A stretch of 64,000 nt of DNA from the NCBI GenBank assembly GCA_965217775.1, contig CBDCJH010000002.1:928001-992000 (forward strand), written 5' to 3'. This document shows, in pieces, positions 1 to 64,000 of this stretch (the first letter of the stretch is position 1; every line of letters begins with the position of its first letter). The translations under genes were made by a program, and so were the position numbers. The stretch is from Acidobacteriota bacterium (GTDB lineage: Bacteria > Acidobacteriota > UBA6911 > RPQK01 > JAJDTT01). Below the pieces are notes generated by a model. It searched no databases. It had not been told where the DNA came from and worked only from the letters and a program-made list of their open reading frames with translations.

Positions 1-496
1 TTCCCGGACTCTCGGGGGAGAGGAGGAGGCGGTTGAAAGGAGTCTCGATCCCCACCTCGCGGCTCTCTTCCAAGGGAATCGGCTCGACCACGAGATAACC
101 GGGGTCCAGCAGATGGGGGCGCCCCCGGATCCAGACCAGAAGTGCCGAATGGGTGTCCGATCCGTAGTGCCGGTCCGCCAGGATCGGTTGGGCCTTGAAA
201 CCCAGGCTGCGGACCAGATGGAGCAGGGTCGCCGTCAATGAGAAGCAGGTCCCTCCCGTTCCCAGATCCCGGTGATCCGTCAGGACCTGGGTGGGGAGGC
301 GCCGTGCTGCCGGTCCCTTGCCGTTCCGGGAACTCCGGATGATCTTGGTCAGGTTCTCGTACGGTAGCTGAGAGAAACTCCGGGCCACGGCGCCGAGGGT
401 GTGGAGCCGGTCCTCACCGGGGCGCAGGCCGTACTGCCGGCAGAAATACTCCAACAACTGCCGGTCCCGCGGTGGAGCCAAGGGGTTCTCGGCCAT
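1..496 (-). CDS. arylamine N-acetyltransferase-like protein (cysteine-protease/transglutaminase fold), runs off the window at its 3' end
   Basis: Manual translation from ATG 496: MAENPL...FSQLPYENLTKII...GTGGTCFSLT...DTHSALLV...LLDPGY, which shows the NAT motifs PYENL, GGxC, H and D. Starts immediately after the selA stop. Not in the ORF track. Confidence 0.7.
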   Translation of the reverse strand, partial: MAENPLAPPRDRQLLEYFCRQYGLRPGEDRLHTLGAVARSFSQLPYENLTKIIRSSRNGKGPAARRLPTQVLTDHRDLGTGGTCFSLTATLLHLVRSLGFKAQPILADRHYGSDTHSALLVWIRGRPHLLDPGYLVVEPIPLEESREVGIETPFNRLLLSPESPG

Positions 497-497
497 G

Positions 498-1898
498 TCA
501 GTCTTCCGACACCGCGTGGGACAGGGATTGGACCAGGACCTCGTCCTCCTCGGGCAACACCGTCCGCAGATCCAGGATGACCCAATTGTCCTCGATTCGG
601 GCCACTATGGGATGGGACCCGTGGCGGAGGCGTCTGGTCAGCTCGTTGCAGGAGAAGGCCGTGGGGCGGAGCGCCAACAAGGTGGTGGGAATGGTTTCCT
701 CAGGAGCCGATCCGCCGCCGGCCAGGGAGAAGCCGTCCAGGATCCGGCTCCGGTACGCTCCCGGGTTCAGACTCCTCCGGATCTGCCGGGCCCGGCTTTC
801 CAGAGAGGCTCTGGAGGTCCCGAGCATCCGGTAGATGGGAAGTCTCTCCAGATACACGCCCTGCTCATAGAGGGAGAGCGTCTGTTGCAGTCCGGCGAAG
901 GTGGCTTTGTCCAGGCGGCAGACCCGAGCCAGCGGATTCTTGCGGACCGCCTCCATCAGCGAGCGCTTCCCCAGAACGATGCCGGCCTGAGGTCCTCCCA
1001 GGAGCTTGTCCCCGCTGAAGCAGACCAGGTCCACGCCCGCCTTCAGGATCTCTTCGACCGTGGGCTCGGACCGCAGAGACGGGTGGGAGGTCCGGAAGAG
1101 GTAGCCGCTGCCGGCGTCCTTGAGCAAGGGAATACCGGCCTCCCGGGACAAAGCGACGAGCTCGGAGAGGGCGGGGCGCCGGCTGAATCCCACCACCCGG
1201 AAATTGCTGGGGTGGACTCTGAGAATGAGAGCCGTGTCCCCGTCCAGGGCGTCACGATAGTCCTCGGTCCGGGTTCGGTTGGTGGTCCCCACTTCCTTCA
1301 ACGAGGCTCCACTCTGCTCCAGGATGGAGGGGACGCGGAAGGATCCGCCGATTTCCACGAGCTCGCCCCGGGAGACCAGCACCTTCTTGCCCCGGGCCAG
1401 GGTGCTGAGGACCAGGAAGAGGGCGGCGGCGTTGTTGTTCACCGCGGTGGCCGCTTCGCAGGGAAGCAGCCTCCGGAACTGCTCCTCCAGGTGCCGGTCT
1501 CGATGTCCTCGCTTTCCCTGATCGAGGTCATACTCCAGGTTGGAGTACCCCTGGGAGAGACTCTTCATGACTTGAGCCGTTTCTTCGTTCAAGGGGGCGC
1601 GGCCCAGGTTGGTGTGGAGAATGATGCCGGTGGCGTTGACGACGGGCCGCAGGGAGGGCCGGAGGCGTTTCCGGAGCGACTTCCCGATCTCCGGCTCCAG
1701 GGCCGCCAGTCCCGACTCCAGTGCCCGGTTCGGGTTGTTGCTCCGGCGAATGGAGTCCCGGAGCCGATCCAAGGCGCGGCGGACCTCTTCGACCACCAGT
1801 TGCCGGGGGTACGCGTCCAGAAGCGGCTCCGCGCCCGGCCCGCGCAGGATCTGGTCAACGGAGGGGATCCGGCGCAGGGTCTCGTGGGCGGTGGGCAC
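498..1898 (-). CDS. selA: L-seryl-tRNA(Sec) selenium transferase
   Basis: Motifs VVNATGIILHTNLGRAPL, YSNLEYDL, VNNNAAA, SRGELVEIGGSFR, FSGDKLLGGPQAG. GTG start at 1898 is inferred. Confidence 0.95.
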   Translation of the reverse strand: MPTAHETLRRIPSVDQILRGPGAEPLLDAYPRQLVVEEVRRALDRLRDSIRRSNNPNRALESGLAALEPEIGKSLRKRLRPSLRPVVNATGIILHTNLGRAPLNEETAQVMKSLSQGYSNLEYDLDQGKRGHRDRHLEEQFRRLLPCEAATAVNNNAAALFLVLSTLARGKKVLVSRGELVEIGGSFRVPSILEQSGASLKEVGTTNRTRTEDYRDALDGDTALILRVHPSNFRVVGFSRRPALSELVALSREAGIPLLKDAGSGYLFRTSHPSLRSEPTVEEILKAGVDLVCFSGDKLLGGPQAGIVLGKRSLMEAVRKNPLARVCRLDKATFAGLQQTLSLYEQGVYLERLPIYRMLGTSRASLESRARQIRRSLNPGAYRSRILDGFSLAGGGSAPEETIPTTLLALRPTAFSCNELTRRLRHGSHPIVARIEDNWVILDLRTVLPEEDEVLVQSLSHAVSED

Positions 1899-2008
1899 GC
1901 CGCCATTATGAATTAGGTCCTGTGAATTGGAAATTGGAAATTGACCGGAGGTCAGGAATGCCGCTATCACCATCGGCTGCTAAGATGGGCCGCCAACAGG
2001 GAGATGCG

Positions 2009-3562
2009 ATGAAGATCGAATGGGCTCTCATCAGTGTGTCGAACAAGGATGGCCTGTCGGCCCTGGCCCGGGGACTCGGCGATCTGGGAATCCGCTGCCT
2101 GTCCACCGGGGGCACGGCCCGGGCCTTGCTTGAGTCCGGCATCGAGGTGACTCCGGTATCCGATTACACGGGGTTTCCCGAGATCCTGGACGGCCGGGTC
2201 AAGACCCTGCACCCGCGGATCCACGCCGGCATCCTGGCCCGGCACGACTTGCCCCATCATCGCGAGGTGTTGACCCGACATGCGATCCAGCCCTTGGGAC
2301 TGGTGGTCGTGAACCTCTATCCGTTCGTGCAGACGGTGAGCCGCGAGGGAGTGACCCTGGAGGACGCCATCGAGCAGATCGACATCGGCGGGCCCTGCAT
2401 GGTCCGCGCGGCGGCCAAGAACTGGGCGCACGTCACCGTCGTCGTGGACCCCTCGGACTACACGTCCGTGCTGGCTGAGCTGGCCGAGAACGGAGGCCGG
2501 ACGCGAAAGTCCACCCGCCTGAGCCTGGCCCGGAAGGCCTTCCGGCATACGGCCCATTACGACACGGCCATCTCCCAGTATCTGGAGGAGGAGAGCGGGC
2601 CGGAAGCCGAAATTCCCGCAACCGTGACCCTTTCCCTGGACCGTCAGGCCCTCCTGCGGTATGGCGAGAATCCACATCAGCGGGCCGCTATCTACCGGCC
2701 GACGGTCGGTCCACCCCAGGGACTGGCGGGGGCGGTTCAGCTCCAGGGAAAGAAACTCTCGTTCAACAACTATCTGGACCTGGACGCAGCTTGGGGCCTG
2801 GTCTCCGAGTTCGAGGAAACGAGCTGCATCATCATCAAGCACAACAACCCGTGCGGCGCCGCGCTGGGAGCCGTGCCCTGGGAAGCCTACCTCAAGGCCT
2901 TGGAGTGCGATCCGGTTTCGGCCTTCGGCTCCATCCTGGCCTTCAACCGGCCCGTGGACGCCGCCACGGCGGAGGCGACCCGGACCCTGTTCGTGGAAGC
3001 CATCATCGCGCCGGCCTACTCGCAGGGGGCTCTGGAGATCTTTGCCAGGAAGAAGAATCTCCGGGTGATGCGGCTCGAGCCGCAACCGTCCACGAGCTCT
3101 TCCCCGGGTTACGACCTCAAGATGATTTCGGGGGCCTGCCTGCTCCAGGATGCGGATCTGGTCCGGGCCACGGCCGACGATCTGAAGGTGGTGACTCGAA
3201 GGCCGCCGGAGCCGGGTGAACTCCAGGACCTGCTCTTCGCCTGGGCCGTGGCCAAGCACGTGAAGTCCAATGCCATCGTGTTCGCCCAGGGCGGCCAGAC
3301 GGTGGGAATCGGAGCGGGCCAGATGAGCCGCGTCGACTCGGTTCGGCTGGCGGCTCAGAAAGCGCAACGTTCGACCGCAGGGGCCAGCATGGCCAGCGAC
3401 GCCTTCTTCCCCTTCCGCGACGGGCTGGACGAGGCGTCCGAGAGTGGGATCACGGCGGTGATCCAGCCCGGCGGATCGGTCCGGGACGCCGAAGTGATCG
3501 AGGCCGCGGACGAGCACGGGATGGCGATGGTCTTTACGGGAATGCGCCACTTCAGACATTGA
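2009..3562 (+). CDS. purH: bifunctional AICAR formyltransferase/IMP cyclohydrolase
   Basis: [49 protein letters not shown]-terminal FTGMRHFRH. Confidence 0.97.
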
Positions 3563-3610
3563 CGGGAGTGGCCGGTTCGCCGGCCCGACCCGGCCCACGG
3601 AACCCCCTCC

Positions 3611-4384
3611 ATGTTGCTGGTCATCGACATCGGGAACACCAACATCGTCCTGGGAATCTTCCACGGGACGACTCTGGAGCATTCCTGGCGGATCTCCACC
3701 CGCAGGAACCGGACCGTAGACGAGTACGCCTCCCTCTGCGACCACCTCTTCCGCATGGCGGGCGTCCGGATGGACCGGGTGGAGGACATCACCGTATGCA
3801 GCGTGGTTCCGCCGCTGAATGACTGTTTCAAGGCCTTGTCTCTCCGTTACGTTGGCCGCGAACCCCTGATGGTGGATCCGGTGGGCCAATCCCTGTTGCC
3901 CATCCGTTATCAGCCGAAGTCCGACGTGGGCGCCGATCGAGTGGCCAACTCCCTGGCCACGCTGGATCTGGTCGGCGCTCCGGCCATCGCCGTCGACTTC
4001 GGGACCGCCACCACCTTCGACGCCATCTCGGACCGGGGGGAATACGTGGGCGGGGTCATTGCCGCCGGGATCGGAATCTCGGCCGAAGCGCTCTTCGCCC
4101 GGACGGCCAAACTCCCGCGCATCGAGATTGCCCGTCCCGGGCAGGTCGTGGGAACCTCCACCAGTGGCAGCATCCAGTCGGGTCTTTACTACGGCTACGT
4201 GGGACTGGTGGAAGGAATTCTGAAACGGATGAAGGAAGAGTTGGCTGGCGCCCGAGCCGTGGCCACCGGAGGGCTGGCCCCTCTCATCGCCGGCGCCTCG
4301 GAGGGGATCGACCTGATCGAGGAGAATCTGACCTTGTACGGACTCCGGATCTATCACGAGCGCATGTCCGGAAGCCGGGATTGA
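3611..4384 (+). CDS. coaX: type III pantothenate kinase
   Basis: [29 protein letters not shown] motifs. Confidence 0.95.
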
Positions 4385-4438
4385 GAATGGTAAGCCGCCG
4401 TCAATGGCTGCGGTCGCTGGACCGTCGGCAGGACTGTC

Positions 4439-5143
4439 TTGGATAACTATTTCAACTACTTCACGGAAGTCGAGGAACACTTCATCCGGAGACGGCAGAA
4501 GCACCTGCTGGTTCCCCCTCTGGATTGGTGTCTGATCGAATTGTGGAAGAACAGCGGGATTCCCATACACGTGGTCATCCGGGGGATCGACCGCAGTTTC
4601 GAGACCGCCCGGTCGCGGAAGACCTCGCCCAGAAGTCTCTCCTATTGCCATCCGGCCGTGACTCAGGCCTTCGAGGAGCATCAACGAGCCATGGTGGGCT
4701 CGGGAGAGGAAGAGAGCGGGTCGGATGACTTCCAGGGCAGGGGAGTGGACAGCGCCCGTGTTCTCGAACAAGTGGAGCGCCTGGTGGCGGCGCTCCGGGA
4801 GCGTCCCGAAGAGTTCGACGCGCCCTTGAGCCTGTTGTCGTCCCTGAGGCAGGAGATCAGTGCTCGGGACCAGCTCGACGGACAACAGGTGGACCGGGAC
4901 CTGAACCACGTCGGGGTCCTGGTTGCGGAGGTCCTCCGGGATGGCATGGACCGGAAACGGCTGCAGAGCCTCCGCAGCGAAGTCAGGAAGGAGATGAAGA
5001 TCTACAAGAGGCACCTCTCGCGGGAGTTGTTCCGACGCATGGAGGAGAATTGCCTCCATCGCAAGTTGAGAGAGGCGGCGAAGATCCCCGAGTTCGGCCT
5101 CCTCGCCTTGCAGGTCGGCGAAACCTCTCAGGTTTGGCCGTGA
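4439..5143 (+). CDS. hypothetical protein
   Basis: 234-aa ORF with TTG start and protein-like composition (NYFNYFTEVEEHF...LDWCLIELWK...GIP), downstream of coaX. Confidence 0.7.
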   Translation: MDNYFNYFTEVEEHFIRRRQKHLLVPPLDWCLIELWKNSGIPIHVVIRGIDRSFETARSRKTSPRSLSYCHPAVTQAFEEHQRAMVGSGEEESGSDDFQGRGVDSARVLEQVERLVAALRERPEEFDAPLSLLSSLRQEISARDQLDGQQVDRDLNHVGVLVAEVLRDGMDRKRLQSLRSEVRKEMKIYKRHLSRELFRRMEENCLHRKLREAAKIPEFGLLALQVGETSQVWP

Positions 5144-5377
5144 ATAGCCATCACCGTAATCGACCGGGTTTCCATTCCGGTGATTGATCGTGTTGTTACG
5201 TGACTAACGTTCACCTTTATCACTCACCGGCATCGAGAATCGTTTACCATGGATATCCGAAAAATTGATTTCGTGTCGGCCGGGTGGGGAGGAGACGATG
5301 CGAAATTGTGGGTTATTGAGTTTGGAAAACGAGTCGCGGTTCCCATTCACCAAGACGCTCTACTGAGGAGGAATTAG

Positions 5378-5749
5378 ATGAAGAAAATGATCGGCTTACT
5401 GGTCGTGGCCATGATCGGTGTGCTGGCGCCGGCGTCATTGTCCGCGTCCGGCTCCATTGCGGCCGGCCGGGGCATCAATCCCAGAGATGCATACACCAAG
5501 GGCAAGGCCCTCACCTACAAGAAGTTGGCGTGCGACTCCTGCCCGCTGCAGAAGGGGGAGCTCGGTCGGGCCCGCGCACAGAACTTGAAGAACAGCTTCG
5601 AGGCCCGCGACTCCGCAAATAAGCCGGGTACGCCGGACGATGAGAACATCCAGGTGCTCTGTCCGGGATCTGAGGCCGTCGGGTGTGATGAAGGGGTGGA
5701 CGAACAGGAACTCGTTCACTACTATCTGACGCGCCGTTACAAGCTGTGA
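5378..5749 (+). CDS. secreted small protein with CxxC-P motif, cytochrome-c-like layout
   Basis: RBS GAGGAGG, N-terminal signal peptide, YTKGKAL...KLACDSCP and a C-terminal helix EQELVHYYLTRRYKL. Confidence 0.75.
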   Translation: MKKMIGLLVVAMIGVLAPASLSASGSIAAGRGINPRDAYTKGKALTYKKLACDSCPLQKGELGRARAQNLKNSFEARDSANKPGTPDDENIQVLCPGSEAVGCDEGVDEQELVHYYLTRRYKL

Positions 5750-5802
5750 CGGCATAGAACTCGACGCTGACCCGCTCCGATCCAGGAGCCTAACCAAGGA
5801 AC

Positions 5803-6678
5803 ATGGCAATGCAACGAAAACATCTCTTAATCTTGGCTGCAGCCGCGGCCATCGCAATCAACGGGTCACCTGCGTTCGGCGGCGGCTCGCCCTGGCTTCC
5901 CGCACCCGGCGGCGGCTCTCTCACCGTTTCCTACGTGTCTCAAAACGCGACCGAATTTTTCCGCAGCACCACGAAGAGTCCGACCCCCGGCGGAGGTCAC
6001 GATCTCTCCCAGAAGACCGTCTGGGTGGACGGGACGTACGGCCTTTCCGACTCCCTGGCTCTCGACTTTCGGTTTGGTGGAGCCCAAAGCTCATACGCCA
6101 CCGGGCCCGGTCTGCCCCCGTCCCAGGACAGCATCAGCGGATTGGCGGACATCAATGCCGGCGTGATGTGGCGCGCCGTGGACGAAATCGTGAGCAACGG
6201 GCCGACCATCGCTTTTCGGGCCGGAGTCATCGTGGCCGGAGGCTATGACACCGGCTACATCAATTCTCTGGGAGACGGGGGCAACGGCTTCGAGGTGTCG
6301 GCGCTGATCGGCAAGTACCTCGACAACGGCTTTGCCGTGTCGGGAGAATTCGGTTACCGCAACCGGACCTCCAGTGACCACGACATCCCGCCCAACCTCT
6401 TTGCCCGGCTGGCGGCCGGTGTAGTCTTGGGAAGCCGGGTCGGAGTGTCGTTCAACTATCAGATGGAGGATTCCACGTCCGGTATAGAGATCGGCGGCCC
6501 GGGATTCTCTCCCATGGTATTTCCCGAACTGCAGGAAGACTTCCATATTGTCGGTCCTTCGGTGAGCATCGCCATTTCGGACCGGGCCAACATCGGAGCT
6601 TCCTACGGCAGGGTGATCGCCGGGCGTAATACGGCCGTTTCCAACGTCATCGGCGTTTCCCTCAACCTGGTGTTCTAA
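5803..6678 (+). CDS. putative outer-membrane beta-barrel protein
   Basis: Signal peptide, alternating amphipathic strands, C-terminal Phe (…GVSLNLVF). Confidence 0.7.
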   Translation: MAMQRKHLLILAAAAAIAINGSPAFGGGSPWLPAPGGGSLTVSYVSQNATEFFRSTTKSPTPGGGHDLSQKTVWVDGTYGLSDSLALDFRFGGAQSSYATGPGLPPSQDSISGLADINAGVMWRAVDEIVSNGPTIAFRAGVIVAGGYDTGYINSLGDGGNGFEVSALIGKYLDNGFAVSGEFGYRNRTSSDHDIPPNLFARLAAGVVLGSRVGVSFNYQMEDSTSGIEIGGPGFSPMVFPELQEDFHIVGPSVSIAISDRANIGASYGRVIAGRNTAVSNVIGVSLNLVF

Positions 6679-6762
6679 AGCGAAGATCTATCGGGCCGGC
6701 GGCCCGCAACGAAGGTGGTAACGACTTTCGCCGCGGGCTGCCTGGGCCCGGACGGATATCGG

Positions 6763-7638
6763 TCACGGCTGGTTCAAGTTCCAGTCGTATCCGTAATCCA
6801 CGGCCCCCTCGAAGTTCTTCAGGCGCTCCGCCAATTCCTCGTCGGCATACCGGGCCAAGTGCTTGAGCACGTTTTCCTCGGTGTCGCCGAAGTCCTCCGA
6901 GAACCAGGTGTAGATGCTGGAGATGACGATGAAATCGTCGTCGACGAAATCGACGCCCCGGGAATGATTCACATAGGCGCGGGCGCCGGCATCCAACAGT
7001 GCCTCCGTATTGGCCGCGGTGAAGACCGTCTCCAGCAGATTCGGACACCCCAGGCTGGCGCAGTTCACGCCATAGTGAATCCGGGCATCGCGGTAGATGG
7101 GCCTCAGGATGCCATGTTCGATGTTGTCCAAGGTCAGGTCCCGGCCGCAGACCTTGGCCCGCAGGTCACCCCACGGGCCGACCGGAATCAGGCCTCCCAG
7201 CATGCTGTTGCTTATTTTCCGGATCGAGTCGACGGGATAGGCCTCGACCACCACCTGCACGGTCAGTGAATTGTAAAAGTTGAACCAATAGGCTTTCTGT
7301 TCCCGGCGCGAGTAGTTCCTGGGATCGAGTTCCTGCAGATAGGACAGGTATCCGGCCAGTTTGGCGGCATCATCGGTGTTGGCCTTCAAGGCGGCATAGT
7401 CGAATCGATTGACACCCGAGCTGTGAGCCCGGAGATAGGTGTCCAGGATTTCCTGCCACGCACTGTGATCGATTTGGGAGGTATTGGATTCCTCACTGGC
7501 ATCCCAGAACGGAATCAGCTTCGACTTGCTCTGGGCGGGGACGGAGCCGGTGATCAGGGTCAGTCCGATCAGACCTGCGGCGACGCGGCGGCGCAGTATC
7601 AAGGGGGCGATGGGGTTCCGTGAACGTATCCGTCTCAT
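6763..7638 (-). CDS. DUF547 domain protein
   Basis: IDHSAWQ, AYWFNFYN, LTLDNIEHGILR, DARIHYGVNCASLGCPNL, ISSIYTWFSEDF, YDWNLN. The ATG overlaps the upstream stop (ATGA). Confidence 0.9.
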   Translation of the reverse strand: MRRIRSRNPIAPLILRRRVAAGLIGLTLITGSVPAQSKSKLIPFWDASEESNTSQIDHSAWQEILDTYLRAHSSGVNRFDYAALKANTDDAAKLAGYLSYLQELDPRNYSRREQKAYWFNFYNSLTVQVVVEAYPVDSIRKISNSMLGGLIPVGPWGDLRAKVCGRDLTLDNIEHGILRPIYRDARIHYGVNCASLGCPNLLETVFTAANTEALLDAGARAYVNHSRGVDFVDDDFIVISSIYTWFSEDFGDTEENVLKHLARYADEELAERLKNFEGAVDYGYDWNLNQP

Positions 7639-8402
7639 GGGATTTTGTTCTCCTTGCCGTGGCGGACAGATGCCGTCGAAACCGGCGTCCAACCGCGAAT
7701 CCAAAGGCCGAAGATCATGGAAAGTATTCCGAAGCCGGCCCCGATGACGCCTCTGAGGGTCCCCCCGACCTTCGATTTTCCGAAGCGCCGGCGCCGCGTA
7801 TCCACCGGGGTCTCGACCATTCGCATTCTAGACTGGATCGCCTTGACCTGCATCTCCACCGTCCAGCCGTAGGCGGTGTCCTGCATCTCCAGGCGCCGCA
7901 GCGCGTCTGCCCGAATGGCCCGGAACGGACCCAGGTCGGTGATCCTCGCTCTCCACAGCAACCGGATCAACAGGCTCGCCACGCGGTTGCCGGCGAACTG
8001 CGGCACCGACAGGGCGCCCGGCTCCATCCGTCCCAGGACCCGGGACCCGATGACCAGGTCGGCGCCGGTTGCGATCGGCGCCAAGAGATCAAGGGACTGG
8101 CGCACGTCGAAGGCCTGATCGCCATCGACGAACAGGACCACGTCCACCGGTTTCAGGGCCGCGATGGCCGTCAGGCAAGCCCTGCCGTAACCCGGCGCCG
8201 GCTCCCTGGCCACGCGCGCGCCGGCCTGCCTTGCCTGCTGCGCCGTTCCGTCTGTCGAAGCGTTGTCGCACACCACCAGATCGTCGATCACTCGGTGCCC
8301 GCTCTCCGTGCGCAGGTCCCGCAGTGCTCTGACGACGGCGCTGATATTTTTTTCTTCGTCGTTTGCCGGGATCACGGCGCCGACGGTCAGGTCTCCGTAC
8401 AT
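7635..8402 (-). CDS. glycosyltransferase family 2 (polyprenol-phosphate mannose synthase-like)
   Basis: VIPANDEE, CDNASTDGT, GYGRAC, FVDGD, DLVIGSR, TDLGPFRAI, GWTVEMQ. Confidence 0.9.
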   Translation of the reverse strand: MYGDLTVGAVIPANDEEKNISAVVRALRDLRTESGHRVIDDLVVCDNASTDGTAQQARQAGARVAREPAPGYGRACLTAIAALKPVDVVLFVDGDQAFDVRQSLDLLAPIATGADLVIGSRVLGRMEPGALSVPQFAGNRVASLLIRLLWRARITDLGPFRAIRADALRRLEMQDTAYGWTVEMQVKAIQSRMRMVETPVDTRRRRFGKSKVGGTLRGVIGAGFGILSMIFGLWIRGWTPVSTASVRHGKENKIP

Positions 8403-9700
8403 GGCTTTTGGGGGGGGTGCCCGCGGTCCGTTCCGGCTACGGGATTCGTCAGACGACGCCGGATCAGGTCGACGGCCAGCGCCAGCAAGATCAAGCCGAA
8501 TTCCAGGAATCGGATCCAGGTTGGCTGCTGGTAGGCCTGCAAGGTGTAGTCATCCAGGTGGATTCCGATCACGTAGCTGAGCAGGACCGCGCCCGAGGCC
8601 GTCCAGGCCCAGGCGCTGGGGAAGATGGCCGCGAAGGGGAGCAACCAGAGCAGATACCAGGGATTGATCACCGGGGAAACCACGAGCAACCCGCCGTAGA
8701 GCCAATCGCCCCGGGGGATGGCGTGTCGGCCGCCTCGTGCGAACTTTCCGGCATAGCGCAGCCAGAAAACAGCGAACATCAGACCCAGAATCAGCCGGGA
8801 CTCGAACCGTGGCAATAGGGTCCCCAGCAAGCCGAAGGCCGCGGAGTTGAACTCCCATTCCCGCGCAAAAACCTGCAACGAGGCGAGGTTCGTGCCGCCC
8901 ATCAGGGCGAATGGAGCATACAATCCGGTCAGTGTAGCGCCGAACAGCAACCAGTGGCGGGGTCGGGATCGCAGCAACACCAACGGCGCCAGCACTAGGG
9001 CGAAGATCTTGGCTCCCGCGGCCATCCCCAGGCAGACGGCGGCGCTTCCCCGGCGCCGGTTTCGGACGAGCAGGATCGCCGCCATGAGCAGGCAGGCTCC
9101 GGCGCCGTCCGGATGCGCCGTGAAGGCGACTTCTTTGATGACGAGCGGGCACCATGCGTAGAGCATGACGTTCCGGGCCGGCGCCATGCGGAGCAGGATC
9201 CGGACCAGTCCCAGGTCGACCAGGATCAGGATCAGCTGCAGTGGCGTCACGCTGCCCGGTTGCAACCAGTAGCCCAGCAGAAAGAGGAGCTGCGTCGTCG
9301 GTCCGTAAATGGTCGGCAGGTCGGGGTTGTTGATGTTGTCCAGCGACTGTTGAAACGCCGCCGGAACGTTCGTGTCCAGAAAGAACGCCTCCGGCGCGGC
9401 GCCGTAGGGCGTTCCGGCCGTGGCGAATCGGTAGCCGTCCCACAGGTAACGATAGAAGTCGTCCTCGAAGAAGGGTCCGCCGACGAGGCCGCAAATTCTG
9501 AACACCACGGCCCAGAGGAACATGCGCCCGATGGGAAACGGTTCGCCGCGCCGCCGAAAATAGAAGTAGAGTCCGAAGACCGGCAGTCCGGTCCAGGCCA
9601 CCAGCACGAAGAAGATGGAAAGATCCGGTTCACCAGGCTGTCGCGCCAGATAGGCGAGGGCGCCGTATCCGATCGCGCACCAACAACCGACTGCGTCCAC
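8387..9700 (-). CDS. polytopic membrane glycosyltransferase (GT-C, GT87/DUF2029-like)
   Basis: EDDFYRYLWDG, TIYGP, AWCPL...E...HPD, WEFN, SPVINPWY and many TM segments. Start codon uncertain. Confidence 0.75.
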   Translation of the reverse strand: MDAVGCWCAIGYGALAYLARQPGEPDLSIFFVLVAWTGLPVFGLYFYFRRRGEPFPIGRMFLWAVVFRICGLVGGPFFEDDFYRYLWDGYRFATAGTPYGAAPEAFFLDTNVPAAFQQSLDNINNPDLPTIYGPTTQLLFLLGYWLQPGSVTPLQLILILVDLGLVRILLRMAPARNVMLYAWCPLVIKEVAFTAHPDGAGACLLMAAILLVRNRRRGSAAVCLGMAAGAKIFALVLAPLVLLRSRPRHWLLFGATLTGLYAPFALMGGTNLASLQVFAREWEFNSAAFGLLGTLLPRFESRLILGLMFAVFWLRYAGKFARGGRHAIPRGDWLYGGLLVVSPVINPWYLLWLLPFAAIFPSAWAWTASGAVLLSYVIGIHLDDYTLQAYQQPTWIRFLEFGLILLALAVDLIRRRLTNPVAGTDRGHPPQKPCTET

Positions 9701-9828
9701 CAGCCTGCGAGAGCTGGCGTTGGACGGGGCGTGGTTTTTTTGTAGGAGAGATTTCTGAGACACGGTGGTTTGGGTCTCGTGAACGCGATCAGGCCTTAGT
9801 ATACGAATTTGAGGGTGTGTGGGGGTGT

Positions 9829-9892
9829 GTAGAGGGGGGGCTTCCAGCCCCCCCTGACCCCCCCGAATCGGCGGCAAGAAAGCCGCCGCTCC
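9829..9892. repeat. REP-like inverted doublet
   Basis: GTAGAGGGGGGGCTTCCAGCCCCCCC on + followed by GGAGCGGCGGCTTTCTTGCCGCCG on -. Confidence 0.6.
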
Positions 9893-9897
9893 GCTCC

Positions 9898-12291
9898 TCA
9901 ATTCTCTTCTTCCAGATATCCCCCGGTGATGGGACAAAAGCTATCGGTCTCGCTCCGGTAGTGGGCGACTCGCCAACTCCGTCCGTCGGTCCTCACGCGC
10001 AGGCTCCCCCATTGGCTGGTGGAGAGGGGGAGCGCTCCGGCCCGGCGGAGCCGGTGCAGGGCGGCCTGGGCGGGATGACCGAAGGGGTTCTTGCGTCCAG
10101 CCGAGATCAGGCCCACTCGGGGCCGCAGCCGGGAGAGGAACTCGGAAGAGCTGCTGGAGCCACTCCCATGGTGAGCCACCTTCAGGACCGCAGTCCGGCT
10201 CAGCCTGGGGGTCAATCGCCGCTCGATGTTCCGGTCGATGTCTCCCGTCAACAGCAGGCGGAAGCGCCCGTACAGCAGGAGCAGGACCACGGACCGGTTG
10301 TTGGCGCCGGAGGAGTTCCATTCCGGGTCCCCCTTCCCGGGTGGATGGAGCACCCGATGCCCGACTCCACCCCGAAAAAAGGCCTGACCGTCGCTCAGGG
10401 TCAGCCGTTGTTCCGGCAGTTCTCCGGGCGGAGGTTCCGCAACCATCAATTGTCCCACCGGGAAGGCCTGCCGGATGAACTCGTATCCTTGCACGTGATC
10501 CTGATGGGGATGGGTCAAGAGGACGTAGGAGAGGTTCCGGATTCTCCGGTGCCAGAGGTAGCGTCCCACCAGTCTTTGCCCGACGAAGCGGCTGGGTTCC
10601 GCGTCCCAAGACCAGCGGCCCCCGGTATCCACCAGCGCGTGGGATCCGTCCGGATAGGCGATGTGGATGCTCTCCCCCTGGCCCACGTCCAGCAGGGTGA
10701 CCTCCAGCTGCCCGGTCTCCGCATCGGACTCCCAGGTGACGGAGAGGAAGAAGAGCACCGGTGTCAGCCAGAGGAGGTGGAGTGCCCTCCGGCCCAGGAT
10801 CAGGCCCAGTCCCAGAAGCAGGAAGTAGAGGATCAACTCGGCGGCCGAGGGGTGGGGCACGTACTGGATGGTGGCGACCCACTGCACCAGGTCCATCAGC
10901 AGACGGATCAGGTCGGCCGCCGCCCCCACCAGCATCGAGAGACTCTCTCCCGTCGGGAGCCAGTAAGTGATGAGGAGGAGAAAGGCGGCCAGCAGGAAGA
11001 GGGAGAAGCAGGGCACCAGGACCAGATTGGACAGCCAATGGGTCCAGCACCAGACGTTGGAGTAGTAGAGGGCCAGGGGCAGGGTGAACAGTTGGATGCA
11101 GAGCGTGAACGAGATCAGTGAAAGGACCGATCCGGAGCCCCGGGCCAACAGTGGAACCAGGGACTGCGACAGGGCTCGGGGCAACGGCTCCAGGAGATGC
11201 TCCATACGGTATCGGATTCGCCGTCCCAGTCGTCCCGGGATCGTCGCCTCGACTCGCACCTGGGGCAGAAAGACCGAGGATGCGGTTCGCCGCAGCACGT
11301 GGATCCAGGGCTGGACCGGAAAGACGCAGAGCCCAATGGCCAGGAGGCTCAGATAGGAGAACTGGAAACTCGCCGTATGGAGGGATTGGGGGAGGACCCC
11401 CAACGTGATCAGGGCGGCCACGCCGAGACCGTTGAGGAACTGGGACTTCAGGCCCAACGACAGGAGGAGATGGATCCAACTGGCCATGAGTCCGGCCCGG
11501 ATGGCGGAGATGGGAGCTCCCACGGCCACCACGTAGCTCCAGACGGAGCCCAGAGCCAGGAGGCGCCCGGCCAACCCCAGGGGGCGGGCCAGGAGATGGA
11601 GAAACAGGTAGACGAGTGAGACGTGAAATCCGGACACGGCGAAGAGGTGGAAGATTCCCAACTTCTCGATGCTGACGCGATCGACCTCCTCGAGCCGGCG
11701 GGTCTGACCCAGAAGGGTGCTCAGGATCAGGTTCACCTGATCCGGCTGCAGGGTCCGCCGGCAGAAGCGCTCGAACGCTCGGACATAGGCGAACAGCGGC
11801 CTTCGCGGATCCCATCCCGGGTCCGGCCCCAGGCGCCGGACCTGGAGGTGCGACTTGAGACGCACCACTCCCACGATTCCCCGTTGCCAGAAGCGCAGGC
11901 GCAGGTCGTCCACTCCCGGGATTCCGTGATGGGGCGGGTCCTCCAGGAAGGCGCTGACCCGAAGTTTCTCTCCGTATCGGAGGAAAGGCTCCGACTCGGA
12001 TCCGCCGGGAAGGGAGTAGACGTAGAGAGCCACCTTGCCGGGAAGGGATAGATCGCGCCCCCCCTGCTGGACCGAGAGGGGCTTGATCTCCAAATACAGG
12101 CCTCTCTTCAGCACCAATGGCGGGTGATCGATCCGGCCCACCAACTCGATGGTCTGATTCCGATCGACGGCGAGTCGGGGACGCTGTTGCTCCTCGGTCA
12201 GGAGGCGAACCGCACCCAATAGGAGCGCCAGGACGAGACAGGGGTTGAAGAGGCAGAAACGGCCCAGCTTTTCCAGTGGAACATCCAGCAA
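9898..12291 (-). CDS. comEC: DNA internalization competence protein ComEC/Rec2
   Basis: HLFAVSGFH competence domain, FQFSY, and a C-terminal beta-lactamase-like domain (LDVGQGE, LTHPHQDH, LTGD, KVAHHGS, NPFGHP). Confidence 0.92.
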   Translation of the reverse strand: MLDVPLEKLGRFCLFNPCLVLALLLGAVRLLTEEQQRPRLAVDRNQTIELVGRIDHPPLVLKRGLYLEIKPLSVQQGGRDLSLPGKVALYVYSLPGGSESEPFLRYGEKLRVSAFLEDPPHHGIPGVDDLRLRFWQRGIVGVVRLKSHLQVRRLGPDPGWDPRRPLFAYVRAFERFCRRTLQPDQVNLILSTLLGQTRRLEEVDRVSIEKLGIFHLFAVSGFHVSLVYLFLHLLARPLGLAGRLLALGSVWSYVVAVGAPISAIRAGLMASWIHLLLSLGLKSQFLNGLGVAALITLGVLPQSLHTASFQFSYLSLLAIGLCVFPVQPWIHVLRRTASSVFLPQVRVEATIPGRLGRRIRYRMEHLLEPLPRALSQSLVPLLARGSGSVLSLISFTLCIQLFTLPLALYYSNVWCWTHWLSNLVLVPCFSLFLLAAFLLLITYWLPTGESLSMLVGAAADLIRLLMDLVQWVATIQYVPHPSAAELILYFLLLGLGLILGRRALHLLWLTPVLFFLSVTWESDAETGQLEVTLLDVGQGESIHIAYPDGSHALVDTGGRWSWDAEPSRFVGQRLVGRYLWHRRIRNLSYVLLTHPHQDHVQGYEFIRQAFPVGQLMVAEPPPGELPEQRLTLSDGQAFFRGGVGHRVLHPPGKGDPEWNSSGANNRSVVLLLLYGRFRLLLTGDIDRNIERRLTPRLSRTAVLKVAHHGSGSSSSSEFLSRLRPRVGLISAGRKNPFGHPAQAALHRLRRAGALPLSTSQWGSLRVRTDGRSWRVAHYRSETDSFCPITGGYLEEEN

Positions 12292-12324
12292 CCTCTCTAA
12301 CGCCGGAAGCTGGAAAAACTGCGA

Positions 12325-12347
12325 GGAGGGGCGATTTCCAATCGCCC
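12325..12347 (+). repeat. GGAG-REP hairpin facing the 52-bp array
   Basis: GGAGGGGCGATTTCCAATCGCCC, identical to the copy at ~62524. Confidence 0.65.
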
Positions 12348-12386
12348 ATTCCTGCGTTGGCCCGCGGGCTCATTCCACCCTACATT

Positions 12387-12748
12387 CGTGCGCCTCTCCA
12401 TCACTTGGGAGATCGGCGGTTGGAAACCGCCGCTCCATCGTGCGCCTCTCGATCACTTGGGAGATCGGCGGTTGGAAACCGCCGCTCCATCGTGCGCCCC
12501 TCGATCACTTGGGAGATCGGCGGTTGGAAACCGCCGCTCCATCGTGCGCCCCTCGATGCCTTGGGAGATCGGCGGTTGGAAACCGCCGCTCCATCGTGCG
12601 CCTCTCGATGCCTTGGGAGATCGGCGGTTGGAAACCGCCGCTCCATCGTGCGCCCCTCGATGCCTTGGGAGATCGGCGGTTGGAAACCGCCGCTCCATCG
12701 TGCGCCCCTCGATGCCTTGGGAGATCAGCGGTTGGAAACCGCCGCTCC
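12387..12748. repeat. tandem array of 7 x 52-bp units, each containing a REP palindrome
   Basis: Unit CGTGCGCCYCTCGAT(CA/GC)CTTGGGAGATCGGCGGTTGGAAACCGCCGCTCCAT, starting at 12387, 12439, 12491, 12543, 12595, 12647 and 12699. Confidence 0.97.
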
Positions 12749-12753
12749 GTTCC

Positions 12754-13749
12754 TCAAAACCGGGGACTCGGCCAGTAATACTGGCGGCGGTGGAGTATCT
12801 TGCCGGTGGGTTCGCTGCATTGGACCCGGATGGTCCGGAACTTGTGGTCCGATTCGAGAGGTGGGCGGAAGGTGAGAACGTACTGGCTCTTGAGTTCCCG
12901 GGCCAGTTCCGTATACCTGTCCGTGAGTTCCTCCAGCCTCTCGGGAAAGAGGGCCCGACCCCCGGTCGCCTCGGCCAGGTGGAGCATGGCCCTCTCCTTC
13001 TGCTCGAAGTAGGCTTCGACGAAGTCCTCCTCCGGATTCACCAATTCGGACATCACCCGGTTCAGGAATTCGACCCGATTGCTCCGGCCCACTTCGTCCC
13101 GGATCAGGCGGGTCCTGCTGATGATGTAGAGGGCGACGTTGGACGCGATCAGGCGCTCGACGATCTGGTCGTAGCTCTGACTGCTCTCGTTGTCCAGGCC
13201 GTCGGTGAGCAGGATGATGGCTTTCTTCCCGCTGACCCGGGACAGTTGCTTGTTGGTGGTGGTCCACAGAGCGTCGTACATGGCGGTCCGATAGCCGGGC
13301 TTGAGCTTCCTGAGGGCGCGGCGAATCGATCTCAGGCTCGAAGTCCAGTCCCGGAGCACTTGGACGCGGTCGGAAAAGGTGATGACGGAGAACCGGTCGT
13401 TTCGCTGAAAGGAACGGGCGAAGTCGAGGGCCGCTTGTGCGATCTGCTTCAACTCGCTGCGGATGCTGCCGCTCACGTCCAGCAGGAGAGCCACGTGGAT
13501 GCGGTCCTGGTCCAGCACGAAGTTCTCGATGGCCCGGGGGCTGTTCTCATCCAGCAGGGAGAAGTGTTCCCGTTCCAGATGAGTCAAGAGCTTCCCCGTC
13601 GGCCCGAAGACGGTGACCGGAACCCGGATGAAGTTGGCCCGGACTCGAAACGAGGGGGGGACGGAATCCGAGGAGGGTTGGGACTGGATGGATTGGATCG
13701 CTAGAAACCAGCAGGCGCTGAACAGGACGACTCCACTCCGAAACCTCAC
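12754..13749 (-). CDS. VWA domain protein (VWFA-related, Acidobacterial type)
   Basis: Signal peptide, FRVRAN..VPVTV, MIDAS LLDVSGS, TAMYDA, LTDGLD, ELKSQYVLTF. Confidence 0.88.
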   Translation of the reverse strand: MRFRSGVVLFSACWFLAIQSIQSQPSSDSVPPSFRVRANFIRVPVTVFGPTGKLLTHLEREHFSLLDENSPRAIENFVLDQDRIHVALLLDVSGSIRSELKQIAQAALDFARSFQRNDRFSVITFSDRVQVLRDWTSSLRSIRRALRKLKPGYRTAMYDALWTTTNKQLSRVSGKKAIILLTDGLDNESSQSYDQIVERLIASNVALYIISRTRLIRDEVGRSNRVEFLNRVMSELVNPEEDFVEAYFEQKERAMLHLAEATGGRALFPERLEELTDRYTELARELKSQYVLTFRPPLESDHKFRTIRVQCSEPTGKILHRRQYYWPSPRF

Positions 13750-13779
13750 CGCCGGGTCCTCCGGATCTCGGCCCTCCTC

Positions 13780-15264
13780 TTACGTCTCCTCCTCGGGACT
13801 CCACCTCAGCACGGGGCGGCGGGCGGCCCGGGTCTCGTCCAGCCGGGTCCGTTTGGCCAGACGGGGCGCTTCGTGGGCGGCCTCCGCATCCTCCCGGGCT
13901 CGATGGTAGATCCGGATCATGGCCTCCACGAAGGCGTCCAGCTCCGCCTTGCTCTCGCTTTCGGTGGGCTCGATCATCATCGCACCCCGGACGATCAGAG
14001 GGAAGTAGATGGTCGGCGGATGGAAGCCCTCGTCGATGAGCTGCTTGGCCACGTCCAGCGTCTTGACCCCGAAGGGCTCCAGGGTCTTGTCCGAGAAGAC
14101 CGCCTCGTGCATTGACGGGGTCGGGTAGGGAAGGTGGAAGTATTCCTGCAGCCGGGCGCGGATGTAGTTGGCGTTGAGGACGGCGGTCTCGGTGAGCTGC
14201 TTCAGACCGCTCCCGCCGCAGGTGAGGATGTAGGTCAGAGCCCGCACCATCATGCCGAAGTTGCCGTAGAAGGCGTGGACCGGACCGATGGAGTGGGGCC
14301 GGTCCGAGTTGGTCCGGTAACCGTCTCCGCACGCTTCGATGACGGGGGAGGGGAGATAGGGGGCCAGGAGTTCACGACAGGCCACGGCTCCACAGCCGGG
14401 TCCACCGCCGCCGTGGGGGGTCGAGAAGGTCTTGTGCAGATTGAGGTGGAGCACGTCGATCCCCATGTCGCCCGGACGCGCATAGCCCATGAGGGCGTTG
14501 AAGTTGGCCCCGTCCATGTAGATGAGCCCGCCCTGATCGTGGAGGATCCGGCTGATCTCCTCGATCCGGCTCTCGAAGATCCCCAGCGTGTTGGGATTGG
14601 TCAACATCAGGCAGGCCACGTCTTCGTTCATGCGCTCCCGCAGGATCCGGATGTCGATCCTTCCGGAGGAATCGGAGGGAATCGAGACCACCTGGTACCC
14701 GGCGATGGTGGCGCTGGCCGGGTTGGTGCCGTGTGCCGAGTCGGGGATCAGGACGTAGCGCCGGGGTCTTTGTTGCGCCGCATGATGGGCCCGCACCATG
14801 AGGATCCCCACCATTTCTCCCTGGGACCCGGCCGCCGGTTGGAGCGTGGCGGCGTCCAGGCCGGTGAGTTCCTGCAGGGACTCCTGGAGCCGGTATATAA
14901 GCTCCAGGTTACCCTGCGACAGGGCGGCCTCCTGCAGGGGATGCACCATGGCGATCCGCGGCATGCGAGCGGTCCGCTCGTTGAGCCGGGGGTTGTACTT
15001 CATGGTGCAGGAGCCCAGGGGATACATCCCCAGGTCGATGTGATAGTTCCAGGTCGACATGCGGGTGTAGTGCCGGATGATCTCCACCTCGCTCACTTCC
15101 GGGAAGCCCGTAACCTCCTCCCGTGTCAGCCCCGGGTCCAGGATTTCCTCGATCGGCGTGTCCTCCACGTCCAGGGGGGGAAGACTGTAGGCGGACTTGC
15201 CCGGGGAGGACTGTTCGAAGATGAGCGGCTCGTTGAGATTGTAGACGGGACTGGTTCGACTCAT
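13780..15264 (-). CDS. gcvPB: glycine dehydrogenase (decarboxylating) subunit 2
   Basis: YPLGSCTMKYNP, QPAAGSQGE, SAHGTNPAS, HLNLHKTFSTPHGGGGPG. Confidence 0.96.
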   Translation of the reverse strand: MSRTSPVYNLNEPLIFEQSSPGKSAYSLPPLDVEDTPIEEILDPGLTREEVTGFPEVSEVEIIRHYTRMSTWNYHIDLGMYPLGSCTMKYNPRLNERTARMPRIAMVHPLQEAALSQGNLELIYRLQESLQELTGLDAATLQPAAGSQGEMVGILMVRAHHAAQQRPRRYVLIPDSAHGTNPASATIAGYQVVSIPSDSSGRIDIRILRERMNEDVACLMLTNPNTLGIFESRIEEISRILHDQGGLIYMDGANFNALMGYARPGDMGIDVLHLNLHKTFSTPHGGGGPGCGAVACRELLAPYLPSPVIEACGDGYRTNSDRPHSIGPVHAFYGNFGMMVRALTYILTCGGSGLKQLTETAVLNANYIRARLQEYFHLPYPTPSMHEAVFSDKTLEPFGVKTLDVAKQLIDEGFHPPTIYFPLIVRGAMMIEPTESESKAELDAFVEAMIRIYHRAREDAEAAHEAPRLAKRTRLDETRAARRPVLRWSPEEET

Positions 15265-16598
15265 ACGGTCACCGGGCTTTGCTGGAGGACGCGGATGAAG
15301 CGGTCGATCTGCCGGCGAGTGTTCTGGTCGGTGACACAGACCAGCATCTGGTCCCGGCGCGAAGGAAACCAGGTTCCCAGGGGCAGCCCCCCGATGATGC
15401 CTTCCCGGTAGAGGTCCTGGTTCAGACTCTCCGGATCGTCGACGCGAAGCACGATTTCGTTGAAGACGGGCCCTGAGAAAACCAGGCGATCGGCCAACCT
15501 CCGCCTGAGGTAATGGGCCTTCTTCAGGTTCTGCTCGGCCAGTTCTCGAATGCCGTTCTTGCCCAGAGTGGACAGGAAGATGGATACGGCCAGGGCGCAG
15601 AGGCCCTGGTTGGTGCAGATGTTGGAGGTGGCCTTCTCGCGGCGGATGTGCTGCTCCCGGGTGGAGAGGGTCAGGACGAAACCGCGCCGATCTTTCCGGT
15701 CCACGGTCTGCCCCACGAGGCGGCCCGGAAGTTGCCGCTTGTAGCGGTCGCGGGTGGCGAACAACCCCAGATAAGGCCCGCCGAAGCTCAGCGGAAGACC
15801 CAGACTCTGCCCCTCTCCGGCCACGATGTCGGCACCCATCTCTCCCGGCGGTTTCAGCACGCCGAGGGAGAGGGCCTCGGTGGTGACGGCCACCAGCAGG
15901 GCCCGGCGCCGGTGAGCCAACCGGCCCAGCTCTTCCATCTCCTCCACGACGCCGAAGAAGTTGGGCGACTGGACCACCACCGCCGCCGTCCGGTCATCCA
16001 GAAGGGCGTCCACGGCCTCCGGATCCATGGAGCCGGAGGAGGTGGCGGGGACGGAGGTCACGGAGAGGTGATTTCCCGTATAGGTGCCCAGGACCTTCCG
16101 GTAGTTCGGATGGAGCGCCTCCGGAACCAGGATCCGCGTCCGGCGGGTCACCCGGGCCGCCATCATGACCGCTTCGGCCAAGGCGCTGGCCCCGTCGTAG
16201 AGGCTGGCGTTGGCCACTTCCATCCCGGTGAGCTGAGCGATCAGGGTCTGGTACTCGAAGATGGCCTGGAGGGTTCCCTGACTGACTTCCGGTTGGTAGG
16301 GCGTATAGGCGGTGAAGTACTCGGAGCGCGAGACCAGCGTATCGATCACGGAGGGGATGAAATGGTGGTACGCGCCGGCGCCCAGAAAGTAGGCGAAGTC
16401 ATCGCCGGAGGCGTTCTTTCGGGCCATAGCCTTGAAGTCGGCCAGTAGCGACGATTCGGAGAGGGGCTCCGCCAGGTTCAGCGGACGGCCGAGGCGCACC
16501 CCGACCGGAATCGATTCGAACAGGTCGTCCGTCTTCTCCACGCCGATGGCCTGGAGCATGACCTGTCTTTCTTCCAGAGTCAGGGAAATGTAGCGCAT
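15261..16598 (-). CDS. gcvPA: glycine dehydrogenase (decarboxylating) subunit 1
   Basis: FLGAGAY, TAYTPYQPEVSQG, ANASLYDG, REQHIRREKATSNICTNQ. Confidence 0.96.
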   Translation of the reverse strand: MRYISLTLEERQVMLQAIGVEKTDDLFESIPVGVRLGRPLNLAEPLSESSLLADFKAMARKNASGDDFAYFLGAGAYHHFIPSVIDTLVSRSEYFTAYTPYQPEVSQGTLQAIFEYQTLIAQLTGMEVANASLYDGASALAEAVMMAARVTRRTRILVPEALHPNYRKVLGTYTGNHLSVTSVPATSSGSMDPEAVDALLDDRTAAVVVQSPNFFGVVEEMEELGRLAHRRRALLVAVTTEALSLGVLKPPGEMGADIVAGEGQSLGLPLSFGGPYLGLFATRDRYKRQLPGRLVGQTVDRKDRRGFVLTLSTREQHIRREKATSNICTNQGLCALAVSIFLSTLGKNGIRELAEQNLKKAHYLRRRLADRLVFSGPVFNEIVLRVDDPESLNQDLYREGIIGGLPLGTWFPSRRDQMLVCVTDQNTRRQIDRFIRVLQQSPVTV

Positions 16599-16610
16599 GG
16601 GCCAACCGGA

Positions 16611-17006
16611 TCAGTGCCCGGATTCCTCAGCCAGGTATGCGGCGTACTGCTGAGCGGACATGAGTCCGTCCAGCTCGGCGGGGTCGCTGAATTCCACCTG
16701 GATCATCCAGCCTTGACCGTAGGGGTCTTCGTTGACCAGTTCCGGCTGCTCCTCCAAGGACTCGTTGACCTGAATGACCTTGCCGGTGACGGGGCTGTAG
16801 AGATCGGACACGGCCTTGACCGATTCCACGGTGCCGAAGATGTCTTCGCCACCCAGTTCGTCGCCCGTCCGGGGGAGTTCGACGAAGACCACGTCACCCA
16901 GTTCATCCTGGGCGTGGTGCGTGATGCCCACGCGGCCCCGTCCCTCCTCCAGGATCTCGATCCATTCATGTTCTCTGGTGTATCGAAGCCCTTCCGGGAT
17001 TGTCAT
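16611..17006 (-). CDS. gcvH: glycine cleavage system H protein
   Basis: YTREHEW, LGDVVFVELP, lipoyl motif VESVKAVSD. Confidence 0.96.
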   Translation of the reverse strand: MTIPEGLRYTREHEWIEILEEGRGRVGITHHAQDELGDVVFVELPRTGDELGGEDIFGTVESVKAVSDLYSPVTGKVIQVNESLEEQPELVNEDPYGQGWMIQVEFSDPAELDGLMSAQQYAAYLAEESGH

Positions 17007-17105
17007 CTTCCTCTCCCTAAGGTTTCGGGGCCCGACCCGCCGGGCACCCTCCCCGCTTCGGGGCGTTCACTATTTACCGAAACGGGATCGATGATTCAAG
17101 ATCGA

Positions 17106-18184
<1,079 letters not shown>

Positions 18185-18188
<4 letters not shown>

Positions 18189-18604
18189 TCGGAGGGCCCG
18201 ACGTCGACTCGGCGAAAGTGGGACTGCTGCGTCGCGGCGGAAAAGAAGATCATGCCCAAGGGCTTGAAGACTCCGGCGTCGTCGGTCTTGCCCACCACGA
18301 CTCCCAGATCCTGGTCTCGCCCCAGCACTGCCTGGAAGTCGTATTGGGCGTTCAAGCCCCTCAGGTGCATGTCGCCGTTATCGGTGGCGGGCGGCTCCAG
18401 AGTGATCTTGGCTTGGACGGCGGGACCGGCGGAATGGACGCTGACGACCCGGAAATCCCCACCCGCCAGATGGTCGAACTGCTCGGTGATCTCCACCGCT
18501 TCGGAGAGTCCCGGAGTGGACGGTCCTGAGAAAAAGATGCTGTAGAAGATGAAGCCGGGCAGGGCCAATCCCATGAGAATCATCACTCCCGCGGCGCGCG
18601 ACAT
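18185..18604 (-). CDS. hypothetical protein with an N-terminal TM segment, coupled to gcvT
   Basis: Stop overlaps the gcvT ATG (ATGA). Hydrophobic N-terminus. Start inferred. Confidence 0.55.
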
Positions 18605-18813
18605 CAGGGGATCTATTCTATACAAGTCGGTGTCATTCCGGCATGAGAGTCGCCGCACGATCCGAATCCGCCGGCGTCTCGCCGTCGTTTAAAGACAGGA
18701 GAACACGGCGATTTCCCCCCGTCTGAACCTTCCGGAACGGCCCGTCGTCTATCCAAACAGGCAGATCGAAGTCGATCTGATGAGGTCTGAACCAGTAATC
18801 ACGGAGGATCACA

Positions 18814-19731
18814 ATGAATAGATCGGATGACAAGAAACAGTTTTCGGACCCGTTGCTGGCGGCGGTGGGCGGAGGCCCCGACCGGGAGCCGGTTCCCTCG
18901 CGACCCGGGACGGATCGCCTGGCCGGAGCGGTGATCTGGATGATGGTCGGCATTGGCCTGGGTCTGGGGGCGTACCTTTTCTGGGACACGCAGCAGGAGA
19001 TCCAGCGTCTCAACCGGGACCTGACGGAGAGCGAATCGCGGTTGGATCAGATGAAACGAACCCTGGAGAACTCCGGCGAACAGATTCGAACGCTGGAGGA
19101 GGGAGCCGCCAAAAGCGGGAGCCGCATTCAATCCCAGGGTAAGGAGTTGAGCCAATACCGCGGTCTGTTCCAGGGACTGAAATCGGACCAGGAGCAGCAG
19201 ACTCAGGGTCTGAAGTCGCTGGCGACGAACAAGGCGGACCGGGAGGACGTCACGAAGCTCCAAGGGGAAAACGAGGGGATCCGGAAAGAGAACGCAGGCA
19301 TCCGGAAGCAGGTCGGCCAAGTCTCGGCCGGTCTGACCGATCTGAAGGAGGTCACCGGCGTCAACCGGGCCGGCCTGGCCAATTCAAAGCGGAGGCTGGA
19401 CCGGTTGGACCGCGATCTGGATGCCACCAGCGACCGCTTGTCACGGCTCTCCCGGTCTCTGGAGCGGGAAAGGATCGAGTTCGAGCTGCAGGAAAAGGGA
19501 GGGTTCATCAAGGTCCTCGACGTTCACTTGAATCTGCGGGACGCCAATGCCAGGAAGCAGCGGTACGATCTGGACATCTACGTGGGCCGCAAGCGGATCC
19601 GGAAGCAGCACAAGTATGCCAACGAGCCGGTCTATTTCTTCGTGGAGGGGGTCGATAAACCCTACGAAGTGGTGATCACGCGTATCGTCCGGAACCAGGT
19701 CGCCGGTTACCTGACGGTGCCGGTCGCGTAA
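18814..19731 (+). CDS. membrane-anchored coiled-coil protein
   Basis: RBS GGAGG, single TM helix, long heptad-rich region, C-terminal beta domain (NEPVYF...YEVVI...GYL). Confidence 0.8.
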   Translation: MNRSDDKKQFSDPLLAAVGGGPDREPVPSRPGTDRLAGAVIWMMVGIGLGLGAYLFWDTQQEIQRLNRDLTESESRLDQMKRTLENSGEQIRTLEEGAAKSGSRIQSQGKELSQYRGLFQGLKSDQEQQTQGLKSLATNKADREDVTKLQGENEGIRKENAGIRKQVGQVSAGLTDLKEVTGVNRAGLANSKRRLDRLDRDLDATSDRLSRLSRSLERERIEFELQEKGGFIKVLDVHLNLRDANARKQRYDLDIYVGRKRIRKQHKYANEPVYFFVEGVDKPYEVVITRIVRNQVAGYLTVPVA

Positions 19732-19899
19732 TGGCGCCGCACAATTGAAGGGGGACATTCTTGTCCCCCATACCATCAAGAATCGGGGGCACGAAAGCCC
19801 CCGATTCTTGATGGCTTCAAAGAATCGAGGCGATTCCACCGCGTGGATTGACAAATTCTTCAGTCATCCATTCATCATGAAAGGCAGCAATAGAATTCC

Positions 19900-19925
19900 G
19901 TAGGGGCACACCTCATGGGTGCCCT
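19900..19925 (+). repeat. GTAG-REP hairpin
   Basis: GTAGGGGCACACCTCATGGGTGCCCT, related to the copies at 23026, 40541 and 55379. Further hairpins lie at 19748-19810. Confidence 0.6.
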
Positions 19926-20107
19926 CTCTTCTCCGACCATTTGTGATTCACCGTAGTCCTGGCCTGGACCACGCTTGCCAGAATCGGGAGTTGATCACCC
20001 GATGGCGGGTCGCGGCGCGCCTGCGGCGACCGCAGGCGTCGCCTATTCCAGACGAAGACAAACGGCCGCGTCGGCCCGACCCTGCCCGGGGTTGTCACCG
20101 AGGCTCG

Positions 20108-21988
20108 TCAGTTCGAGCCCGAACCGGAGTAGTAGCCTTGTCGCGTGCGGGTCACCAGGTCCGGACGATCCCGGATCTCGATCCGGATGGAGCGCCAGGA
20201 CCGGTTCCGTTGCGGCTGGGGGACCGTGTAGGCGAGCAGATAGCGCACCCGCAGATCGTTCGCGATCTCCGAGAAGATGTCAGCCAGCTCCTGGACCCGG
20301 CGGGGCGAGTAGAATCGGGCGCCCGTCTGGTCGGCGATGCTGGCAAGCTGCCTGCGCGCTTGAAGGTAGACGTTCCGGTCCTGTTGCTTGATCGAAATGG
20401 TCGGACGCCTGCTCCGTGGAATTTTCTGAAGAAGGCGTCCCGCCATTCCGCGCGGCCTCCGGCCCACGTTGTTCCGGTGGTCCAGGAAGATGGGGTAGAT
20501 CAAGGAATCCGACTCCCGGATCTCCCCGAACAGTTGCCGGAACGTGGTGCGGGAACCCTCGGTGCGGTTACCGGTGAGCTGGTTGTCGACGCCATCGGTA
20601 AAGACCACGATGGCTTGACGCGCGTGGGTTTCGTCCGAGTATTCGTTCAGCGAGTCCATGAGGGCGTCGTAAAGTGCCGTCCCGCCGCCGGAGTAGATCC
20701 CGTCGATGGCGGTACGGACCTTCTCCCGATCGCTGGTGAAGGGAAGAATCAGCCAACTGCGGGAGTTGAAGGTGGCCACCGCGATCTGGTCGTTGGTTCT
20801 GATCTCCCGGGAGAAATCGGCCGAGGCCCTTCGGAGCAGGTCCAGATGGGGCCGGGTGCTTCCGCTCACGTCCAGCAGCAGAAGCACTCGAAACGGCGCC
20901 TCGGTAGGTTCGAACTTCTCGACGGTCTGGAGCACGTCATCCTCGTAGACCAGGAAGTCGTCCCGCGTCAGGTTCGAGACCCTCCGGTTGTTCCTCGGGT
21001 CCCGAACCGAGACGTTCAGGTAGACCCAGTTCACCAGGACCTTGAGAGCGTAGCCGGAACCGGAAGCCGGCTTGGGATCGGATTCCGAGTCACCGGATTG
21101 CTCTTTCTCGGACCAGACGCGGGTCGGCGCGTTCTCTGGAACCGGCGGCGGAACGTCCGGTTCCTGTTTCGCCTCCGGGACCTGGGAAATGGGTTGGACT
21201 CCAGTCGGGGGAAGCACTCGTTCGGCCGGCACCCGGTCGACTCTTTCCGGCCGGGTGCGAATGCTGTCGGGCCGGAAGATTTTGCAGAGCACGTTGCCGC
21301 TGAGACTGCTGGCGTAGAGAAGCGGTCCTCCGACGCCCAGGTTCCTCTGCAGGGATCCGTTACGCAGCTCCACGTCCCCGTTCCACGAGAGCGTGCCACC
21401 GGCTCGGATCCATCCACGAAGATCCAGGTCCGGGCTCAGTTGGCAGGTTATTTTTCCCCCGAACGACTCCAGACGGATGTCGCCTTGGGGTTGGGTTCCG
21501 GTCCGAAAGAGGATGTCTCCGCTCTGGCTGCGAAGAGACACGGAAGAGGTCACGTCCTCCGAGGTCAGCAGTCCGGAGAGTGTCCAGGCCTGCACCGGAC
21601 CTTCCAACCCGTGGAGTTCGATGGCACTATGGGTTCCCCACACCAGGATGCCGAGCGAGCGTGGAGCATGAATCTCCAGGTAGGCGGATTCGGACACGTG
21701 ATCGTCAAATCGAACCGAGATCCGGGTCTGTTCCGGGCCTTCCCGGGTCTTGAGGGTGATCTTGTCCAAACGATTCGGATCGGAAGCCAGCTTCCGAAAC
21801 TGGAGCCTGACCCGGTCGCCGTCCCATCCTCGGATGAACGTCCGCCCGAAGTCGTTGTGTACCTGGAGAGTTCCACCCGGCGCCACCGACAGCAGTTGCT
21901 CCCCGGTGGATTCGGATGCCCAGGAGGCGGGAGTCAGGAGTAGAGTGACGATAAGGAGTGGAATTGGAGTGCCTGAGATTTGTCGCAA
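20108..21988 (-). CDS. secreted protein: beta-repeat (DUF4097-like) N-terminus, Pro-rich linker, VWA domain
   Basis: Repeated xxSGxI/L beta motifs, MIDAS LLDVSGS, TALYDA, FTDGVD. Confidence 0.85.
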   Translation of the reverse strand: MRQISGTPIPLLIVTLLLTPASWASESTGEQLLSVAPGGTLQVHNDFGRTFIRGWDGDRVRLQFRKLASDPNRLDKITLKTREGPEQTRISVRFDDHVSESAYLEIHAPRSLGILVWGTHSAIELHGLEGPVQAWTLSGLLTSEDVTSSVSLRSQSGDILFRTGTQPQGDIRLESFGGKITCQLSPDLDLRGWIRAGGTLSWNGDVELRNGSLQRNLGVGGPLLYASSLSGNVLCKIFRPDSIRTRPERVDRVPAERVLPPTGVQPISQVPEAKQEPDVPPPVPENAPTRVWSEKEQSGDSESDPKPASGSGYALKVLVNWVYLNVSVRDPRNNRRVSNLTRDDFLVYEDDVLQTVEKFEPTEAPFRVLLLLDVSGSTRPHLDLLRRASADFSREIRTNDQIAVATFNSRSWLILPFTSDREKVRTAIDGIYSGGGTALYDALMDSLNEYSDETHARQAIVVFTDGVDNQLTGNRTEGSRTTFRQLFGEIRESDSLIYPIFLDHRNNVGRRPRGMAGRLLQKIPRSRRPTISIKQQDRNVYLQARRQLASIADQTGARFYSPRRVQELADIFSEIANDLRVRYLLAYTVPQPQRNRSWRSIRIEIRDRPDLVTRTRQGYYSGSGSN

Positions 21989-22082
21989 CCTTTCGTCTTC
22001 CTGATTCCATCTAACTAGACGAGGGGACCGCGAATTGGGTTCAGCGGAAGGTGGATTTGGTTACCGGTTAGAATTCCGGATC

Positions 22083-22943
22083 ATGGGGAGCTGGCGTATG
22101 TGGAAGAGGCGCGGAGTGTTTCTGGGACTGATGGTCTGGGCCCTCGCCGGAGGTTCCATCGTTGCTGAGGGGTCCCGGTACTTTCTCTATCTGTCCGATC
22201 AACGTGTCGTGACGGTGGAGTTGCTGGACCCCGCGATGGCGATCCTCAATTTCATCAACCTGGGAGACAGCTTCGAAGCGGTGCGGGCTTACGAGCTGGT
22301 GCTGGTGGACGCCAGTGGCCGAACCGGCCGGGGACACCTGATCGTCCGGGAGGATCCGCCCAGCCCGAGAGAGGTCTACCAGGTGAGCGGTCTGATCAAG
22401 CCCCGCTCCTTCCTGGGCTACAACATCGCGGGGCGGTATCAGTTCGCGACGCCTCCCGAAACGTGCTACCTCAAGGTGGGCGGACGCATTTTGGAACTGG
22501 AGCCCCTGAACGAGGAACAGTTCGACCAGTTGGCCTCCATGGTGTCCGAGCTGGATCTGGAGGCGGCCAATTCGGCCGCCATGGTGCGGGACGTCGGGTT
22601 CAACCGCGGGTATGGCGTTCTTCACAAGGCGTCGGAGGTCGACGCCCGGCTCCGCGGATATTTTCCGGACGAAGCAGTCATTCCCACCGTTCTGGTGGAG
22701 GGTTCCGAACCGCAACTGCCGAGCGATGCCTCCCATCTGAAGGATCCGGTGGTGGTGGTCGTCAGCATCTCCGTTAGTCCATGGGGAGGTGTCTTCGATC
22801 TGGAAGTGGTCGAGAGCGTCGACGAGAAGCTGGACCAGATGGCCCTCGACACGGTCCGCAACTCCTGGCGCTTCCTGCCGGCCATCTCCAAGGGAGAAAT
22901 CGTCGGCAGCGAGCTGACGCTGAACGTCCGGTTCAGAAGGTAG
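22083..22943 (+). CDS. secreted protein with a C-terminal TonB-like domain
   Basis: C-terminus VVVSISVSPWGGV...LDQMALDTVRNSWRFLPA..KGE.V...VRF matches TonB_C. Signal peptide present. Confidence 0.7.
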   Translation: MGSWRMWKRRGVFLGLMVWALAGGSIVAEGSRYFLYLSDQRVVTVELLDPAMAILNFINLGDSFEAVRAYELVLVDASGRTGRGHLIVREDPPSPREVYQVSGLIKPRSFLGYNIAGRYQFATPPETCYLKVGGRILELEPLNEEQFDQLASMVSELDLEAANSAAMVRDVGFNRGYGVLHKASEVDARLRGYFPDEAVIPTVLVEGSEPQLPSDASHLKDPVVVVVSISVSPWGGVFDLEVVESVDEKLDQMALDTVRNSWRFLPAISKGEIVGSELTLNVRFRR

Positions 22944-23025
22944 TAGGGGTGGCTGTTTCAGTCGGTATCGGCCCAGCCTCAATCCTTGGACCAGCAGGCA
23001 TCAGGTCGGACAACACCGGATATCC

Positions 23026-23062
23026 GTAGGGGCACCCCTTGTGTGTGTGGGTGGGTGCCCTC
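23026..23062 (+). repeat. GTAG-REP with an expanded (TG)n loop
   Basis: GTAGGGGCACCCCTTGTGTGTGTGGGTGGGTGCCCTC versus GTAGGGGCGCCCCTTGTGGGCGCCCTC at 55379. Confidence 0.65.
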
Positions 23063-23066
23063 TTAC

Positions 23067-23224
23067 CAGCCCGTGGCAAAAGTCATCACGGCATTCGACC
23101 GTCCCTGCATCCCGGCGGACGGCGTTGCGATTCGGGCACATACTCCCGGTATGCACCCGAATCGCGCCTTGTCCGGCGGGCGCAGGAACGGTCTCGGTGC
23201 TCGCGGGACTTTCACCACGGACTG
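23067..23224 (+). mobile_element. MITE family A, copy 1 (158 bp)
   Basis: TIRs CAGCCCGTGGCAAAAGTC / GACTTTCACCACGGACTG, flanked by a TTAC duplication. Confidence 0.93.
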
Positions 23225-23243
23225 TTACCTCCGAAGGGAGCCA

Positions 23244-24206
23244 TCACCCTTGGTACGGCGAAAGGGTCGGCCAAGCCCCGCGAACGCGGCCGTGGTGGCG
23301 TGTCAGCCGGGGGAAGTCGGGCGAGTTCGGATCCGGCCTCCGAGGCCGTAGATCCGGTCCGAGATAGAGACAGCCGACCTCCTCAGGAGGGAGCTTGCTC
23401 ACGGTCGCTCCGGCCGAATCCACCGCCGCGATCCAGCGCAGCTTCAGCATCCTGAGATCAAGCGGTTCCCTCAAACTGAGGTGATCGAGATCCGTCTGAC
23501 GATAGGCGACGTGCCGTCCCATCTGATCCAGCAGAAACTCCGGCGTGAAGCCGGGGTCTTTGCCGCTGGCCGCCCATACCAGACCGCCGAGCGAAAGATA
23601 CGTGTCGTGCAGGTGCAACACATCCACGAAGTCACGGATCTCACTGCGTCCCGCCAAGGCCAGGACCTTGTTGGTCGCAGCGTCGGCGTCGTGTAGCCGA
23701 TAACCGCAGAGGTCGTCCTTTTGGACCGGAAAAAAGCGGAAGGCGCTGTCGTAGGCCCATTCCATCTTCAGATGCTGATCCGCAATTACTACAATAGCTC
23801 GTTGGAACGTCGGGGTGCGCAGTAACCATGAGAACACGTATCCGGCATGCCGAAGCGATTTAGCATCCGCCGCCGCGCTCTGGGCGATGCTGTCGTCCAG
23901 GTCGTGGAACAGATCGATATCTTCCGAGAAACGTGGCGAATCGGCATCTCGATGTAGCAGTCCGTGGTGAAAGTCCCGCGAGCACCGAGACCGTTCCTGC
24001 GCCCGCCGGACAAGGCGCGATTCGGGTGCATACCGGGAGTATGTGCCCGAATCGCAACGCCGTCCGCCGGGATGCAGGGACGGTCGAATGCCGTGATGAC
24101 TTTTGCCACGGGCTGGTAGGACCGTAGCGCCCGCAACGTAGCTTTCCGGACTGCGATTGGCGGCGATCTGGCGCAGAATTTCGGCTTGTGAAGAGGTTAG
24201 CGGCAT
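23244..24206 (-). CDS. AbiEii/AbiGii-like nucleotidyltransferase carrying an in-frame 54-aa MITE insert
   Basis: Removing the insert gives YVAGATVL|HRDADSPRFSEDIDLF, plus NKVLALAGRSEIRDFVD, which fit type IV toxin NTase motifs. Confidence 0.8.
   Translation of the reverse strand: MPLTSSQAEILRQIAANRSPESYVAGATVLPARGKSHHGIRPSLHPGGRRCDSGTYSRYAPESRLVRRAQERSRCSRDFHHGLLHRDADSPRFSEDIDLFHDLDDSIAQSAAADAKSLRHAGYVFSWLLRTPTFQRAIVVIADQHLKMEWAYDSAFRFFPVQKDDLCGYRLHDADAATNKVLALAGRSEIRDFVDVLHLHDTYLSLGGLVWAASGKDPGFTPEFLLDQMGRHVAYRQTDLDHLSLREPLDLRMLKLRWIAAVDSAGATVSKLPPEEVGCLYLGPDLRPRRPDPNSPDFPRLTRHHGRVRGAWPTLSPYQG
23958..24115 (-). mobile_element. MITE family A, copy 2 (intragenic, in-frame)
   Basis: 158 bp with a CTAC duplication (GTAG on +), giving 162 bp net. 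Confidence 0.95.
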
Positions 24207-24445
24207 AGCTTCGCGGCTAGCAGAAATCCGGAATGGCCGCCGTTCTTTCTCAGACCATCGACAATCATTGGCAGGTCTGCGAGCGTTATTTCCAGGTCAG
24301 CGCGCAGGTACCAGAAACACTGCCCATGGAAACGCCGAAATGCCCACCTCGCGGTGCGCAAACGAGCCTCATCGGTCAGATCGGACGATGTCCCGGATGA
24401 TTGCTCTTGAGGGGAAACGCGCCCTTGCGCCACATCGGTCTGCAT
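24197..24445 (-). CDS. small protein overlapping the NTase start, putative antitoxin/partner
   Basis: 82 aa with FHGQCFWY...LRKNGG. Overlaps the downstream gene by 10 nt. Confidence 0.65.
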   Translation of the reverse strand: MQTDVAQGRVSPQEQSSGTSSDLTDEARLRTARWAFRRFHGQCFWYLRADLEITLADLPMIVDGLRKNGGHSGFLLAAKLCR

Positions 24446-24665
24446 GACGAATCTCCTTCGGGCGTTCGCCCGGTTTCCAACGTTTCTCGAAGTTTACCAG
24501 TCCGCGCCATTTGTCGTAGAGCATCGATATCGGTTGGCCCTGGGGGCCTATGCTGTACGATCCGCGACGCGGAATTCTGATTCGCATGTGAGCGTAACCA
24601 AAACCAGGAAAAAGAAAATCCCAGGATGCCGGGACACCTTCATCTTTCTACAGTAACCTGCACCC

Positions 24666-26213
24666 GTGACCAGACGCCGACTGCCCATCGGCATCCAGAC
24701 CTTCCGCAAGATTCGGGAGCAGGATTTCTACTACGTCGACAAGACGATCCATATTCGCCGGCTCCTCGGCCACGGCACGCACTACTTTCTGTCGCGTCCG
24801 CGGCGTTTCGGAAAAAGCCTGTTCCTCGACACCTTGAAGGAGCTGTTCGAGGGCAACGAGCCGCTGTTCGAGGGCCTCGACATCCACGACGGCTGGAACT
24901 GGTCGGTTCGCCATCCGGTGTTGAATCTGAGTTTCGGCCGCGGCAACAACAAAGAGCCGGGCTACGTCGAGGCGAATCTCATGGAGCAACTTGCCGCCGC
25001 CGAGCGTCGCGCGGGCGTCGTCGCCCACTACGCCACGGCGGCCGGACGTTTCTCCTCCCTGATCGAGGCATTGCATCGACAGACTGGCCATCCGGTGGCG
25101 GTGCTCATCGACGAATATGACAAGCCGATTCTGGATGCTCTGGAGGCGCCGGAGATCGCTCGCGCCAATCGCGACTTTCTGCGCGGCCTCTACGCCGTCG
25201 TCAAGGACAGCGACGCGCACATCCGGTTCAGCTTCATTACCGGAGTGAGCAAGTTCTCCAAGGGTAGCCTCTTCTCCGGCCTCAATAATCTCCAGGACAT
25301 CACTTTGGACCGGCGCTACTCTGCCATCTGTGGCTACACCGAGTCGGATCTGGACATGGTGTTCGCACCGGAACTCCCGGGCCTCGACCGCGATGATATC
25401 CGCGACTGGTACAACGGCTACAGTTGGTTCGGCCAGGAAAGGGTCTACAACCCTTTCGACATCCTCCTGCTCTTCGACAGTCGCAGATTCGGCGCCTACT
25501 GGTTCGAAACCGGCACACCCAAGTTCCTGGTCGACACGCTCTTCAAGCGGCAGGTCAGATCCGTGGCGTTGGATGACATGGTGGGGAGCAGCGATCTGCT
25601 GTCGACCTTCGACGTGGACGAAATGGCAACGGAAGCGCTGCTGTTCCAGACCGGTTACCTCACCATCACGGGGACCGAGGACCTTGGCGGAGAGCTACTC
25701 TATCGGTTGGGCTATCCCAACCGGGAGGTGCGGCAGAGCCTGAACCGAAGCCTGTTGCGCCACTTGGTGCGGGACTCGTCGCGTCAGATGGCCAACAGCG
25801 TCCGCCTGTACCGGCTGTTGGAGGCCAACGACTTCGCCGGACTCGAGACGCTGTTCCATGCCTTCTTCGCCAGCATCCCCTACGATTGGTACACGAACAA
25901 CGACATCGCCAACTATGAGGGCTACTACGCGAGCGTCGTCTACTCCTATTTCGCGGCTCTGGGTCTTGACATTACCGTGGAGGACAGCAGCAGCCACGGG
26001 CTCCTGGACATGGCGGTCCGTTTCAAAGGCAACGTCTACCTGTTGGAGTTCAAGGTGGTCGAGTTCGCCCCGGTGGGCGCCGCGATGGCGCAATTGAAGG
26101 CGAAGCGGTACGCGGACAAGTACCGTGGGTCAGGACAACCGATCTATCTGATCGCCGTGGAGTTCAGCCAGGAGTCCCGCAACCTGGTGGCGTTCGAGGT
26201 GGAGCGCGCTTGA
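24666..26213 (+). CDS. AAA-ATPase-like protein with a C-terminal PD-(D/E)XK nuclease (DUF1703/PDDEXK_9 type)
   Basis: LPIGIQTF, YVDKT, RPRRFGKSL, LIDEYDKP, WYNGY, YPNREV, D...EFK...Q...Y. Confidence 0.9.
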   Translation: MTRRRLPIGIQTFRKIREQDFYYVDKTIHIRRLLGHGTHYFLSRPRRFGKSLFLDTLKELFEGNEPLFEGLDIHDGWNWSVRHPVLNLSFGRGNNKEPGYVEANLMEQLAAAERRAGVVAHYATAAGRFSSLIEALHRQTGHPVAVLIDEYDKPILDALEAPEIARANRDFLRGLYAVVKDSDAHIRFSFITGVSKFSKGSLFSGLNNLQDITLDRRYSAICGYTESDLDMVFAPELPGLDRDDIRDWYNGYSWFGQERVYNPFDILLLFDSRRFGAYWFETGTPKFLVDTLFKRQVRSVALDDMVGSSDLLSTFDVDEMATEALLFQTGYLTITGTEDLGGELLYRLGYPNREVRQSLNRSLLRHLVRDSSRQMANSVRLYRLLEANDFAGLETLFHAFFASIPYDWYTNNDIANYEGYYASVVYSYFAALGLDITVEDSSSHGLLDMAVRFKGNVYLLEFKVVEFAPVGAAMAQLKAKRYADKYRGSGQPIYLIAVEFSQESRNLVAFEVERA

Positions 26214-26372
26214 CAGCCCGTGGCAAAAGTCGTCGCGGCATTCGACCGTCCCTGCATCCCGGCGGACTGTGTTGCGATTCGGCTCACATACTCCCGGTAT
26301 GCTCCCGAATCGCGCCTTGTCCGGCGGGCGCAGGAACGGTCTCGGTGCTCGCGAGACTTTCACCACGGACTG
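26214..26372 (+). mobile_element. MITE family A, copy 3 (159 bp)
   Basis: TTGA duplication that includes the ATPase stop codon. A few substitutions and a 1-bp insertion. Confidence 0.93.
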
Positions 26373-26418
26373 TTGACGGCGCGAGATCCTCCGCGGCGCG
26401 CTGCCAAATGGAGGGAAC

Positions 26419-27000
26419 ATGCCGATCTATGATGAATTCGAAGTGTCCCTGCGTTACATCGAACCACGCATCTGGCGGCGCTTCCAGATCGAGAGAAGAG
26501 CGACCTTCGCCCACCTCCACGTAGCGATTCAAGTCGGCTTCGGCTGGGAGCATGCTCACCTGTGGGAATTTCGCACCCGCGCCCGTCGCGGGCGGGCGCT
26601 GGCAGGCCCGGCGATGGACGACGTCTGGAGCCTGCGCGAACCGCCGCCCGATGCGGAATCGACCAAGCTGGCGGGGTTCTTCGGCCCTCGCAAGCACCGG
26701 AGATGCGTCTATGTGTACGATTTCGGCGACTTCTGGGTCCACGACGTGTTGTTCCGGCGGCGCTTCGCGTCCCAGGCGCGGTTCCATCGACGACTGATCG
26801 CCGGCGAGCGCTCCGGTCCACTGGAAGACTGCGGCGGCGTCCCCGGCTACGAACGGCTTGTTGAGTTCTTGCAGACGGGAGTCGATCCCTGGGAGGAAGA
26901 CCCCGCGGTGCTCAAGGAATGGTACGGCCACTGGGACCCGGAGGCGTTCGACCTCGAAACTGCCAGGATGCGCTTTGTCTGGCCCGGCCGCAGCACCTGA
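26419..27000 (+). CDS. plasmid pRiA4b ORF-3 / IS1096 passenger TnpR-like protein, copy A
   Basis: IEPRIWRRF, LH..IQ..FGW...HLWEF, YVYDFGDFWVH, PLEDCGGVPGY. RBS GGAGG. Confidence 0.9.
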   Translation: MPIYDEFEVSLRYIEPRIWRRFQIERRATFAHLHVAIQVGFGWEHAHLWEFRTRARRGRALAGPAMDDVWSLREPPPDAESTKLAGFFGPRKHRRCVYVYDFGDFWVHDVLFRRRFASQARFHRRLIAGERSGPLEDCGGVPGYERLVEFLQTGVDPWEEDPAVLKEWYGHWDPEAFDLETARMRFVWPGRST

Positions 27001-27164
27001 CGGCAGTCCCGGGAAAGCGCGAGACTGGCGATGGAACTTCTCCGCGGGACCGAGAAGGGGGACAGTCACTTTCTATCCTCGTGACTGCGGTCGTATCATC
27101 CTCCTTCCCCCTTACAATCCTGGGGGCCTATGGTATCAAGTACGGGACAGGCCTTGAGGAGTAA

Positions 27165-27322
27165 CAGTCCGTGGTGAAAGTCCCGCGAGCACCGAGACCG
27201 TTCCTGCGCCCGCCGGACAAGGCGCGATTCGGGAGCATACCGGGAGTATGTGCCCGAATCGCAACGCCGTCCGCCGGGATGCAGGGACGGTCGAATGCCG
27301 TGATGACTTTTGCCACGGGCTG
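27165..27322 (-). mobile_element. MITE family A, copy 4 (158 bp)
   Basis: GTAA duplication on both sides. Confidence 0.93.
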
Positions 27323-27403
27323 GTAAGGAAGCTCTACCGAATATCCCGACCGACGGACTGCTCATCGGCGAGGCCGGTCATTATGGATAAGGAGTCTCCA
27401 GCC

Positions 27404-27637
27404 ATGCAAAAGGTGCTGCACCTGAGAACGACAGTGCTGCCCGGAGGCAAAATTGAAATCGTGGACCGCGAACTTCCGGTGGGTGCGTCCGTTGACGTGG
27501 TCGTCCATCCCTTCTCGGTCTCGGCACAGCGGTCCGCCGTTGACATCCTGGACGAAGCGCCGGGCCGGCGCCTCTTCAAGACCGGAGAGGAGGTGGAGTC
27601 GTATCTGGAGGACGAGCGCGCATCGTGGGACCGCTGA
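27404..27637 (+). CDS. putative antitoxin of a type II TA pair
   Basis: RBS AAGGAG, 77 aa, ends YLEDERASWDR and overlaps the PIN gene. Confidence 0.7.
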   Translation: MQKVLHLRTTVLPGGKIEIVDRELPVGASVDVVVHPFSVSAQRSAVDILDEAPGRRLFKTGEEVESYLEDERASWDR

Positions 27638-28065
27638 CTCTTCCGCCTGACGGGCCAATCTATCTCGATGCCACTGGGTTCATCTATGGCGTGGAGCGCA
27701 TCGAACCCGACCGAGCGTTGCTTGAACCCATGTGGCGGCAGGCTCAGGCTGGGCAGTTCACCATCGTCAGTAGTGACTGGGTAATTCTGGAGACTCTCGT
27801 CAAGCCTCTGCGTGAGGGCGACACGGTTGTCGAGATGCTATTTCGCTCACTACTCGACGCCAATGAGGTGACTCTCATCCCGGCCACCCGCCCACTGTGG
27901 GAAGATGCCGCGCGTCTACGTGCCGAGACGGGCTTGAAGACGCCCGACGCGCTTCACGCGGCTACAGCTCTGTACGCCGAATGTACGCTCTTTGTCACCA
28001 ATGACGCGGACTTTCGACGGTTCGAGGACCTACCTGTCGTTGTCTTGGATGACCTTCTGGAATAA
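27625..28065 (+). CDS. vapC: PIN-domain (VapC-family) toxin
   Basis: IYLDAT, E in helix, LKTPDALHAATA, FVTNDADF. Confidence 0.88.
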   Translation: MGPLTLPPDGPIYLDATGFIYGVERIEPDRALLEPMWRQAQAGQFTIVSSDWVILETLVKPLREGDTVVEMLFRSLLDANEVTLIPATRPLWEDAARLRAETGLKTPDALHAATALYAECTLFVTNDADFRRFEDLPVVVLDDLLE

Positions 28066-28187
28066 GAGGGCCTGTTCGGCGTCCACGTCGGTCACTATCG
28101 CTGCAAATCGAAGCGAAGGGATCCAGGACGGTCGATTCCTGGGACTCCACCGGCACGCGGAATCCATGCTCCCGTCCAGTAGCCGCG

Positions 28188-28787
28188 GTGACCGAGACGT
28201 TGGCGCGCGCCACGTATGATGAATTCGAAGTGTTCCTGCGTTACATCGAACCACGCATCTGGCGGCGCTTCCAGATCGAGAGAAGAGCGACCTTCGCCCA
28301 CCTCCACGTAGCGATGCAAGTCGGCTTCGGCTGGCAGCATGTCCACCTGTGGGAATTTCGCACCAGTGCCCGTCGCGGGCGGGCGCTGGCAGGCCCGGCG
28401 ATGGCCGACGTCTGGAGTCTGTGCGAACCGCCGCCCGATGCGGAATCGACCAAGCTGGCGGGGTTCTTCGGCCCTCGCAAGCACCGGAGATGCGTCTATG
28501 TGTACGATTTCGGCGACTTCTGGGTCCACGACGTGTTGTTCCGGCGGCGCTTCGCGTCCCAGGCGCGGTTCCATCAACGACTGATCGCCGGCGAGCGCTC
28601 CGGTCCACTGGAAGACTGCGGTGGCGTCCCCGGCTACGAACGGCTTGTTGAGTTCTTGCAGACGGGAGTCGATCCCTGGGAGGAAGACCCCGCCGTGCTC
28701 AAGGAATGGTACGGCCACTGGGACCCGGAGGCGTTCGACCTCGAAACTGCCAGGATGCGCTTTGTCTGGCCCGGCCGCAGTACCTGA
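28188..28787 (+). CDS. plasmid pRiA4b ORF-3-like protein, copy B
   Basis: Near-identical to 26419..27000 from YDEF onward, with a different N-terminus and an uncertain start. Confidence 0.8.
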   Translation: MTETLARATYDEFEVFLRYIEPRIWRRFQIERRATFAHLHVAMQVGFGWQHVHLWEFRTSARRGRALAGPAMADVWSLCEPPPDAESTKLAGFFGPRKHRRCVYVYDFGDFWVHDVLFRRRFASQARFHQRLIAGERSGPLEDCGGVPGYERLVEFLQTGVDPWEEDPAVLKEWYGHWDPEAFDLETARMRFVWPGRST

Positions 28788-28893
28788 CGGCAGTCCCGGG
28801 AAAGCGCGAGACCGGCGATGGAACTTCTCCGAAACCGGGCCGGGAAGAACGGCCGCTACTACCTGTGGTTGCGGGTTGCGGGGGAGGATTCCT

Positions 28894-29697
28894 TCACCCT
28901 CGGCTCCGAACACCCTTCCGGTCGTAATCGTTGCAGATGGCCGCGAACAGGCCCGGGATGGTGGACTCCGAGGACTCGACCAACACTTGAAATCCATGCT
29001 CGCGGGCCGTCTCTGCCGTGATGGGGCCGATGGCGGCGCAGGGAACGGACCGGACTCGATCCGGGTCCGTTGCCAAATTCATCAGATGACGAACGGTAGA
29101 GGAACTGGTGAAGGTGATGAGGTCGGGTGCGCCTTGATCAAGAGCCTGCTCCAGTGCCACTCGACTCTCTTCGGGGACCACCGTGTCGTAGACGGGAACC
29201 ACTTCCACCTGAGCGCCGCGTCGGCTCAGTTCCCGGGGCAACAGGGAGCGGGCTTGGCTGGCTCTCGGAATCAGGATGCTCAGACCTTCGATCCGGTTCG
29301 AGTGACGTTCCAGAAACGCCTCCAGCACCCCCTCCGCCTGGTAGCGCGTCGGCACCAGGTGAACCTCCCAGCCGAACTGTTTTACTCGCCGGGCGGTGGC
29401 CGGTCCGATGGTGCAGATTCGAGGGGACGGGCCGTCCTTCTCGGACAAGGATGAGTCCAACGCCCGGGCCCGGGAAAGGAAGATATCGGCGCCGTTGACG
29501 CTGGTGAAGAAGAGCCAGTCGAAACGGTGGGCCCGTGAGATGCACGGATCCAGCTCCTGGTCGGGCCGGGGGACGATCTCGATGGCCGGGATCTCCACCA
29601 CGTCAGCTCCCGCCTGCCGCAGAAGACGGGAGAATTCCCCCACTTGGTTGCGGATCCGGGTCACCAGGATTCTCCGTCTTTCCAGCGGACGGCTCAT
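28894..29697 (-). CDS. hemD: uroporphyrinogen-III synthase
   Basis: ILVTR, FTSVNG, IGPATA, VYDTV, FTSSSTV, IGPITA. The ATG overlaps the hemC stop. Confidence 0.92.
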   Translation of the reverse strand: MSRPLERRRILVTRIRNQVGEFSRLLRQAGADVVEIPAIEIVPRPDQELDPCISRAHRFDWLFFTSVNGADIFLSRARALDSSLSEKDGPSPRICTIGPATARRVKQFGWEVHLVPTRYQAEGVLEAFLERHSNRIEGLSILIPRASQARSLLPRELSRRGAQVEVVPVYDTVVPEESRVALEQALDQGAPDLITFTSSSTVRHLMNLATDPDRVRSVPCAAIGPITAETAREHGFQVLVESSESTIPGLFAAICNDYDRKGVRSRG

Positions 29698-30632
29698 ACC
29701 GGACCCCCTTCCTCCAGTTCCCGAAGGATCTCGTCGCCACCCCGGGAGAGGATGGATTCGGCCGCGTCCAGGGCCATTCGGGGAAGCTCGTCCGTGGATC
29801 CGCGGCTGCGGTGGCGGAGGGAGACAGAGCGGTATGGGCTGGCCAGAAGGGCCTGAAATTGGCCGACGCTGGAGGTGAGGGACGCATATGCTCCCATGGG
29901 GACTTGGCAGCCTCCGCCCATCCGCTCCAGAAACCGGCGTTCGGCGTCGGTGCAAACGCGGGTCTGAGTATGGTCGATGGGAGCCAGCAGCTCCCGAGTC
30001 TGCCGGTCGTCGCACCGGCATTCCACGGCCAGGGCGCCCTGGCCGATGGCGGACAGCATCTGGTCCTGGGAGAAGGTGAAGGCGATCCGGTCTTCCAGAC
30101 CGAGTCGCTTGAGGCCGGCCGCCGCCAGGACGATCCCGTCCAGTTGCTGTTCCTCCATTTTCCGGATTCGGGTCCCCACGTTCCCCCGCAGGGGAACGAT
30201 CTCCACATCGGGCCGCAGGAGCCTCAACTGGACGGTCCGCCGAAGCGAGCTGGTGCCGATCCGGCCGTTTCGTGGGATCTCTTCCGGGCATCCGATCCGG
30301 ACTGACGAGACCAGCGCATCTCTTGGGTCCTCGCGTTCGGGAATGGCGGTCAGGCAGAGCCCTTGAGGCAACTCGGAGGGCAGATCCTTGAGGCTGTGGA
30401 TCGCCAGGTCGATCTCCTCCTTCAGGAGGGCGTCCTCGATCTCCTTGACGAACATCCGCTTCACCGAGAGTCCCGAGAACTGCGGTTCGGGCCGCGGCTG
30501 GTCTCCGCTGGTTCGGATCACCCGGATCTCGGTTTCGACGCCGGGGTGGCGCCCCTCCAGCTCATGGCAGACGATCTCGGCCTGCCGCAGCGCCAGGGGG
30601 CTGCCGCGGGACCCCACGCGGATTCGTCTCAT
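29694..30632 (-). CDS. hemC: hydroxymethylbilane synthase
   Basis: GSRGSPLA, FVKEIE, HSLKD, GTSSLRR, RGNVGTR, GGCQVP. Confidence 0.96.
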   Translation of the reverse strand: MRRIRVGSRGSPLALRQAEIVCHELEGRHPGVETEIRVIRTSGDQPRPEPQFSGLSVKRMFVKEIEDALLKEEIDLAIHSLKDLPSELPQGLCLTAIPEREDPRDALVSSVRIGCPEEIPRNGRIGTSSLRRTVQLRLLRPDVEIVPLRGNVGTRIRKMEEQQLDGIVLAAAGLKRLGLEDRIAFTFSQDQMLSAIGQGALAVECRCDDRQTRELLAPIDHTQTRVCTDAERRFLERMGGGCQVPMGAYASLTSSVGQFQALLASPYRSVSLRHRSRGSTDELPRMALDAAESILSRGGDEILRELEEGGPV

Positions 30633-31894
30633 TCCCCTTTGTCCAGACCGAATGCCTGCTTGATCATCTGAATGTTGTGCAATCGCCGCTGCGGGTCCTG
30701 GGTCGGCGCCTTGATCTCCATGATGATGGGGTGCGCGATCCGGCGGGCCGTCTTGCGAAGAATCGTTTCCATCCTATTGGAGTCGGCGTCGGTCATTCCC
30801 TGGCGGCTCTGTTCCAGTTGAGCCAGGCAGATCTCCTCGATGCGGCCTCGGAGGCCGGCGATGAGCGGTCCCAGGTTCATGGAGGCGATGCGCTGCATGT
30901 GGCGCTCGGATTCCTGCAAGACGATCTCCTCGGCCAACTCGGCCTCGCGCCGGCGTTCCCTCAGATTGGCGCCGATCACCGACTGCAGGTCGTCGATGTC
31001 GTAGAGGAAGACGTTCTCGATCTGGTTCACCCGCGGGTCCACGTTCCTGGGGACCGCGATGTCGATGATGAACAAGGGTGCGTACTTGCGCCGGTGGACC
31101 GCTTCGTTGACGGTTTCAGGTCCCAGGACGTAGGAGTCGGAGCTGGTGGAGACCAGCAGGATGTCCGACTCGGGGAGCCGCTCCTCCAGGTCCCCCATGG
31201 GAATGGACGTCGCGCCGAACAGGGAAGCCAGTTGCCGGGACCGGGCCTGGGTCCGGCTGGCGACGAAGACTCGGGAGACCCCGGAGCGAACCAGGCTGCG
31301 GGTGGCCAGTTCGGCCATCTTGCCCGCCCCCAGGAGAAGAACCGACTTGCCCTTCAGACTCCCGAAGATCTTTCGAGCCAGCTCCACCGCCACGGAGCTC
31401 ACCGAGACCGCGGATTGGGAGATTCCGGTATCGGTCCGGACCCGTTTGGCGACTCGAAACGCCGACGGAAGCAGGGCCTTCAGCGCCGTGCCTGCGGCTC
31501 CCGACTGGCCCGACACGGCGTACGCCTGTTTCAACTGTCCCAGGATCTGGGCCTCTCCCGGAACCATGGAGTCGAGGCTGCTGGCCACCCGGAACACGTG
31601 CACGACCGCATCCTGCTCTCTCAGGGCGTACAGGTAACGTTCCAGCGAATCGGGCTCCAGCGAGTGGTAGCGGTGCAGAAAGTCCTTGAGGCCGTGGATG
31701 GTCTCTTTGTCGTCTCCACCCTGGGCCAGAATCTCGACCCGATTGCAGGTCGACAGGATCATGCTCTCCCGCAACTCGTATTCCCGCCGCAGCGTCGCCA
31801 GGGCGGACGCGACCGCTTCCTCGCGGAAGGCGACCCGTTCCCGAATCTCGATGGGAGCCGTCTTGTGGCTCAGTCCGACCAGCACAGGATGCAT
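30629..31894 (-). CDS. hemA: glutamyl-tRNA reductase
   Basis: HKTAPIEIRE, LSTCNRVE, SLDSMVPGEAQILGQ, GAGKM, DIAVPRN. Confidence 0.96.
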   Translation of the reverse strand: MHPVLVGLSHKTAPIEIRERVAFREEAVASALATLRREYELRESMILSTCNRVEILAQGGDDKETIHGLKDFLHRYHSLEPDSLERYLYALREQDAVVHVFRVASSLDSMVPGEAQILGQLKQAYAVSGQSGAAGTALKALLPSAFRVAKRVRTDTGISQSAVSVSSVAVELARKIFGSLKGKSVLLLGAGKMAELATRSLVRSGVSRVFVASRTQARSRQLASLFGATSIPMGDLEERLPESDILLVSTSSDSYVLGPETVNEAVHRRKYAPLFIIDIAVPRNVDPRVNQIENVFLYDIDDLQSVIGANLRERRREAELAEEIVLQESERHMQRIASMNLGPLIAGLRGRIEEICLAQLEQSRQGMTDADSNRMETILRKTARRIAHPIIMEIKAPTQDPQRRLHNIQMIKQAFGLDKGE

Positions 31895-31941
31895 GTTCGA
31901 GATCTCTCCGCTCCGCTATTGGAGGGGAATCGTGGGGCCAG

Positions 31942-32100
31942 GAGCCTGCGCCGCAGAAATTGATCTACTGCGAAAGTGGTAGAATCGGTCCATATTTCCT
32001 CGATTTCTCGGCGAATAGAACAACTATGCACCTCCAAATCGAGAAAATCTGGCCTCGATTCCCCACTTTCTCGCTACGATCATTTCTACCGCGCAGACTC
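31942..32100. mobile_element. MITE-like family B (159 bp, ~65-bp imperfect inverted arms)
   Basis: GAGCCTGCGCCGCAGAAAT...CTCGATTT versus the reverse complement of the right end, GAGTCTGCGCGGTAGAAAT...CTCGATTT. Flanks are CCAG/CTAG. Confidence 0.7.
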
Positions 32101-32904
32101 CTAGAACTGGTGTAGGCCTCCAAAGTAGCTGGCGCCCAGATAGGTGAACAGCACCCACAGGAATCCGGCCATGCTCACCACCGCGGCTCTCTTTCCTCGC
32201 CACCCCGCCGTCAGCCGCAGGTAGATCAGAGCCAGATAGATGCACCAGGTGACCATGGCGGAGATGACCTTGGGATCCTTGTGCCATCCGTTGATCCAGT
32301 CCTGTTCGGCCCAGACGATCCCGGTCAGGAGCCCGGCGGTCATGAAGCAGAAACCGGCCACCAGGAACTTCAGGAAAAGGTCGTCCAGCGTGGTCAGGGA
32401 AGGGAGCTGGTAGTAGAAGGTCTTGGGTTGCTTGTTCTTGAGCTCCCTTTCCTGGAACACGTAGAGGGCGCCCGCCACGAAGGTGACCAGAAACATGCCG
32501 TAGGCCAGAAACATGAGCGGGGTATGCACGTACAGCCAGGCGCTACGAAGCATGGGCGGTATGGGAGAGGCCTTCAGAAAGACCGTCCCCAACATCAGTG
32601 CCGCCACCGCCGGCAGCAGAAAGGTGCTCAGGGCCCGGATCCGATACCGGACGTAGGAAACGAAAAAGCAAAGGGAGACGGTCCAAGCGAAGAACGCCAA
32701 CGAATCGCGAAGACCGGTGAGTGGAAAGCGTGCCGTCTCCACGGCGGAAGCGATGAGGAATCCGGAATGCAGCCCGAAGCCGATTCCCACCGTAATGACC
32801 GCAATCCGAAAGAGGGCCGTCTTGTTGGAGAAGAAGACCAGCGTGCTGAAGCCGAGTCCGGCCACATAAAATGCAAAAGCGATGTTGAAAAGAAGGCCAC
32901 TCAC
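32101..32904 (-). CDS. ccsA: cytochrome c assembly protein (CcsA/HemX-like)
   Basis: About 8 TM helices, WLYVH, LPSLTTLD, TGIVWA...W.KDPK, GWRGKR. Located upstream of hemA. Confidence 0.85.
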   Translation of the reverse strand: MSGLLFNIAFAFYVAGLGFSTLVFFSNKTALFRIAVITVGIGFGLHSGFLIASAVETARFPLTGLRDSLAFFAWTVSLCFFVSYVRYRIRALSTFLLPAVAALMLGTVFLKASPIPPMLRSAWLYVHTPLMFLAYGMFLVTFVAGALYVFQERELKNKQPKTFYYQLPSLTTLDDLFLKFLVAGFCFMTAGLLTGIVWAEQDWINGWHKDPKVISAMVTWCIYLALIYLRLTAGWRGKRAAVVSMAGFLWVLFTYLGASYFGGLHQF

Positions 32905-33091
32905 AGCGCGCCATTATAGCGGAAGTGGAGGAGTGAGAAGTGAGAGAAGAGGGGGTTTCGGAGACTCTGGGGGCGGTGTGTACATGCAGGGAATATGAGA
33001 CAGAGGAGTGAGAAGACGGGAGGCAGCTCGACGGGACGGAGACGCCGCGATTTCATAGACGCGAAGGCGAAGGATCCCTATTGGCTCCTAG

Positions 33092-33249
33092 CAGCCCGTG
33101 GCAAAAGTCATCACGGCATTCGACCGTCCCTGCATCCCGGCGGACGGCGTTGCGATTCGGGCACATACTCCCGGTATGCACCCGAATCGCGCCTTGTCCG
33201 GCGGGCGCAGGAACGGTCTCGGTGCTCGCGGGACTTTCACCACGGACTG
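33092..33249 (+). mobile_element. MITE family A, copy 5 (158 bp)
   Basis: CTAG duplication, in the divergent ccsA/trpS intergenic region. Confidence 0.95.
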
Positions 33250-33443
33250 CTAGTATCTCAATTGTTAGGTATGAGTGGGTACGGCTCACTGTCAGGCCTG
33301 CTTCGACAGTACCCCTCTCACTCCTCATTCCTCACTCCTCGTTTCTCGCGCGGTTGCGAGACGGGGGAATCTGGTAAAACATGGGCGTCGCTTCCGGCCG
33401 CGGCGGCGGGGAGTCCGGGCGGGTTTACTGGGAGACCGAAATT

Positions 33444-34451
33444 GTGACCAAAAAACGGGTTTTCAGCGGAATGAGGCCGACGGGCCGGTTGCATCTGGGA
33501 CACCTCATCGGCGCGCTGGACAACTGGGTCGGCATGCAGGAAGAGTATGATTGCATCTACGGGATCGTGGATTGGCACGCGTTGACCTCCGAGTATCAGG
33601 ACACGCGGGCGGTGCAGGACAACGTGATCGAGATCGCCATCGACTGGATCGCGGCCGGGCTCGATCCTGAGAAATCGGCCCTGATGATCCAGTCGCTGGT
33701 GCCGGAACATGCCGAGCTCCATCTGCTCTTGTCCATGGTGGTTCCCGTGCCCTGGCTGGAACGGGTTCCCACCTACAAGGAGCAGGTCGTGCAGTTGCGG
33801 GAAAAGGATCTCTCGAACTACGGCTTCCTGGGATATCCGGTTCTACAGGCGGCAGATATCCTGATCTACAAGGGGGAAGTCGTGCCCGTGGGCGAGGATC
33901 AGGTTTCCCACCTGGAGTTGGTGCGGGAGATCGCCCGGCGCTTCAACCATTTCTTCGGCCGCGTCTTTCCCGAGCCCCAGGCCAAGCTCACCACCAATCC
34001 GCGGCTGCCGGGCACCGACGGCCGCAAGATGAGCAAGAGCTACGGCAACGTGATCCAGTTGTCCGAAGACCCGGCCAGGATCCAACGTAAGGTCATGACC
34101 ATGGTGACCGATCCGGCGCGGGTGCGCCGGACCGATCCTGGAAACCCGGACGTGTGTCCGGTCTTCGACCACCACAAGGTTTTCACGGCCCCTGAGGGCC
34201 AGGAGTGGGCGGCCCAGGGTTGCCGGACGGCGAAGATCGGCTGCATCGATTGCAAGCGCCGGCTGCTGGAGGGAATGATCCCGGTCGTGGAGCCCTTGCA
34301 CCAGAAACGGCTCGGCTTGGAAGGAGACCGGGAGAGCGTGAAGGAGATCCTGGTAGAAGGAAGCCGCCGCGTTCGGGGCCGCGCCCGGGAGACCTTGGGT
34401 GAGGTGCGTCAGGCCATGAGGATAAATTACGACCGGCGTTCGAAATGGTGA
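33444..34451 (+). CDS. trpS: tryptophan--tRNA ligase
   Basis: SGMRPTGRLHLGH, YPVLQAADIL, VPVGEDQ, KMSKS. GTG start inferred. Confidence 0.97.
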   Translation: MTKKRVFSGMRPTGRLHLGHLIGALDNWVGMQEEYDCIYGIVDWHALTSEYQDTRAVQDNVIEIAIDWIAAGLDPEKSALMIQSLVPEHAELHLLLSMVVPVPWLERVPTYKEQVVQLREKDLSNYGFLGYPVLQAADILIYKGEVVPVGEDQVSHLELVREIARRFNHFFGRVFPEPQAKLTTNPRLPGTDGRKMSKSYGNVIQLSEDPARIQRKVMTMVTDPARVRRTDPGNPDVCPVFDHHKVFTAPEGQEWAAQGCRTAKIGCIDCKRRLLEGMIPVVEPLHQKRLGLEGDRESVKEILVEGSRRVRGRARETLGEVRQAMRINYDRRSKW

Positions 34452-35158
34452 CCGAATCCGAGACCTGTCAAGTTCAGCTCGATGTCTTCGAGGGCCCGCT
34501 GGACCTGTTGCTCCACCTGATCCGAACCCAGGAACTGGACATCCGGGAAATTCCCATCGCCCGGGTGACCCGCCAATACCTCGATTACCTCCAATTGATG
34601 CGGGATCTGAACATGACCGTGGCCGGTGAATACCTGGTCATGGCGGCCACGCTGATCCACATCAAGTCCAAAATGCTCCTTCCCGAGGACGAATCGTCCG
34701 AGCCGGAACCGGAGGAAGACCCCAGGGAGGAACTGATCCGGGACCTGCTCCAGTACGAGCAGTTCAAGAAAGCGGCCCATCTGCTCCACGAAAGAGAGAT
34801 CCTGGAGCAGTCGTCCTGGACTCGAGGGGCGGACGAGTTCGTGGAGGAAGGGAAGGAGATGGTCGTGGTCGACCTCTTCGACGTGGTCCGGGCGTTTCAC
34901 GGGATCGTGAACCGGTACAAGGACCGGATTCTGGTGGAGATCGATCGGGACGACGTGACGCTGGAAAGCAAGATCCACGAGATTCGCCGGCTTCTCCAAT
35001 TGGAGGGAGAGTTCTTGTTCTCCCTGTTCTTCAAGCGGGGCATTTCCAAGCGCCACCTGGTGGTCGCCCTCATGGCGCTCCTGGAGCTGGTCCGCCTGGG
35101 TGAGATTCGCCTCTTCCAGAAAGGCGCCTTCCAGGACATTCGGATCGTGGCATGTTGA
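34445..35158 (+). CDS. scpA: segregation and condensation protein A
   Basis: FEGPLDLLLHLI, EYLVMAATL..IKSKMLLP, LALLEL-like C-terminus. Confidence 0.95.
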   Translation: MVTESETCQVQLDVFEGPLDLLLHLIRTQELDIREIPIARVTRQYLDYLQLMRDLNMTVAGEYLVMAATLIHIKSKMLLPEDESSEPEPEEDPREELIRDLLQYEQFKKAAHLLHEREILEQSSWTRGADEFVEEGKEMVVVDLFDVVRAFHGIVNRYKDRILVEIDRDDVTLESKIHEIRRLLQLEGEFLFSLFFKRGISKRHLVVALMALLELVRLGEIRLFQKGAFQDIRIVAC

Positions 35159-35685
35159 AGGACCCGCTCGCTGCACAGATCCTGGCCGTACTCTTCGTCG
35201 CCAAGGAACCTGTCTCTCTCCCTCAGCTCCACCAGGTCTTTCCGGATACGTCTTCCCAGGACCTGGCCCGGCTCGTGAAGGAGTTGGCGGAAGAGTTCAA
35301 CACGGTCCAGGATTCGGTGGAGGTCCGGCAGGTCGCCGGAGGCTACCGGATGAACAGCCATGCCCGGCATCACGAGATCATCCGGCGGTATCTGAAGAGC
35401 CGGCCTTCGGCCCGGCTCTCTCTGGCCGCACTGGAGACGCTGGCTGTCATTGCCTACAAGCAGCCGGTGACCTTGCCCGAGATCGCCGAAATCCGGGGGG
35501 TCAAGGGGACCTCGACAATTCGGACCTTGCTGGAGAAAAAACTCATCGAAGCTCAGGGCCGTAAGAAGACGGTGGGACGCCCCATTCTCTACGGGATCGG
35601 ACGGCAGTTTCTGGTCCACTTCGGCCTCAACGACCTGAGCGAGCTTCCGACACTCGCCGAGTTCGAAGAGATCCTTTCCAGTTAG
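35152..35685 (+). CDS. scpB: segregation and condensation protein B
   Basis: LSLAALETLAVIAYKQPVT, IRGV, GRPILY, FGL..L.ELP. Confidence 0.95.
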   Translation: MLKDPLAAQILAVLFVAKEPVSLPQLHQVFPDTSSQDLARLVKELAEEFNTVQDSVEVRQVAGGYRMNSHARHHEIIRRYLKSRPSARLSLAALETLAVIAYKQPVTLPEIAEIRGVKGTSTIRTLLEKKLIEAQGRKKTVGRPILYGIGRQFLVHFGLNDLSELPTLAEFEEILSS

Positions 35686-35705
35686 GCAACCCTCCAACGG
35701 CCGGG

Positions 35706-35835
35706 GGAGCGGCGGTTTCCAACCGCCGGACAGGAGCGGCGGTTTCCAACCGCCGAACTCCGGACGAGCCATGGAACAATGAGCGTACGTGGGCACGGGG
35801 GCACGGAGGAAGGGGCGACTGGAACTCGCCCCTCC
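35706..35835. repeat. REP cluster (two GGAG-REPs on +, one on -)
   Basis: GGAGCGGCGGTTTCCAACCGCCG twice, then GGGGCGACTGGAACTCGCCCCTCC. Confidence 0.75.
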
Positions 35836-35889
35836 TTTCAAGCTCGGTTCGCGTCAGGCCCTGACGCCGCGTAAGATTCTCAGGTAACG

Positions 35890-36588
35890 ATGTGGCGTCT
35901 ACAGAAGATCATGGCTCACGCCGGACTGGCTTCCCGGAGGAAGTCCGAAGAATTCATCCTCCAGGGCCGAGTCACGGTGAACGGGAAAGTCGTCGACCGG
36001 TTGGGAACACGGGCGGACCCGGTCCGGGACGAAGTGCGGGTCGACGGTGTCCTGCTGCGTCCGGAGCGGACTGAATACTACATCGTGAACAAGCCGCGGG
36101 GCGTTCTGAGCGCCGTCTCCGATCCCCGTGGCCGGCCCGTCGTCACCAAGCTGGTTCCTTCCCGCGTCCGATTGGTTCCTGCGGGCCGGCTGGACTTTCA
36201 GAGCGAGGGCCTGATGCTGCTCACCAATGACGGGGACCTGGTCCGGACCATTACCCGAGCCGGCGCCCTGGAGAAGGTCTACCACCTCAAGGTGGCGCGG
36301 TGCCCCTCGCCGGGTGCGCTTCGGCGCCTCCAGCGCGGGATTCGGTCCGGCGGCAAACGAATGGCGGTCCGCCGGATCCGGTTGCTGGAGCCGGGAAATA
36401 ACCCCTGGTATGAGGTGGTTCTGGTGCAGGGTAGGAACCGGCAGATTCGGATCATGTTCGACGCCATCGGGCACTTTGTCATGAAGTTGAGACGGGTCGC
36501 TATCGGCCCCTTGCGGTTGGGACGGCTGGCCCCGGGACAATATCGGGAACTTGCGGATTGGGAGGTCCGCCGGCTCAAGCGGGGGTAG
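35890..36588 (+). CDS. rluB: 23S rRNA pseudouridine synthase (RluB/RsuA family)
   Basis: S4 domain RLQK...SRR, GRLD, GRNRQIR. Located after scpAB. Confidence 0.88.
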   Translation: MWRLQKIMAHAGLASRRKSEEFILQGRVTVNGKVVDRLGTRADPVRDEVRVDGVLLRPERTEYYIVNKPRGVLSAVSDPRGRPVVTKLVPSRVRLVPAGRLDFQSEGLMLLTNDGDLVRTITRAGALEKVYHLKVARCPSPGALRRLQRGIRSGGKRMAVRRIRLLEPGNNPWYEVVLVQGRNRQIRIMFDAIGHFVMKLRRVAIGPLRLGRLAPGQYRELADWEVRRLKRG

Positions 36589-36671
36589 GAGCCTGCGTCG
36601 CAGAAAAAATGTTTGGGGGAAATTGACCGATTCGAGGCACGAATAGAGAGGAGTAAGAGGAAGCAGGAATC

Positions 36672-37820
36672 ATGCAGGTATTTCAGCCATTCCAAATGGA
36701 ACGCCTGTTTTCCAGGTTCGAGAAGGAGGTGAAATACAATCTTTCCGAGAGCGGCGTCCATCCGGTCTTGCTCCGGGAACTTGTGGATCGGGAGAACGGC
36801 TATCTGCAAAGTTTGCTGGACACCGATCTGAACTACCCCCACACCAATGGAATCCCCCAGCTTCGGCAGAACATCGCCCGGCTCTATCAAGGCGGAACAC
36901 CGGAGAACGTCCTGGTAACGGTGGGGGCGATTGAAGCCAACTACCTGGTGCTGAAGACCCTTTTGGACGCCGGTGACGAGATCGTCGTAATGCTCCCGAA
37001 TTACATGCAGATCTGGGGACTTGCCAAGAATCATGGCCTTGCGTTGAAAACCTTTCATTTGCGGGAGGAAACGGGCTGGAAGCCGGATCTGGAGGAACTG
37101 GAAGCAGTGGTGACCGCCGGAACCCGGCTGATAGCGGTGTGCAATCCCAACAATCCGACCGGGTACGTTCTTTCCGGATCCGAGATGGACGCCATCATCA
37201 ACATCGCCGACCGGGTCGGAAGCTGGATCCTTGCCGATGAAGTCTATGCCGGGGCCGAGCGCCTCACCGACCAGGAGACTCCTTCTTTTTATGGGCGGTA
37301 CGACAGGGTCCTCGTGACGGGGAGCCTCAGCAAGGCCTACGGACTGCCGGGCCTCAGGATCGGCTGGGTAGTGGCGCCGGCCGGCATCGTGGATGATATC
37401 TGGGCACGCCATGAATACACGACGATCAGTGCGACAATGCTTTCAAACCAACTGGCGGCCCTGGCCCTGTCTCCCGAAGTTCGGTCCTGGCTGTTACGCC
37501 GCACTCGTTCCTACATCCGTCGAGGTTATCCCGTCCTCCGGAACTGGATGGATCTGCATCCGGGCAGCTTCAGCCTGAGGCCGCCGGACGCCGGCGCGAT
37601 TGCCTTCGTTCGTTACCATTTCGACATCAACTCGACTCAGTTGGTGGAACGACTCGCCTTGGAGAAAAGTGTCCTGATCGTACCGGGGGATCACTTCGGC
37701 ATCGATCATTGCGTGCGGGTGAGTTTCGGTCTGCCGCACAGTGTCTTGCGGTCTGCCTTGGACAGATTTCACGAAATGATCGAGGAGCTGTCTTCGAGAT
37801 CGATACTCCGGAACGACTGA
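36672..37820 (+). CDS. PLP-dependent aminotransferase class I/II
   Basis: CNPNNPTG, ADEVY, GSLSKAYGLPGLRIGW. Confidence 0.9.
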   Translation: MQVFQPFQMERLFSRFEKEVKYNLSESGVHPVLLRELVDRENGYLQSLLDTDLNYPHTNGIPQLRQNIARLYQGGTPENVLVTVGAIEANYLVLKTLLDAGDEIVVMLPNYMQIWGLAKNHGLALKTFHLREETGWKPDLEELEAVVTAGTRLIAVCNPNNPTGYVLSGSEMDAIINIADRVGSWILADEVYAGAERLTDQETPSFYGRYDRVLVTGSLSKAYGLPGLRIGWVVAPAGIVDDIWARHEYTTISATMLSNQLAALALSPEVRSWLLRRTRSYIRRGYPVLRNWMDLHPGSFSLRPPDAGAIAFVRYHFDINSTQLVERLALEKSVLIVPGDHFGIDHCVRVSFGLPHSVLRSALDRFHEMIEELSSRSILRND

Positions 37821-37842
37821 CCGCTCGGAGTCTGTGCCTTAG

Positions 37843-38000
37843 CAGTCCGTGGTGAAAGTCCCGCGAGCACCGAGACCGTTCCTGCGCCCGCCGGACAAGG
37901 CGCGATTCGGGTGCATACCGGGAGTATGTGCCCGAATCGCAACGCAGTCCGCCGGGATGCAGGGACGGTCGAATGCCGTGGCGACTTTTGCCACGGGCTG
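37843..38000 (-). mobile_element. MITE family A, copy 6 (158 bp)
   Basis: TTAG duplication. Confidence 0.93.
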
Positions 38001-38099
38001 TTAGAAACGGCGCCGGTCCGGCGGCTGTTGCACCGCGTCGTAGTAAACTGGCAGCCGAGTTGACCAGAAAGGTCGTTTCGAACCGAGGATAGAAATCGG

Positions 38100-38720
38100 A
38101 TGTTCACCGGGATCGTAAGGGAGACGGCCCCCATCAGGGAGCAGGAGATGGGACCCTGGGGCGCGCGGTTGACCCTGCAATGCAGCGCCGATCTCCTGGG
38201 CGAGTTGGAGATCGGGCACAGCATCAGCGTGGACGGCGTGTGCCTCACGGTGTTTCGCAAGACCGGGATTGCCTTCCAGGTGGAGGCGACGCCCGAGACC
38301 CTGTCCCGCACCAATCTTTCGGAAAAGCGAGTCACAGATCCACTGAACCTGGAGCCGGCGGCGAAGCTTTCCGATTTCCTGGGAGGGCATCTGGTGCAGG
38401 GGCATGTGGACGCACCCGGACGCCTGGTCTCCAAGCAGCCCGAAGGGAACTCCTGGATTTTCCGGATCGAAGCTCCAGCGGAAGTGTTGCGCTACTGTAC
38501 GTTCAAGGGGAGCATCGCCGTCAACGGCGTGAGCCTGACACTGTCGGCGTTGAATTCCGAGGGCTTTGAGGCGACAATCATCCCCCACACCATGGCGGTC
38601 ACCAACTTCGGGACGATGGCGGTCGGAGATCGAGTGAACCTGGAAGCGGATCTGATCAGTAAGTATGTGGAAACACACGTTCGTCACCATACTGGGCAGC
38701 CTGCTGATTTTTCCGGCTAG
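38100..38720 (+). CDS. ribE: riboflavin synthase (alpha chain)
   Basis: MFTGIV, SISVDGVCLTV, GGHLVQGHVD, KGSIAVNGVSLT, VNLEAD. Confidence 0.95.
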   Translation: MFTGIVRETAPIREQEMGPWGARLTLQCSADLLGELEIGHSISVDGVCLTVFRKTGIAFQVEATPETLSRTNLSEKRVTDPLNLEPAAKLSDFLGGHLVQGHVDAPGRLVSKQPEGNSWIFRIEAPAEVLRYCTFKGSIAVNGVSLTLSALNSEGFEATIIPHTMAVTNFGTMAVGDRVNLEADLISKYVETHVRHHTGQPADFSG

Positions 38721-39294
38721 CACGAAGGCGGAAGGCGCCGGATCCTTGGAGGTGGGGCCCAACTCGGTTCTCATCTACAAGAGCTACTCGGGTCCCGTGG
38801 AACGGGAGTGGATCCTGCGGGTGGCGCGTTTCGGTCCCGACGTGGTCTTGGAGTGGGAGTCCTACGCCAATCAGGGGACCCTCCATCTCTTTCGCAACTC
38901 CGTGCTCAAGGGGACCAGCTTCAGTCTCTTCGGCCTCTTCGAACCGGGTGTGGAGAAAGAGTCCAAGAAGGTCATGACGGTCTGGGTCTCCCGGAAGACC
39001 TATGGTGAGCTCGTGGCGACAGGCAGGACCCGGATCAAGGTGAATCGCTTTCCCCGCCAGCTTGAATTGCTGGAGGAAGATCGATTTCGGCTCCGTTTGA
39101 ATCGGCGTCCATACGAAGTTCCCGTGATCCGGGTAGAGGATGATCGAGGCGCCGAATGGGTGTTGTTGAAGGACCCGGACAACCCCATCCTGCTGGAATA
39201 CACGGAACGCAAATATCGTCTCGCCCTGACCAGTTTCCAGACCCGGTCCCAGGTTGCGCTGCGTTGGCTTCGCCGGCTCCCGCCGGTGAAATAG
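38665..39294 (+). CDS. hypothetical secreted protein inside the rib operon
   Basis: 209-aa ORF with a signal-peptide-like N-terminus, filling the gap between ribE and ribBA. Confidence 0.65.
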   Translation: MWKHTFVTILGSLLIFPASTKAEGAGSLEVGPNSVLIYKSYSGPVEREWILRVARFGPDVVLEWESYANQGTLHLFRNSVLKGTSFSLFGLFEPGVEKESKKVMTVWVSRKTYGELVATGRTRIKVNRFPRQLELLEEDRFRLRLNRRPYEVPVIRVEDDRGAEWVLLKDPDNPILLEYTERKYRLALTSFQTRSQVALRWLRRLPPVK

Positions 39295-39321
39295 GGGAAA
39301 TAACAGGAGTTAGCTTCAGAC

Positions 39322-40458
39322 ATGAGCCTGGATTCCATCGAAAGTGCCATCGAGGACATCTACGACGGCAAGATGATCATCGTGGTGGACGAGGAGGACC
39401 GCGAGAACGAGGGTGACTTGACCATGGCGGCCGAACGGGTGACGCCGGAGAGCATCAATTTCATGGCCACCCACGGACGCGGCCTGATCTGCATGCCCAT
39501 GACGCCCGAACGGCTGGATCGTCTGGAGATTCCTCTCATGGTCTCCAGGAACGAGTCGATGTACGAGACCGCCTTCTGCGTCAGCATCGAGGGCCGTCGG
39601 AACGTCTCCACCGGAATCTCGGCCGCGGACCGGGCCACCACCATCCTGACCGCCATCGATCCCCGCACGCGTCCGGAAGACCTGATCCGGCCGGGGCACG
39701 TTTTCCCGCTACGGGCCCGCCCCGGAGGAGTCCTGGAACGGGCTGGCCAGACCGAAGCGGCCGTGGACCTGGCCCGGATCGCCGGCCTCGACCCGGCCGG
39801 CGTCATCTGCGAGATCATGAACGAGGACGGCACCATGGCGCGGTTGCCCGACCTCCAGCGTTTCGCCGCGAGGCACGGCATCAAGATCGTATCGGTCGTC
39901 GACCTGATGAAGTTCAGGCTCCGGACCGAGCGGTTCGTCAAACGCATCCAGGAGACTCCCTTCGAGAGCGAGCAGGGCAGGTTCCAACTGCTCCTGTATG
40001 AGAATGAGCTGGACGGGAACCGTCACCTGGTCCTGACCAAGGGGAGGGTGAACACTGATGAACCGGTCCTGGTTCGGGTCCACTCTGCCCTGCTCCTGGG
40101 AGACGTCTTTTCCGGATTGAAGCATGACTCGGGACGCGAGCTCCGGAAGGCGTTGGAGCTGATCCAGGCGGAGGGCCGGGGAGTCCTGGTCTACCTTCGG
40201 TACACGGACAAGGAGGACCGGCTGCTGCGGGAGATCACCGGGGAGATCCAGTATCCCGCCAACTTCCGGGACTACGGCGTCGGAGCCCAGATTCTGGCCG
40301 ACCTGGGTCTGCGCAACATCCGGGTGCTCACCAACCACCCCAAGAAGATCGTCGGTCTGGAGGGCTTCAAGCTGAACGTGGTGGAGCAGTTGAGCATTCC
40401 GGTGCACGGTGAGGGAGACAGGCAAGAGGAACAGCGGGGGGTGCGGGGCGAGAAGTGA
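39322..40458 (+). CDS. ribB: DHBP synthase fused to a degenerate GTP cyclohydrolase II domain (RibBA/RibBX-like)
   Basis: DEEDRENEGD, PGHVFPL, GQTEAAVDL, CEIMNEDG. The C-domain reads VRVHSALLLGD and lacks the Zn-binding Cys residues. Confidence 0.88.
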   Translation: MSLDSIESAIEDIYDGKMIIVVDEEDRENEGDLTMAAERVTPESINFMATHGRGLICMPMTPERLDRLEIPLMVSRNESMYETAFCVSIEGRRNVSTGISAADRATTILTAIDPRTRPEDLIRPGHVFPLRARPGGVLERAGQTEAAVDLARIAGLDPAGVICEIMNEDGTMARLPDLQRFAARHGIKIVSVVDLMKFRLRTERFVKRIQETPFESEQGRFQLLLYENELDGNRHLVLTKGRVNTDEPVLVRVHSALLLGDVFSGLKHDSGRELRKALELIQAEGRGVLVYLRYTDKEDRLLREITGEIQYPANFRDYGVGAQILADLGLRNIRVLTNHPKKIVGLEGFKLNVVEQLSIPVHGEGDRQEEQRGVRGEK

Positions 40459-40475
40459 GGATTGGAGCCGCGGCA

Positions 40476-40565
40476 GGAGCGGCGACTTTTGATCGCCGAC
40501 TCTTTATCCGGCCACGTTTTGTTCCACTTTGCCCCGAAGAGGGCACCCACAAGGGGCGCCCCTAC
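40476..40565. repeat. REP inverted doublet between convergent genes
   Basis: GGAGCGGCGACTTTTGATCGCCG (+) and GTAGGGGCGCCCCTTGTGGGTGCCC (-). The GTAG includes the VWA stop codon. Confidence 0.65.
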
Positions 40566-41593
40566 TTTTCTTTCTCTTCGGCCAGGTAACCTCTCCGGTG
40601 GGCGACCTTGAGCTTGTCGATCTTGCCGTCCCCGTTGACGTCCACCTTCACTTCCACCTTGATCCGGCGTAGCTTCCCATCCTTTTTGGTGTTGGTCGTG
40701 ATATAGCCCAAGGAGTACTGGTTCCGGAGAAGATTGGCGATGGTCAGAAAGATGTTGCGAAACTGGGTCGTGAAGCGGGGGAAGAACGCTTCTCCTCCGG
40801 TGTACTTGGCCATCTCCTTCAAGACCACGTCGGCTTGGTAGAAGTCCATCCTCGTTGAGCTCGAAAAGTGTTGTTCGTACCGGAGCCTCAGATTCTGGCC
40901 GATGCTGACGGGATAGATCACCGCGTTGGTTCTCTTGACCTTGTCCAGGGTCTCTCCCATGTTCTTTCTGCTGAAGGTGTCCAAGCCGGTCGAGATGAGC
41001 ACGACGGCGGTCTTGCCCTCCGCCTCTTCGATTCGATCCAGGACGTCGAATATGGTGTCGTAGAGGTTGCTCTCCCGAAAGCCGGGGAAGTTCAGGCGCT
41101 GGAGGGCTCGAAACACCTCGAATTTGTCCTGGGTGAAGTCCACCAGGATTTCCGGCTTCAGGTCGTAGGCGACCACGGCGATCCAGTCATCCTTTCGCAT
41201 GTTCTCCGCGAAGATTCGGGACCCGAGCCAGGATTCGTAGAGCATCTCCCAGGGCAGGACGGCGCTGTATTCGGTCACCAGGACGGCCGTGATGGGAGCT
41301 TCGATGGGGCTGAAGTGAGTGAGCTTCTGCTTCACCTTGTTTTCATAGACGTCGAAGTGCTCTTGCTGGAGCCCTTGGATCAGGTTGCCTTTGCGGTCAC
41401 GCACGGTGACGTCCAACCGCACTTGATCGACCTTTACGGTCAGGGCGGCCCGGCCCTGGGGCCGATCCCTTTCCTCCTCGATCTGCCGGGATGGACGGTC
41501 CGACGTCTGGCTCACGGCCTGGCCCATCGTTTGCGCCAGTCCGGTGGTGACGAGGAGGGTAGCCAGCAACAGAAGTCTCGGCGATGGTTTCAT
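40562..41593 (-). CDS. VWA domain protein with a degenerate MIDAS
   Basis: VRLDVTVRD..G, SNLYD, STGLDT, LRNQYSLGY. DxSxS is replaced by EYSAV. Confidence 0.82.
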   Translation of the reverse strand: MKPSPRLLLLATLLVTTGLAQTMGQAVSQTSDRPSRQIEEERDRPQGRAALTVKVDQVRLDVTVRDRKGNLIQGLQQEHFDVYENKVKQKLTHFSPIEAPITAVLVTEYSAVLPWEMLYESWLGSRIFAENMRKDDWIAVVAYDLKPEILVDFTQDKFEVFRALQRLNFPGFRESNLYDTIFDVLDRIEEAEGKTAVVLISTGLDTFSRKNMGETLDKVKRTNAVIYPVSIGQNLRLRYEQHFSSSTRMDFYQADVVLKEMAKYTGGEAFFPRFTTQFRNIFLTIANLLRNQYSLGYITTNTKKDGKLRRIKVEVKVDVNGDGKIDKLKVAHRRGYLAEEKEK

Positions 41594-41775
41594 GGTTTCT
41601 CCCAGGCTTTAGGGCACCGATTGGATTACCTTCATATTAACATATGGAGAGTCTCCCGACCGGGACCCTCGCCCCAACCAATTCCGTCGCATCATCAGGA
41701 TCCGTTTCATCGGAAAGACGTTTTCCCTCTCACTCCTCATTCCTCACTCCTCCTCCGGATGGTAGAATCGGGCCA

Positions 41776-42696
41776 GTGGATTCCGAAGGGAAAGAAAAGA
41801 AACTCTTTCAAGCCCTGGAGCGGTATCGTCGAGTCGTCGTGGCTTTCAGCGGCGGCGTCGACAGCAGTTACCTGGCCTTCTGCGCCCACCGGGTATTGGG
41901 CAACGAATCGCGTGCCGTCACGGCCCTTTCGCCCTCCGTTTCCGGGTACCAGCGCCGGCTGGCTCTGGATTTCGCCCGGCGCTACGAGTTGAATCACACG
42001 CTGATCGAGACTCGGGAGACGGACAATCCCGACTACGCCCGGAATCCCACGAATCGATGCTACTTCTGCAAGGATGAACTCTACGTTCACCTGAAGAGAT
42101 TGGTCCAGGAATGGAATGCGGAAGCGATTCTGGACGGCTCGAACCTGGACGACATCGGCGACTACCGGCCTGGCCGGCGCGCCTCTCGAGAGCAGGGCGT
42201 CCTGAGTCCCTTCATCGACGTGAAGCTGAGCAAGGACGAGATCCGGTCCCTGTCCCTCAAATGGGGTCTCCCCACCTGGGACCTTCCGGCCATGCCCTGT
42301 CTCTCCTCCCGCTTTCCCTACGGTGTCGCCATCACCGAGGAGAAGCTGCAACAGGTCGACGCGGCCGAAGCGTACATCCGGAGCCTGGGGGTGATCAGCT
42401 TCCGGGTGCGTCACCACGAGGAACTGGCTCGGATCGAGGTCGACCGCGCGGAGCGGCACAAGCTGATGGACCCGGATCTCTTCGACGACATCAACCGGAA
42501 GTTCCGCTCCCTCGGATATAGCTATGTCACTCTGGATCTGCAGAGTTTTCGATCCGGCTCCCTGAATCAGGTGGTGAACCTGGAACTTTCTTCCGGACAG
42601 ACCAAGCAGTCTGCGGGGAAAGTCCCACGCAGCACCGAGACCGGGGCTGCGCCCGCCGGACAAGGCGCTCTGAGGAAGCATACCGGGAGTATGTGA
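41776..42696 (+). CDS. larE: ATP-dependent sacrificial sulfur transferase LarE-like, with a MITE-derived C-terminus
   Basis: VAFSGGVDS, RCYFCK, DYRPG, PCLSSRFPYG, RVRHH, VTLDL..FRSGS. Confidence 0.88.
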   Translation: MDSEGKEKKLFQALERYRRVVVAFSGGVDSSYLAFCAHRVLGNESRAVTALSPSVSGYQRRLALDFARRYELNHTLIETRETDNPDYARNPTNRCYFCKDELYVHLKRLVQEWNAEAILDGSNLDDIGDYRPGRRASREQGVLSPFIDVKLSKDEIRSLSLKWGLPTWDLPAMPCLSSRFPYGVAITEEKLQQVDAAEAYIRSLGVISFRVRHHEELARIEVDRAERHKLMDPDLFDDINRKFRSLGYSYVTLDLQSFRSGSLNQVVNLELSSGQTKQSAGKVPRSTETGAAPAGQGALRKHTGSM

Positions 42697-42766
42697 CCGA
42701 GGAGCAACGCGTCTCCGCCGGGATGCAGACCCGGTCGAATGCCGTGATGACTTTTGCCGCGGGCTG
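42607..42766 (-). mobile_element. MITE family A, copy 7 (degenerate, 160 bp)
   Basis: CAGTCTGCGGGGAAAGTC...GACTTTTGCCGCGGGCTG. Flanks are CAAG/CTTG, so there is no direct duplication. Confidence 0.85.
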
Positions 42767-42837
42767 CTTGGGCTCCTGACGCCCGTACTCACGCTTGCTA
42801 CCCATTGGAGACCGTCTTGATTTACTTGGATCGCCTG

Positions 42838-44583
42838 ATGGATTCCGTCCGCCGTTCGGCCCGTACGGCGGGTCAGCCAAGGGCAACCGGAGAGGGCAGG
42901 CTGCCGGTATGGGGGCTGCTGGTCCTCGTGGCCTCCGGGCTCCTCTCCTGCCGTCCGGAGGAGCCCGGCCCGGGCGCCACCATCGCTTCCCGGGGCATGG
43001 TGGTCAGCTCCAATCCACTGGCCAGCCAGGCGGGTGTCGATGTCATGCGAGAGGGCGGCAACGCCATCGACGCCGCCGTCTCCGTGAGCTTCGCGCTTGC
43101 CGTGGTGCACCCCATCGCCGGCAACGTGGGAGGCGGAGGATTCCTGCTCTACCACGACGCCGAAACCGGCAGGGAGATCAGCGTGGACTATCGCGAGATG
43201 GCGCCCGCCGCCGCCGGTCGCGACATGTACCTGGACGCTACGGGAGAGGTGGTCCCGGAGTTGTCCACCGTGGGATACCTGGCGTCGGGAGTTCCGGGGT
43301 CCGTGGCCGGGCTTCACTTGGCCTGGAGTCGTTTCGGGACGCTTTCCTGGAGCCGCTTGCTGGAGCCGGCCATCGTTCTGGCCCGGAACGGTTTCGTGGT
43401 GGAGGAATACTTCAGCCGATCGCTGGAATCGGCCGTTCCCCTGTTGGAGCGTTTCGATGAGAGCCGCCGCATCTTTCTGCCGGGCGGAAGTCCCCCTGCG
43501 CCGGGCCAGACCTTCACCCAGCCCGACTTGGCGCGCACACTGGAGGCGATTGCCCGGGACGGCGCCGAGGGGTTCTACGGGGGCGAGATCGCGGAGCTGA
43601 TCGAACGGGACATGGAGGCCCACGCCGGGATCATGACCCGGGAAGATCTGGCCAACTATGTCGCCCGGATCCGGCCTCCGGTCCGGGGCCGTTACCGGGG
43701 CTGTGAAGTCGTGTCCATGGGGCCTCCCAGCTCCGGGGGCGTGATCCTCATCGAAATGCTGAACATGTTGGAGTTGGCCGGCCGCCGGCAGGACACCACA
43801 GCGCGATTTCACCTGCTGGCGGAGTGCATGCGCCGGGCCTTCGCCGACCGGGCCGCGACCATGGGAGACGCGGATTTCGCCGAGGTGCCCGTCGATCGGC
43901 TCCTGTCCAGGGAACATGCCCGGGAACGGTTGGAGGATCTGGACGAAACGGCCGCCACCGAGAGCAGGCAGGTTGCTGCGGGGCCGCTGGGGGAGGAGTC
44001 GCCCCAGACCACGCATCTCTCGGTGGTGGATCCCGAGGGGAGCGCGGTGGCCATCACCACCACCATCAACGGCAATTTCGGTTCCGGCGTGACCGTCAAG
44101 GGGGCGGGGTTCCTGCTGAACAATGAAATGGACGACTTCACGTCCCGAGCGGGGGTCCCCAACATGTTCGGACTGATCCAGGGTGAGGCCAACGCCATCG
44201 CTCCCGGAAAACGGCCGCTGAGCGCCATGACGCCCACCCTGGTCAAGCAGGACGGCGAGGTGTTGCTGGTTCTGGGGAGTCCCGGTGGCCCCGCCATCAT
44301 CAACACGGTTCTGCAGATCATTCTCAATGTGCTGGACGAGGGGATGGATCTGTATGAGGCGGTCGATGAGCCCCGAATCCACCACCAGTGGATGCCCGAC
44401 CGGATCGTCGCCGAGACCGGAGCTCTCTCCCGAGAGGTCGAAGCCGAGTTGGAGTCGCTGGGACACGAAGTGGTCTATCGCGGCCGGATCGGCGATGCTC
44501 ACTGCATCCGGGTGGACCCCGTCAGCGGCTTGCGGGAAGGTGTGGCCGACCCTCGCCTCTGGGGCGAGGCGCGCGGTTTCTGA
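42838..44583 (+). CDS. ggt: gamma-glutamyltransferase (possible lipoprotein)
   Basis: GGNAIDAA, GGGGF, DYREMAP, PPSSGG, TTHLSVVD, LNNEMDDF, KRPLSAMTP, GSPGG. Confidence 0.94.
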   Translation: MDSVRRSARTAGQPRATGEGRLPVWGLLVLVASGLLSCRPEEPGPGATIASRGMVVSSNPLASQAGVDVMREGGNAIDAAVSVSFALAVVHPIAGNVGGGGFLLYHDAETGREISVDYREMAPAAAGRDMYLDATGEVVPELSTVGYLASGVPGSVAGLHLAWSRFGTLSWSRLLEPAIVLARNGFVVEEYFSRSLESAVPLLERFDESRRIFLPGGSPPAPGQTFTQPDLARTLEAIARDGAEGFYGGEIAELIERDMEAHAGIMTREDLANYVARIRPPVRGRYRGCEVVSMGPPSSGGVILIEMLNMLELAGRRQDTTARFHLLAECMRRAFADRAATMGDADFAEVPVDRLLSREHARERLEDLDETAATESRQVAAGPLGEESPQTTHLSVVDPEGSAVAITTTINGNFGSGVTVKGAGFLLNNEMDDFTSRAGVPNMFGLIQGEANAIAPGKRPLSAMTPTLVKQDGEVLLVLGSPGGPAIINTVLQIILNVLDEGMDLYEAVDEPRIHHQWMPDRIVAETGALSREVEAELESLGHEVVYRGRIGDAHCIRVDPVSGLREGVADPRLWGEARGF

Positions 44584-44591
44584 ACAGCCGC

Positions 44592-45950
44592 CTAATTTCC
44601 GGCCAGAATGAACCGGAGGTCCATCACGTTGGTCTGGGTGGGGCCGGTGATGATGAGGTCGCCCAGCGTCTCGAAATAGTGGTAGGAGTCGTTGTCGCTC
44701 AGGTAAGACTCCAAATCGAGGCCCAGTGAGCGGGACCTCCGCGCGGTTTCCGGAGTGGCCCAGGCCCCGGCCGCGTCGGTGGGACCATCGTTGCCGTCGG
44801 AACCGATGGAGGAGATGAGGACCGGCTCGTCTCCCCAACTCTCCATCTCCCGAGCGCACCAGAGCGCGAACTCCTGGTTCCTGCCCCCCTTTCCCGATCC
44901 GGTCACTCTGACCGTGGTCTCTCCTCCGGAGATGATGCAGCAGGGCGGAGCCACGGGGAGGCCGCTCTGCAGGACTTCCCGGGCGATGCCTACGTGGACC
45001 TTGGCGACGTCCTCCGTGTTGCCGTAGATGGAAGAGGAAAGAACCAGGGGAGTGAAGCCCAGGCGCCGGGCTTCGGCCGCCGCCGCCTTCAGAGCCAGGA
45101 TGTTGCTTCCCACCACCCTGTTCTGCACCTTCGCGAAGGCTGGGTCGTTCTCCTTGAGCGTCTCCCGGGGGGCGTCAACTCCACCGGCGGCGCCTTCCTG
45201 CAGATACCGCAGCACGAGACCGGGAACTGCGGTTCGGATGCCGTACTGTCTCAGGATTCCCAGACAATCTTCGAAGCGGGTGGGATCGGGTACGGTGGGT
45301 CCCGAGGCGATGCTGCTCAGGTCGTCGCCGACCACGTCGGAGAGGAGCAGGGAAACGACCCGGGCACCGTGGGTGTGCAGCAGCAGGCGGCCTCCCTTGA
45401 AGCGGCTCAGGTGCTTCCGGATCGCGTTGATCTCATGGATGGTCGCGCCCGAGTTCAAGAGGACGGAGGTGGCCGCCTGCTTGTCCGCCAGCGTGATTCC
45501 CGGGACCGGGCAGGGAGTCAAGGCCGAGCCGCCTCCCGATATGAGCACCAGGAGCAGGTCGTTGGAGGTCAGGTTCCGGTCCAGGAATTCCAGGATCCGA
45601 GACGCGGCGGCAACGCCGTTCTCATCCGGTTCGGGATGTCCGGCCTCCAGCACCCGGGTCTTGTCCAGGACTCCGCCGTGCCCGTACTTGACCACCACCA
45701 GACCCCGGCTCAGACGGTCTCCCAGGATCTGCTCGACGGCGGCGGCCATGGGGACGGCGGCCTTCCCGGCGCCGGCCAGGAAGACCTTGCGGAACTCCCT
45801 CAGCGGATAGGTCCGGTCGCCCACGCGAAGCGCTTCCTGGTCCAGAGACAAAGAGTCTCGAACCACTTGGCCGGGGTCGACCGCCGCCAGAGCCGCACGG
45901 TAGACAAGCTCGAGGACCCTCTCCAACTGGAACGACTTCCCGCCGGTCAT
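44592..45950 (-). CDS. glycerate 2-kinase (MOFRL/TtuD type)
   Basis: GAGKAA..MA, AGHPEPD, LISGGGSAL, RKHLS..KGG, GGETTV, GGRNQE, TNVMD. The ATG at 45950 overlaps the upstream stop. Confidence 0.92.
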   Translation of the reverse strand: MTGGKSFQLERVLELVYRAALAAVDPGQVVRDSLSLDQEALRVGDRTYPLREFRKVFLAGAGKAAVPMAAAVEQILGDRLSRGLVVVKYGHGGVLDKTRVLEAGHPEPDENGVAAASRILEFLDRNLTSNDLLLVLISGGGSALTPCPVPGITLADKQAATSVLLNSGATIHEINAIRKHLSRFKGGRLLLHTHGARVVSLLLSDVVGDDLSSIASGPTVPDPTRFEDCLGILRQYGIRTAVPGLVLRYLQEGAAGGVDAPRETLKENDPAFAKVQNRVVGSNILALKAAAAEARRLGFTPLVLSSSIYGNTEDVAKVHVGIAREVLQSGLPVAPPCCIISGGETTVRVTGSGKGGRNQEFALWCAREMESWGDEPVLISSIGSDGNDGPTDAAGAWATPETARRSRSLGLDLESYLSDNDSYHYFETLGDLIITGPTQTNVMDLRFILAGN

Positions 45951-47083
45951 GACTTGTCGAATCCGGTCCAGTACGGCCTCTCGACGCGGCCCGGCGGGGG
46001 AGTGGTGCGCGACAGGTTCAGTCGTATGGGGTCGTTCCGGGCCGTCCACACCGGGAAGTTTTCATCAATCCGGTGCCAGACGTATCCGAGGAGGCAGCCG
46101 AACCCGAGGCTGCCCACGACGAAGCAGACGGTGGCCAGTGCGGTTCGCAACAGCATGTCCAGAAAACTCCGGGCCTGGTCCGTCGGTTTCACTTCGACGG
46201 TCCGGTCGTGGACCCACTTCACCGCCGGCGCCCATTGAACCTCTCCCAGCACGGCCTGTGCCCGGGGTTCCGGTCCCAGAAAGACGGCCAGCAGCAAGCC
46301 GCTCCGCTTGATGTAGATGCCTTCGGGAGAAAAGAACGAATGCAGCGAGTTCTGGAGTTCGAGGAAGTATTCGGCCGCCAGGGCCGGTGTCGGGTAGGCC
46401 AGCAGAAACAGGGAACCGCCCTCCGGGCCATAGTCCGCGAAGGCGACCTCGACCCGGTCCTGGAAGCCGATCTTGGCCATCAGCGGGTCGGGGAAGCGAT
46501 CGTTGTAGGCCAAGGCCGCCGGCCCCAGATAGACGCCGACGGATTCCGTGACCAGGTCCTGGCGGGGCAGGTGCAGCACCGTCACGGGATGGAGGTTGAC
46601 GATGGAGATCGCTTCCACGAGAGTCGCCACGGCGCCCTTGAGCTGATCTCTCGCCTGGGGTCCCGCCTTGGCGGTGAGACGAAACAGAAAGGGACCCCGC
46701 CAGAAAACACAACTCCTTGCTCCGTAACGGTTCTCCACGGGCAACTCGAGCCGGTCCCCGGTTCCGGGCCGCAGCAGCGAATCGAGGCGGTACAATCCGA
46801 ACGCGCCCTGCTGATGCAGCATCTCGTAGACTTCGAGCACCAGGGAGGAGTCCCCCGGCTTTTGGAGGCGCCAGCGGGAATGGGACTGAAGGGCGTATTC
46901 TTCGAGCACCGGCCGTGAAAAATCCCCGGTCGCCCGTTCCAGGTCAGCGGACTTCTCGAGCAAGCGGAATCGGTACTCGGACAGCCCCTCCAAATACCGC
47001 TGAACTCCCACGGACGCTTCCTGGGAATTGAGCGGAGCCAGGAATCCCGAAAACACGAGCACACAAAGCCAGGGAATTCTCAC
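45947..47083 (-). CDS. hypothetical membrane-anchored protein (DUF6599-like)
   Basis: Signal peptide, LEVYEM...GAFG.Y, FWRG, YPTP, C-terminal TM. Confidence 0.65.
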   Translation of the reverse strand: MRIPWLCVLVFSGFLAPLNSQEASVGVQRYLEGLSEYRFRLLEKSADLERATGDFSRPVLEEYALQSHSRWRLQKPGDSSLVLEVYEMLHQQGAFGLYRLDSLLRPGTGDRLELPVENRYGARSCVFWRGPFLFRLTAKAGPQARDQLKGAVATLVEAISIVNLHPVTVLHLPRQDLVTESVGVYLGPAALAYNDRFPDPLMAKIGFQDRVEVAFADYGPEGGSLFLLAYPTPALAAEYFLELQNSLHSFFSPEGIYIKRSGLLLAVFLGPEPRAQAVLGEVQWAPAVKWVHDRTVEVKPTDQARSFLDMLLRTALATVCFVVGSLGFGCLLGYVWHRIDENFPVWTARNDPIRLNLSRTTPPPGRVERPYWTGFDKS

Positions 47084-47102
47084 CGCTCAATCCCCTCTGC
47101 TC

Positions 47103-48737
47103 TCACTTCTCACTCCTCACTTCGGCCAATTCCTGTTTGGGATCGGCGGTTCCCAAGTCTTGAAGATACTGTTTTACACCCTCGAACAGGGCTTCGGCGA
47201 CCATTTGGCGGTTCTCGGAAGTGGTCAGAAACTTCTCTTCGGCGGGATTGCTGATGAACCCGACCTCGGTGAGGATGCTGGGCATGCTCGCTCCCATGAG
47301 CACGATGAAGGGCGCGGTCTTGACGCCACGGTTCAGGAAGGGACGGCGATGCTTCTTGATTCCCGAGAACAGGCTGGTCTGGACCACGCCGGCCAATTTG
47401 CGCGACTCGGCATTGTAGTCTCCCTTGGCGATCTGGCGCAGGAGGTCTTCGAGCTCCCCGACCGTCCGCTGGGACGCTGCGTTCTCTCGGGTGGCCACGT
47501 CCTGTTCCGAAGCGGTCTTGGCAAAATTGAGGTAGAAGGTCTCCGCCCCGGTGGCTCGCCTTCCGCGGCTTGCGTTTCCGTGAATCGAGATGAAGAGATC
47601 GGCTTTGTGCTGGTTGGCCATGGCGGTGCGCTCTTCCAGGGGGATGAAGCGGTCGTCGTCCCGGGTCAATATCACCTGGGTTCCCAGGCGTTCTTCCAGC
47701 AAGGGCTTCAGGCGTCTGGCGATGCTCAGGACCAGGTCCTTCTCCCGCAGGCCACCGGGTCCGATGGCTCCCGCATCATGGCCGCCATGCCCGGGGTCCA
47801 CCACGACTCGTCCGACCTTCAGGCCCAGCATCCGAGTGAGGGTGAGGTCTTCCTGCGGGTCGCGTTTGGCGGCTCGCGGCGTTTCCGAACTTTTTTTGCG
47901 AGTTGGAGCGGCCGGAGGGTTGGGACGAGCCTTCCGGGCAGTGCTGAACTCCCGGGTCGTCTTGGCCTTCCGTCCGGAGCCGTGACCGCGGGTATCGATG
48001 ACGATGCGGAACGGTTTGAACAGGGCGAAAACGCTGTGGTCGCGGATCTTGTGGTAGTCCAGGACCACGCGGACGACCTCCGGCCGGTTCCGGGCAACGC
48101 GGATCCGTTTGATGAAGACTCCGTCCACACTGATGGTGCGTCCATTCAGTTCGGGCCCCGGGCGGGTTCCCACCAGGTCGAAGTAAATCCGGTCGGGTGA
48201 CTTGAGCACCTGCTTCTCGAACTCCACTTCCTGGTCCAGTTGGATGACGACCCGGGTGTAGTCCTCGTTGGCGCGGTATCGAATCTCGGAGACCACCGCC
48301 AGCGGCGTCGTTTCGGGAACCGGGGACCGACGGCGGGCCGCCGTTTCCAACTGGGCGGCCCGTTCGAGGGCGGAGCGGCGATGGCGCGACTGCGGGTGTT
48401 CCCGGGCCAGGCGGCGGTAGGCGCGAATGGCTTCCTGACGGTATTCGGCCTGCGGCACACGATCGGCCATGCGGTCGTATAGGGTTGCGACGGCGTAGAG
48501 GGAATCGGCGGCGATCTCCGGCGCCGGGTCGTGGTCGACGACGCGGCGGTAGAGGGAGATGGCCTGCTGGTAATCGGGAATCGTCCGCTGGGACTCCGGT
48601 TTGACCAGCAACTCGAGTCCGAACCGGAAGGCCTTGGCGAAAGCGATTTCGGCGGGGCCGCGATCCTGACCCAAGACCAAGGACCCGCCAAACAGCACCA
48701 ATGACAGCGCCGGCAGCAGACGAAATCGGAACAGCAC
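47103..48737 (-). CDS. N-acetylmuramoyl-L-alanine amidase (TPR + AMIN + Amidase_3)
   Basis: VVDPGHGGHD, EKD, LEERT..AN, SIHGN, PSILTEVGFISN. RBS AAGGAG precedes GTG 48737. Confidence 0.92.
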   Translation of the reverse strand: MLFRFRLLPALSLVLFGGSLVLGQDRGPAEIAFAKAFRFGLELLVKPESQRTIPDYQQAISLYRRVVDHDPAPEIAADSLYAVATLYDRMADRVPQAEYRQEAIRAYRRLAREHPQSRHRRSALERAAQLETAARRRSPVPETTPLAVVSEIRYRANEDYTRVVIQLDQEVEFEKQVLKSPDRIYFDLVGTRPGPELNGRTISVDGVFIKRIRVARNRPEVVRVVLDYHKIRDHSVFALFKPFRIVIDTRGHGSGRKAKTTREFSTARKARPNPPAAPTRKKSSETPRAAKRDPQEDLTLTRMLGLKVGRVVVDPGHGGHDAGAIGPGGLREKDLVLSIARRLKPLLEERLGTQVILTRDDDRFIPLEERTAMANQHKADLFISIHGNASRGRRATGAETFYLNFAKTASEQDVATRENAASQRTVGELEDLLRQIAKGDYNAESRKLAGVVQTSLFSGIKKHRRPFLNRGVKTAPFIVLMGASMPSILTEVGFISNPAEEKFLTTSENRQMVAEALFEGVKQYLQDLGTADPKQELAEVRSEK

Positions 48738-48834
48738 AGTCACACTCCTTTGGCCCCGGGGTGGACTGATACCGCCCGCAATTGTACACACTGCGGCTGT
48801 CAAGTTCGAAGCAGGGGGGGCGGATGAGCTGGAG

Positions 48835-49461
48835 CTAGAACGGGTGCAACTGGGGGATATTGGTGAGCAGGATCCGTCCTCCGGGTTGCAACACGCGACG
48901 GATCCGGTCCTGGGGGACCCGCGACGAGGCGAACCCGTAGAGCCTCCGGACCTTGTTCACGTAGTCGATGGTTTCCGGGTACGGAGGAACGCCTCCGTAA
49001 CGGACCACCGCGTTCTCTCCCGCGTTGTATCCCGCCAGAGCCAATTCCAGATCGCCCTGGAAATAGTCGAGGAGGAATTCCAGGTAACGAACGCCCCCTT
49101 CGATGTTCTGGACCGGATCGAACACGTCGCGGACGCCGAACCGGCGAGCCGTATCGGGGTGCAGTTGCATCAGTCCCAGGCATCCCTTGGGAGAGACCGC
49201 TTCCGGACGGAAGTTGCTTTCAACGCGGATAACGGCGTTGACCAGATCGATGTCCACGCCGTAGCGCCGGGAGATTTCCTGAACCGTGGACCGATAGAGT
49301 CCAGCCCCCTTGCCGGCCGAAATCGGCGGGATGTCCCGGTCAGGCCGGGCCGGGACCCTGTTGGTGAGCACCCGGACGCCGTCTTCTCTCCAATAGCTGT
49401 GGATTCGATTCGCCAGCAGGGGAGGCGACGCCACCACCAGCACCAGCAGCCAAACCATCAT
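48835..49461 (-). CDS. lytic transglycosylase (SLT domain)
   Basis: AVIRVESNF, SPKG..GLMQL, NIEGG..YL, ALAGYNAG, ET..YV. Start uncertain. Confidence 0.9.
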   Translation of the reverse strand: MMVWLLVLVVASPPLLANRIHSYWREDGVRVLTNRVPARPDRDIPPISAGKGAGLYRSTVQEISRRYGVDIDLVNAVIRVESNFRPEAVSPKGCLGLMQLHPDTARRFGVRDVFDPVQNIEGGVRYLEFLLDYFQGDLELALAGYNAGENAVVRYGGVPPYPETIDYVNKVRRLYGFASSRVPQDRIRRVLQPGGRILLTNIPQLHPF

Positions 49462-49599
49462 TTGCCGGATAGGATGCTCTGTCCGCCGGAATGGCCGAGA
49501 AGAAATTCGGATTATTCGATGCGTTGAGTCGGGCGCTGCCATTCGAGTGTCTCGCAACCAGTGTAACAGCCCGTTCACCACGGAGTGTTAGCCTGAAAC

Positions 49600-52242
49600 T
49601 CAGTTCAGCGACTCCTCCACCAGCCGGTAGGTCTGCTCCAGGGCCTCCCCCAGCCGGGAAACGTCCCTGCCTCCGGCTTCGGCCATGTCCGGTCTCCCGC
49701 CTCCGCCTCCACCCACGAGCCGGGCCAGCTTGCGGATCAACTGATGGGCCTGGATCCGATCGGTCAGGTCGTCGCTGACCATGGCGATCAGGCTGACCTT
49801 CCCGTCAATGGGCGTTCCCAGGACCACGACCCCCGACTTGAGCCGGTTCTTGAGTTGATCGGCCAGTTGGCGCAACGAGCTCCGGTCCAGATCCGCCACC
49901 TCTTCCGCCACGACTCGAATTCCCCGGACCCGACGGGACCGGTCCAGGGTGTCCAGGCTCTTCTGCCCGGCCAACTTCAACTGCAGGGCGTCGACCTGCT
50001 TCTGGGCCTGCTTGAGGTCTTCCAGGGATTTCCGGATCGTCGCTTCGAGGTGCGCCATGGGAGTCTTCAACCGCTGGGAGAGGCTGGAGACGATGGCGTC
50101 CATCCGAGAGTAGCGGGACATCGCCGCCTCGCCGGTCAGAGCTTCGATTCTACGCACGCCGGCGGAGACGCTTCCTTCGCTGGTGATCTTGAAGAGTCCG
50201 ATCTCACCGGTTCTTCCCACGTGGGTCCCGCCGCAGAGTTCCATGCTGAAATCGGGAATGGAGACCACCCGCACCTGCGAATCGTATTTCTCTCCGAAGA
50301 GGGCGGTGGCGCCTTCCTCGAGAGCTTGATCCAGACTCCGGACACGGGTGTCGACGGCGATGTCGCGCCGGATTTCCCGATTGACCAGATCCTCCACCTG
50401 GGAAAGTTCCTCCGGCGTCACCGACCGGAAATGGGTGAAGTCGAATCGGAGCCGATCCGGGGCCACAAGGGATCCCGCCTGCTTGACATGGACGCCCAGG
50501 ATCCGGCGTAGAGCGGCTTGCATGAGATGTGTCGAGGTGTGGTTTCGAGCCGTGGCCTGCCGCCGCGGAAGATCCACGCTCGACCGGACGGCGTCTCCGG
50601 AGCTGAGCTCACCCTGCTGCACCCGGACGCGGGAGAGGCGGAGCCCCTGGGCCGGAGTGTAGGTGTCCAGGATCCGAAACTGCACTGAGTCGGTCTCCAA
50701 GGTTCCCCGGTCTCCGACCTGGCCTCCCGCTTCGGCATAGAAGGGACTGCGGTCCAGCACGACCTCGCCTTCTTCTCCGGGTCCCAGGTGCCGGACCCGT
50801 CGCTGGTTGCGAACCAGTGTCAGAACCGAGCCCGAGACGGCTTCCAGTTGCTCGTATCCCGTGAACTCCGTTGCGTATCCTTGTCCGATCAACTCCTGGT
50901 GCACCGGCTGCAGGGTCTTGCCCGCCCCTTTCCAACTGGCGCGAGCCCGCTGGCGCTGCTTCTCCATCTCGGCAAAGAAACCCTGCTCGTCGATCTCAAG
51001 AGAGCGTTCCTGGGCCAGGTCCCGTGCCAGGTCCAGGGGAAACCCGTAGGTGTCATAGAGCCGGAAGAGATCCTCGCCCGGAAGGGTTCCGCTTTCCGAT
51101 TCCCGAACTCGAGCCACGATCTCTTCGAACAGGCCCATACCGTGGTTGAGCGTGGCCCGGAACTTTTCCTCCTCATGACGCACCACCCGCGCCAGGTACT
51201 CCCGTTGAGGCTCCAGATCGGGATAGGGATCGCTCATCAGATCGGCCGCCAGGGTGGCCAGAGTGAACAGGAAGGGCTCTTCCTTCCCCAGCAGTTGACC
51301 GTGCCGAGTGGCGCGCCGCAGGATTTTTCTGAGCACATAACCGCGGCCCTCGTTGTCCGGAATGACCCCGTCCCCGATCAGGAAAGCGCAGGCACGGCCG
51401 TGGTCGGCCAGAATGCGCAGGCTCACGTCCGTCTTCGGGTCGTGTCCATATGAGGAGGCGGTCAGACGCGCGGCCTCCCGGATGAGGGGCTGGAACAGAT
51501 CGGTGTCGTAGTTGCTGGTCACGCCCTGAAGGATGGCCGTGATCCGTTCCAGCCCCATGCCGGTATCGATGGACGGAGAGGGCAGGGCAGCGGTGCGGCC
51601 CTGGGAATCCCGGTTGAACTGCATGAAGACCAGGTTCCAGATCTCCACGTAGCGGCCGCATTCGCATCCCAACTCGCAGTCCCGGTGGTCCAGAGGACTG
51701 ACCCCCAGGTCGTAGTGCAGCTCGGCGCAAGGACCACAGGGTCCCGTGTCTCCCATGGCCCAGAAATTGTCCGCCTCCCCCAGCCGGTAGACCCGCTCTC
51801 GGGGAACGCCGATGTCGTCGCGCCAGAGGCCGTAGGCCTCGTCGTCGTCCTGGTAGACCGTGGCGTGGAGCCGTTGGGCCTCGAGGCCGTACACTTCGGT
51901 GCACAAGTCCCAGGCAAACCGGACGGCTTCCCGCTTGAAGTAGTCTCCGAACGAGAAGTTCCCCAGCATCTCGAAGAAGGTATGGTGCAGGGGCGTTCGG
52001 CCCACGGTGTCCAGATCGTTGTGCTTGCCGCTCACCCGCATGCATTTCTGGCAGGTGGTGGCCCGCTTGTAGTCTCTCTGTTCCAGTCCCTGAAAGACCT
52101 CCTTGAACTGGTTCATCCCGGCGTTGGTGAAGAGCAGCGTCGGGTCGTCTCCCGGAACCAGGGAACTGCTCTTGACGACGCGATGGCCCTGCTCCCGGAA
52201 AAAATCCAGAAAGATGCTGCGGATTTCCGCGGATGTCTTCAT
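49600..52242 (-). CDS. alaS: alanine--tRNA ligase
   Basis: LLFTNAGMNQFK, HHTFFEMLGNFSFGDYFK, IDTGMGLER, HTSTHL, ELCGGTH, GGGGGRP. Confidence 0.98.
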   Translation of the reverse strand: MKTSAEIRSIFLDFFREQGHRVVKSSSLVPGDDPTLLFTNAGMNQFKEVFQGLEQRDYKRATTCQKCMRVSGKHNDLDTVGRTPLHHTFFEMLGNFSFGDYFKREAVRFAWDLCTEVYGLEAQRLHATVYQDDDEAYGLWRDDIGVPRERVYRLGEADNFWAMGDTGPCGPCAELHYDLGVSPLDHRDCELGCECGRYVEIWNLVFMQFNRDSQGRTAALPSPSIDTGMGLERITAILQGVTSNYDTDLFQPLIREAARLTASSYGHDPKTDVSLRILADHGRACAFLIGDGVIPDNEGRGYVLRKILRRATRHGQLLGKEEPFLFTLATLAADLMSDPYPDLEPQREYLARVVRHEEEKFRATLNHGMGLFEEIVARVRESESGTLPGEDLFRLYDTYGFPLDLARDLAQERSLEIDEQGFFAEMEKQRQRARASWKGAGKTLQPVHQELIGQGYATEFTGYEQLEAVSGSVLTLVRNQRRVRHLGPGEEGEVVLDRSPFYAEAGGQVGDRGTLETDSVQFRILDTYTPAQGLRLSRVRVQQGELSSGDAVRSSVDLPRRQATARNHTSTHLMQAALRRILGVHVKQAGSLVAPDRLRFDFTHFRSVTPEELSQVEDLVNREIRRDIAVDTRVRSLDQALEEGATALFGEKYDSQVRVVSIPDFSMELCGGTHVGRTGEIGLFKITSEGSVSAGVRRIEALTGEAAMSRYSRMDAIVSSLSQRLKTPMAHLEATIRKSLEDLKQAQKQVDALQLKLAGQKSLDTLDRSRRVRGIRVVAEEVADLDRSSLRQLADQLKNRLKSGVVVLGTPIDGKVSLIAMVSDDLTDRIQAHQLIRKLARLVGGGGGGRPDMAEAGGRDVSRLGEALEQTYRLVEESLN

Positions 52243-52361
52243 GGCTCTGTTCTCAGTTTGGCGGCGGGAGTTCGGAGGGGTGGAAGAGGCGTCTCGGGAA
52301 TAACTCTGCCCCCACCGAGTTCGGGGTGGGAGCCCCGTGCCCCCCGGGTGAGAAACGCCGG

Positions 52362-53306
52362 CTAAGCTCCGACGTGCGCCTCCCGGTAGACGCTGGTCAT
52401 CCAGCCGTGCCGATCCTCCACCTTACCCTGGACGTAGTCGAAGAAGTCTTCCTGAATCCGGCTGGTGATGGGTCCCCGTCTCCCCGGGCCCACGGCGATG
52501 CCGTCCACCGAGCGGACGGGAGTGACCTCGGCCGCCGTGCCGGTCAGGAAGACCTCGTCGGCAATATAGAGGCGCTCGCGAGATATCTGCTCTTCGACGA
52601 CGGGGTAACCTCGTTCCCGGGCCAGCGCGATGACGGCGCCCCGCGTGATCCCCGGAAGGATGGCGCTGGCCACCGGGGGCGTCGAGATCGTCCCGTCCTG
52701 AATCACGAAGATGTTCTCTCCCGCTCCCTCGCTCACCAGACCGTTCGTGTCGAGGGCGATGCCCTCGGTGTAACCCTTGAGGGTGGCCTCCATGTTGATC
52801 AGGGTGCTGTTGATGTAGTTGCCGCCCACTTTGGCCAGGGTCGGAAAGGTGTTGGGAGCGGCCCTGGCCCAACTGGAGACGCAGACGTCGATCCCCTGTT
52901 CCAGGCCGTCCTCTCCCAGATAGCGCCCCCATTCCCAGACCAGGATGACGACGTCGATGGGGTTCTTGAGGGGGTTGACGCCCAATTCCCCGTAGCCACG
53001 GAAGATCAGGGGCCGGATGTAGCACTGCCGCAGGGAGTTGGCCCGGATCGTCTCCAGGATCGCCTCCTCGATCTCGGCCGGGGAGAAGGGGACGTCGGTC
53101 CGGTAGATCTTGCAGGAGTTGAAGAGGCGCCGAACGTGCTCCTTGAATTGGAAGATCTCGGGTCCCCGGCGAGTCCCATAGCAGCGGATCCCCTCGAACC
53201 AGGAGGTGCCGTAGTGAAGGGCGTGAGACATGACGTGAACAGTCGCCTTCTCCCACGGAACCAGCTTTCCGTTGTACCAGACGTAACTGCTCTTGGGCTC
53301 GATCAT
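52362..53306 (-). CDS. ilvE: branched-chain amino acid aminotransferase
   Basis: HALHYG..FEGIR, YIRP, AKVGGNY, EGAGEN, LPGITR, TGTAAEV. Confidence 0.96.
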   Translation of the reverse strand: MIEPKSSYVWYNGKLVPWEKATVHVMSHALHYGTSWFEGIRCYGTRRGPEIFQFKEHVRRLFNSCKIYRTDVPFSPAEIEEAILETIRANSLRQCYIRPLIFRGYGELGVNPLKNPIDVVILVWEWGRYLGEDGLEQGIDVCVSSWARAAPNTFPTLAKVGGNYINSTLINMEATLKGYTEGIALDTNGLVSEGAGENIFVIQDGTISTPPVASAILPGITRGAVIALARERGYPVVEEQISRERLYIADEVFLTGTAAEVTPVRSVDGIAVGPGRRGPITSRIQEDFFDYVQGKVEDRHGWMTSVYREAHVGA

Positions 53307-53425
53307 GACGATCCAGAATAGGGACCGCTCCGGGTCAAGTCAAACTCCCCGGAGTTCTGATTTCAGCGTCTACCAATGATAGCGAATCAGAGGTGACATT
53401 GACCTCGACGGCCACCCGGCACCGG

Positions 53426-54403
53426 TCATTCCTCGCTCGTCTCCGGGCCGCCGAAATAACCTTTCTTGGCCTGAATCGTCAACTCTTTTTCGCCTGGGTT
53501 TCCGAGCCGGACCTCGATGGTGCGCCAGCCGCCGTTCGTCAACGGATTGGGGGTGATGTAGGCGATCCGGTATTGGTTTCTGAGCTCGCCGGCAATTCGT
53601 CGAAAGACGTCATTGAGCTCGTGAAGCTCCTCGGGAAAATAGACCTTGGCGCCGCTCTGTCCCGATATGGCATCGACCGTGGCCCTCACCTTGTCGTACT
53701 GGGACTTGAACACGCCGAAGAAGCCTCTGTCTCGGCTCAACGCCTGGTCCAGCAGGGCCACCACATAGAGCTGGACGCCGTTGGACCGGGCGATCTTTTC
53801 CAAAAGCTCTTCATGCCGGTAGTAGCTGTCCTTGTCCTCGCCGTCGGTGAACACGGTGACCACCTTCTTGGCTTCGGACCCGGTCCGAGCCTTCTCCAGA
53901 GCGAGATAGATGGCGTCGTAGAGGGCGGTTCCCCCGCCCACGACGGTATTGTCCAGCATGTCCCGGATATCTTCCGGATCCCGGGTGAAGTCCTCTTCCA
54001 AATTCACGTCGTTGTCGAACATGACCAGGAAATGCTCATTGTCCGGATGGCTCAGGGCAAGGAACAGCTTTGTCGCCCGGTGGGCCAGGTCCTGCTTGGC
54101 CCTCATGCTGCCGCTCTTGTCCATGACGATTCCACTGGTGGAGGGAACGTCGTCCTGCCCGAAGTAGGTGATTTCGACCTCGACCCCATCCTCCAGAATG
54201 ATGAAGTCCTCCGAGGTCAGTCCCGAAACCAGTTCGCCGGTGTCGTCATAAACAGCGGCGTACAGGACCACCTGGTCGACTTCGGCGCGGAAGAAGGGGC
54301 GGTCCCTTCTGGCGTCCTCGCCGCCCGATGACTGTGCCGCCAGAGCCAGATTCAGAAAGAGGAGACCGGCCAGAGCGCCCCTGCTCGAAGTGGGAAGGAA
54401 CAT
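53426..54403 (-). CDS. VWA domain protein (Acidobacterial type)
   Basis: MDKSGSM MIDAS, TALYDA, FTDGED, ELRNQY. Confidence 0.87.
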   Translation of the reverse strand: MFLPTSSRGALAGLLFLNLALAAQSSGGEDARRDRPFFRAEVDQVVLYAAVYDDTGELVSGLTSEDFIILEDGVEVEITYFGQDDVPSTSGIVMDKSGSMRAKQDLAHRATKLFLALSHPDNEHFLVMFDNDVNLEEDFTRDPEDIRDMLDNTVVGGGTALYDAIYLALEKARTGSEAKKVVTVFTDGEDKDSYYRHEELLEKIARSNGVQLYVVALLDQALSRDRGFFGVFKSQYDKVRATVDAISGQSGAKVYFPEELHELNDVFRRIAGELRNQYRIAYITPNPLTNGGWRTIEVRLGNPGEKELTIQAKKGYFGGPETSEE

Positions 54404-54429
54404 GGCGGTGACCCGGGCCCCGCAAGCGG

Positions 54430-55323
54430 CTACTTGTTGGGAGCGAAGTAACCCTTCTTGGCGCGGACGATCAACCTGGGCAGTCCCTCGGGGGGATCCA
54501 GCTTGACCTTGATCTTGCGCCATTTTCCGTTGAAGGTTCGGTCGGTGGGGACGTAGCCCAACAGGTACTGATTACGAAGCTCGGTGTGGATCAGGTCCAC
54601 GAAGTAGTCCAGTTGTTTGAAGTTATTGGGAAAGAATGCCCGCCCGCCGGTCAGGCTGATGATCTCGGCGATGATGTCTCGGCCGTAGGGCAGGCGGCCC
54701 CGTTCGCCGATCACGTAGAGTTGGACGTCCGACTCCTTGACGAACTGTTTCAACTCGCTGAAGGTGTACCGGCTGCTGTTGTCTTCCCCATCCGTGATCA
54801 CGATCAGAGCCTTCTTGTCGCGCCGCGCTTCGCGAATCTTTTCCAAGCCCAGGTAGATGGCGTCGTAGAGAGCGGTCCTTCCCTTGGGGTTCGAGATGGT
54901 GACCTGATTCTGGACATTCTCGCTCTGCGCCGTGAAGTCTTGGACCACCGAGGTCCGGTCGTTGAAGGTGATCAGAAAATACTCGTCCTTGCGGCTGCCC
55001 TGTTTCAGGAAGCGGACCACGGAATTGCGCGCACTCATCATGTTGTCGCCCATGGACCCGCTTCGGTCCAGGATGATGCCGACGCTGATGGGCGCCTTGT
55101 CGACGGAGAAGTGGATGATGGATTGCTCGACCTTGCTTTCGAAGATTCGGAAGTGCTCGGGTTCGAGGCCGATCACGTATCGGTTCAGGGGATCGGTCAC
55201 GGTGACCCGAAGGGCCACCATGTCGACATCGACCCGGAACCGGGGAGGCAGGTCCCGCTCGTTGGCGTTAGCCCAGGTGCTCCCCAGCAACAGTATGAGT
55301 GCGGCTGGGAGAAAACTACCCAT
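54430..55323 (-). CDS. VWA domain protein (Acidobacterial type)
   Basis: LDRSGSM MIDAS, TALYDA, ITDGEDNSS, ELRNQYLLGY. Confidence 0.88.
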   Translation of the reverse strand: MGSFLPAALILLLGSTWANANERDLPPRFRVDVDMVALRVTVTDPLNRYVIGLEPEHFRIFESKVEQSIIHFSVDKAPISVGIILDRSGSMGDNMMSARNSVVRFLKQGSRKDEYFLITFNDRTSVVQDFTAQSENVQNQVTISNPKGRTALYDAIYLGLEKIREARRDKKALIVITDGEDNSSRYTFSELKQFVKESDVQLYVIGERGRLPYGRDIIAEIISLTGGRAFFPNNFKQLDYFVDLIHTELRNQYLLGYVPTDRTFNGKWRKIKVKLDPPEGLPRLIVRAKKGYFAPNK

Positions 55324-55378
55324 GTACTGAAACCATTCTATGCCATACGTTTAAAAAGTAAAAGGCAGCAGGAGGCAG

Positions 55379-55469
55379 GTAGGGGCGCCCCTTGTGGGCG
55401 CCCTCTTCGGTCCATAGCGGAGCAAGACGGGCCCAGACGAAAAGTCGGCGGCTGGAAACCCGCCGCTCC
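55379..55469. repeat. REP inverted doublet
   Basis: GTAGGGGCGCCCCTTGTGGGCGCCC (+) and GGAGCGGCGGGTTTCCAGCCGCCG (-). Confidence 0.7.
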
Positions 55470-55573
55470 GGCAAAGAAATTTTGGTTCCGGCTATTCCGG
55501 AGTGAGGAGTGAGAGAAGACGGGGATCTTGACGACGGAGTGAGTCCAACGCGAAGCCCGGTTCGTCATAGTCT

Positions 55574-57910
55574 TCAATCCCGTCCGTCGACTTCTTCGAA
55601 GTAGTCGGATGCCACCAGAATGTCCCGGGCTTTACTTCCTTCGGGGGGACCGATGATGCCCTCGTGCTCCATGATGTCCAAGAGCCTGGCGGCACGTCCG
55701 TATCCGATTCTGAGCCTTCGCTGCAGGAGGGAAGTGGAAGCCTTGCCGGTCGCCACCGCCAACCGGGCCGCCTCATCGAACAGGCTGTCTTCTGCGGGGG
55801 AGACCCCGCCGACGGCTCCGGGTTCATTCTCCTTCTCGTCGCCGGCGAGGATCTCCTTGCGGTATTCGGGATTGCCCTGGTCCTTGATGAAGGAGGTCAG
55901 GCGGTTGATCTCCTTCACGCTTACCCAGGCCCCGTGGGCCCGAACCAGCCGCGAGGTTCCGGGAGCCAGCACCAGCATGTCTCCCATGCCCAGCAACTGT
56001 TCTGCGCCGTTGCCGTCCAGGATGGTCCTGGAGTCGATCTTGGAGGAGACCCGGAAGGAGATCCGGCTGGGGAAGTTGGCTTTGATCAAGCCGGTGATGA
56101 CGTCCACGGAGGGGCGCTGAGTGGCGAGAATCAGGTGGATCCCAATCGCCCTGGCCATCTGGGCAAGCCGGGTGACGGCGGTTTCCACGTCCTTGCCCGT
56201 GGTGAGCATTAGATCGGCCAGCTCGTCGACGATGACCACGATGTAGGGAAGGGGACCCTCTTTCGACTCGTCCGGATCCTCGGTCACCAGCTCGTTGTAT
56301 TGAGCGATGTTGCGGACACCGGCCCGGGCCAGCGTCCGGTACCGTTGCTCCATCTCCCCCACCGCCCAGTTCAATGCGTTGGCCGCCTGTTTGGGGTCCG
56401 TGACAATGGGTGCCATCAGGTGCGGGATGTCGGCGTACAGTCCCAGCTCGAGCCGTTTCGGATCGATCATGATGAATCGGACTTCATCCGGACCGGCCTT
56501 GTAGAGGATGGAGCAGACGACGCAGTTCAGGGCCACGCTCTTTCCCGATCCGGTGGCCCCGGCGATGAGCAGATGCGGCATTCGCGACAGGTCCGCCACG
56601 TAGTTGGCCCCGTGGATGGTCTTCCCGAGTCCCAGGGCCAGAGGGGACTCCATCTGGTGGAAGCTGCCTGACGAGAGGATCTCTCTCAAATAGATGATCT
56701 GACGATCCAAGTTCGGGACTTCGATGCCGACGGTGTTCTTTCCGGAGATCCGTTCGATCCGGACCGACTCGGCCTTCAGAGCCAGGCAGAGATCGTCCGA
56801 CAGGTTGGTGAGGCGGCTGTACTTGATGCCCGGGTCCGGCTTGAACTCGAAGGTCGTGACCACGGGTCCCGGATGGATCTGCAACACCTGTCCCAAGACC
56901 CCGAACTCGGCACACTTGGTCGCCAGGGCATGGGCTCTTTGAATCAGGTCGGCCTCGTCGACCTCCTGCTTGATCAGGTTCTCTTCCAGGTAATCCAGAG
57001 GAGGGAGTGCGTAGGCGGAAGCCGCGGTCTGCGGCCGCCGGTCGATTCGAGTCGATTCTACGGGAGCCGCCGCCACCGGTACCGCAGCGGGTTCGGCGTC
57101 GGATCCGGGTTCCGGTTCAGCCTCGGGGACGGTGGCCGGAATGGCCTGCGGAACGATCGTCGAGACGGTCTGTGAAACCGTTCGTGGAATGGTCTCCGGG
57201 ATGGTCTCGGGAGGAGGCTCATCCTCGGATTTGACCCCGTCCCAGGTCATCTTCCGGGGCATGGGTTGTGCCACCCGGGATTCCGTCTTCCTGTTCCAGG
57301 TCGCCACTTCCTTTTTCTGGCGCCGTTCTTGAGACCACGCCGAATAGTTTTCCCGGGCGATCCGAAAGAGGTCCCAATTGTGGTTTCCGATCCAGCCCAG
57401 GAACCGGTTCACGGAAAAGGTGGTGCCGGCGACCAGAGACAAAATCAGGACAGTCGCCAGGAGCAGCAGCGCTCCTGGACCGTTCAGCAGGGAGGTCAGG
57501 TATTGCCCCAATATCACTCCCAGGATTCCGCCGGGCGCAAAGTTCACATCCGGACGGACGGGGGGAGGAACGATGGAGAATGCCGCACTCAAGGAGATCA
57601 AGCCGGAGGCAGCGCAAAACAGCTTCAGGAAGGGGTCTTTGAGGCGCCGTCTCCGAAGCCACCGGTATCCCAACAGCAGGAACGGAACGGGCACGCAGAG
57701 GGCCGACCAACCCAGCAGTTGGTAAAGGATGTCCGAACTCAAGGCACCGATCTTGCCCGCCAGATTGGAGTAGATCTGGCTGGACGAGGCGACGCTGAAT
57801 GAAGCGTCGGTGGGATCGTAGCTTACGAGGGACAGGATCAACAGGGCGGAGCCGAAGAGGAGCGAGAGTCCCAACAACTCCGAAACGCGTTGGTAAGCCT
57901 GGATGCTCAT
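55574..57910 (-). CDS. ftsK: DNA translocase FtsK
   Basis: N-terminal TMs, GPVVT.FE, PHLLIAGATGSGKS, DELADLM, ATQRPS, gamma domain LQRRLRIGYGRAAR. Confidence 0.97.
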   Translation of the reverse strand: MSIQAYQRVSELLGLSLLFGSALLILSLVSYDPTDASFSVASSSQIYSNLAGKIGALSSDILYQLLGWSALCVPVPFLLLGYRWLRRRRLKDPFLKLFCAASGLISLSAAFSIVPPPVRPDVNFAPGGILGVILGQYLTSLLNGPGALLLLATVLILSLVAGTTFSVNRFLGWIGNHNWDLFRIARENYSAWSQERRQKKEVATWNRKTESRVAQPMPRKMTWDGVKSEDEPPPETIPETIPRTVSQTVSTIVPQAIPATVPEAEPEPGSDAEPAAVPVAAAPVESTRIDRRPQTAASAYALPPLDYLEENLIKQEVDEADLIQRAHALATKCAEFGVLGQVLQIHPGPVVTTFEFKPDPGIKYSRLTNLSDDLCLALKAESVRIERISGKNTVGIEVPNLDRQIIYLREILSSGSFHQMESPLALGLGKTIHGANYVADLSRMPHLLIAGATGSGKSVALNCVVCSILYKAGPDEVRFIMIDPKRLELGLYADIPHLMAPIVTDPKQAANALNWAVGEMEQRYRTLARAGVRNIAQYNELVTEDPDESKEGPLPYIVVIVDELADLMLTTGKDVETAVTRLAQMARAIGIHLILATQRPSVDVITGLIKANFPSRISFRVSSKIDSRTILDGNGAEQLLGMGDMLVLAPGTSRLVRAHGAWVSVKEINRLTSFIKDQGNPEYRKEILAGDEKENEPGAVGGVSPAEDSLFDEAARLAVATGKASTSLLQRRLRIGYGRAARLLDIMEHEGIIGPPEGSKARDILVASDYFEEVDGRD

Positions 57911-57932
57911 GTCGGCTCCTTCCGAATTCCAG

Positions 57933-58029
57933 CAGTCCGTGGTGAAAGTCCCGCGAGCACCGAGACCGTTCCTACGCCCGCCGGGATGCAGGGACGGTCG
58001 AATGCCGTGACGACTTTTGCCACGGGCCG
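57933..58029 (-). mobile_element. MITE family A, copy 8 (97 bp, internal 61-bp deletion)
   Basis: Both ends retained, central hairpin lost between CCGCCGG direct repeats. Flanks are CCAG/CTAG. Confidence 0.88.
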
Positions 58030-58042
58030 CTAGCCGCCCTGA

Positions 58043-59710
58043 TTACAGGGTCAGCACCACCGGGACGATCACGGGCCTCTTCTTCGTGCGCTTGCGCAAG
58101 AAACGCTTCAATCCAGTCTGCAGCATCTGCCCCAGCAGGCCTTCGTCCCGTTTCCCGTTGGCAACGGTTTCGGACACGAGACGGCGGATTCGGGCCCGAG
58201 TCTCGTGCATCAATTCCTGGGAGTCCTCGGGTTGAACGAATCCACGGGAGATCAGCTCCGGCTCCCCGATGAGTTCCCAGCTCATGGGGTCGATCCGGAG
58301 TCCCACCACCAGGACTCCATCGGTGGCCAGGAAACGGCGGTCTCTGAGCAGTTCCCGGTCCACCGGCCGCCGGATGCCCTGATCGATGAAGCGGCGTCCT
58401 GCCGGGACCTGGCCCAGGATCTCGGCCTTGTCGGGACTCAGGCCCAGGACTTCACCGGTCTCCAGCAGATGGACCTGGTCCGGAGGGATCCCCTGGCGCC
58501 GGGCCAAGCGGGCATGAGCCGCCAGTTGCCGGTATTCACCATGGATGGGAACGAAGAACCGGGGCCGGGTCAGGTTGATCATGAGCTTGAGGTCTTCCCG
58601 GTAACCGTGGCCGGAAGCGTGGATCGGCAGATGCCGGGAGTCCAGCACGCGGGCGCCTCTGCGGTTGAAATGGTTGATCATCTGGCCGATACCCTTCTCG
58701 TTGCCGGGGATGATTCGGGATGAGAGAAGGACCAGATCACCTGCCTCGATCCGGGTCTGCCGGACCTCGTCCACGGACAGCCGGCTCATGGCCGACATGG
58801 GCTCCCCTTGACTGCCGCTGGCCAACACGATCAGACGCTCGGAGGGAATCCGGGCCAGGTCTTCCCGGGATCTCAGGAGGTCGGAGTCGGTCCTCAGGTA
58901 TCCCAGCCGGGACGCCAGGCGGATATTGGAGACCATGCTCCTCCCCATGGGAACCACCTTCCGCCCCACCTCGCGGGCCAAGTCCAGGACGATCTGGATT
59001 CGGTGCATGCTGCTGGCGAAGGTGGCCAGGACGATCTTTCCCTCAGCTTGCCGAAACAGCTTTTCCAGAGGTTCGTAGACGGACGACTCGGAAGGGGAAA
59101 GACCCGGGACGTCTCCGTTGGTGCTGTCGGAAAAGAGCGCCAGAACGCCTTCCTGGCCCAGTTCGGCGAGTCTCGCCAAGTTGCTCCTGTGGCCATCGAT
59201 GGGGGTCTGGTCGAACTTGAAGTCTCCGCTCCAGATGATCCTGCCCACGGGGGTCCGGATCGCGAAGCAATAGCTTTCGGGAAAAGAATGGGTCACCCGG
59301 AGGGGTTCCACCTGGAAGGCGCCCAGGTCCACCGGCCGATCGGCTTCCAGCAGCCGAAGGTCCGCCTCCTTGTCCAACCCTCGTTCCCGGAGACGGGATG
59401 AGACCAGACCCAAAGTCAAACGGTTGGCATAGACCGGGACCTGGAGCTGGTCGATGATGTAGGAGACACCCCCGGCGTGGTCCTCGTGGCCGTGGGTCAG
59501 CACGATGGCTCGCAGCTGGCGCCGGTTCTCGAGCAGGAAACTGATGTCGGGAACCATCAGGTCCACTCCCAGGCTGGCCGCCGTGCGCCGGCCCGGCAGC
59601 ATCATCCCTGCATCGACCAGAATCAGGTCGTCTCCGGCCCGGAGGGCGGCACAGTTCATCCCGAATTCGCCCAACCCTCCCAAGGGGATAACTTCCAGTT
59701 GACTGCTCAT
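58043..59710 (-). CDS. rnj: ribonuclease J
   Basis: PLGGLGEFGMN, THGHEDH, GDFKFD, DSTN, GSQGEP, HASGH, PIHGEYR. Confidence 0.95.
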   Translation of the reverse strand: MSSQLEVIPLGGLGEFGMNCAALRAGDDLILVDAGMMLPGRRTAASLGVDLMVPDISFLLENRRQLRAIVLTHGHEDHAGGVSYIIDQLQVPVYANRLTLGLVSSRLRERGLDKEADLRLLEADRPVDLGAFQVEPLRVTHSFPESYCFAIRTPVGRIIWSGDFKFDQTPIDGHRSNLARLAELGQEGVLALFSDSTNGDVPGLSPSESSVYEPLEKLFRQAEGKIVLATFASSMHRIQIVLDLAREVGRKVVPMGRSMVSNIRLASRLGYLRTDSDLLRSREDLARIPSERLIVLASGSQGEPMSAMSRLSVDEVRQTRIEAGDLVLLSSRIIPGNEKGIGQMINHFNRRGARVLDSRHLPIHASGHGYREDLKLMINLTRPRFFVPIHGEYRQLAAHARLARRQGIPPDQVHLLETGEVLGLSPDKAEILGQVPAGRRFIDQGIRRPVDRELLRDRRFLATDGVLVVGLRIDPMSWELIGEPELISRGFVQPEDSQELMHETRARIRRLVSETVANGKRDEGLLGQMLQTGLKRFLRKRTKKRPVIVPVVLTL

Positions 59711-59721
59711 ATGGCGGCCAA

Positions 59722-60522
59722 CTATAGCATGCGTGCCAGACACACAAACTGTTCCAAAGACAACTCCTCCGCTCTCTGACGGGATTCGATTTCAGCGCTT
59801 TCGAAGGCCGGTTCCAGGCGCCCCTTCCAGGGTCCGAAAGCACTCCGGAGATTGTTCCTGAGTGTCTTCCTGCGCTGGCGGAATCCGGTCCGGATCAGCC
59901 GTAGGAAGCGGGCGTAGCAGGGGAGGTGGGCCGGACGTGGGCGCGGGATCAGCTGCATGGCGTGGGAGCGGACCGCGGGTGGCGGGGCAAAGGCGCCGGC
60001 CGGCACGTCGAAACCGCGAATCCGGGAAAACCGGTATTGGAGCACCAGCGTGAGGTAGCCGTAGGTCTTGGAGCCGGGCCGGGCCAGAATGCGCTGGGCG
60101 ACTTCTTTCTGGACCATGAAAGTGAAACTGTGAAACCGATGGCCGAAAGGAATCATCTTGGTGAGTACGGCGGTGGCGATATTGTAGGGAAGGTTGCCCA
60201 CCAGCTTGACGGGAGCTTCGGGAAAGGTGGAATCCCAGTCGAGATCCAAAACGTCGGATTGGATCAGCGTAAGCCGAGACCGGGACTCGGGCCTGAGACT
60301 GCGCTTGAGATGGTCGACCAAGTCGCGGTCGAACTCGATGGCGACCACGTTGCGGGATCGCGCCAGGATCAGACGCGTGAGCTGCCCGGTGCCGGGGCCG
60401 ATTTCGATGACCGTGTCCCGGCCCGTCGGCGCCGCCAGCCGGACCATCCGGCGGCAGTAGCCGGCGTCGTGGAGGAAGTGTTGCCCCAGCGAACGCTTGG
60501 CCCGGGGGAAGTTTGGAGTCAT
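59722..60522 (-). CDS. rsmA: 16S rRNA m6,2A dimethyltransferase
   Basis: AKRSLGQHFL, IEIGPGTG, GNLPYNI, MVQKEVA, F.QRRKTL. Confidence 0.95.
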   Translation of the reverse strand: MTPNFPRAKRSLGQHFLHDAGYCRRMVRLAAPTGRDTVIEIGPGTGQLTRLILARSRNVVAIEFDRDLVDHLKRSLRPESRSRLTLIQSDVLDLDWDSTFPEAPVKLVGNLPYNIATAVLTKMIPFGHRFHSFTFMVQKEVAQRILARPGSKTYGYLTLVLQYRFSRIRGFDVPAGAFAPPPAVRSHAMQLIPRPRPAHLPCYARFLRLIRTGFRQRRKTLRNNLRSAFGPWKGRLEPAFESAEIESRQRAEELSLEQFVCLARML

Positions 60523-60714
60523 ACGATTGATCGGTGGGACCGCAGGCAGTCCGCGGCGACTTTCACCGCAGGCTCCTATGTTAACATGTGCGGCTGTGAG
60601 CGCCCGGGTTTCTGCGCCACCGCAATACGAGGCAGTGAATAAAGGTTTCTGAAGGTCAGGCGGGGCCTGCGGAGGCGTTGGGCGCCCGTTGGATTGAGAT
60701 TTCAGGAGGTCAGG

Positions 60715-61041
60715 ATGAGCGACAAGGTTCAGGACGTGACAGATCAGAGTTTCGAGACAGACGTATTGCAGTCGAACGACCCCGTACTGGTGGATTTCTG
60801 GGCGGCTTGGTGCGCGCCCTGCCGGATGCTCTCTCCCACTATCGACCGGATTGCCCAGGACTTTTCCGGTCGCGCCAAAGTGGTCAAGCTCAACGTCGAC
60901 GACAACCGTGAGACCTCGGCCAAGTATGGGATCCGGGGCATTCCGACGCTGCTGCTCTTCAAGAACGGGGAACTCAGGGACCAGGTCGTCGGAGCCACGT
61001 CTCGAGAGAACATCGCTCGGCTGATCGAGAACCAGCTCTAG
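60715..61041 (+). CDS. trxA: thioredoxin
   Basis: VDFWAAWCAPC, GIPTL. RBS GGAGG. Confidence 0.93.
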   Translation: MSDKVQDVTDQSFETDVLQSNDPVLVDFWAAWCAPCRMLSPTIDRIAQDFSGRAKVVKLNVDDNRETSAKYGIRGIPTLLLFKNGELRDQVVGATSRENIARLIENQL

Positions 61042-61180
61042 CCGTCCCGGCGTTCGGGAATGGATGACTCCCCGGTTTACGGACATTCCGCACAGAGTCG
61101 ATTGCAGCTTGTCCTGAGGTCGGTTTGCGCACCGGTCCGGTCCAGATTGCTTAACCGCCTTTCCGTTTTTCGGCTGCACT

Positions 61181-62497
61181 ATGGCTAACGTCGTGATCGT
61201 CGGCACCCAATGGGGTGACGAAGGCAAAGGGAAAATCGTCGATCTGATCACCCGTCACTTCGACGTCGTCGCCCGTTACCAGGGCGGCCACAATGCCGGC
61301 CACACCGTTTCCGTGGCGGGGGCCAAGTATGTTCTCCACCTGATTCCGTCGGGGATCCTTCACCCCGACAAGGTGTGCGTCATCGGCAACGGGGTCGTGG
61401 TGGACCCGGTGGCTCTGGAAGAGGAACTGCTGGCGCTGGAGGAGTTTTCTCTGGAGGAACGGCTCCATGTCAGCAACCGGGCACACCTGATCATGCCCTA
61501 CCACCGGTTGCTGGAGGGCGCCGAGGAAAGTCGGCTGGGCAAGGCGAAGATCGGAACCACGAGCCGGGGCATCGGCCCCTGTTATGAAGACAAGATGGCC
61601 CGCCGGGGCATCCGGGTCGGCGACCTGTTGTCGCCCCGGCTCTTCCGCTCCAAGCTCCGAAACTATGCGGATCTGAAGAACCGCATTCTGAACCGGGTCT
61701 ACGGGCGTGACGGGGTGGACACTGGCCAGATCGAAGAGACCTATCTGGGCATCGGCGAACGGATCGCCTCTTATGTCACCGACACGGCCGAGTACCTGAA
61801 TCGGGAGATCCGGCGGGGAAAGAACATCCTCTTCGAGGGCGCCCAGGGAACGCTGCTGGACGTGGATCACGGGACCTATCCGTTCGTCACCTCCTCGAAT
61901 GCCACGGCCGGTGGAGCCTGTACCGGGAGCGGAGTGGGGCCGGGAGCCATCGACGGAGTGATGGGAATCACCAAGGCCTACACCACTCGTGTCGGAGGCG
62001 GGCCGTTTCCCACCGAGTTGGACGGTGCGGAGGGGGAGGAGATCCGGGAGCGGGGCGTCGAGTACGGCGCCACCACGGGGCGGCCCCGGCGTTGCGGATG
62101 GTTCGACGCCGTCGTGGCCCGCTACAGCAATCTGATCAACCACGTGGACACGCTCGTCGTCACCAAATTGGACGTTCTGGACCATTTGAAAGAGCTTCGG
62201 ATCTGTACCGGCTACGGCTACGGAGGGACCCGAATGACGAGTTTCCCCACCGACGTGGGAGCACTTGAAGACGTGAGCCCCGTCTACGAGACGCATCCCG
62301 GATGGCAGCAGGACACCTCCGACATTCAGAATTACGACGACCTGCCGGAGCAGGCCAAGTCCTATCTGCATCGGCTTGGCGAGCTCACCGGTGCGGATAT
62401 CTCCATCATCTCCACCGGTCCGAACCGGTCCGAAACCATCATTCTGGAGGAGAGCCCCCGGCTCCAGCGCCTACTGAAACCGCGCCGCGTGGCGTGA
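61181..62497 (+). CDS. purA: adenylosuccinate synthase
   Basis: QWGDEGKGK, GGHNAGHT, EGAQG, TTGRPRRCGW, TKLDVL. Confidence 0.97.
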   Translation: MANVVIVGTQWGDEGKGKIVDLITRHFDVVARYQGGHNAGHTVSVAGAKYVLHLIPSGILHPDKVCVIGNGVVVDPVALEEELLALEEFSLEERLHVSNRAHLIMPYHRLLEGAEESRLGKAKIGTTSRGIGPCYEDKMARRGIRVGDLLSPRLFRSKLRNYADLKNRILNRVYGRDGVDTGQIEETYLGIGERIASYVTDTAEYLNREIRRGKNILFEGAQGTLLDVDHGTYPFVTSSNATAGGACTGSGVGPGAIDGVMGITKAYTTRVGGGPFPTELDGAEGEEIRERGVEYGATTGRPRRCGWFDAVVARYSNLINHVDTLVVTKLDVLDHLKELRICTGYGYGGTRMTSFPTDVGALEDVSPVYETHPGWQQDTSDIQNYDDLPEQAKSYLHRLGELTGADISIISTGPNRSETIILEESPRLQRLLKPRRVA

Positions 62498-62629
62498 GGA
62501 GGGGCGATTTCCAGTCGCCCACAGGAGGGGCGATTTCCAATCGCCCATTCTCCGGCGCCAAATTGCGACTCCGGAGTTCGGCGGTTAGAAACCGCCGCTC
62601 CCGTTCGGCGACAAGAAAGTCGCCGCTCC
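62498..62629. repeat. REP cluster (two on +, two on -) between convergent genes
   Basis: GGAGGGGCGATTTCCARTCGCCC twice, then CGGCGGTTAGAAACCGCCGCTCC and CGGCGACAAGAAAGTCGCCGCTCC. Confidence 0.78.
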
Positions 62630-62630
62630 A

Positions 62631-64000
62631 TTAGAACTCGTACTCCAGTCCCGCGTAGAAGTTTCGGCCCAGCTCCGGGATTCGGCTGCGGGTAAAGGGA
62701 TTGGGAGAGTTGAGGTGATTGCTGTAGAGTCGATCTCCCAGATTTTCCACCCCCGCCTTCAGAGTCCATCCGGAGGTGAGCGAAGCACGCCCTCTCAGAT
62801 CGACGACGGTGTAACCATCGGTCATCTGCTCGAATCGGCTGGCGGCCACCCGGGTTTGACTGTCCAGCAGCGTGACCGCCAGTTCCACCCAGTAAAGCCT
62901 GTCGGGAGAGCTCAGTTCCAGGGCTGCCTGTCCCTGAAGTGGCGGTAGGCCCAGGATCGGTTCCCCGAACAGCTCGTCCACTCCCCAGATGTAGGAGAGG
63001 AATCCCCGGAGCCGGAAAACGGGAGCCAGCCCCTGTTCCAGAGTCAATTCCGCTCCGCGGAAACGGGCCTGAGAACCGTTGATGTAGCGGAACACGGTCG
63101 GCGGGCTCAGAGGCAGCCGCTTCCGCAGGGAGGGGTCCGCCTGCACGGTGATGTAGTTGCCGATCACGCGGTGAAAGAGGTCCAGGTCCAGGCGGGTCGT
63201 CTCCCGAATCAGGCTGCCGCCCAGATTGAATTCCAGGCTTTCTTCCGGGTTCAATGCCGGATTGCCCATGAACTCGGCCGCGATCTGGAATTTGGTCGCG
63301 GGGAATCGGTCCGAATAACGCTCCAGGACGGTGGCGGTTCGCACGGCGCGTCCCAGTCCGGCGGTCAAGGACACGACCCGGCTGATCGACCATCTGCCGT
63401 TCAAGGCGGCGCTCAGATGGGTCTCCTCCCGGTCGAGCCCGCCCTGGGTGTTGGCGGCGAAGAAGTCGGAAACCGTGCCGGCGGTGGATTGGACCCGATC
63501 GAGCCGGACCGTTCCCGCCAATTCGGTGTGCTCTCCCTCACGGAGCATCTGGACATAGAATCCCTGGTCGTTCAATTCGGCATCGGGCCAGACCACGTCC
63601 CGGAACAGGAGGACCCTGGGAGTGCGCCTGAAGATGGACCGGGTGGCCGTCTGGTTCGAATTATAGAAGTCCAGTCCGAACCTCCAGTCCCAGAGACCAC
63701 GCTCGACCAGGGCCGAGAAGTCTCCACCGATGGTATTCGACTCGGTGGGAAGGTCCACCAATAGACCGAACGGAGGCTTCCGGCCGGGCATCGGGCGCGC
63801 CGTGGGCTTCTCCTCGTTGTTCATGAGATGGTCCTTCAAGTTCAGGTAGAACTGGCCTCGGATCTCGGAAAGGGCCCCTCCGGTCGGACTCCAGGTCAAC
63901 CCCACGGCATTGGACCGGGTATGGAAGTAGGTGGCGTCCAGGATCCGTCCGGGGTAATCGATGCCATGCTGTTGCTGATAGCTCCCGGCATAGTCCAGGA
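62631..64000 (-). CDS. TonB-dependent receptor, 3' part (5' end outside the window)
   Basis: GNPALNPEES, GVENLGDRLY, C-terminal PELGRNFYAGLEYEF. Confidence 0.9.
   Translation of the reverse strand, partial: LDYAGSYQQQHGIDYPGRILDATYFHTRSNAVGLTWSPTGGALSEIRGQFYLNLKDHLMNNEEKPTARPMPGRKPPFGLLVDLPTESNTIGGDFSALVERGLWDWRFGLDFYNSNQTATRSIFRRTPRVLLFRDVVWPDAELNDQGFYVQMLREGEHTELAGTVRLDRVQSTAGTVSDFFAANTQGGLDREETHLSAALNGRWSISRVVSLTAGLGRAVRTATVLERYSDRFPATKFQIAAEFMGNPALNPEESLEFNLGGSLIRETTRLDLDLFHRVIGNYITVQADPSLRKRLPLSPPTVFRYINGSQARFRGAELTLEQGLAPVFRLRGFLSYIWGVDELFGEPILGLPPLQGQAALELSSPDRLYWVELAVTLLDSQTRVAASRFEQMTDGYTVVDLRGRASLTSGWTLKAGVENLGDRLYSNHLNSPNPFTRSRIPELGRNFYAGLEYEF

What the first reader, a model, noticed from the sequence alone, without database searches (positions are those of the whole stretch)
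23067..58029. A frame-preserving, 'protein-codable' 158-bp MITE family that appears to have spread recently (8 copies in 35 kb)
Seen: 8 copies at 23067, 23958, 26214, 27165, 33092, 37843, 42607 and 57933. They share 18-bp imperfect TIRs (CAGCCCGTGGCAAAAGTC / CAGTCCGTGGTGAAAGTC) and a central hairpin (GCGATTCGGG..CATAC-TCCCG-GTATG..CCCGAATCGC). Six have exact 4-bp target duplications (TTAC, CTAC, TTGA, GTAA, CTAG, TTAG). Element plus duplication is 162 bp, exactly 54 codons, and by manual translation the intact element is stop-free in 5 of 6 frames. Most insertions into a gene would therefore add a peptide rather than break the frame. Established: Rickettsia palindromic elements are the precedent for repeats inserting in-frame in proteins, and 4-bp TA-centred targets are typical of IS5-like DDE elements. 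Inference: this is a non-autonomous element mobilised in trans (no transposase in the window) whose length and codon openness may be selected, making it a source of peptide insertions.
Basis: partly seen in the sequence, partly recalled or inferred. Interest (0 to 1): 0.85.

Follow-up and report, generated by a model that had tools for sequence, protein, structure and literature searches.

The report
Ordinary MITE family in uncultured Acidobacteriota
The repeats are real copies of a small, transposase-less mobile element that is abundant throughout this bacterium's genus and still moving, but its ability to be read through as protein looks like a by-product rather than a selected feature.

Summary
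All 8 copies lie at the stated coordinates, with the stated inverted ends and six exact 4-bp duplications. The element is a MITE. The genome holds 267 loci, 204 of them full length; 149 of 204 have exact 4-bp TA-centred duplications and 46 are identical to the window copy. An IS1182/IS5-like insertion sequence elsewhere in the genome has the same 16-bp ends and makes the same 4-bp duplication. One copy has an intact 452-aa transposase. All 8 other species of the genus that were searched carry the element; none of 6 in the sister genus does. Public-run contigs hold precise empty alleles for 4 window copies.

The coding claim is only formally true. 158+4 = 162 bp, and 5 of 6 frames are open in the master copy. 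But only 17 of 204 copies lie in coding-like ORFs, against about 55% expected from target usage, and 11 of those 17 read through, which equals the neutral expectation of about 65%. Stop-creating mutations are not depleted. A few real genes carry the 54-aa insert, and one of these is decaying. Eight copies in 35 kb is not a significant cluster. Verdict: a new member of a known kind, of modest interest.

The parts
23067..23224 (+). MITE copy, 158 bp, the master sequence. TTAC duplication. Intergenic.
   Evidence: Contigs of public runs X1, X5 and X6 join 23047/23048 to 23225 with 4-5 other letters between, an empty allele.
23958..24115 (-). MITE copy, 158 bp, 100% identical to the master. GTAG duplication on the + strand. 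Intergenic.
   Evidence: Public-run contigs skip 23954->24118 (163 nt with 1 letter between, net 162) in X1, X5 and X6.
26214..26372 (+). MITE copy, 159 bp, 95% identical. Its TTGA duplication holds the TGA stop codon of the upstream gene 24666-26213 (AAA-ATPase_like + PDDEXK_9).
   Evidence: Public-run contigs skip 26209->26373 (163 nt) in X1, X5 and X6.
27165..27322 (-). MITE copy, 158 bp, 99.4% identical. GTAA duplication. Intergenic.
33092..33249 (+). MITE copy, 158 bp, 100% identical. CTAG duplication. Intergenic.
37843..38000 (-). MITE copy, 158 bp, 98.1% identical. TTAG duplication. Starts 22 bp after gene 36696-37820.
   Evidence: Public-run contigs skip 37839->38002 (162 nt) in X1, X5 and X6.
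42607..42766 (-). Old, diverged MITE copy, 160 bp, 84% identical, no duplication left. The last ~30 codons of the predicted gene 41776-42696 run into it.
57933..58027 (-). Short derivative of the MITE (element positions 3-55 joined to 107-158). It belongs to a 97-bp sub-family with 4 copies in the genome.

Best explanation
[quoted passage not shown] It encodes no transposase. It is moved in trans by the DDE transposase of an IS1182/IS5-like insertion sequence that lies elsewhere in the genome.

Shown: the IS has the same 16-bp termini (CAGCCCGTGGCAAAAG) and makes the same 4-bp duplication.

Inferred: the transposase binds the shared ends and inserts the element at TA-centred tetranucleotides (TTAA, CTAG, YTAR-like, TCAA/TTGA).

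In this 62% GC genome such sites are rare inside genes and common between genes and at stop codons. As a result about 92% of copies are intergenic and many sit exactly on a stop codon, which the duplication regenerates.

The family is old enough to be in every species of the genus that was searched, and it is still active: there are many identical copies and empty alleles in natural populations.

The element with its duplication is 54 codons, and most of its frames lack stops. This is real, and it lets the occasional intragenic copy be read through as a 54-aa insert. The evidence points to an incidental property of a GC-rich, TA-poor palindrome rather than a selected one.
For: Copy number and duplications:
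- 267 loci, 204 full length; 149 of 204 have an exact 4-bp duplication. The commonest are TTAA 25, CTAG 19, ATAT 13, TCAA 13 and CTAC 12. 46 copies are 100% identical to the master.
- TTAA-flanked insertions number 25, in a genome with only 1390 TTAA sites. For CTAG the figures are 19 and 1723.

Parent IS:
- Two identical 1475-bp copies at C2:310455-311929 and 316892-318366 have 16-bp ends identical to the MITE's left end. One is flanked by a CTAG duplication.
- A third, full-length copy at C2:2325898-2327373 (84% nt identity) has a TCAA duplication and an uninterrupted 452-aa ORF. One of its ends shares 20 nt with the MITE consensus end.
- That protein's best NCBIfam match is IS1182 (E 3.5e-50). 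In Pfam it matches DUF772 (60.1 bits, cut-off 23.1) and DDE_Tnp_1_6 (26.7 bits, cut-off 25.1).
- Full-length homologues without stops (81-97% aa identity) occur in G001, G002, G005 and G007. At E <= 1e-80, 6 of the 8 other species of the genus have a match.

Mobility:
- Contigs of three public runs join precisely across 4 of the 6 copies in window 22000-39000, lacking the element plus one duplication (net 162 or 163 nt).
- Orthologous genes in sister species lack exactly 162 nt or 54 aa.

Location:
- 17 of 204 copies are in coding-like ORFs, against 64% of 2000 random positions and 54.5% expected from target usage. In other genomes of the genus the figure is 5 of 72.
- At 32 of 193 sides that face a gene's 3' end, the element starts directly after the stop codon.
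- There is no orientation bias relative to neighbouring genes: 55 against 55, and 19 against 18 at stop codons.

Codability looks neutral:
- 11 of 17 intragenic copies read through, against 64.5% of all frames open across the family.
- The pooled private-mutation test shows no deficit of stop-creating changes (P 0.18-0.51).
- A 97-bp derivative also transposed.

Structure: the element folds as one long hairpin, -96.4 kcal/mol.
Against: - No transposition assay exists. The link between this transposase and the MITE rests on shared ends and the shared duplication type.
- Beyond the 16-20 terminal bases the MITE does not resemble the IS, so it is not a simple deletion derivative of the copies seen here.
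- The two IS copies with the best-matching ends have the C-terminal DDE part in another frame.
- Two species, G006 and G008, carry many MITE copies but gave no transposase match at E <= 1e-80.
- The transposase scores below NCBIfam's curated cut-off for IS1182 (171 against 270 bits).
- Openness of the master copy is somewhat unusual: 5 or more open frames occur in 17 of 5000 mononucleotide shuffles, 106 of 5000 dinucleotide shuffles and 16 of 1839 intergenic windows.
- A first private-mutation test on G000 alone gave a marginal deficit of + strand stops (3 observed, 8.0 expected, one-sided P 0.035).
- My gene calls come from a crude home-made coding-potential score that flags only 64% of random positions in a genome that is about 84% coding. 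Intragenic counts are therefore underestimates, by about a quarter.
Confidence: 0.88

Rival explanations
1. Codable MITE under selection, like the Rickettsia palindromic elements (RPE). On this reading the 3n length and stop-free frames are maintained because they let the element survive inside genes, which makes it a regular source of 54-aa peptide insertions.
For: - 162 bp = 54 codons, and 5 of 6 frames are open in the master copy. All three + strand frames are open in 191-198 of 204 copies.
- Dinucleotide shuffles reach 5 or more open frames in only 106 of 5000.
- 11 read-through intragenic copies occur in G000.
- Real genes with the insert, whose orthologues have empty sites, include an OMP_b-brl_4 barrel protein, an AlbA_2/HATPase_c_4/HTH protein and a sulfatase.
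- 46 database proteins contain the frame-B peptide, 13 of them with Pfam domains. These include a full-length 708-aa sulfatase.
- The first private-mutation test gave P 0.035.
Against: - Intragenic copies are about 6-fold depleted rather than tolerated: 8% observed against 54.5% expected.
- The read-through fraction, 11 of 17, equals the neutral expectation.
- The majority-rule consensus of the family has only 4 open frames.
- The pooled mutation test is null.
- 30% of full-length copies are 159-162 bp, and a 97-bp derivative spread.
- The sulfatase carrying the insert has lost its N-terminal 133 residues, including the catalytic region, in G000. In G006 it is frameshifted and truncated. The allele without the insert in G007 is intact at 745 aa.
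- Of the 8 domain-bearing database hits I examined, 6 are terminal ORF extensions into an element at a gene end, not internal inserts.
Confidence: 0.08
2. Host-recruited structural repeat, like REP, ERIC or Correia elements. On this reading the long hairpin placed just after stop codons serves as a transcript-end stabiliser or terminator, and this use explains the abundance and conservation. This is compatible with a MITE origin.
For: - The whole element folds into one hairpin of -96.4 kcal/mol.
- 68 of 193 sides facing a gene's 3' end lie within -4 to +30 bp of the gene end, and 32 start directly after the stop codon.
- 100% identical copies occur in four other species (G001, G003, G006, G007).
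- Contigs of an RNA library contain the element in several flanks, although DNA carry-over is not excluded.
Against: - Placement at stop codons follows from the TA-centred target preference alone.
- There is no orientation bias.
- The central-stem variants are not compensatory.
- Copies are polymorphic between strains.
- There is no Rfam match.
- No expression or termination data were obtained.
Confidence: 0.1

Closest known systems
Bacterial MITEs derived from IS5-superfamily elements, for example the Neisseria Correia element and IS1106/IS5-related MITEs (mentioned in PMC11602168, passages read). The Correia comparison is from my own recall.
   Same: It is small (about 100-200 bp) with terminal inverted repeats and a TA-containing duplication. 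It has hundreds of copies, is mostly intergenic, forms a long hairpin and has no transposase gene. PMC11602168 (passage read) reports 90.4% of bacterial MITEs as intergenic; here the figure is about 92%.
   Different: The sequence, the host (uncultured Acidobacteriota MAGs) and the partner IS differ. The partner's best match is IS1182, below the cut-off. The duplication is 4 bp, with TTAA and CTAG preferred.
Rickettsia palindromic elements (RPE). Ogata et al. 2000 and 2002, as summarised in PMC10969869 (passages read).
   Same: It is a palindromic repeat of about 150 bp that can be translated and is found in frame inside otherwise conserved genes, with orthologues that lack it.
   Different: The review gives nearly half of RPEs as lying inside ORFs. 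Here only 17 of 204 copies are intragenic and 11 are read through. This element has clear inverted ends, duplications and a candidate transposase, and no sign of selection for coding.
Coxiella QMITE1/QMITE2 (PMC5896051, abstract and passages read) and intragenic ERIC elements (Delihas 2007, seen only as a reference in PMC10969869).
   Same: These are MITEs that overlap ORFs and give peptide fusions. In Coxiella, an IS110-family element (IS1111) uses the palindrome of QMITE2 as its insertion target. Here all 4 copies of an IS110-family element sit at one point in the MITE's central hairpin.
   Different: The sequences, duplication lengths and hosts are unrelated.
IS1182 family / IS5 family insertion sequences (NCBIfam NF033551, NF033581). 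Family properties such as 4-bp YTAR/CTAG targets of IS5-group elements are from my own recall.
   Same: The partner IS is 1475 bp with one long ORF of about 452 aa. The protein has an N-terminal DUF772 domain and a C-terminal DDE_Tnp_1_6 domain. The IS has 16-bp inverted ends and a 4-bp TA-centred duplication.
   Different: It scores below the curated cut-offs of both models (171 of 270 bits and 80 of 140 bits). It is therefore a distant member, or a sister group, of the described families.

Membership tests
MITE (miniature inverted-repeat transposable element) | Small size, with no room for a transposase gene | tested here: met
   Copies are 158 bp (142 of 267 loci), 159 bp (33) or 160 bp (15). 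The only ORFs are the read-through frames of about 52 aa.
MITE (miniature inverted-repeat transposable element) | Terminal inverted repeats | tested here: met
   The ends are CAGCCCGTGGCAAAAGTC and CAGTCCGTGGTGAAAGTC, matching at 15 of 18 positions. The termini are conserved at 90% or more across the 204 copies.
MITE (miniature inverted-repeat transposable element) | Target-site duplication of fixed length that differs between copies | tested here: met
   149 of 204 copies have an exact 4-bp duplication, of 24 different sequences. None has an exact 5-bp or 6-bp one. In other genomes of the genus the figure is 40 of 72.
MITE (miniature inverted-repeat transposable element) | Many dispersed copies, and evidence of insertion (filled and empty sites) | tested here: met
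   There are 267 loci over both contigs. Empty alleles occur in public-run contigs for 4 window copies. Empty orthologous sites occur in G007, G006, G001 and G005.
MITE (miniature inverted-repeat transposable element) | An autonomous element with matching ends that could supply the transposase | tested here: met
   1475-bp IS copies share the 16-bp ends and the 4-bp duplication, and one has an intact 452-aa ORF. Actual mobilisation was not tested.
IS1182 family (the partner IS) | The transposase reaches the curated score of NCBIfam NF033551 | tested here: not met
   It is the best-scoring family, but at 171.3 bits against a cut-off of 270. The IS5_4 model gives 80.1 bits against 140.
IS5/IS1182 superfamily DDE transposase | A DUF772 (InsH-type N-terminal) domain plus a DDE_Tnp_1-type catalytic domain | tested here: met
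   DUF772 scores 60.1 bits (cut-off 23.1) and DDE_Tnp_1_6 scores 26.7 bits (cut-off 25.1). DDE_Tnp_1 scores 22.3 bits, just under its cut-off of 23. The catalytic residues were not mapped.
RPE-like protein-coding palindromic element | A large share of copies inserted in frame within protein-coding genes | tested here: not met
   17 of 204 copies are intragenic and 11 read through. In other genomes 5 of 72 are intragenic and 3 are in frame.
RPE-like protein-coding palindromic element | The encoded peptide is conserved by selection | tested here: not met
   Stop-creating private mutations show no deficit in the pooled test. The read-through fraction equals the neutral expectation. This is a weak test, with 59-116 mutations.
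Any Rfam RNA family | A match at the gathering score | tested here: not met
   There were 0 matches in the whole window.

The most novel reading that the evidence does not exclude
The family is an RPE-like case outside Rickettsia. On this reading the master copy's 3n length and its stop-free + strand are kept by selection at the level of the element lineage, because in-frame copies are less harmful. The 54-aa inserts seen in an outer-membrane barrel protein, an AlbA_2/HATPase_c_4 regulator, a sulfatase and other proteins would then be tolerated or functional additions to the proteome of these Acidobacteriota. The only RNA libraries that held part of the stretch were labelled sponge metagenome.
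Probability: 0.08. Interest if true: 0.6.

Novelty: new member of a known kind. Interest (0 to 1): 0.3.

Why it matters
It documents a very active MITE and its parent IS in an uncultured Acidobacteriota genus. There are about 200 full copies per genome, the family is found across the genus, and it is polymorphic in natural populations. That makes it useful as a strain marker and as a caution for annotating these MAGs: gene callers extend ORFs through the element, and 46 database 'proteins' contain its peptide.

It also gives a clean negative example. A repeat can be frame-preserving and stop-free, and can even be found in frame inside conserved genes, without any detectable selection for that property. 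The strong depletion inside genes shows that such inserts are mostly not tolerated.

The side observation has more practical interest. An IS110-family, presumably RNA-guided, recombinase lands only in this MITE's hairpin, which supplies a natural target-and-guide pair.

Tried and rejected
- **Parent of the MITE.** I first took the four 1.67-1.75-kb 'split' MITE copies for the autonomous parent. They are an IS110-family element inserted into the MITE.
- **Palindrome-preserving shuffle.** The two halves align only with gaps (43% ungapped identity), so this null is not meaningful and I do not use it.
- **Simulation of all differences from the consensus.** It gave an apparent excess of open + frames. 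Shared sub-family variants were counted as independent mutations, so I rejected it in favour of the private-mutation tests.
- **Covariation in the central hairpin.** The variants are not compensatory, so I make no structural claim from it.
- **Searches with no hit.** Rfam gave no match. The element gave no match in IMG/VR viral contigs (exact 29-nt pattern), in PLSDB plasmids or in INPHARED phages (blastn).
- **Literature.** Searches for MITE + Acidobacteria, MITE + in-frame + IS1182 and IS1182 family + target site duplication + MITE found no description of this element. ISfinder cannot be queried here. The MITE sequence catalogue of PMC11602168 is in supplementary files that are closed, so I cannot exclude that the family is listed there.
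- **Peptide search.** Only one of the five open frames (frame B) was searched against proteins.
- **RNA-library contigs (X10).** They contain the element, but this does not show transcription.
- **Habitat.** The runs labelled 'sponge metagenome' held only small shares of the stretch (0.17-0.18). Short pieces of X10 lay at 97-99% identity. I do not treat the habitat as established.
- **Not run.** Structure prediction, complex prediction, the protein-atlas search and the search of protein representatives.

Full report
**Observation.** The window is G000:C2:928001-992000, in a 6.43-Mb, 62% GC genome of two contigs. blastn of window 23067-23224 against this genome finds the eight copies at exactly the coordinates given. 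Six are 158-159 bp and 95-100% identical. One is old (42607, 160 bp, 84%). One is a 95-bp internal-deletion form (57933). The inverted ends can be read directly, and the six 4-bp duplications are exact.

**Genome-wide picture.** The genome holds 267 loci. 204 are full length and 63 are partial. Of the full-length copies, 149 have an exact 4-bp duplication, while none has an exact 5-bp or 6-bp one. 46 are identical to the master and the rest range down to 74% identity. The commonest lengths are 158 bp (142 loci), 159 bp (33) and 160 bp (15). Duplications are TA-centred: TTAA 25, CTAG 19, ATAT 13, TCAA 13, CTAC 12 and so on. The genome has only 1390 TTAA and 1723 CTAG sites, so these targets are strongly preferred.

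The window holds the densest 35-kb stretch of the genome, with 8 copies. Random placement of the 262 loci on contig C2 gives a maximum of 8 or more in 250 of 2000 trials. There is therefore no local burst. The window is simply the top of an even, genome-wide distribution.

**What moves it.** A scan for the terminal 30 nt found two 1475-bp units bounded by the MITE's left-end sequence in inverted orientation. They are identical to each other and carry 16-bp ends, CAGCCCGTGGCAAAAG. One is flanked by CTAG on both sides. They encode an IS1182/IS5-like transposase whose C-terminal DDE part is in another frame.

A third full-length copy at C2:2325898-2327373 is 84% identical in DNA. It has a TCAA duplication and an uninterrupted 452-aa ORF. 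Its best NCBIfam match is IS1182, at E 3.5e-50 and 171 bits, below the cut-off of 270. In Pfam it passes DUF772 and DDE_Tnp_1_6. One of its ends shares 20 nt with the MITE consensus end.

Full-length homologues without stops (81-97% identity) occur in G001, G002, G005 and G007. At E <= 1e-80, 6 of the 8 other species of the genus have a match. G006 and G008, which do carry the MITE, gave none at that threshold. The sister genus has 63-64% identical homologues but no MITE. Beyond its ends the MITE does not resemble the IS, as is common for MITEs.

Shared ends and a shared duplication type are shown. Trans-mobilisation is inferred.

**Distribution and activity.**
- The element is found in all 8 other species of the genus that were searched, with 64-228 first-look candidates each.
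- It was not found in 0 of 6 genomes of the sister genus, nor in 0 of 16 genomes from other families of the order.
All are from MAGs labelled Acidobacteriota or 'Candidatus Aminicenantes', plus one 3.9-Mb 'MAG: bacterium'. That genome has one full and two partial copies.
- Copies 100% identical to the master occur in four other species: G001, G003, G006 and G007.
- I laid the contigs of three DNA-type public runs on window 22000-39000. Contigs join precisely across copies 23958, 26214 and 37843, with net 162, 163 and 162 nt missing. They also join across 23067, with a small difference in the flanking GT-rich tract. Up to 255 nt lie on each side of the joint.

The family is therefore old, genus-wide, and polymorphic today.

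**Is it 'protein-codable' by selection?**

The formal properties hold for the master copy: 162 bp with its duplication, and 5 of 6 frames open. Five or more open frames occur in:
- 17 of 5000 mononucleotide shuffles;
- 106 of 5000 dinucleotide shuffles;
- 1045 of 20000 random genomic 158-bp windows;
- 16 of 1839 intergenic windows.

The property is unusual but not extreme, and it was noticed post hoc. Across the family, 73 of 204 copies have 5 open frames and the majority consensus has 4.

Next I excised each copy plus one duplication in silico. I asked whether a coding-like ORF (my own codon-score model) spans the empty site with at least 150 nt on both sides. This holds for 17 of 204 copies (8.3%), against 64% of 2000 random positions. 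Weighting coding and non-coding occurrences of each tetranucleotide by its use as a target predicts 54.5%. The depletion also holds within target classes: 2 of 25 TTAA insertions and 0 of 19 CTAG insertions are intragenic, where about 28% is expected. In loci from other genomes of the genus, 5 of 72 copies are intragenic. Insertions in genes are therefore mostly not retained, codable or not.

Of the 17 intragenic copies, 11 (65%) are read through. The share of open frames over all copies is 789 of 1224 (64.5%). This is exactly what random frame and orientation would give.

I then tested private substitutions that create a + strand stop. In G000 alone there were 3, against 8.0 expected (P 0.035). 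After pooling 190 copies from all genomes the counts were 2 against 3.4, 4 against 6.7 and 7 against 7.6 (P 0.18-0.51).

A 97-bp deletion derivative (101 bp with its duplication, not 3n) has four copies with their own duplications. I conclude that codability is incidental.

**Where the copies sit.** Of 193 element sides that face a gene's 3' end, 32 start directly after the stop codon. Of 215 sides that face a 5' end, only 5 lie within 4 bp. The duplication then contains the stop (xTAA, xTAG, xTGA), as at window 26214, where TTGA holds the TGA of gene 24666-26213. This follows from the target preference and leaves the protein unchanged. There is no orientation bias. The element folds into one long hairpin of -96.4 kcal/mol. 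Its central-stem variants are not compensatory.

**In-frame inserts in real genes.** Pfam supports several of the 11 read-through ORFs:
- an OMP_b-brl_4 barrel protein, insert at residues 666-719;
- a sulfatase, insert at 339-392;
- an AlbA_2/HATPase_c_4/HTH protein, insert at 311-364, between domains;
- a TPR protein.

Orthologues show the matching empty sites:
- The G007 sulfatase lacks exactly 162 nt and is open for 745 aa.
- The G006 AlbA_2 protein is contiguous across the site and has the same extent.
- The G001 and G005 barrel proteins are 54 aa shorter at that point and align to the end.

Being read through is not proof of tolerance. The G000 sulfatase lacks the first 133 residues of a full-length relative, including the catalytic region. 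The G006 copy, filled at the same site, is frameshifted and truncated. A 708-aa database protein with the same insert is complete.

A search with the frame-B peptide found 46 predicted proteins, 13 of them with Pfam domains. Of the 8 I examined, 2 have internal inserts and 6 are N- or C-terminal ORF extensions into an element at a gene end.

**Comparison with known systems.** In-frame MITE fusions are described for RPEs, intragenic ERIC elements, Anabaena MITEs and Coxiella QMITE1 (PMC10969869 and PMC5896051, passages read). About 90% of bacterial MITEs are intergenic (PMC11602168, passage read), which matches the value here. This element meets every defining feature of a MITE. It fails the two features that set RPEs apart. 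It is a new family of a known kind.

Three literature searches found no description of it. The element was not found in viral contigs, plasmids or phages.

**Verdict.** The interesting part, selection for frame preservation and codon openness, is not supported. Interest 0.3.

Noticed in passing
G000:C2:3134809-3136482 (L003), and also C2:1656568-1658241, 5760147-5761892 and 6039542-6041287; outside the window: An IS110-family element of about 1.52 kb has exactly 4 copies in the genome. Its 317-aa protein matches NCBIfam NF033542 'IS110 family RNA-guided transposase' (E 2.9e-64). All 4 copies sit at the same point and in the same orientation in the central hairpin of one MITE sub-family, between ...cccggtatgc and tccctcatcgcg.... 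The MITE thus serves as its only landing site here, as QMITE2 does for IS1111 in Coxiella. Two of the copies carry an extra 72-74-bp repeat of the element's first bases.
   Followed up: partly
window 31928-32100: A second short repeat family of about 170 bp lies here. It gives 79 blastn hits genome-wide, about 48 of them near full length. Public-run contigs skip 31927->32101 (173 nt), which suggests another polymorphic MITE. This bin also had by far the highest summed contig depth.
   Followed up: partly
window 12334-12801: A tandem array of a 52-bp unit, seven overlapping 156-nt copies at 94-97% identity in the core. The stretch gave 11 megablast hits in the genome. Not examined further.
   Followed up: no
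window 26419-27000 and 28188-28787: Two paralogous PRiA4_ORF3-like genes (Pfam PF07929) share a 300-nt stretch at 97% identity (26428-26727 and 28215-28514). MITE copies flank them.
   Followed up: partly
G000:C2:310455-311929 and 316892-318366 (L001, L002): Two 100% identical copies of the IS1182/IS5-like IS lie 6.4 kb apart. Both have the C-terminal DDE segment in a different frame from the rest of the transposase. One has mismatched flanks (TTAG and CTAG). They may form a composite unit, or the difference may come from recombination between copies.
   Followed up: partly
G031:C1:3901880-3929334 (the genome of L057): A 3.9-Mb genome labelled only 'MAG: bacterium' holds one full copy (91%) and two partial copies of the MITE within about 28 kb near one end of its contig. 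The genus members hold dozens each. This could be horizontal transfer or a mis-binned segment.
   Followed up: no
window 41776-42696 (+): The predicted gene, which has weak Asn_synthase/NAD_synthase-like matches, ends inside the old MITE copy 42607-42766. Its last ~30 codons are therefore element-derived, a C-terminal fusion rather than an internal insert.
   Followed up: no
runs X10 and X13; X10 pieces on window 26623-39000: The only RNA libraries that hold parts of this stretch are labelled sponge metagenome or metatranscriptome. Short X10 contigs match at about 97-99%. This hints that the genus is sponge-associated, but the shares are small and I did not verify it.
   Followed up: no

Follow-up and report, generated by a model that had tools for sequence, protein, structure and literature searches.

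When a MITE lands inside a toxin gene and leaves its reading frame open, is the toxin silenced, are the extra residues tolerated, or has the gene acquired a switch? The window, a 64,000-nucleotide stretch of an Acidobacteriota genome, raises this question in an AbiEii-type toxin gene that carries such an element between two of its catalytic motifs. We postulate a recent, neutral-to-favored knockout of a dispensable toxin by a MITE mobilized in trans, with the upstream partner gene left intact, and we regard this explanation as probable, if some way from certain.

A MenT-like toxin gene and its small upstream partner

The toxin open reading frame (ORF) is free of stop codons and encodes 320 aa with the insert and 266 aa without it. 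The inserted protein scores 25.5 bits against Pfam PF08843, above the gathering score of 22.5, and its closest homolog among the best 120 of 3,369 (P0001; uninterrupted, 91% identical, 266 aa) scores 35.1 bits. PADLOC agrees weakly (AbiEii, E 1e-5). A profile of the toxin had 0 matches to PDB sequences at E 10, and the structural relationship came from a fold search. The AlphaFold2 model of P0001 (pLDDT 88.6, with a helix at residues 27 to 30 after the motif I glycine) aligned with 4ok0 (JHP933; Z 13.3, rmsd 3.8, 204 residues aligned), 6y56 (MenT4; Z 13.3, rmsd 5.9, 229 aligned), and 6j7n (MenT3; Z 12.6, rmsd 4.1, 211 aligned), and Foldseek likewise gave the MenT/JHP933 fold. The Pfam match and the modeled fold support the assignment to AbiEii/DUF1814-type nucleotidyltransferases (NTases) with a bilobed MenT/JHP933 fold, as had been predicted from the letters alone. 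Since MenT3 adds pyrimidines to tRNA 3' ends (PMC7450476), tRNA nucleotidylation would be the expected activity by analogy.

Using the published AbiEii motif definitions (motif I, hG[G/S/A]; motif II, R-x-S-x-D-h-D; PMC3985639), we located motif I at G26 and motif II at R92, S94, D96, and D98; motif III is K180/R187, and motif IV is R191-D192-x-x-D195. The motif I and II residues are each kept in 117 to 119 of the best 120 of 3,369 homologs, and in the toxin alignment (A2) K180, R187, R191, and D195 are invariant and D192 is nearly so. The catalytic core anticipated by the original prediction is present, although not in the GGT form that it gave: motif I reads AG-A-T here. An A at the second position of motif I is known in some homologs, and AbiEii residues G49, R63, D67, and D69 are reported as essential, a D-to-E change alone abolishing toxicity (PMC3985639). 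Seven of the 120 listed homologs (P0002, P0055, P0011, P0018, P0062, P0079, and P0115) have core-motif substitutions and may be natural knockouts or sequencing errors. An enrichment of such point-inactivated toxins among close relatives was not convincing (2/16 versus 5/104).

No AbiEi/COG5340 antitoxin was detected upstream of the toxin; the upstream gene encodes an 82-aa partner. It has 49 homologs, mostly of 82 aa, and matched no family in Pfam, NCBIfam, or PADLOC; in the ESM Atlas it falls among clusters of unnamed proteins of 66 to 88 aa. The partner weakly matches (E 0.007 in a small search) an ORF without annotation that directly precedes a Bosea toxin of 35% identity, and it shows no similarity to the 111-aa gene upstream of a Devosia toxin homolog. 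Several partner and toxin homologs come from contigs of equal size (29514, 5710, 9476, 1846106, and 101157), which is indirect evidence of linkage between the two genes. A promoter and terminator scan upstream of the operon gave nothing informative.

In PF08843 membership, motifs I to IV, and fold, the protein is like the AbiEii, MenT1, MenT3, MenT4, and JHP933 toxins, including AbiEii of Streptococcus agalactiae; this allele differs from them by 54 aa inserted between motifs I and II. It also differs from the AbiE (AbiEi-AbiEii) type IV system in having no AbiEi/COG5340, and the operon would be a MenAT1-type pair at most. The partner, small, encoded upstream, and without known family, recalls MenA1, a small antitoxin of 68 aa (PMC10435456), and a similar antitoxin role for it is probable.

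Table 1. Features of the toxin locus and MITE copies in the window, numbered from its first nucleotide
Feature	Position	Strand	Basis
Toxin gene assigned to AbiEii/DUF1814 (MenT-like) nucleotidyltransferases	23244..24206	-	Pfam, PADLOC, alignments, folds
158-bp MITE, in frame; with the duplication adds residues 31-84	23958..24115	-	
Target-site duplication CTAC (gene strand), copy downstream of element	23954..23957	-	
Target-site duplication CTAC (gene strand), copy upstream of element	24116..24119	-	
82-aa conserved partner gene, intact, overlaps toxin start by 10 bp	24197..24445	-	
MITE copy, 100% identical, 19 bp past toxin stop, in opposite orientation to the toxin copy, TTAC duplication intact	23067..23224	+	
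159-bp MITE copy exactly at stop codon of AAA-ATPase/PD-(D/E)XK gene, TTGA duplication	26214..26372	+	
MITE copy, intergenic	27165..27322	-	
MITE copy, 100% identical, intergenic, CTAG duplication	33092..33249	+	
MITE copy, intergenic between aminotransferase and lumazine-binding gene	37843..38000	-	
Diverged 160-bp MITE copy (85%) over last codons of larE, without perfect duplication	42607..42766	-	
Internally deleted 97-bp MITE copy between RNase J and ftsK genes	57933..58029	-	

The insert and its likely effect on the toxin

The element in the toxin gene has 18-bp terminal inverted repeats (TIRs) that match at 15 of 18 positions and is flanked by a perfect 4-bp duplication. It adds 158 + 4 = 162 bp, or 54 aa, between L30 and H31. 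The in-frame 54-aa MITE in a stop-free ORF that was originally described is therefore borne out by TIRs, duplication, and eight two-ended copies in the window, as is the insert length of 162 bp, made up of element plus duplication; the element's ends, which had been drawn codon-aligned at 23955-24116, were 1 to 3 bp off. Alignment to uninterrupted homologs, proposed as a check, also agrees: the insert is absent from the best 120 of 3,369 (lengths 221 to 281 aa), the site is empty at the protein level in homologs of 85 to 91% identity, and the 266 aa left without the 162 bp is the length of the closest homologs.

The 54 MITE-derived residues are rich in Arg, Ser, Gly, and His, carry a net charge of +8, and are predicted to be disordered. 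As nucleic acid the element forms a hairpin of -97 kcal/mol (z = -8). An Rfam search of positions 23000 to 24300 returned no family and one chance match (HIF-1 IRES, 13.6 bits versus 110), and a distant blastn search of plasmids with the MITE returned 14 short matches, none spanning 80%. The toxin copy and two others in the window are 100% identical over 158 bp, and four further identical copies (L032, L045, L055, and L070) occur in one GTDB Acidobacteriota genome.

A multicopy palindrome of 158 bp, with identical copies 0.7 kb apart, is the kind of repeat that exceeds short reads and could be misjoined into a gene during assembly. Yet the duplication is perfect and specific to the site, the flanks are exactly contiguous in homologs, and the other copies bear different duplications of their own, so we consider an assembly artifact extremely improbable.

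The span from the motif I glycine to the motif II aspartate is 17 residues in 120/120 listed close homologs and 71 in this allele, which places the insert between the two motifs, as predicted. Counted otherwise, the spacing is 14 residues in all 120 and 68 here, so that the gene family lies within the AbiEii spacing criterion of about 9 to 15 residues and this allele far outside it. We also searched 150 representatives of distant homologs, of which 93 fitted the motif pattern and 57, many of them fragments, did not. The span is 14 to 18 in 91 of the 93 and 21 in another; a span of 98 in one was a pattern artifact caused by an N-terminal extension.

The insert follows L30, the last residue of helix 27-30 in the P0001 model. 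Comparing structures predicted with and without the insert, as had been suggested, we found residues 27 to 85 below pLDDT 50 and the helix lost in the inserted allele, against the pLDDT of 88.6 for P0001. The low score of the insert itself is weak evidence, since any insert without aligned sequences receives one. Outside this region the inserted model still folds (mean pLDDT 74.4) and keeps its match to MenT/JHP933. Beyond the insert, the toxin differs at only 2 of 126 highly conserved positions (G154 and S160), and its catalytic residues are intact. The duplication recreates L-H-R after the insert.

An alternative hypothesis is that the 54 aa extrude as a loop, as inserts of Rickettsia palindromic elements (RPE) may, leaving full or partial NTase activity that the 82-aa partner still restrains. 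Such tolerance would suit an insertion at the end of a helix, beside a loop that varies by 2 to 3 residues in distant homologs, and the intact catalytic residues, partner gene, and remaining fold; there is a precedent in Rickettsia, in which guanylate kinase (Gmk) retains activity with an RPE insert (PMC2229807). However, the spacer is invariant in 120/120 listed close homologs, natural variation amounts to about 3 residues rather than 54, and H31 is conserved in 114 of the 120. Other in-frame copies of the element split conserved domains (integrase, DUF4276, GGT), a pattern that suggests random landing more than selection for loops that tolerate an insert. We therefore consider a tolerated loop unlikely.

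Silencing is favored instead by the invariant spacing and by the absence of the motif I helix from the modeled allele, and given how sensitive these motifs are reported to be (PMC3985639), an inactive toxin is the likelier result. NTP/Mg binding would most likely be abolished or severely weakened by the 54 basic, disordered residues, and at the mRNA level the hairpin may in addition lead to cleavage or stalled ribosomes. Some observations sit less comfortably with a knockout. The catalytic residues are all kept and the gene shows no other decay (as a recent event would also predict), substitutions in the core motifs are not clearly more frequent among close relatives, and with the remaining fold intact in the inserted model and L-H-R regenerated, the loop is perhaps displaced rather than broken. 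We speculate that the allele survives because a toxin can be lost at no cost as long as its antitoxin is intact, whereas selection removes copies that land in needed genes.

Reading frame, element family, and autonomous partner

The open reading frame was originally read as special. It is an arithmetic default: 158 + 4 is divisible by 3 and five of the six frames of the element are open, so read-through is the usual outcome. Simulated insertions at the 15 YTAN/NTAR sites of the toxin gene, in both orientations, read through in 27 of 30 cases, and those across the coding sequences (CDSs) of the window did so in 894 of 946. Three of the 15 target-like sites fall in codons 22 to 30, so landing in the motif region is unremarkable as well. 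The toxin gene would thus have stayed translatable by length arithmetic and five open frames rather than by design.

The same state recurs in unrelated genes. At L032:1397-3352 (minus strand), an IS1634 transposase (NF033559, 302 bits) is split in frame at profile position 170/171 by a 100% identical, reverse-oriented MITE. Searching with the 54-aa peptide, which represents one frame only, we found it in 60 proteins among 73 candidates. It is present at full length in 42 of the 60, with at least 40 aa on both sides in 17, near the N terminus in 11, and near the C terminus in 14; some of these matches are probably mis-called starts or spurious ORFs. Domains split by the peptide include DUF4276 (P0128), YeiB (P0141), tyrosine integrase (P0145 and P0147), and gamma-glutamyltransferase (GGT; P0151), and other proteins that bear it include an RHH antitoxin, a DUF3368 protein, a DNA methylase, and an IS4-like transposase. 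Four proteins (P0122, P0127, P0167, and P0179) contain two head-to-tail copies, representing tandem elements.

Open frames are not conserved across the family, numbering 0 to 4 of 6 in 19 representatives, and the five open frames of the window variant were reached in 89 of 2,000 shuffles. Selection for open frames was not convincing, with per-position counts of 12, 4, 11, 4, 0, and 10 against expected values of 8.9, 2.6, 8.5, 6.2, 1.0, and 5.6.

A degenerate TIR pattern run against GTDB genomes yielded at least 118 loci, 80 of them with long flanks; the pattern demanded TA in the target, and target statistics from this set are therefore biased. The family is spread across phyla, mainly in Acidobacteriota and also in Planctomycetota and in myxobacterial and deltaproteobacterial genomes. 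One transposase family adjoins the TIR in 28 of the 118 loci listed. Among 18 candidates inspected (one, L042, was mis-extracted), the autonomous elements are 1,437 to 1,535 bp long with a single frame of 455 to 493 aa. IS1182 (NF033551) was the best NCBIfam match in all six transposases scanned, at 157 to 180 bits against a cutoff of 270, and DUF772 + DDE_Tnp_1 were found in all three scanned with Pfam. The scores are also below the IS5 cutoffs, and a 50%-identical plasmid relative is annotated as IS5 family. In size, domains, short TIRs, and 4-bp CTAG-type duplication these partners are like IS1182/IS5-type insertion sequences, and the MITE has its ends and 4-bp duplication in common with them. 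It is not a simple internal deletion of such an element, since its interior has no BLAST similarity to the autonomous elements. The interior may resemble CIR/RPE cores.

No transposase matched in the 64-kb window at E 0.01, and no autonomous partner was seen in the four loci with identical MITE copies. A non-autonomous 158-bp MITE would thus have been mobilized in trans by an IS1182/IS5-like DDE transposase with the same TIRs and would recently have entered, at a CTAC site, an operon made up of a small antitoxin and a MenT-like toxin.

Of 61 short two-ended elements, a count that includes the window's eight along with those at the loci listed (one duplicate locus and one 64-bp pair excluded), 27 are exactly 158 bp and 43 are 157 to 161 bp; 40 have a perfect 4-bp duplication. 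The 19 representatives left after 85% de-replication of the 155-162 class measure 158 bp (12), 159 bp (5), 160 bp (1), and 161 bp (1), at a median identity of 54%. In an alignment of 21 elements (A6), from which the structure was itself derived, 25 of 38 consensus pairs are changed on both sides, exceeding all 500 shuffles and every slid control. The opposite strand of the MITE folds more stably in 20 of the 21, which suggests a constraint at the level of the single strand. The alignment also shows a conserved internal loop and terminal stem, and GANTC occurs in that stem in some variants, a feature known from CIR repeats (PMC2229807). Length classes of 107, 128, 137, 148, 158, 178, 271, and 284 are roughly 10.4-bp periodic (p 0.016 to 0.07, over 9 to 15 hand-picked classes), and helical phasing for end synapsis is possible.

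The family resembles RPE, ERIC/RU-1, YPAL/RU-2, and the 107-bp NEMIS in being a hairpin MITE of about 150 bp that has open frames and is fused in frame in unrelated genes, transposases included. Earlier work has already described MITEs that knock genes out, that fuse with them in frame, or that lie within transposase genes (PMC10969869, PMC2229807, PMC2759123), and about 10% of prokaryotic MITEs are reported not to be intergenic (PMC11602168). Our family differs from RPE in several respects: the duplication is a 4-bp YTAN/NTAR where RPE have TA, we could identify an autonomous partner whose ends match, one or two of the eight window copies are intragenic against nearly half for three RPE families, and neither open frames nor a peptide is conserved across the family. 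A search of literature listings, limited to openly available papers, showed no earlier account of this MITE family or of an AbiEii gene interrupted by a MITE.

Target sites and neighboring copies

Copies in the window are depleted from genes. Only one or two of the eight overlap a CDS, whereas 474 of 636 target-like sites lie in one (p 4e-4 if one copy is counted and 5e-3 if two are), as determined with a home-made gene caller that missed several small genes, cut the toxin ORF short, and called the toxin copy intergenic. That copy is the only one inside a gene; one more overlaps the last codons of larE. The larE copy has inverted flanks (CAAG/CTTG), and read-through swaps the last codons and adds about 27 aa. 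Of nine sites labeled as CDS, domain scans bore out an interrupted gene at L032 alone.

Twelve of the 33 GTDB copies with long flanks among the loci listed lie exactly at a stop codon (L012, L021, L027, L033, L036, L045, L052, L054, L065, L066, L077, and L079), as does the window copy at 26214. At these loci the host stop codon is the end of the target duplication, and the element starts directly after it. YTAR targets coincide with stop codons in 11 of 26 cases versus 17 of 320 background sites (p 4e-7), and noncoding YTAR targets do so in 11 of 22 versus 17 of 144 (p 1e-4), the loci being partly dependent and the gene calls crude. No orientation bias was apparent after stop codons (7 forward and 9 reverse of 16). 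The stop-codon bias reflects either targeting or survival filtering.

We speculate, with more doubt than confidence, that the length is actively held at 158 bp and that the compensatory one-strand hairpin, the stop-codon preference, and the 54 codons added in genes go with it. The element would then minimize damage, provide RNA structure behind genes, and supply RPE-like in-frame peptides, and its length could be set by reading frame or by helical phasing (15 turns).

The eight two-ended copies in the window each have their own, differing duplications where these are present, and four lie in a 6-kb accessory island at 22944-28893 that holds 86 of 643 target-like sites (p 0.014). The island contains the AbiEii-like pair, an AAA-ATPase/PD-(D/E)XK gene, a PIN toxin with a small upstream partner, and two near-identical pRiA4b ORF-3 genes (26419-27000 and 28188-28787; 97% over 300 bp). 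A lone TIR-like end lies at 6723-6740. A second repeat family forms seven tandem 52-bp units at 12334-12801, and related units together with dispersed REP-like palindromes occur at 9868, 35732, 40475, 55445, and 62497-62630.

At 23067-24115, the toxin gene's 3' three quarters lie between two identical inverted copies, which could in principle serve inversion or composite transposition; we saw no sign of either event. With both duplications intact, the assembled state is not an inverted one, and a past inversion between the two copies is rejected on the same grounds.

This arrangement bears on the last reading, a programmed reversible switch in which precise excision, or flipping between the two inverted copies, would toggle the toxin. 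Precise excision would give back the 266-aa frame, and an identical inverted copy is at hand. In DDE excision, however, the precise loss of one copy of a 4-bp duplication is rare. In IS492 (eps), IS1301 (siaA), and IS5 (fucAO-fucPIK, at a CTAG site), a gene is likewise interrupted with a short duplication and precise loss would restore it (PMC5493358). These precedents differ from our case, in which no recurrence at the site was seen, no sign of excision was found, and the element is non-autonomous. Known systems use a recurrent hotspot, whereas this insertion was seen once only among the 120 listed close homologs, 150 distant homologs, and 60 peptide matches (90%-identity clusters could hide alleles). 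Moreover, excision needs no in-frame state, both duplications are intact, the window has no transposase, and a hit in the motif region is unremarkable. The switch proposed in the original prediction thus finds no support, and we regard it as very improbable. If a tRNA-targeting toxin were truly toggled by excision, that would be striking, but nothing that we found points there.

By itself, the single toxin allele matters little, as MITE knockouts and in-frame fusions have already been described. It has a practical consequence: interrupted ORFs that remain full-length and free of stops still pass the Pfam cutoff, so toxins, integrases, and transposases that are probably dead are scored as intact by annotation pipelines. 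The part worth following is the family itself, with its fixed length, covarying hairpin, and stop-codon bias, rather than the toxin allele. It is a rare case of a bacterial MITE with an identifiable autonomous partner and offers a clean system in which to set the evolution of harm limitation against filtering by selection.
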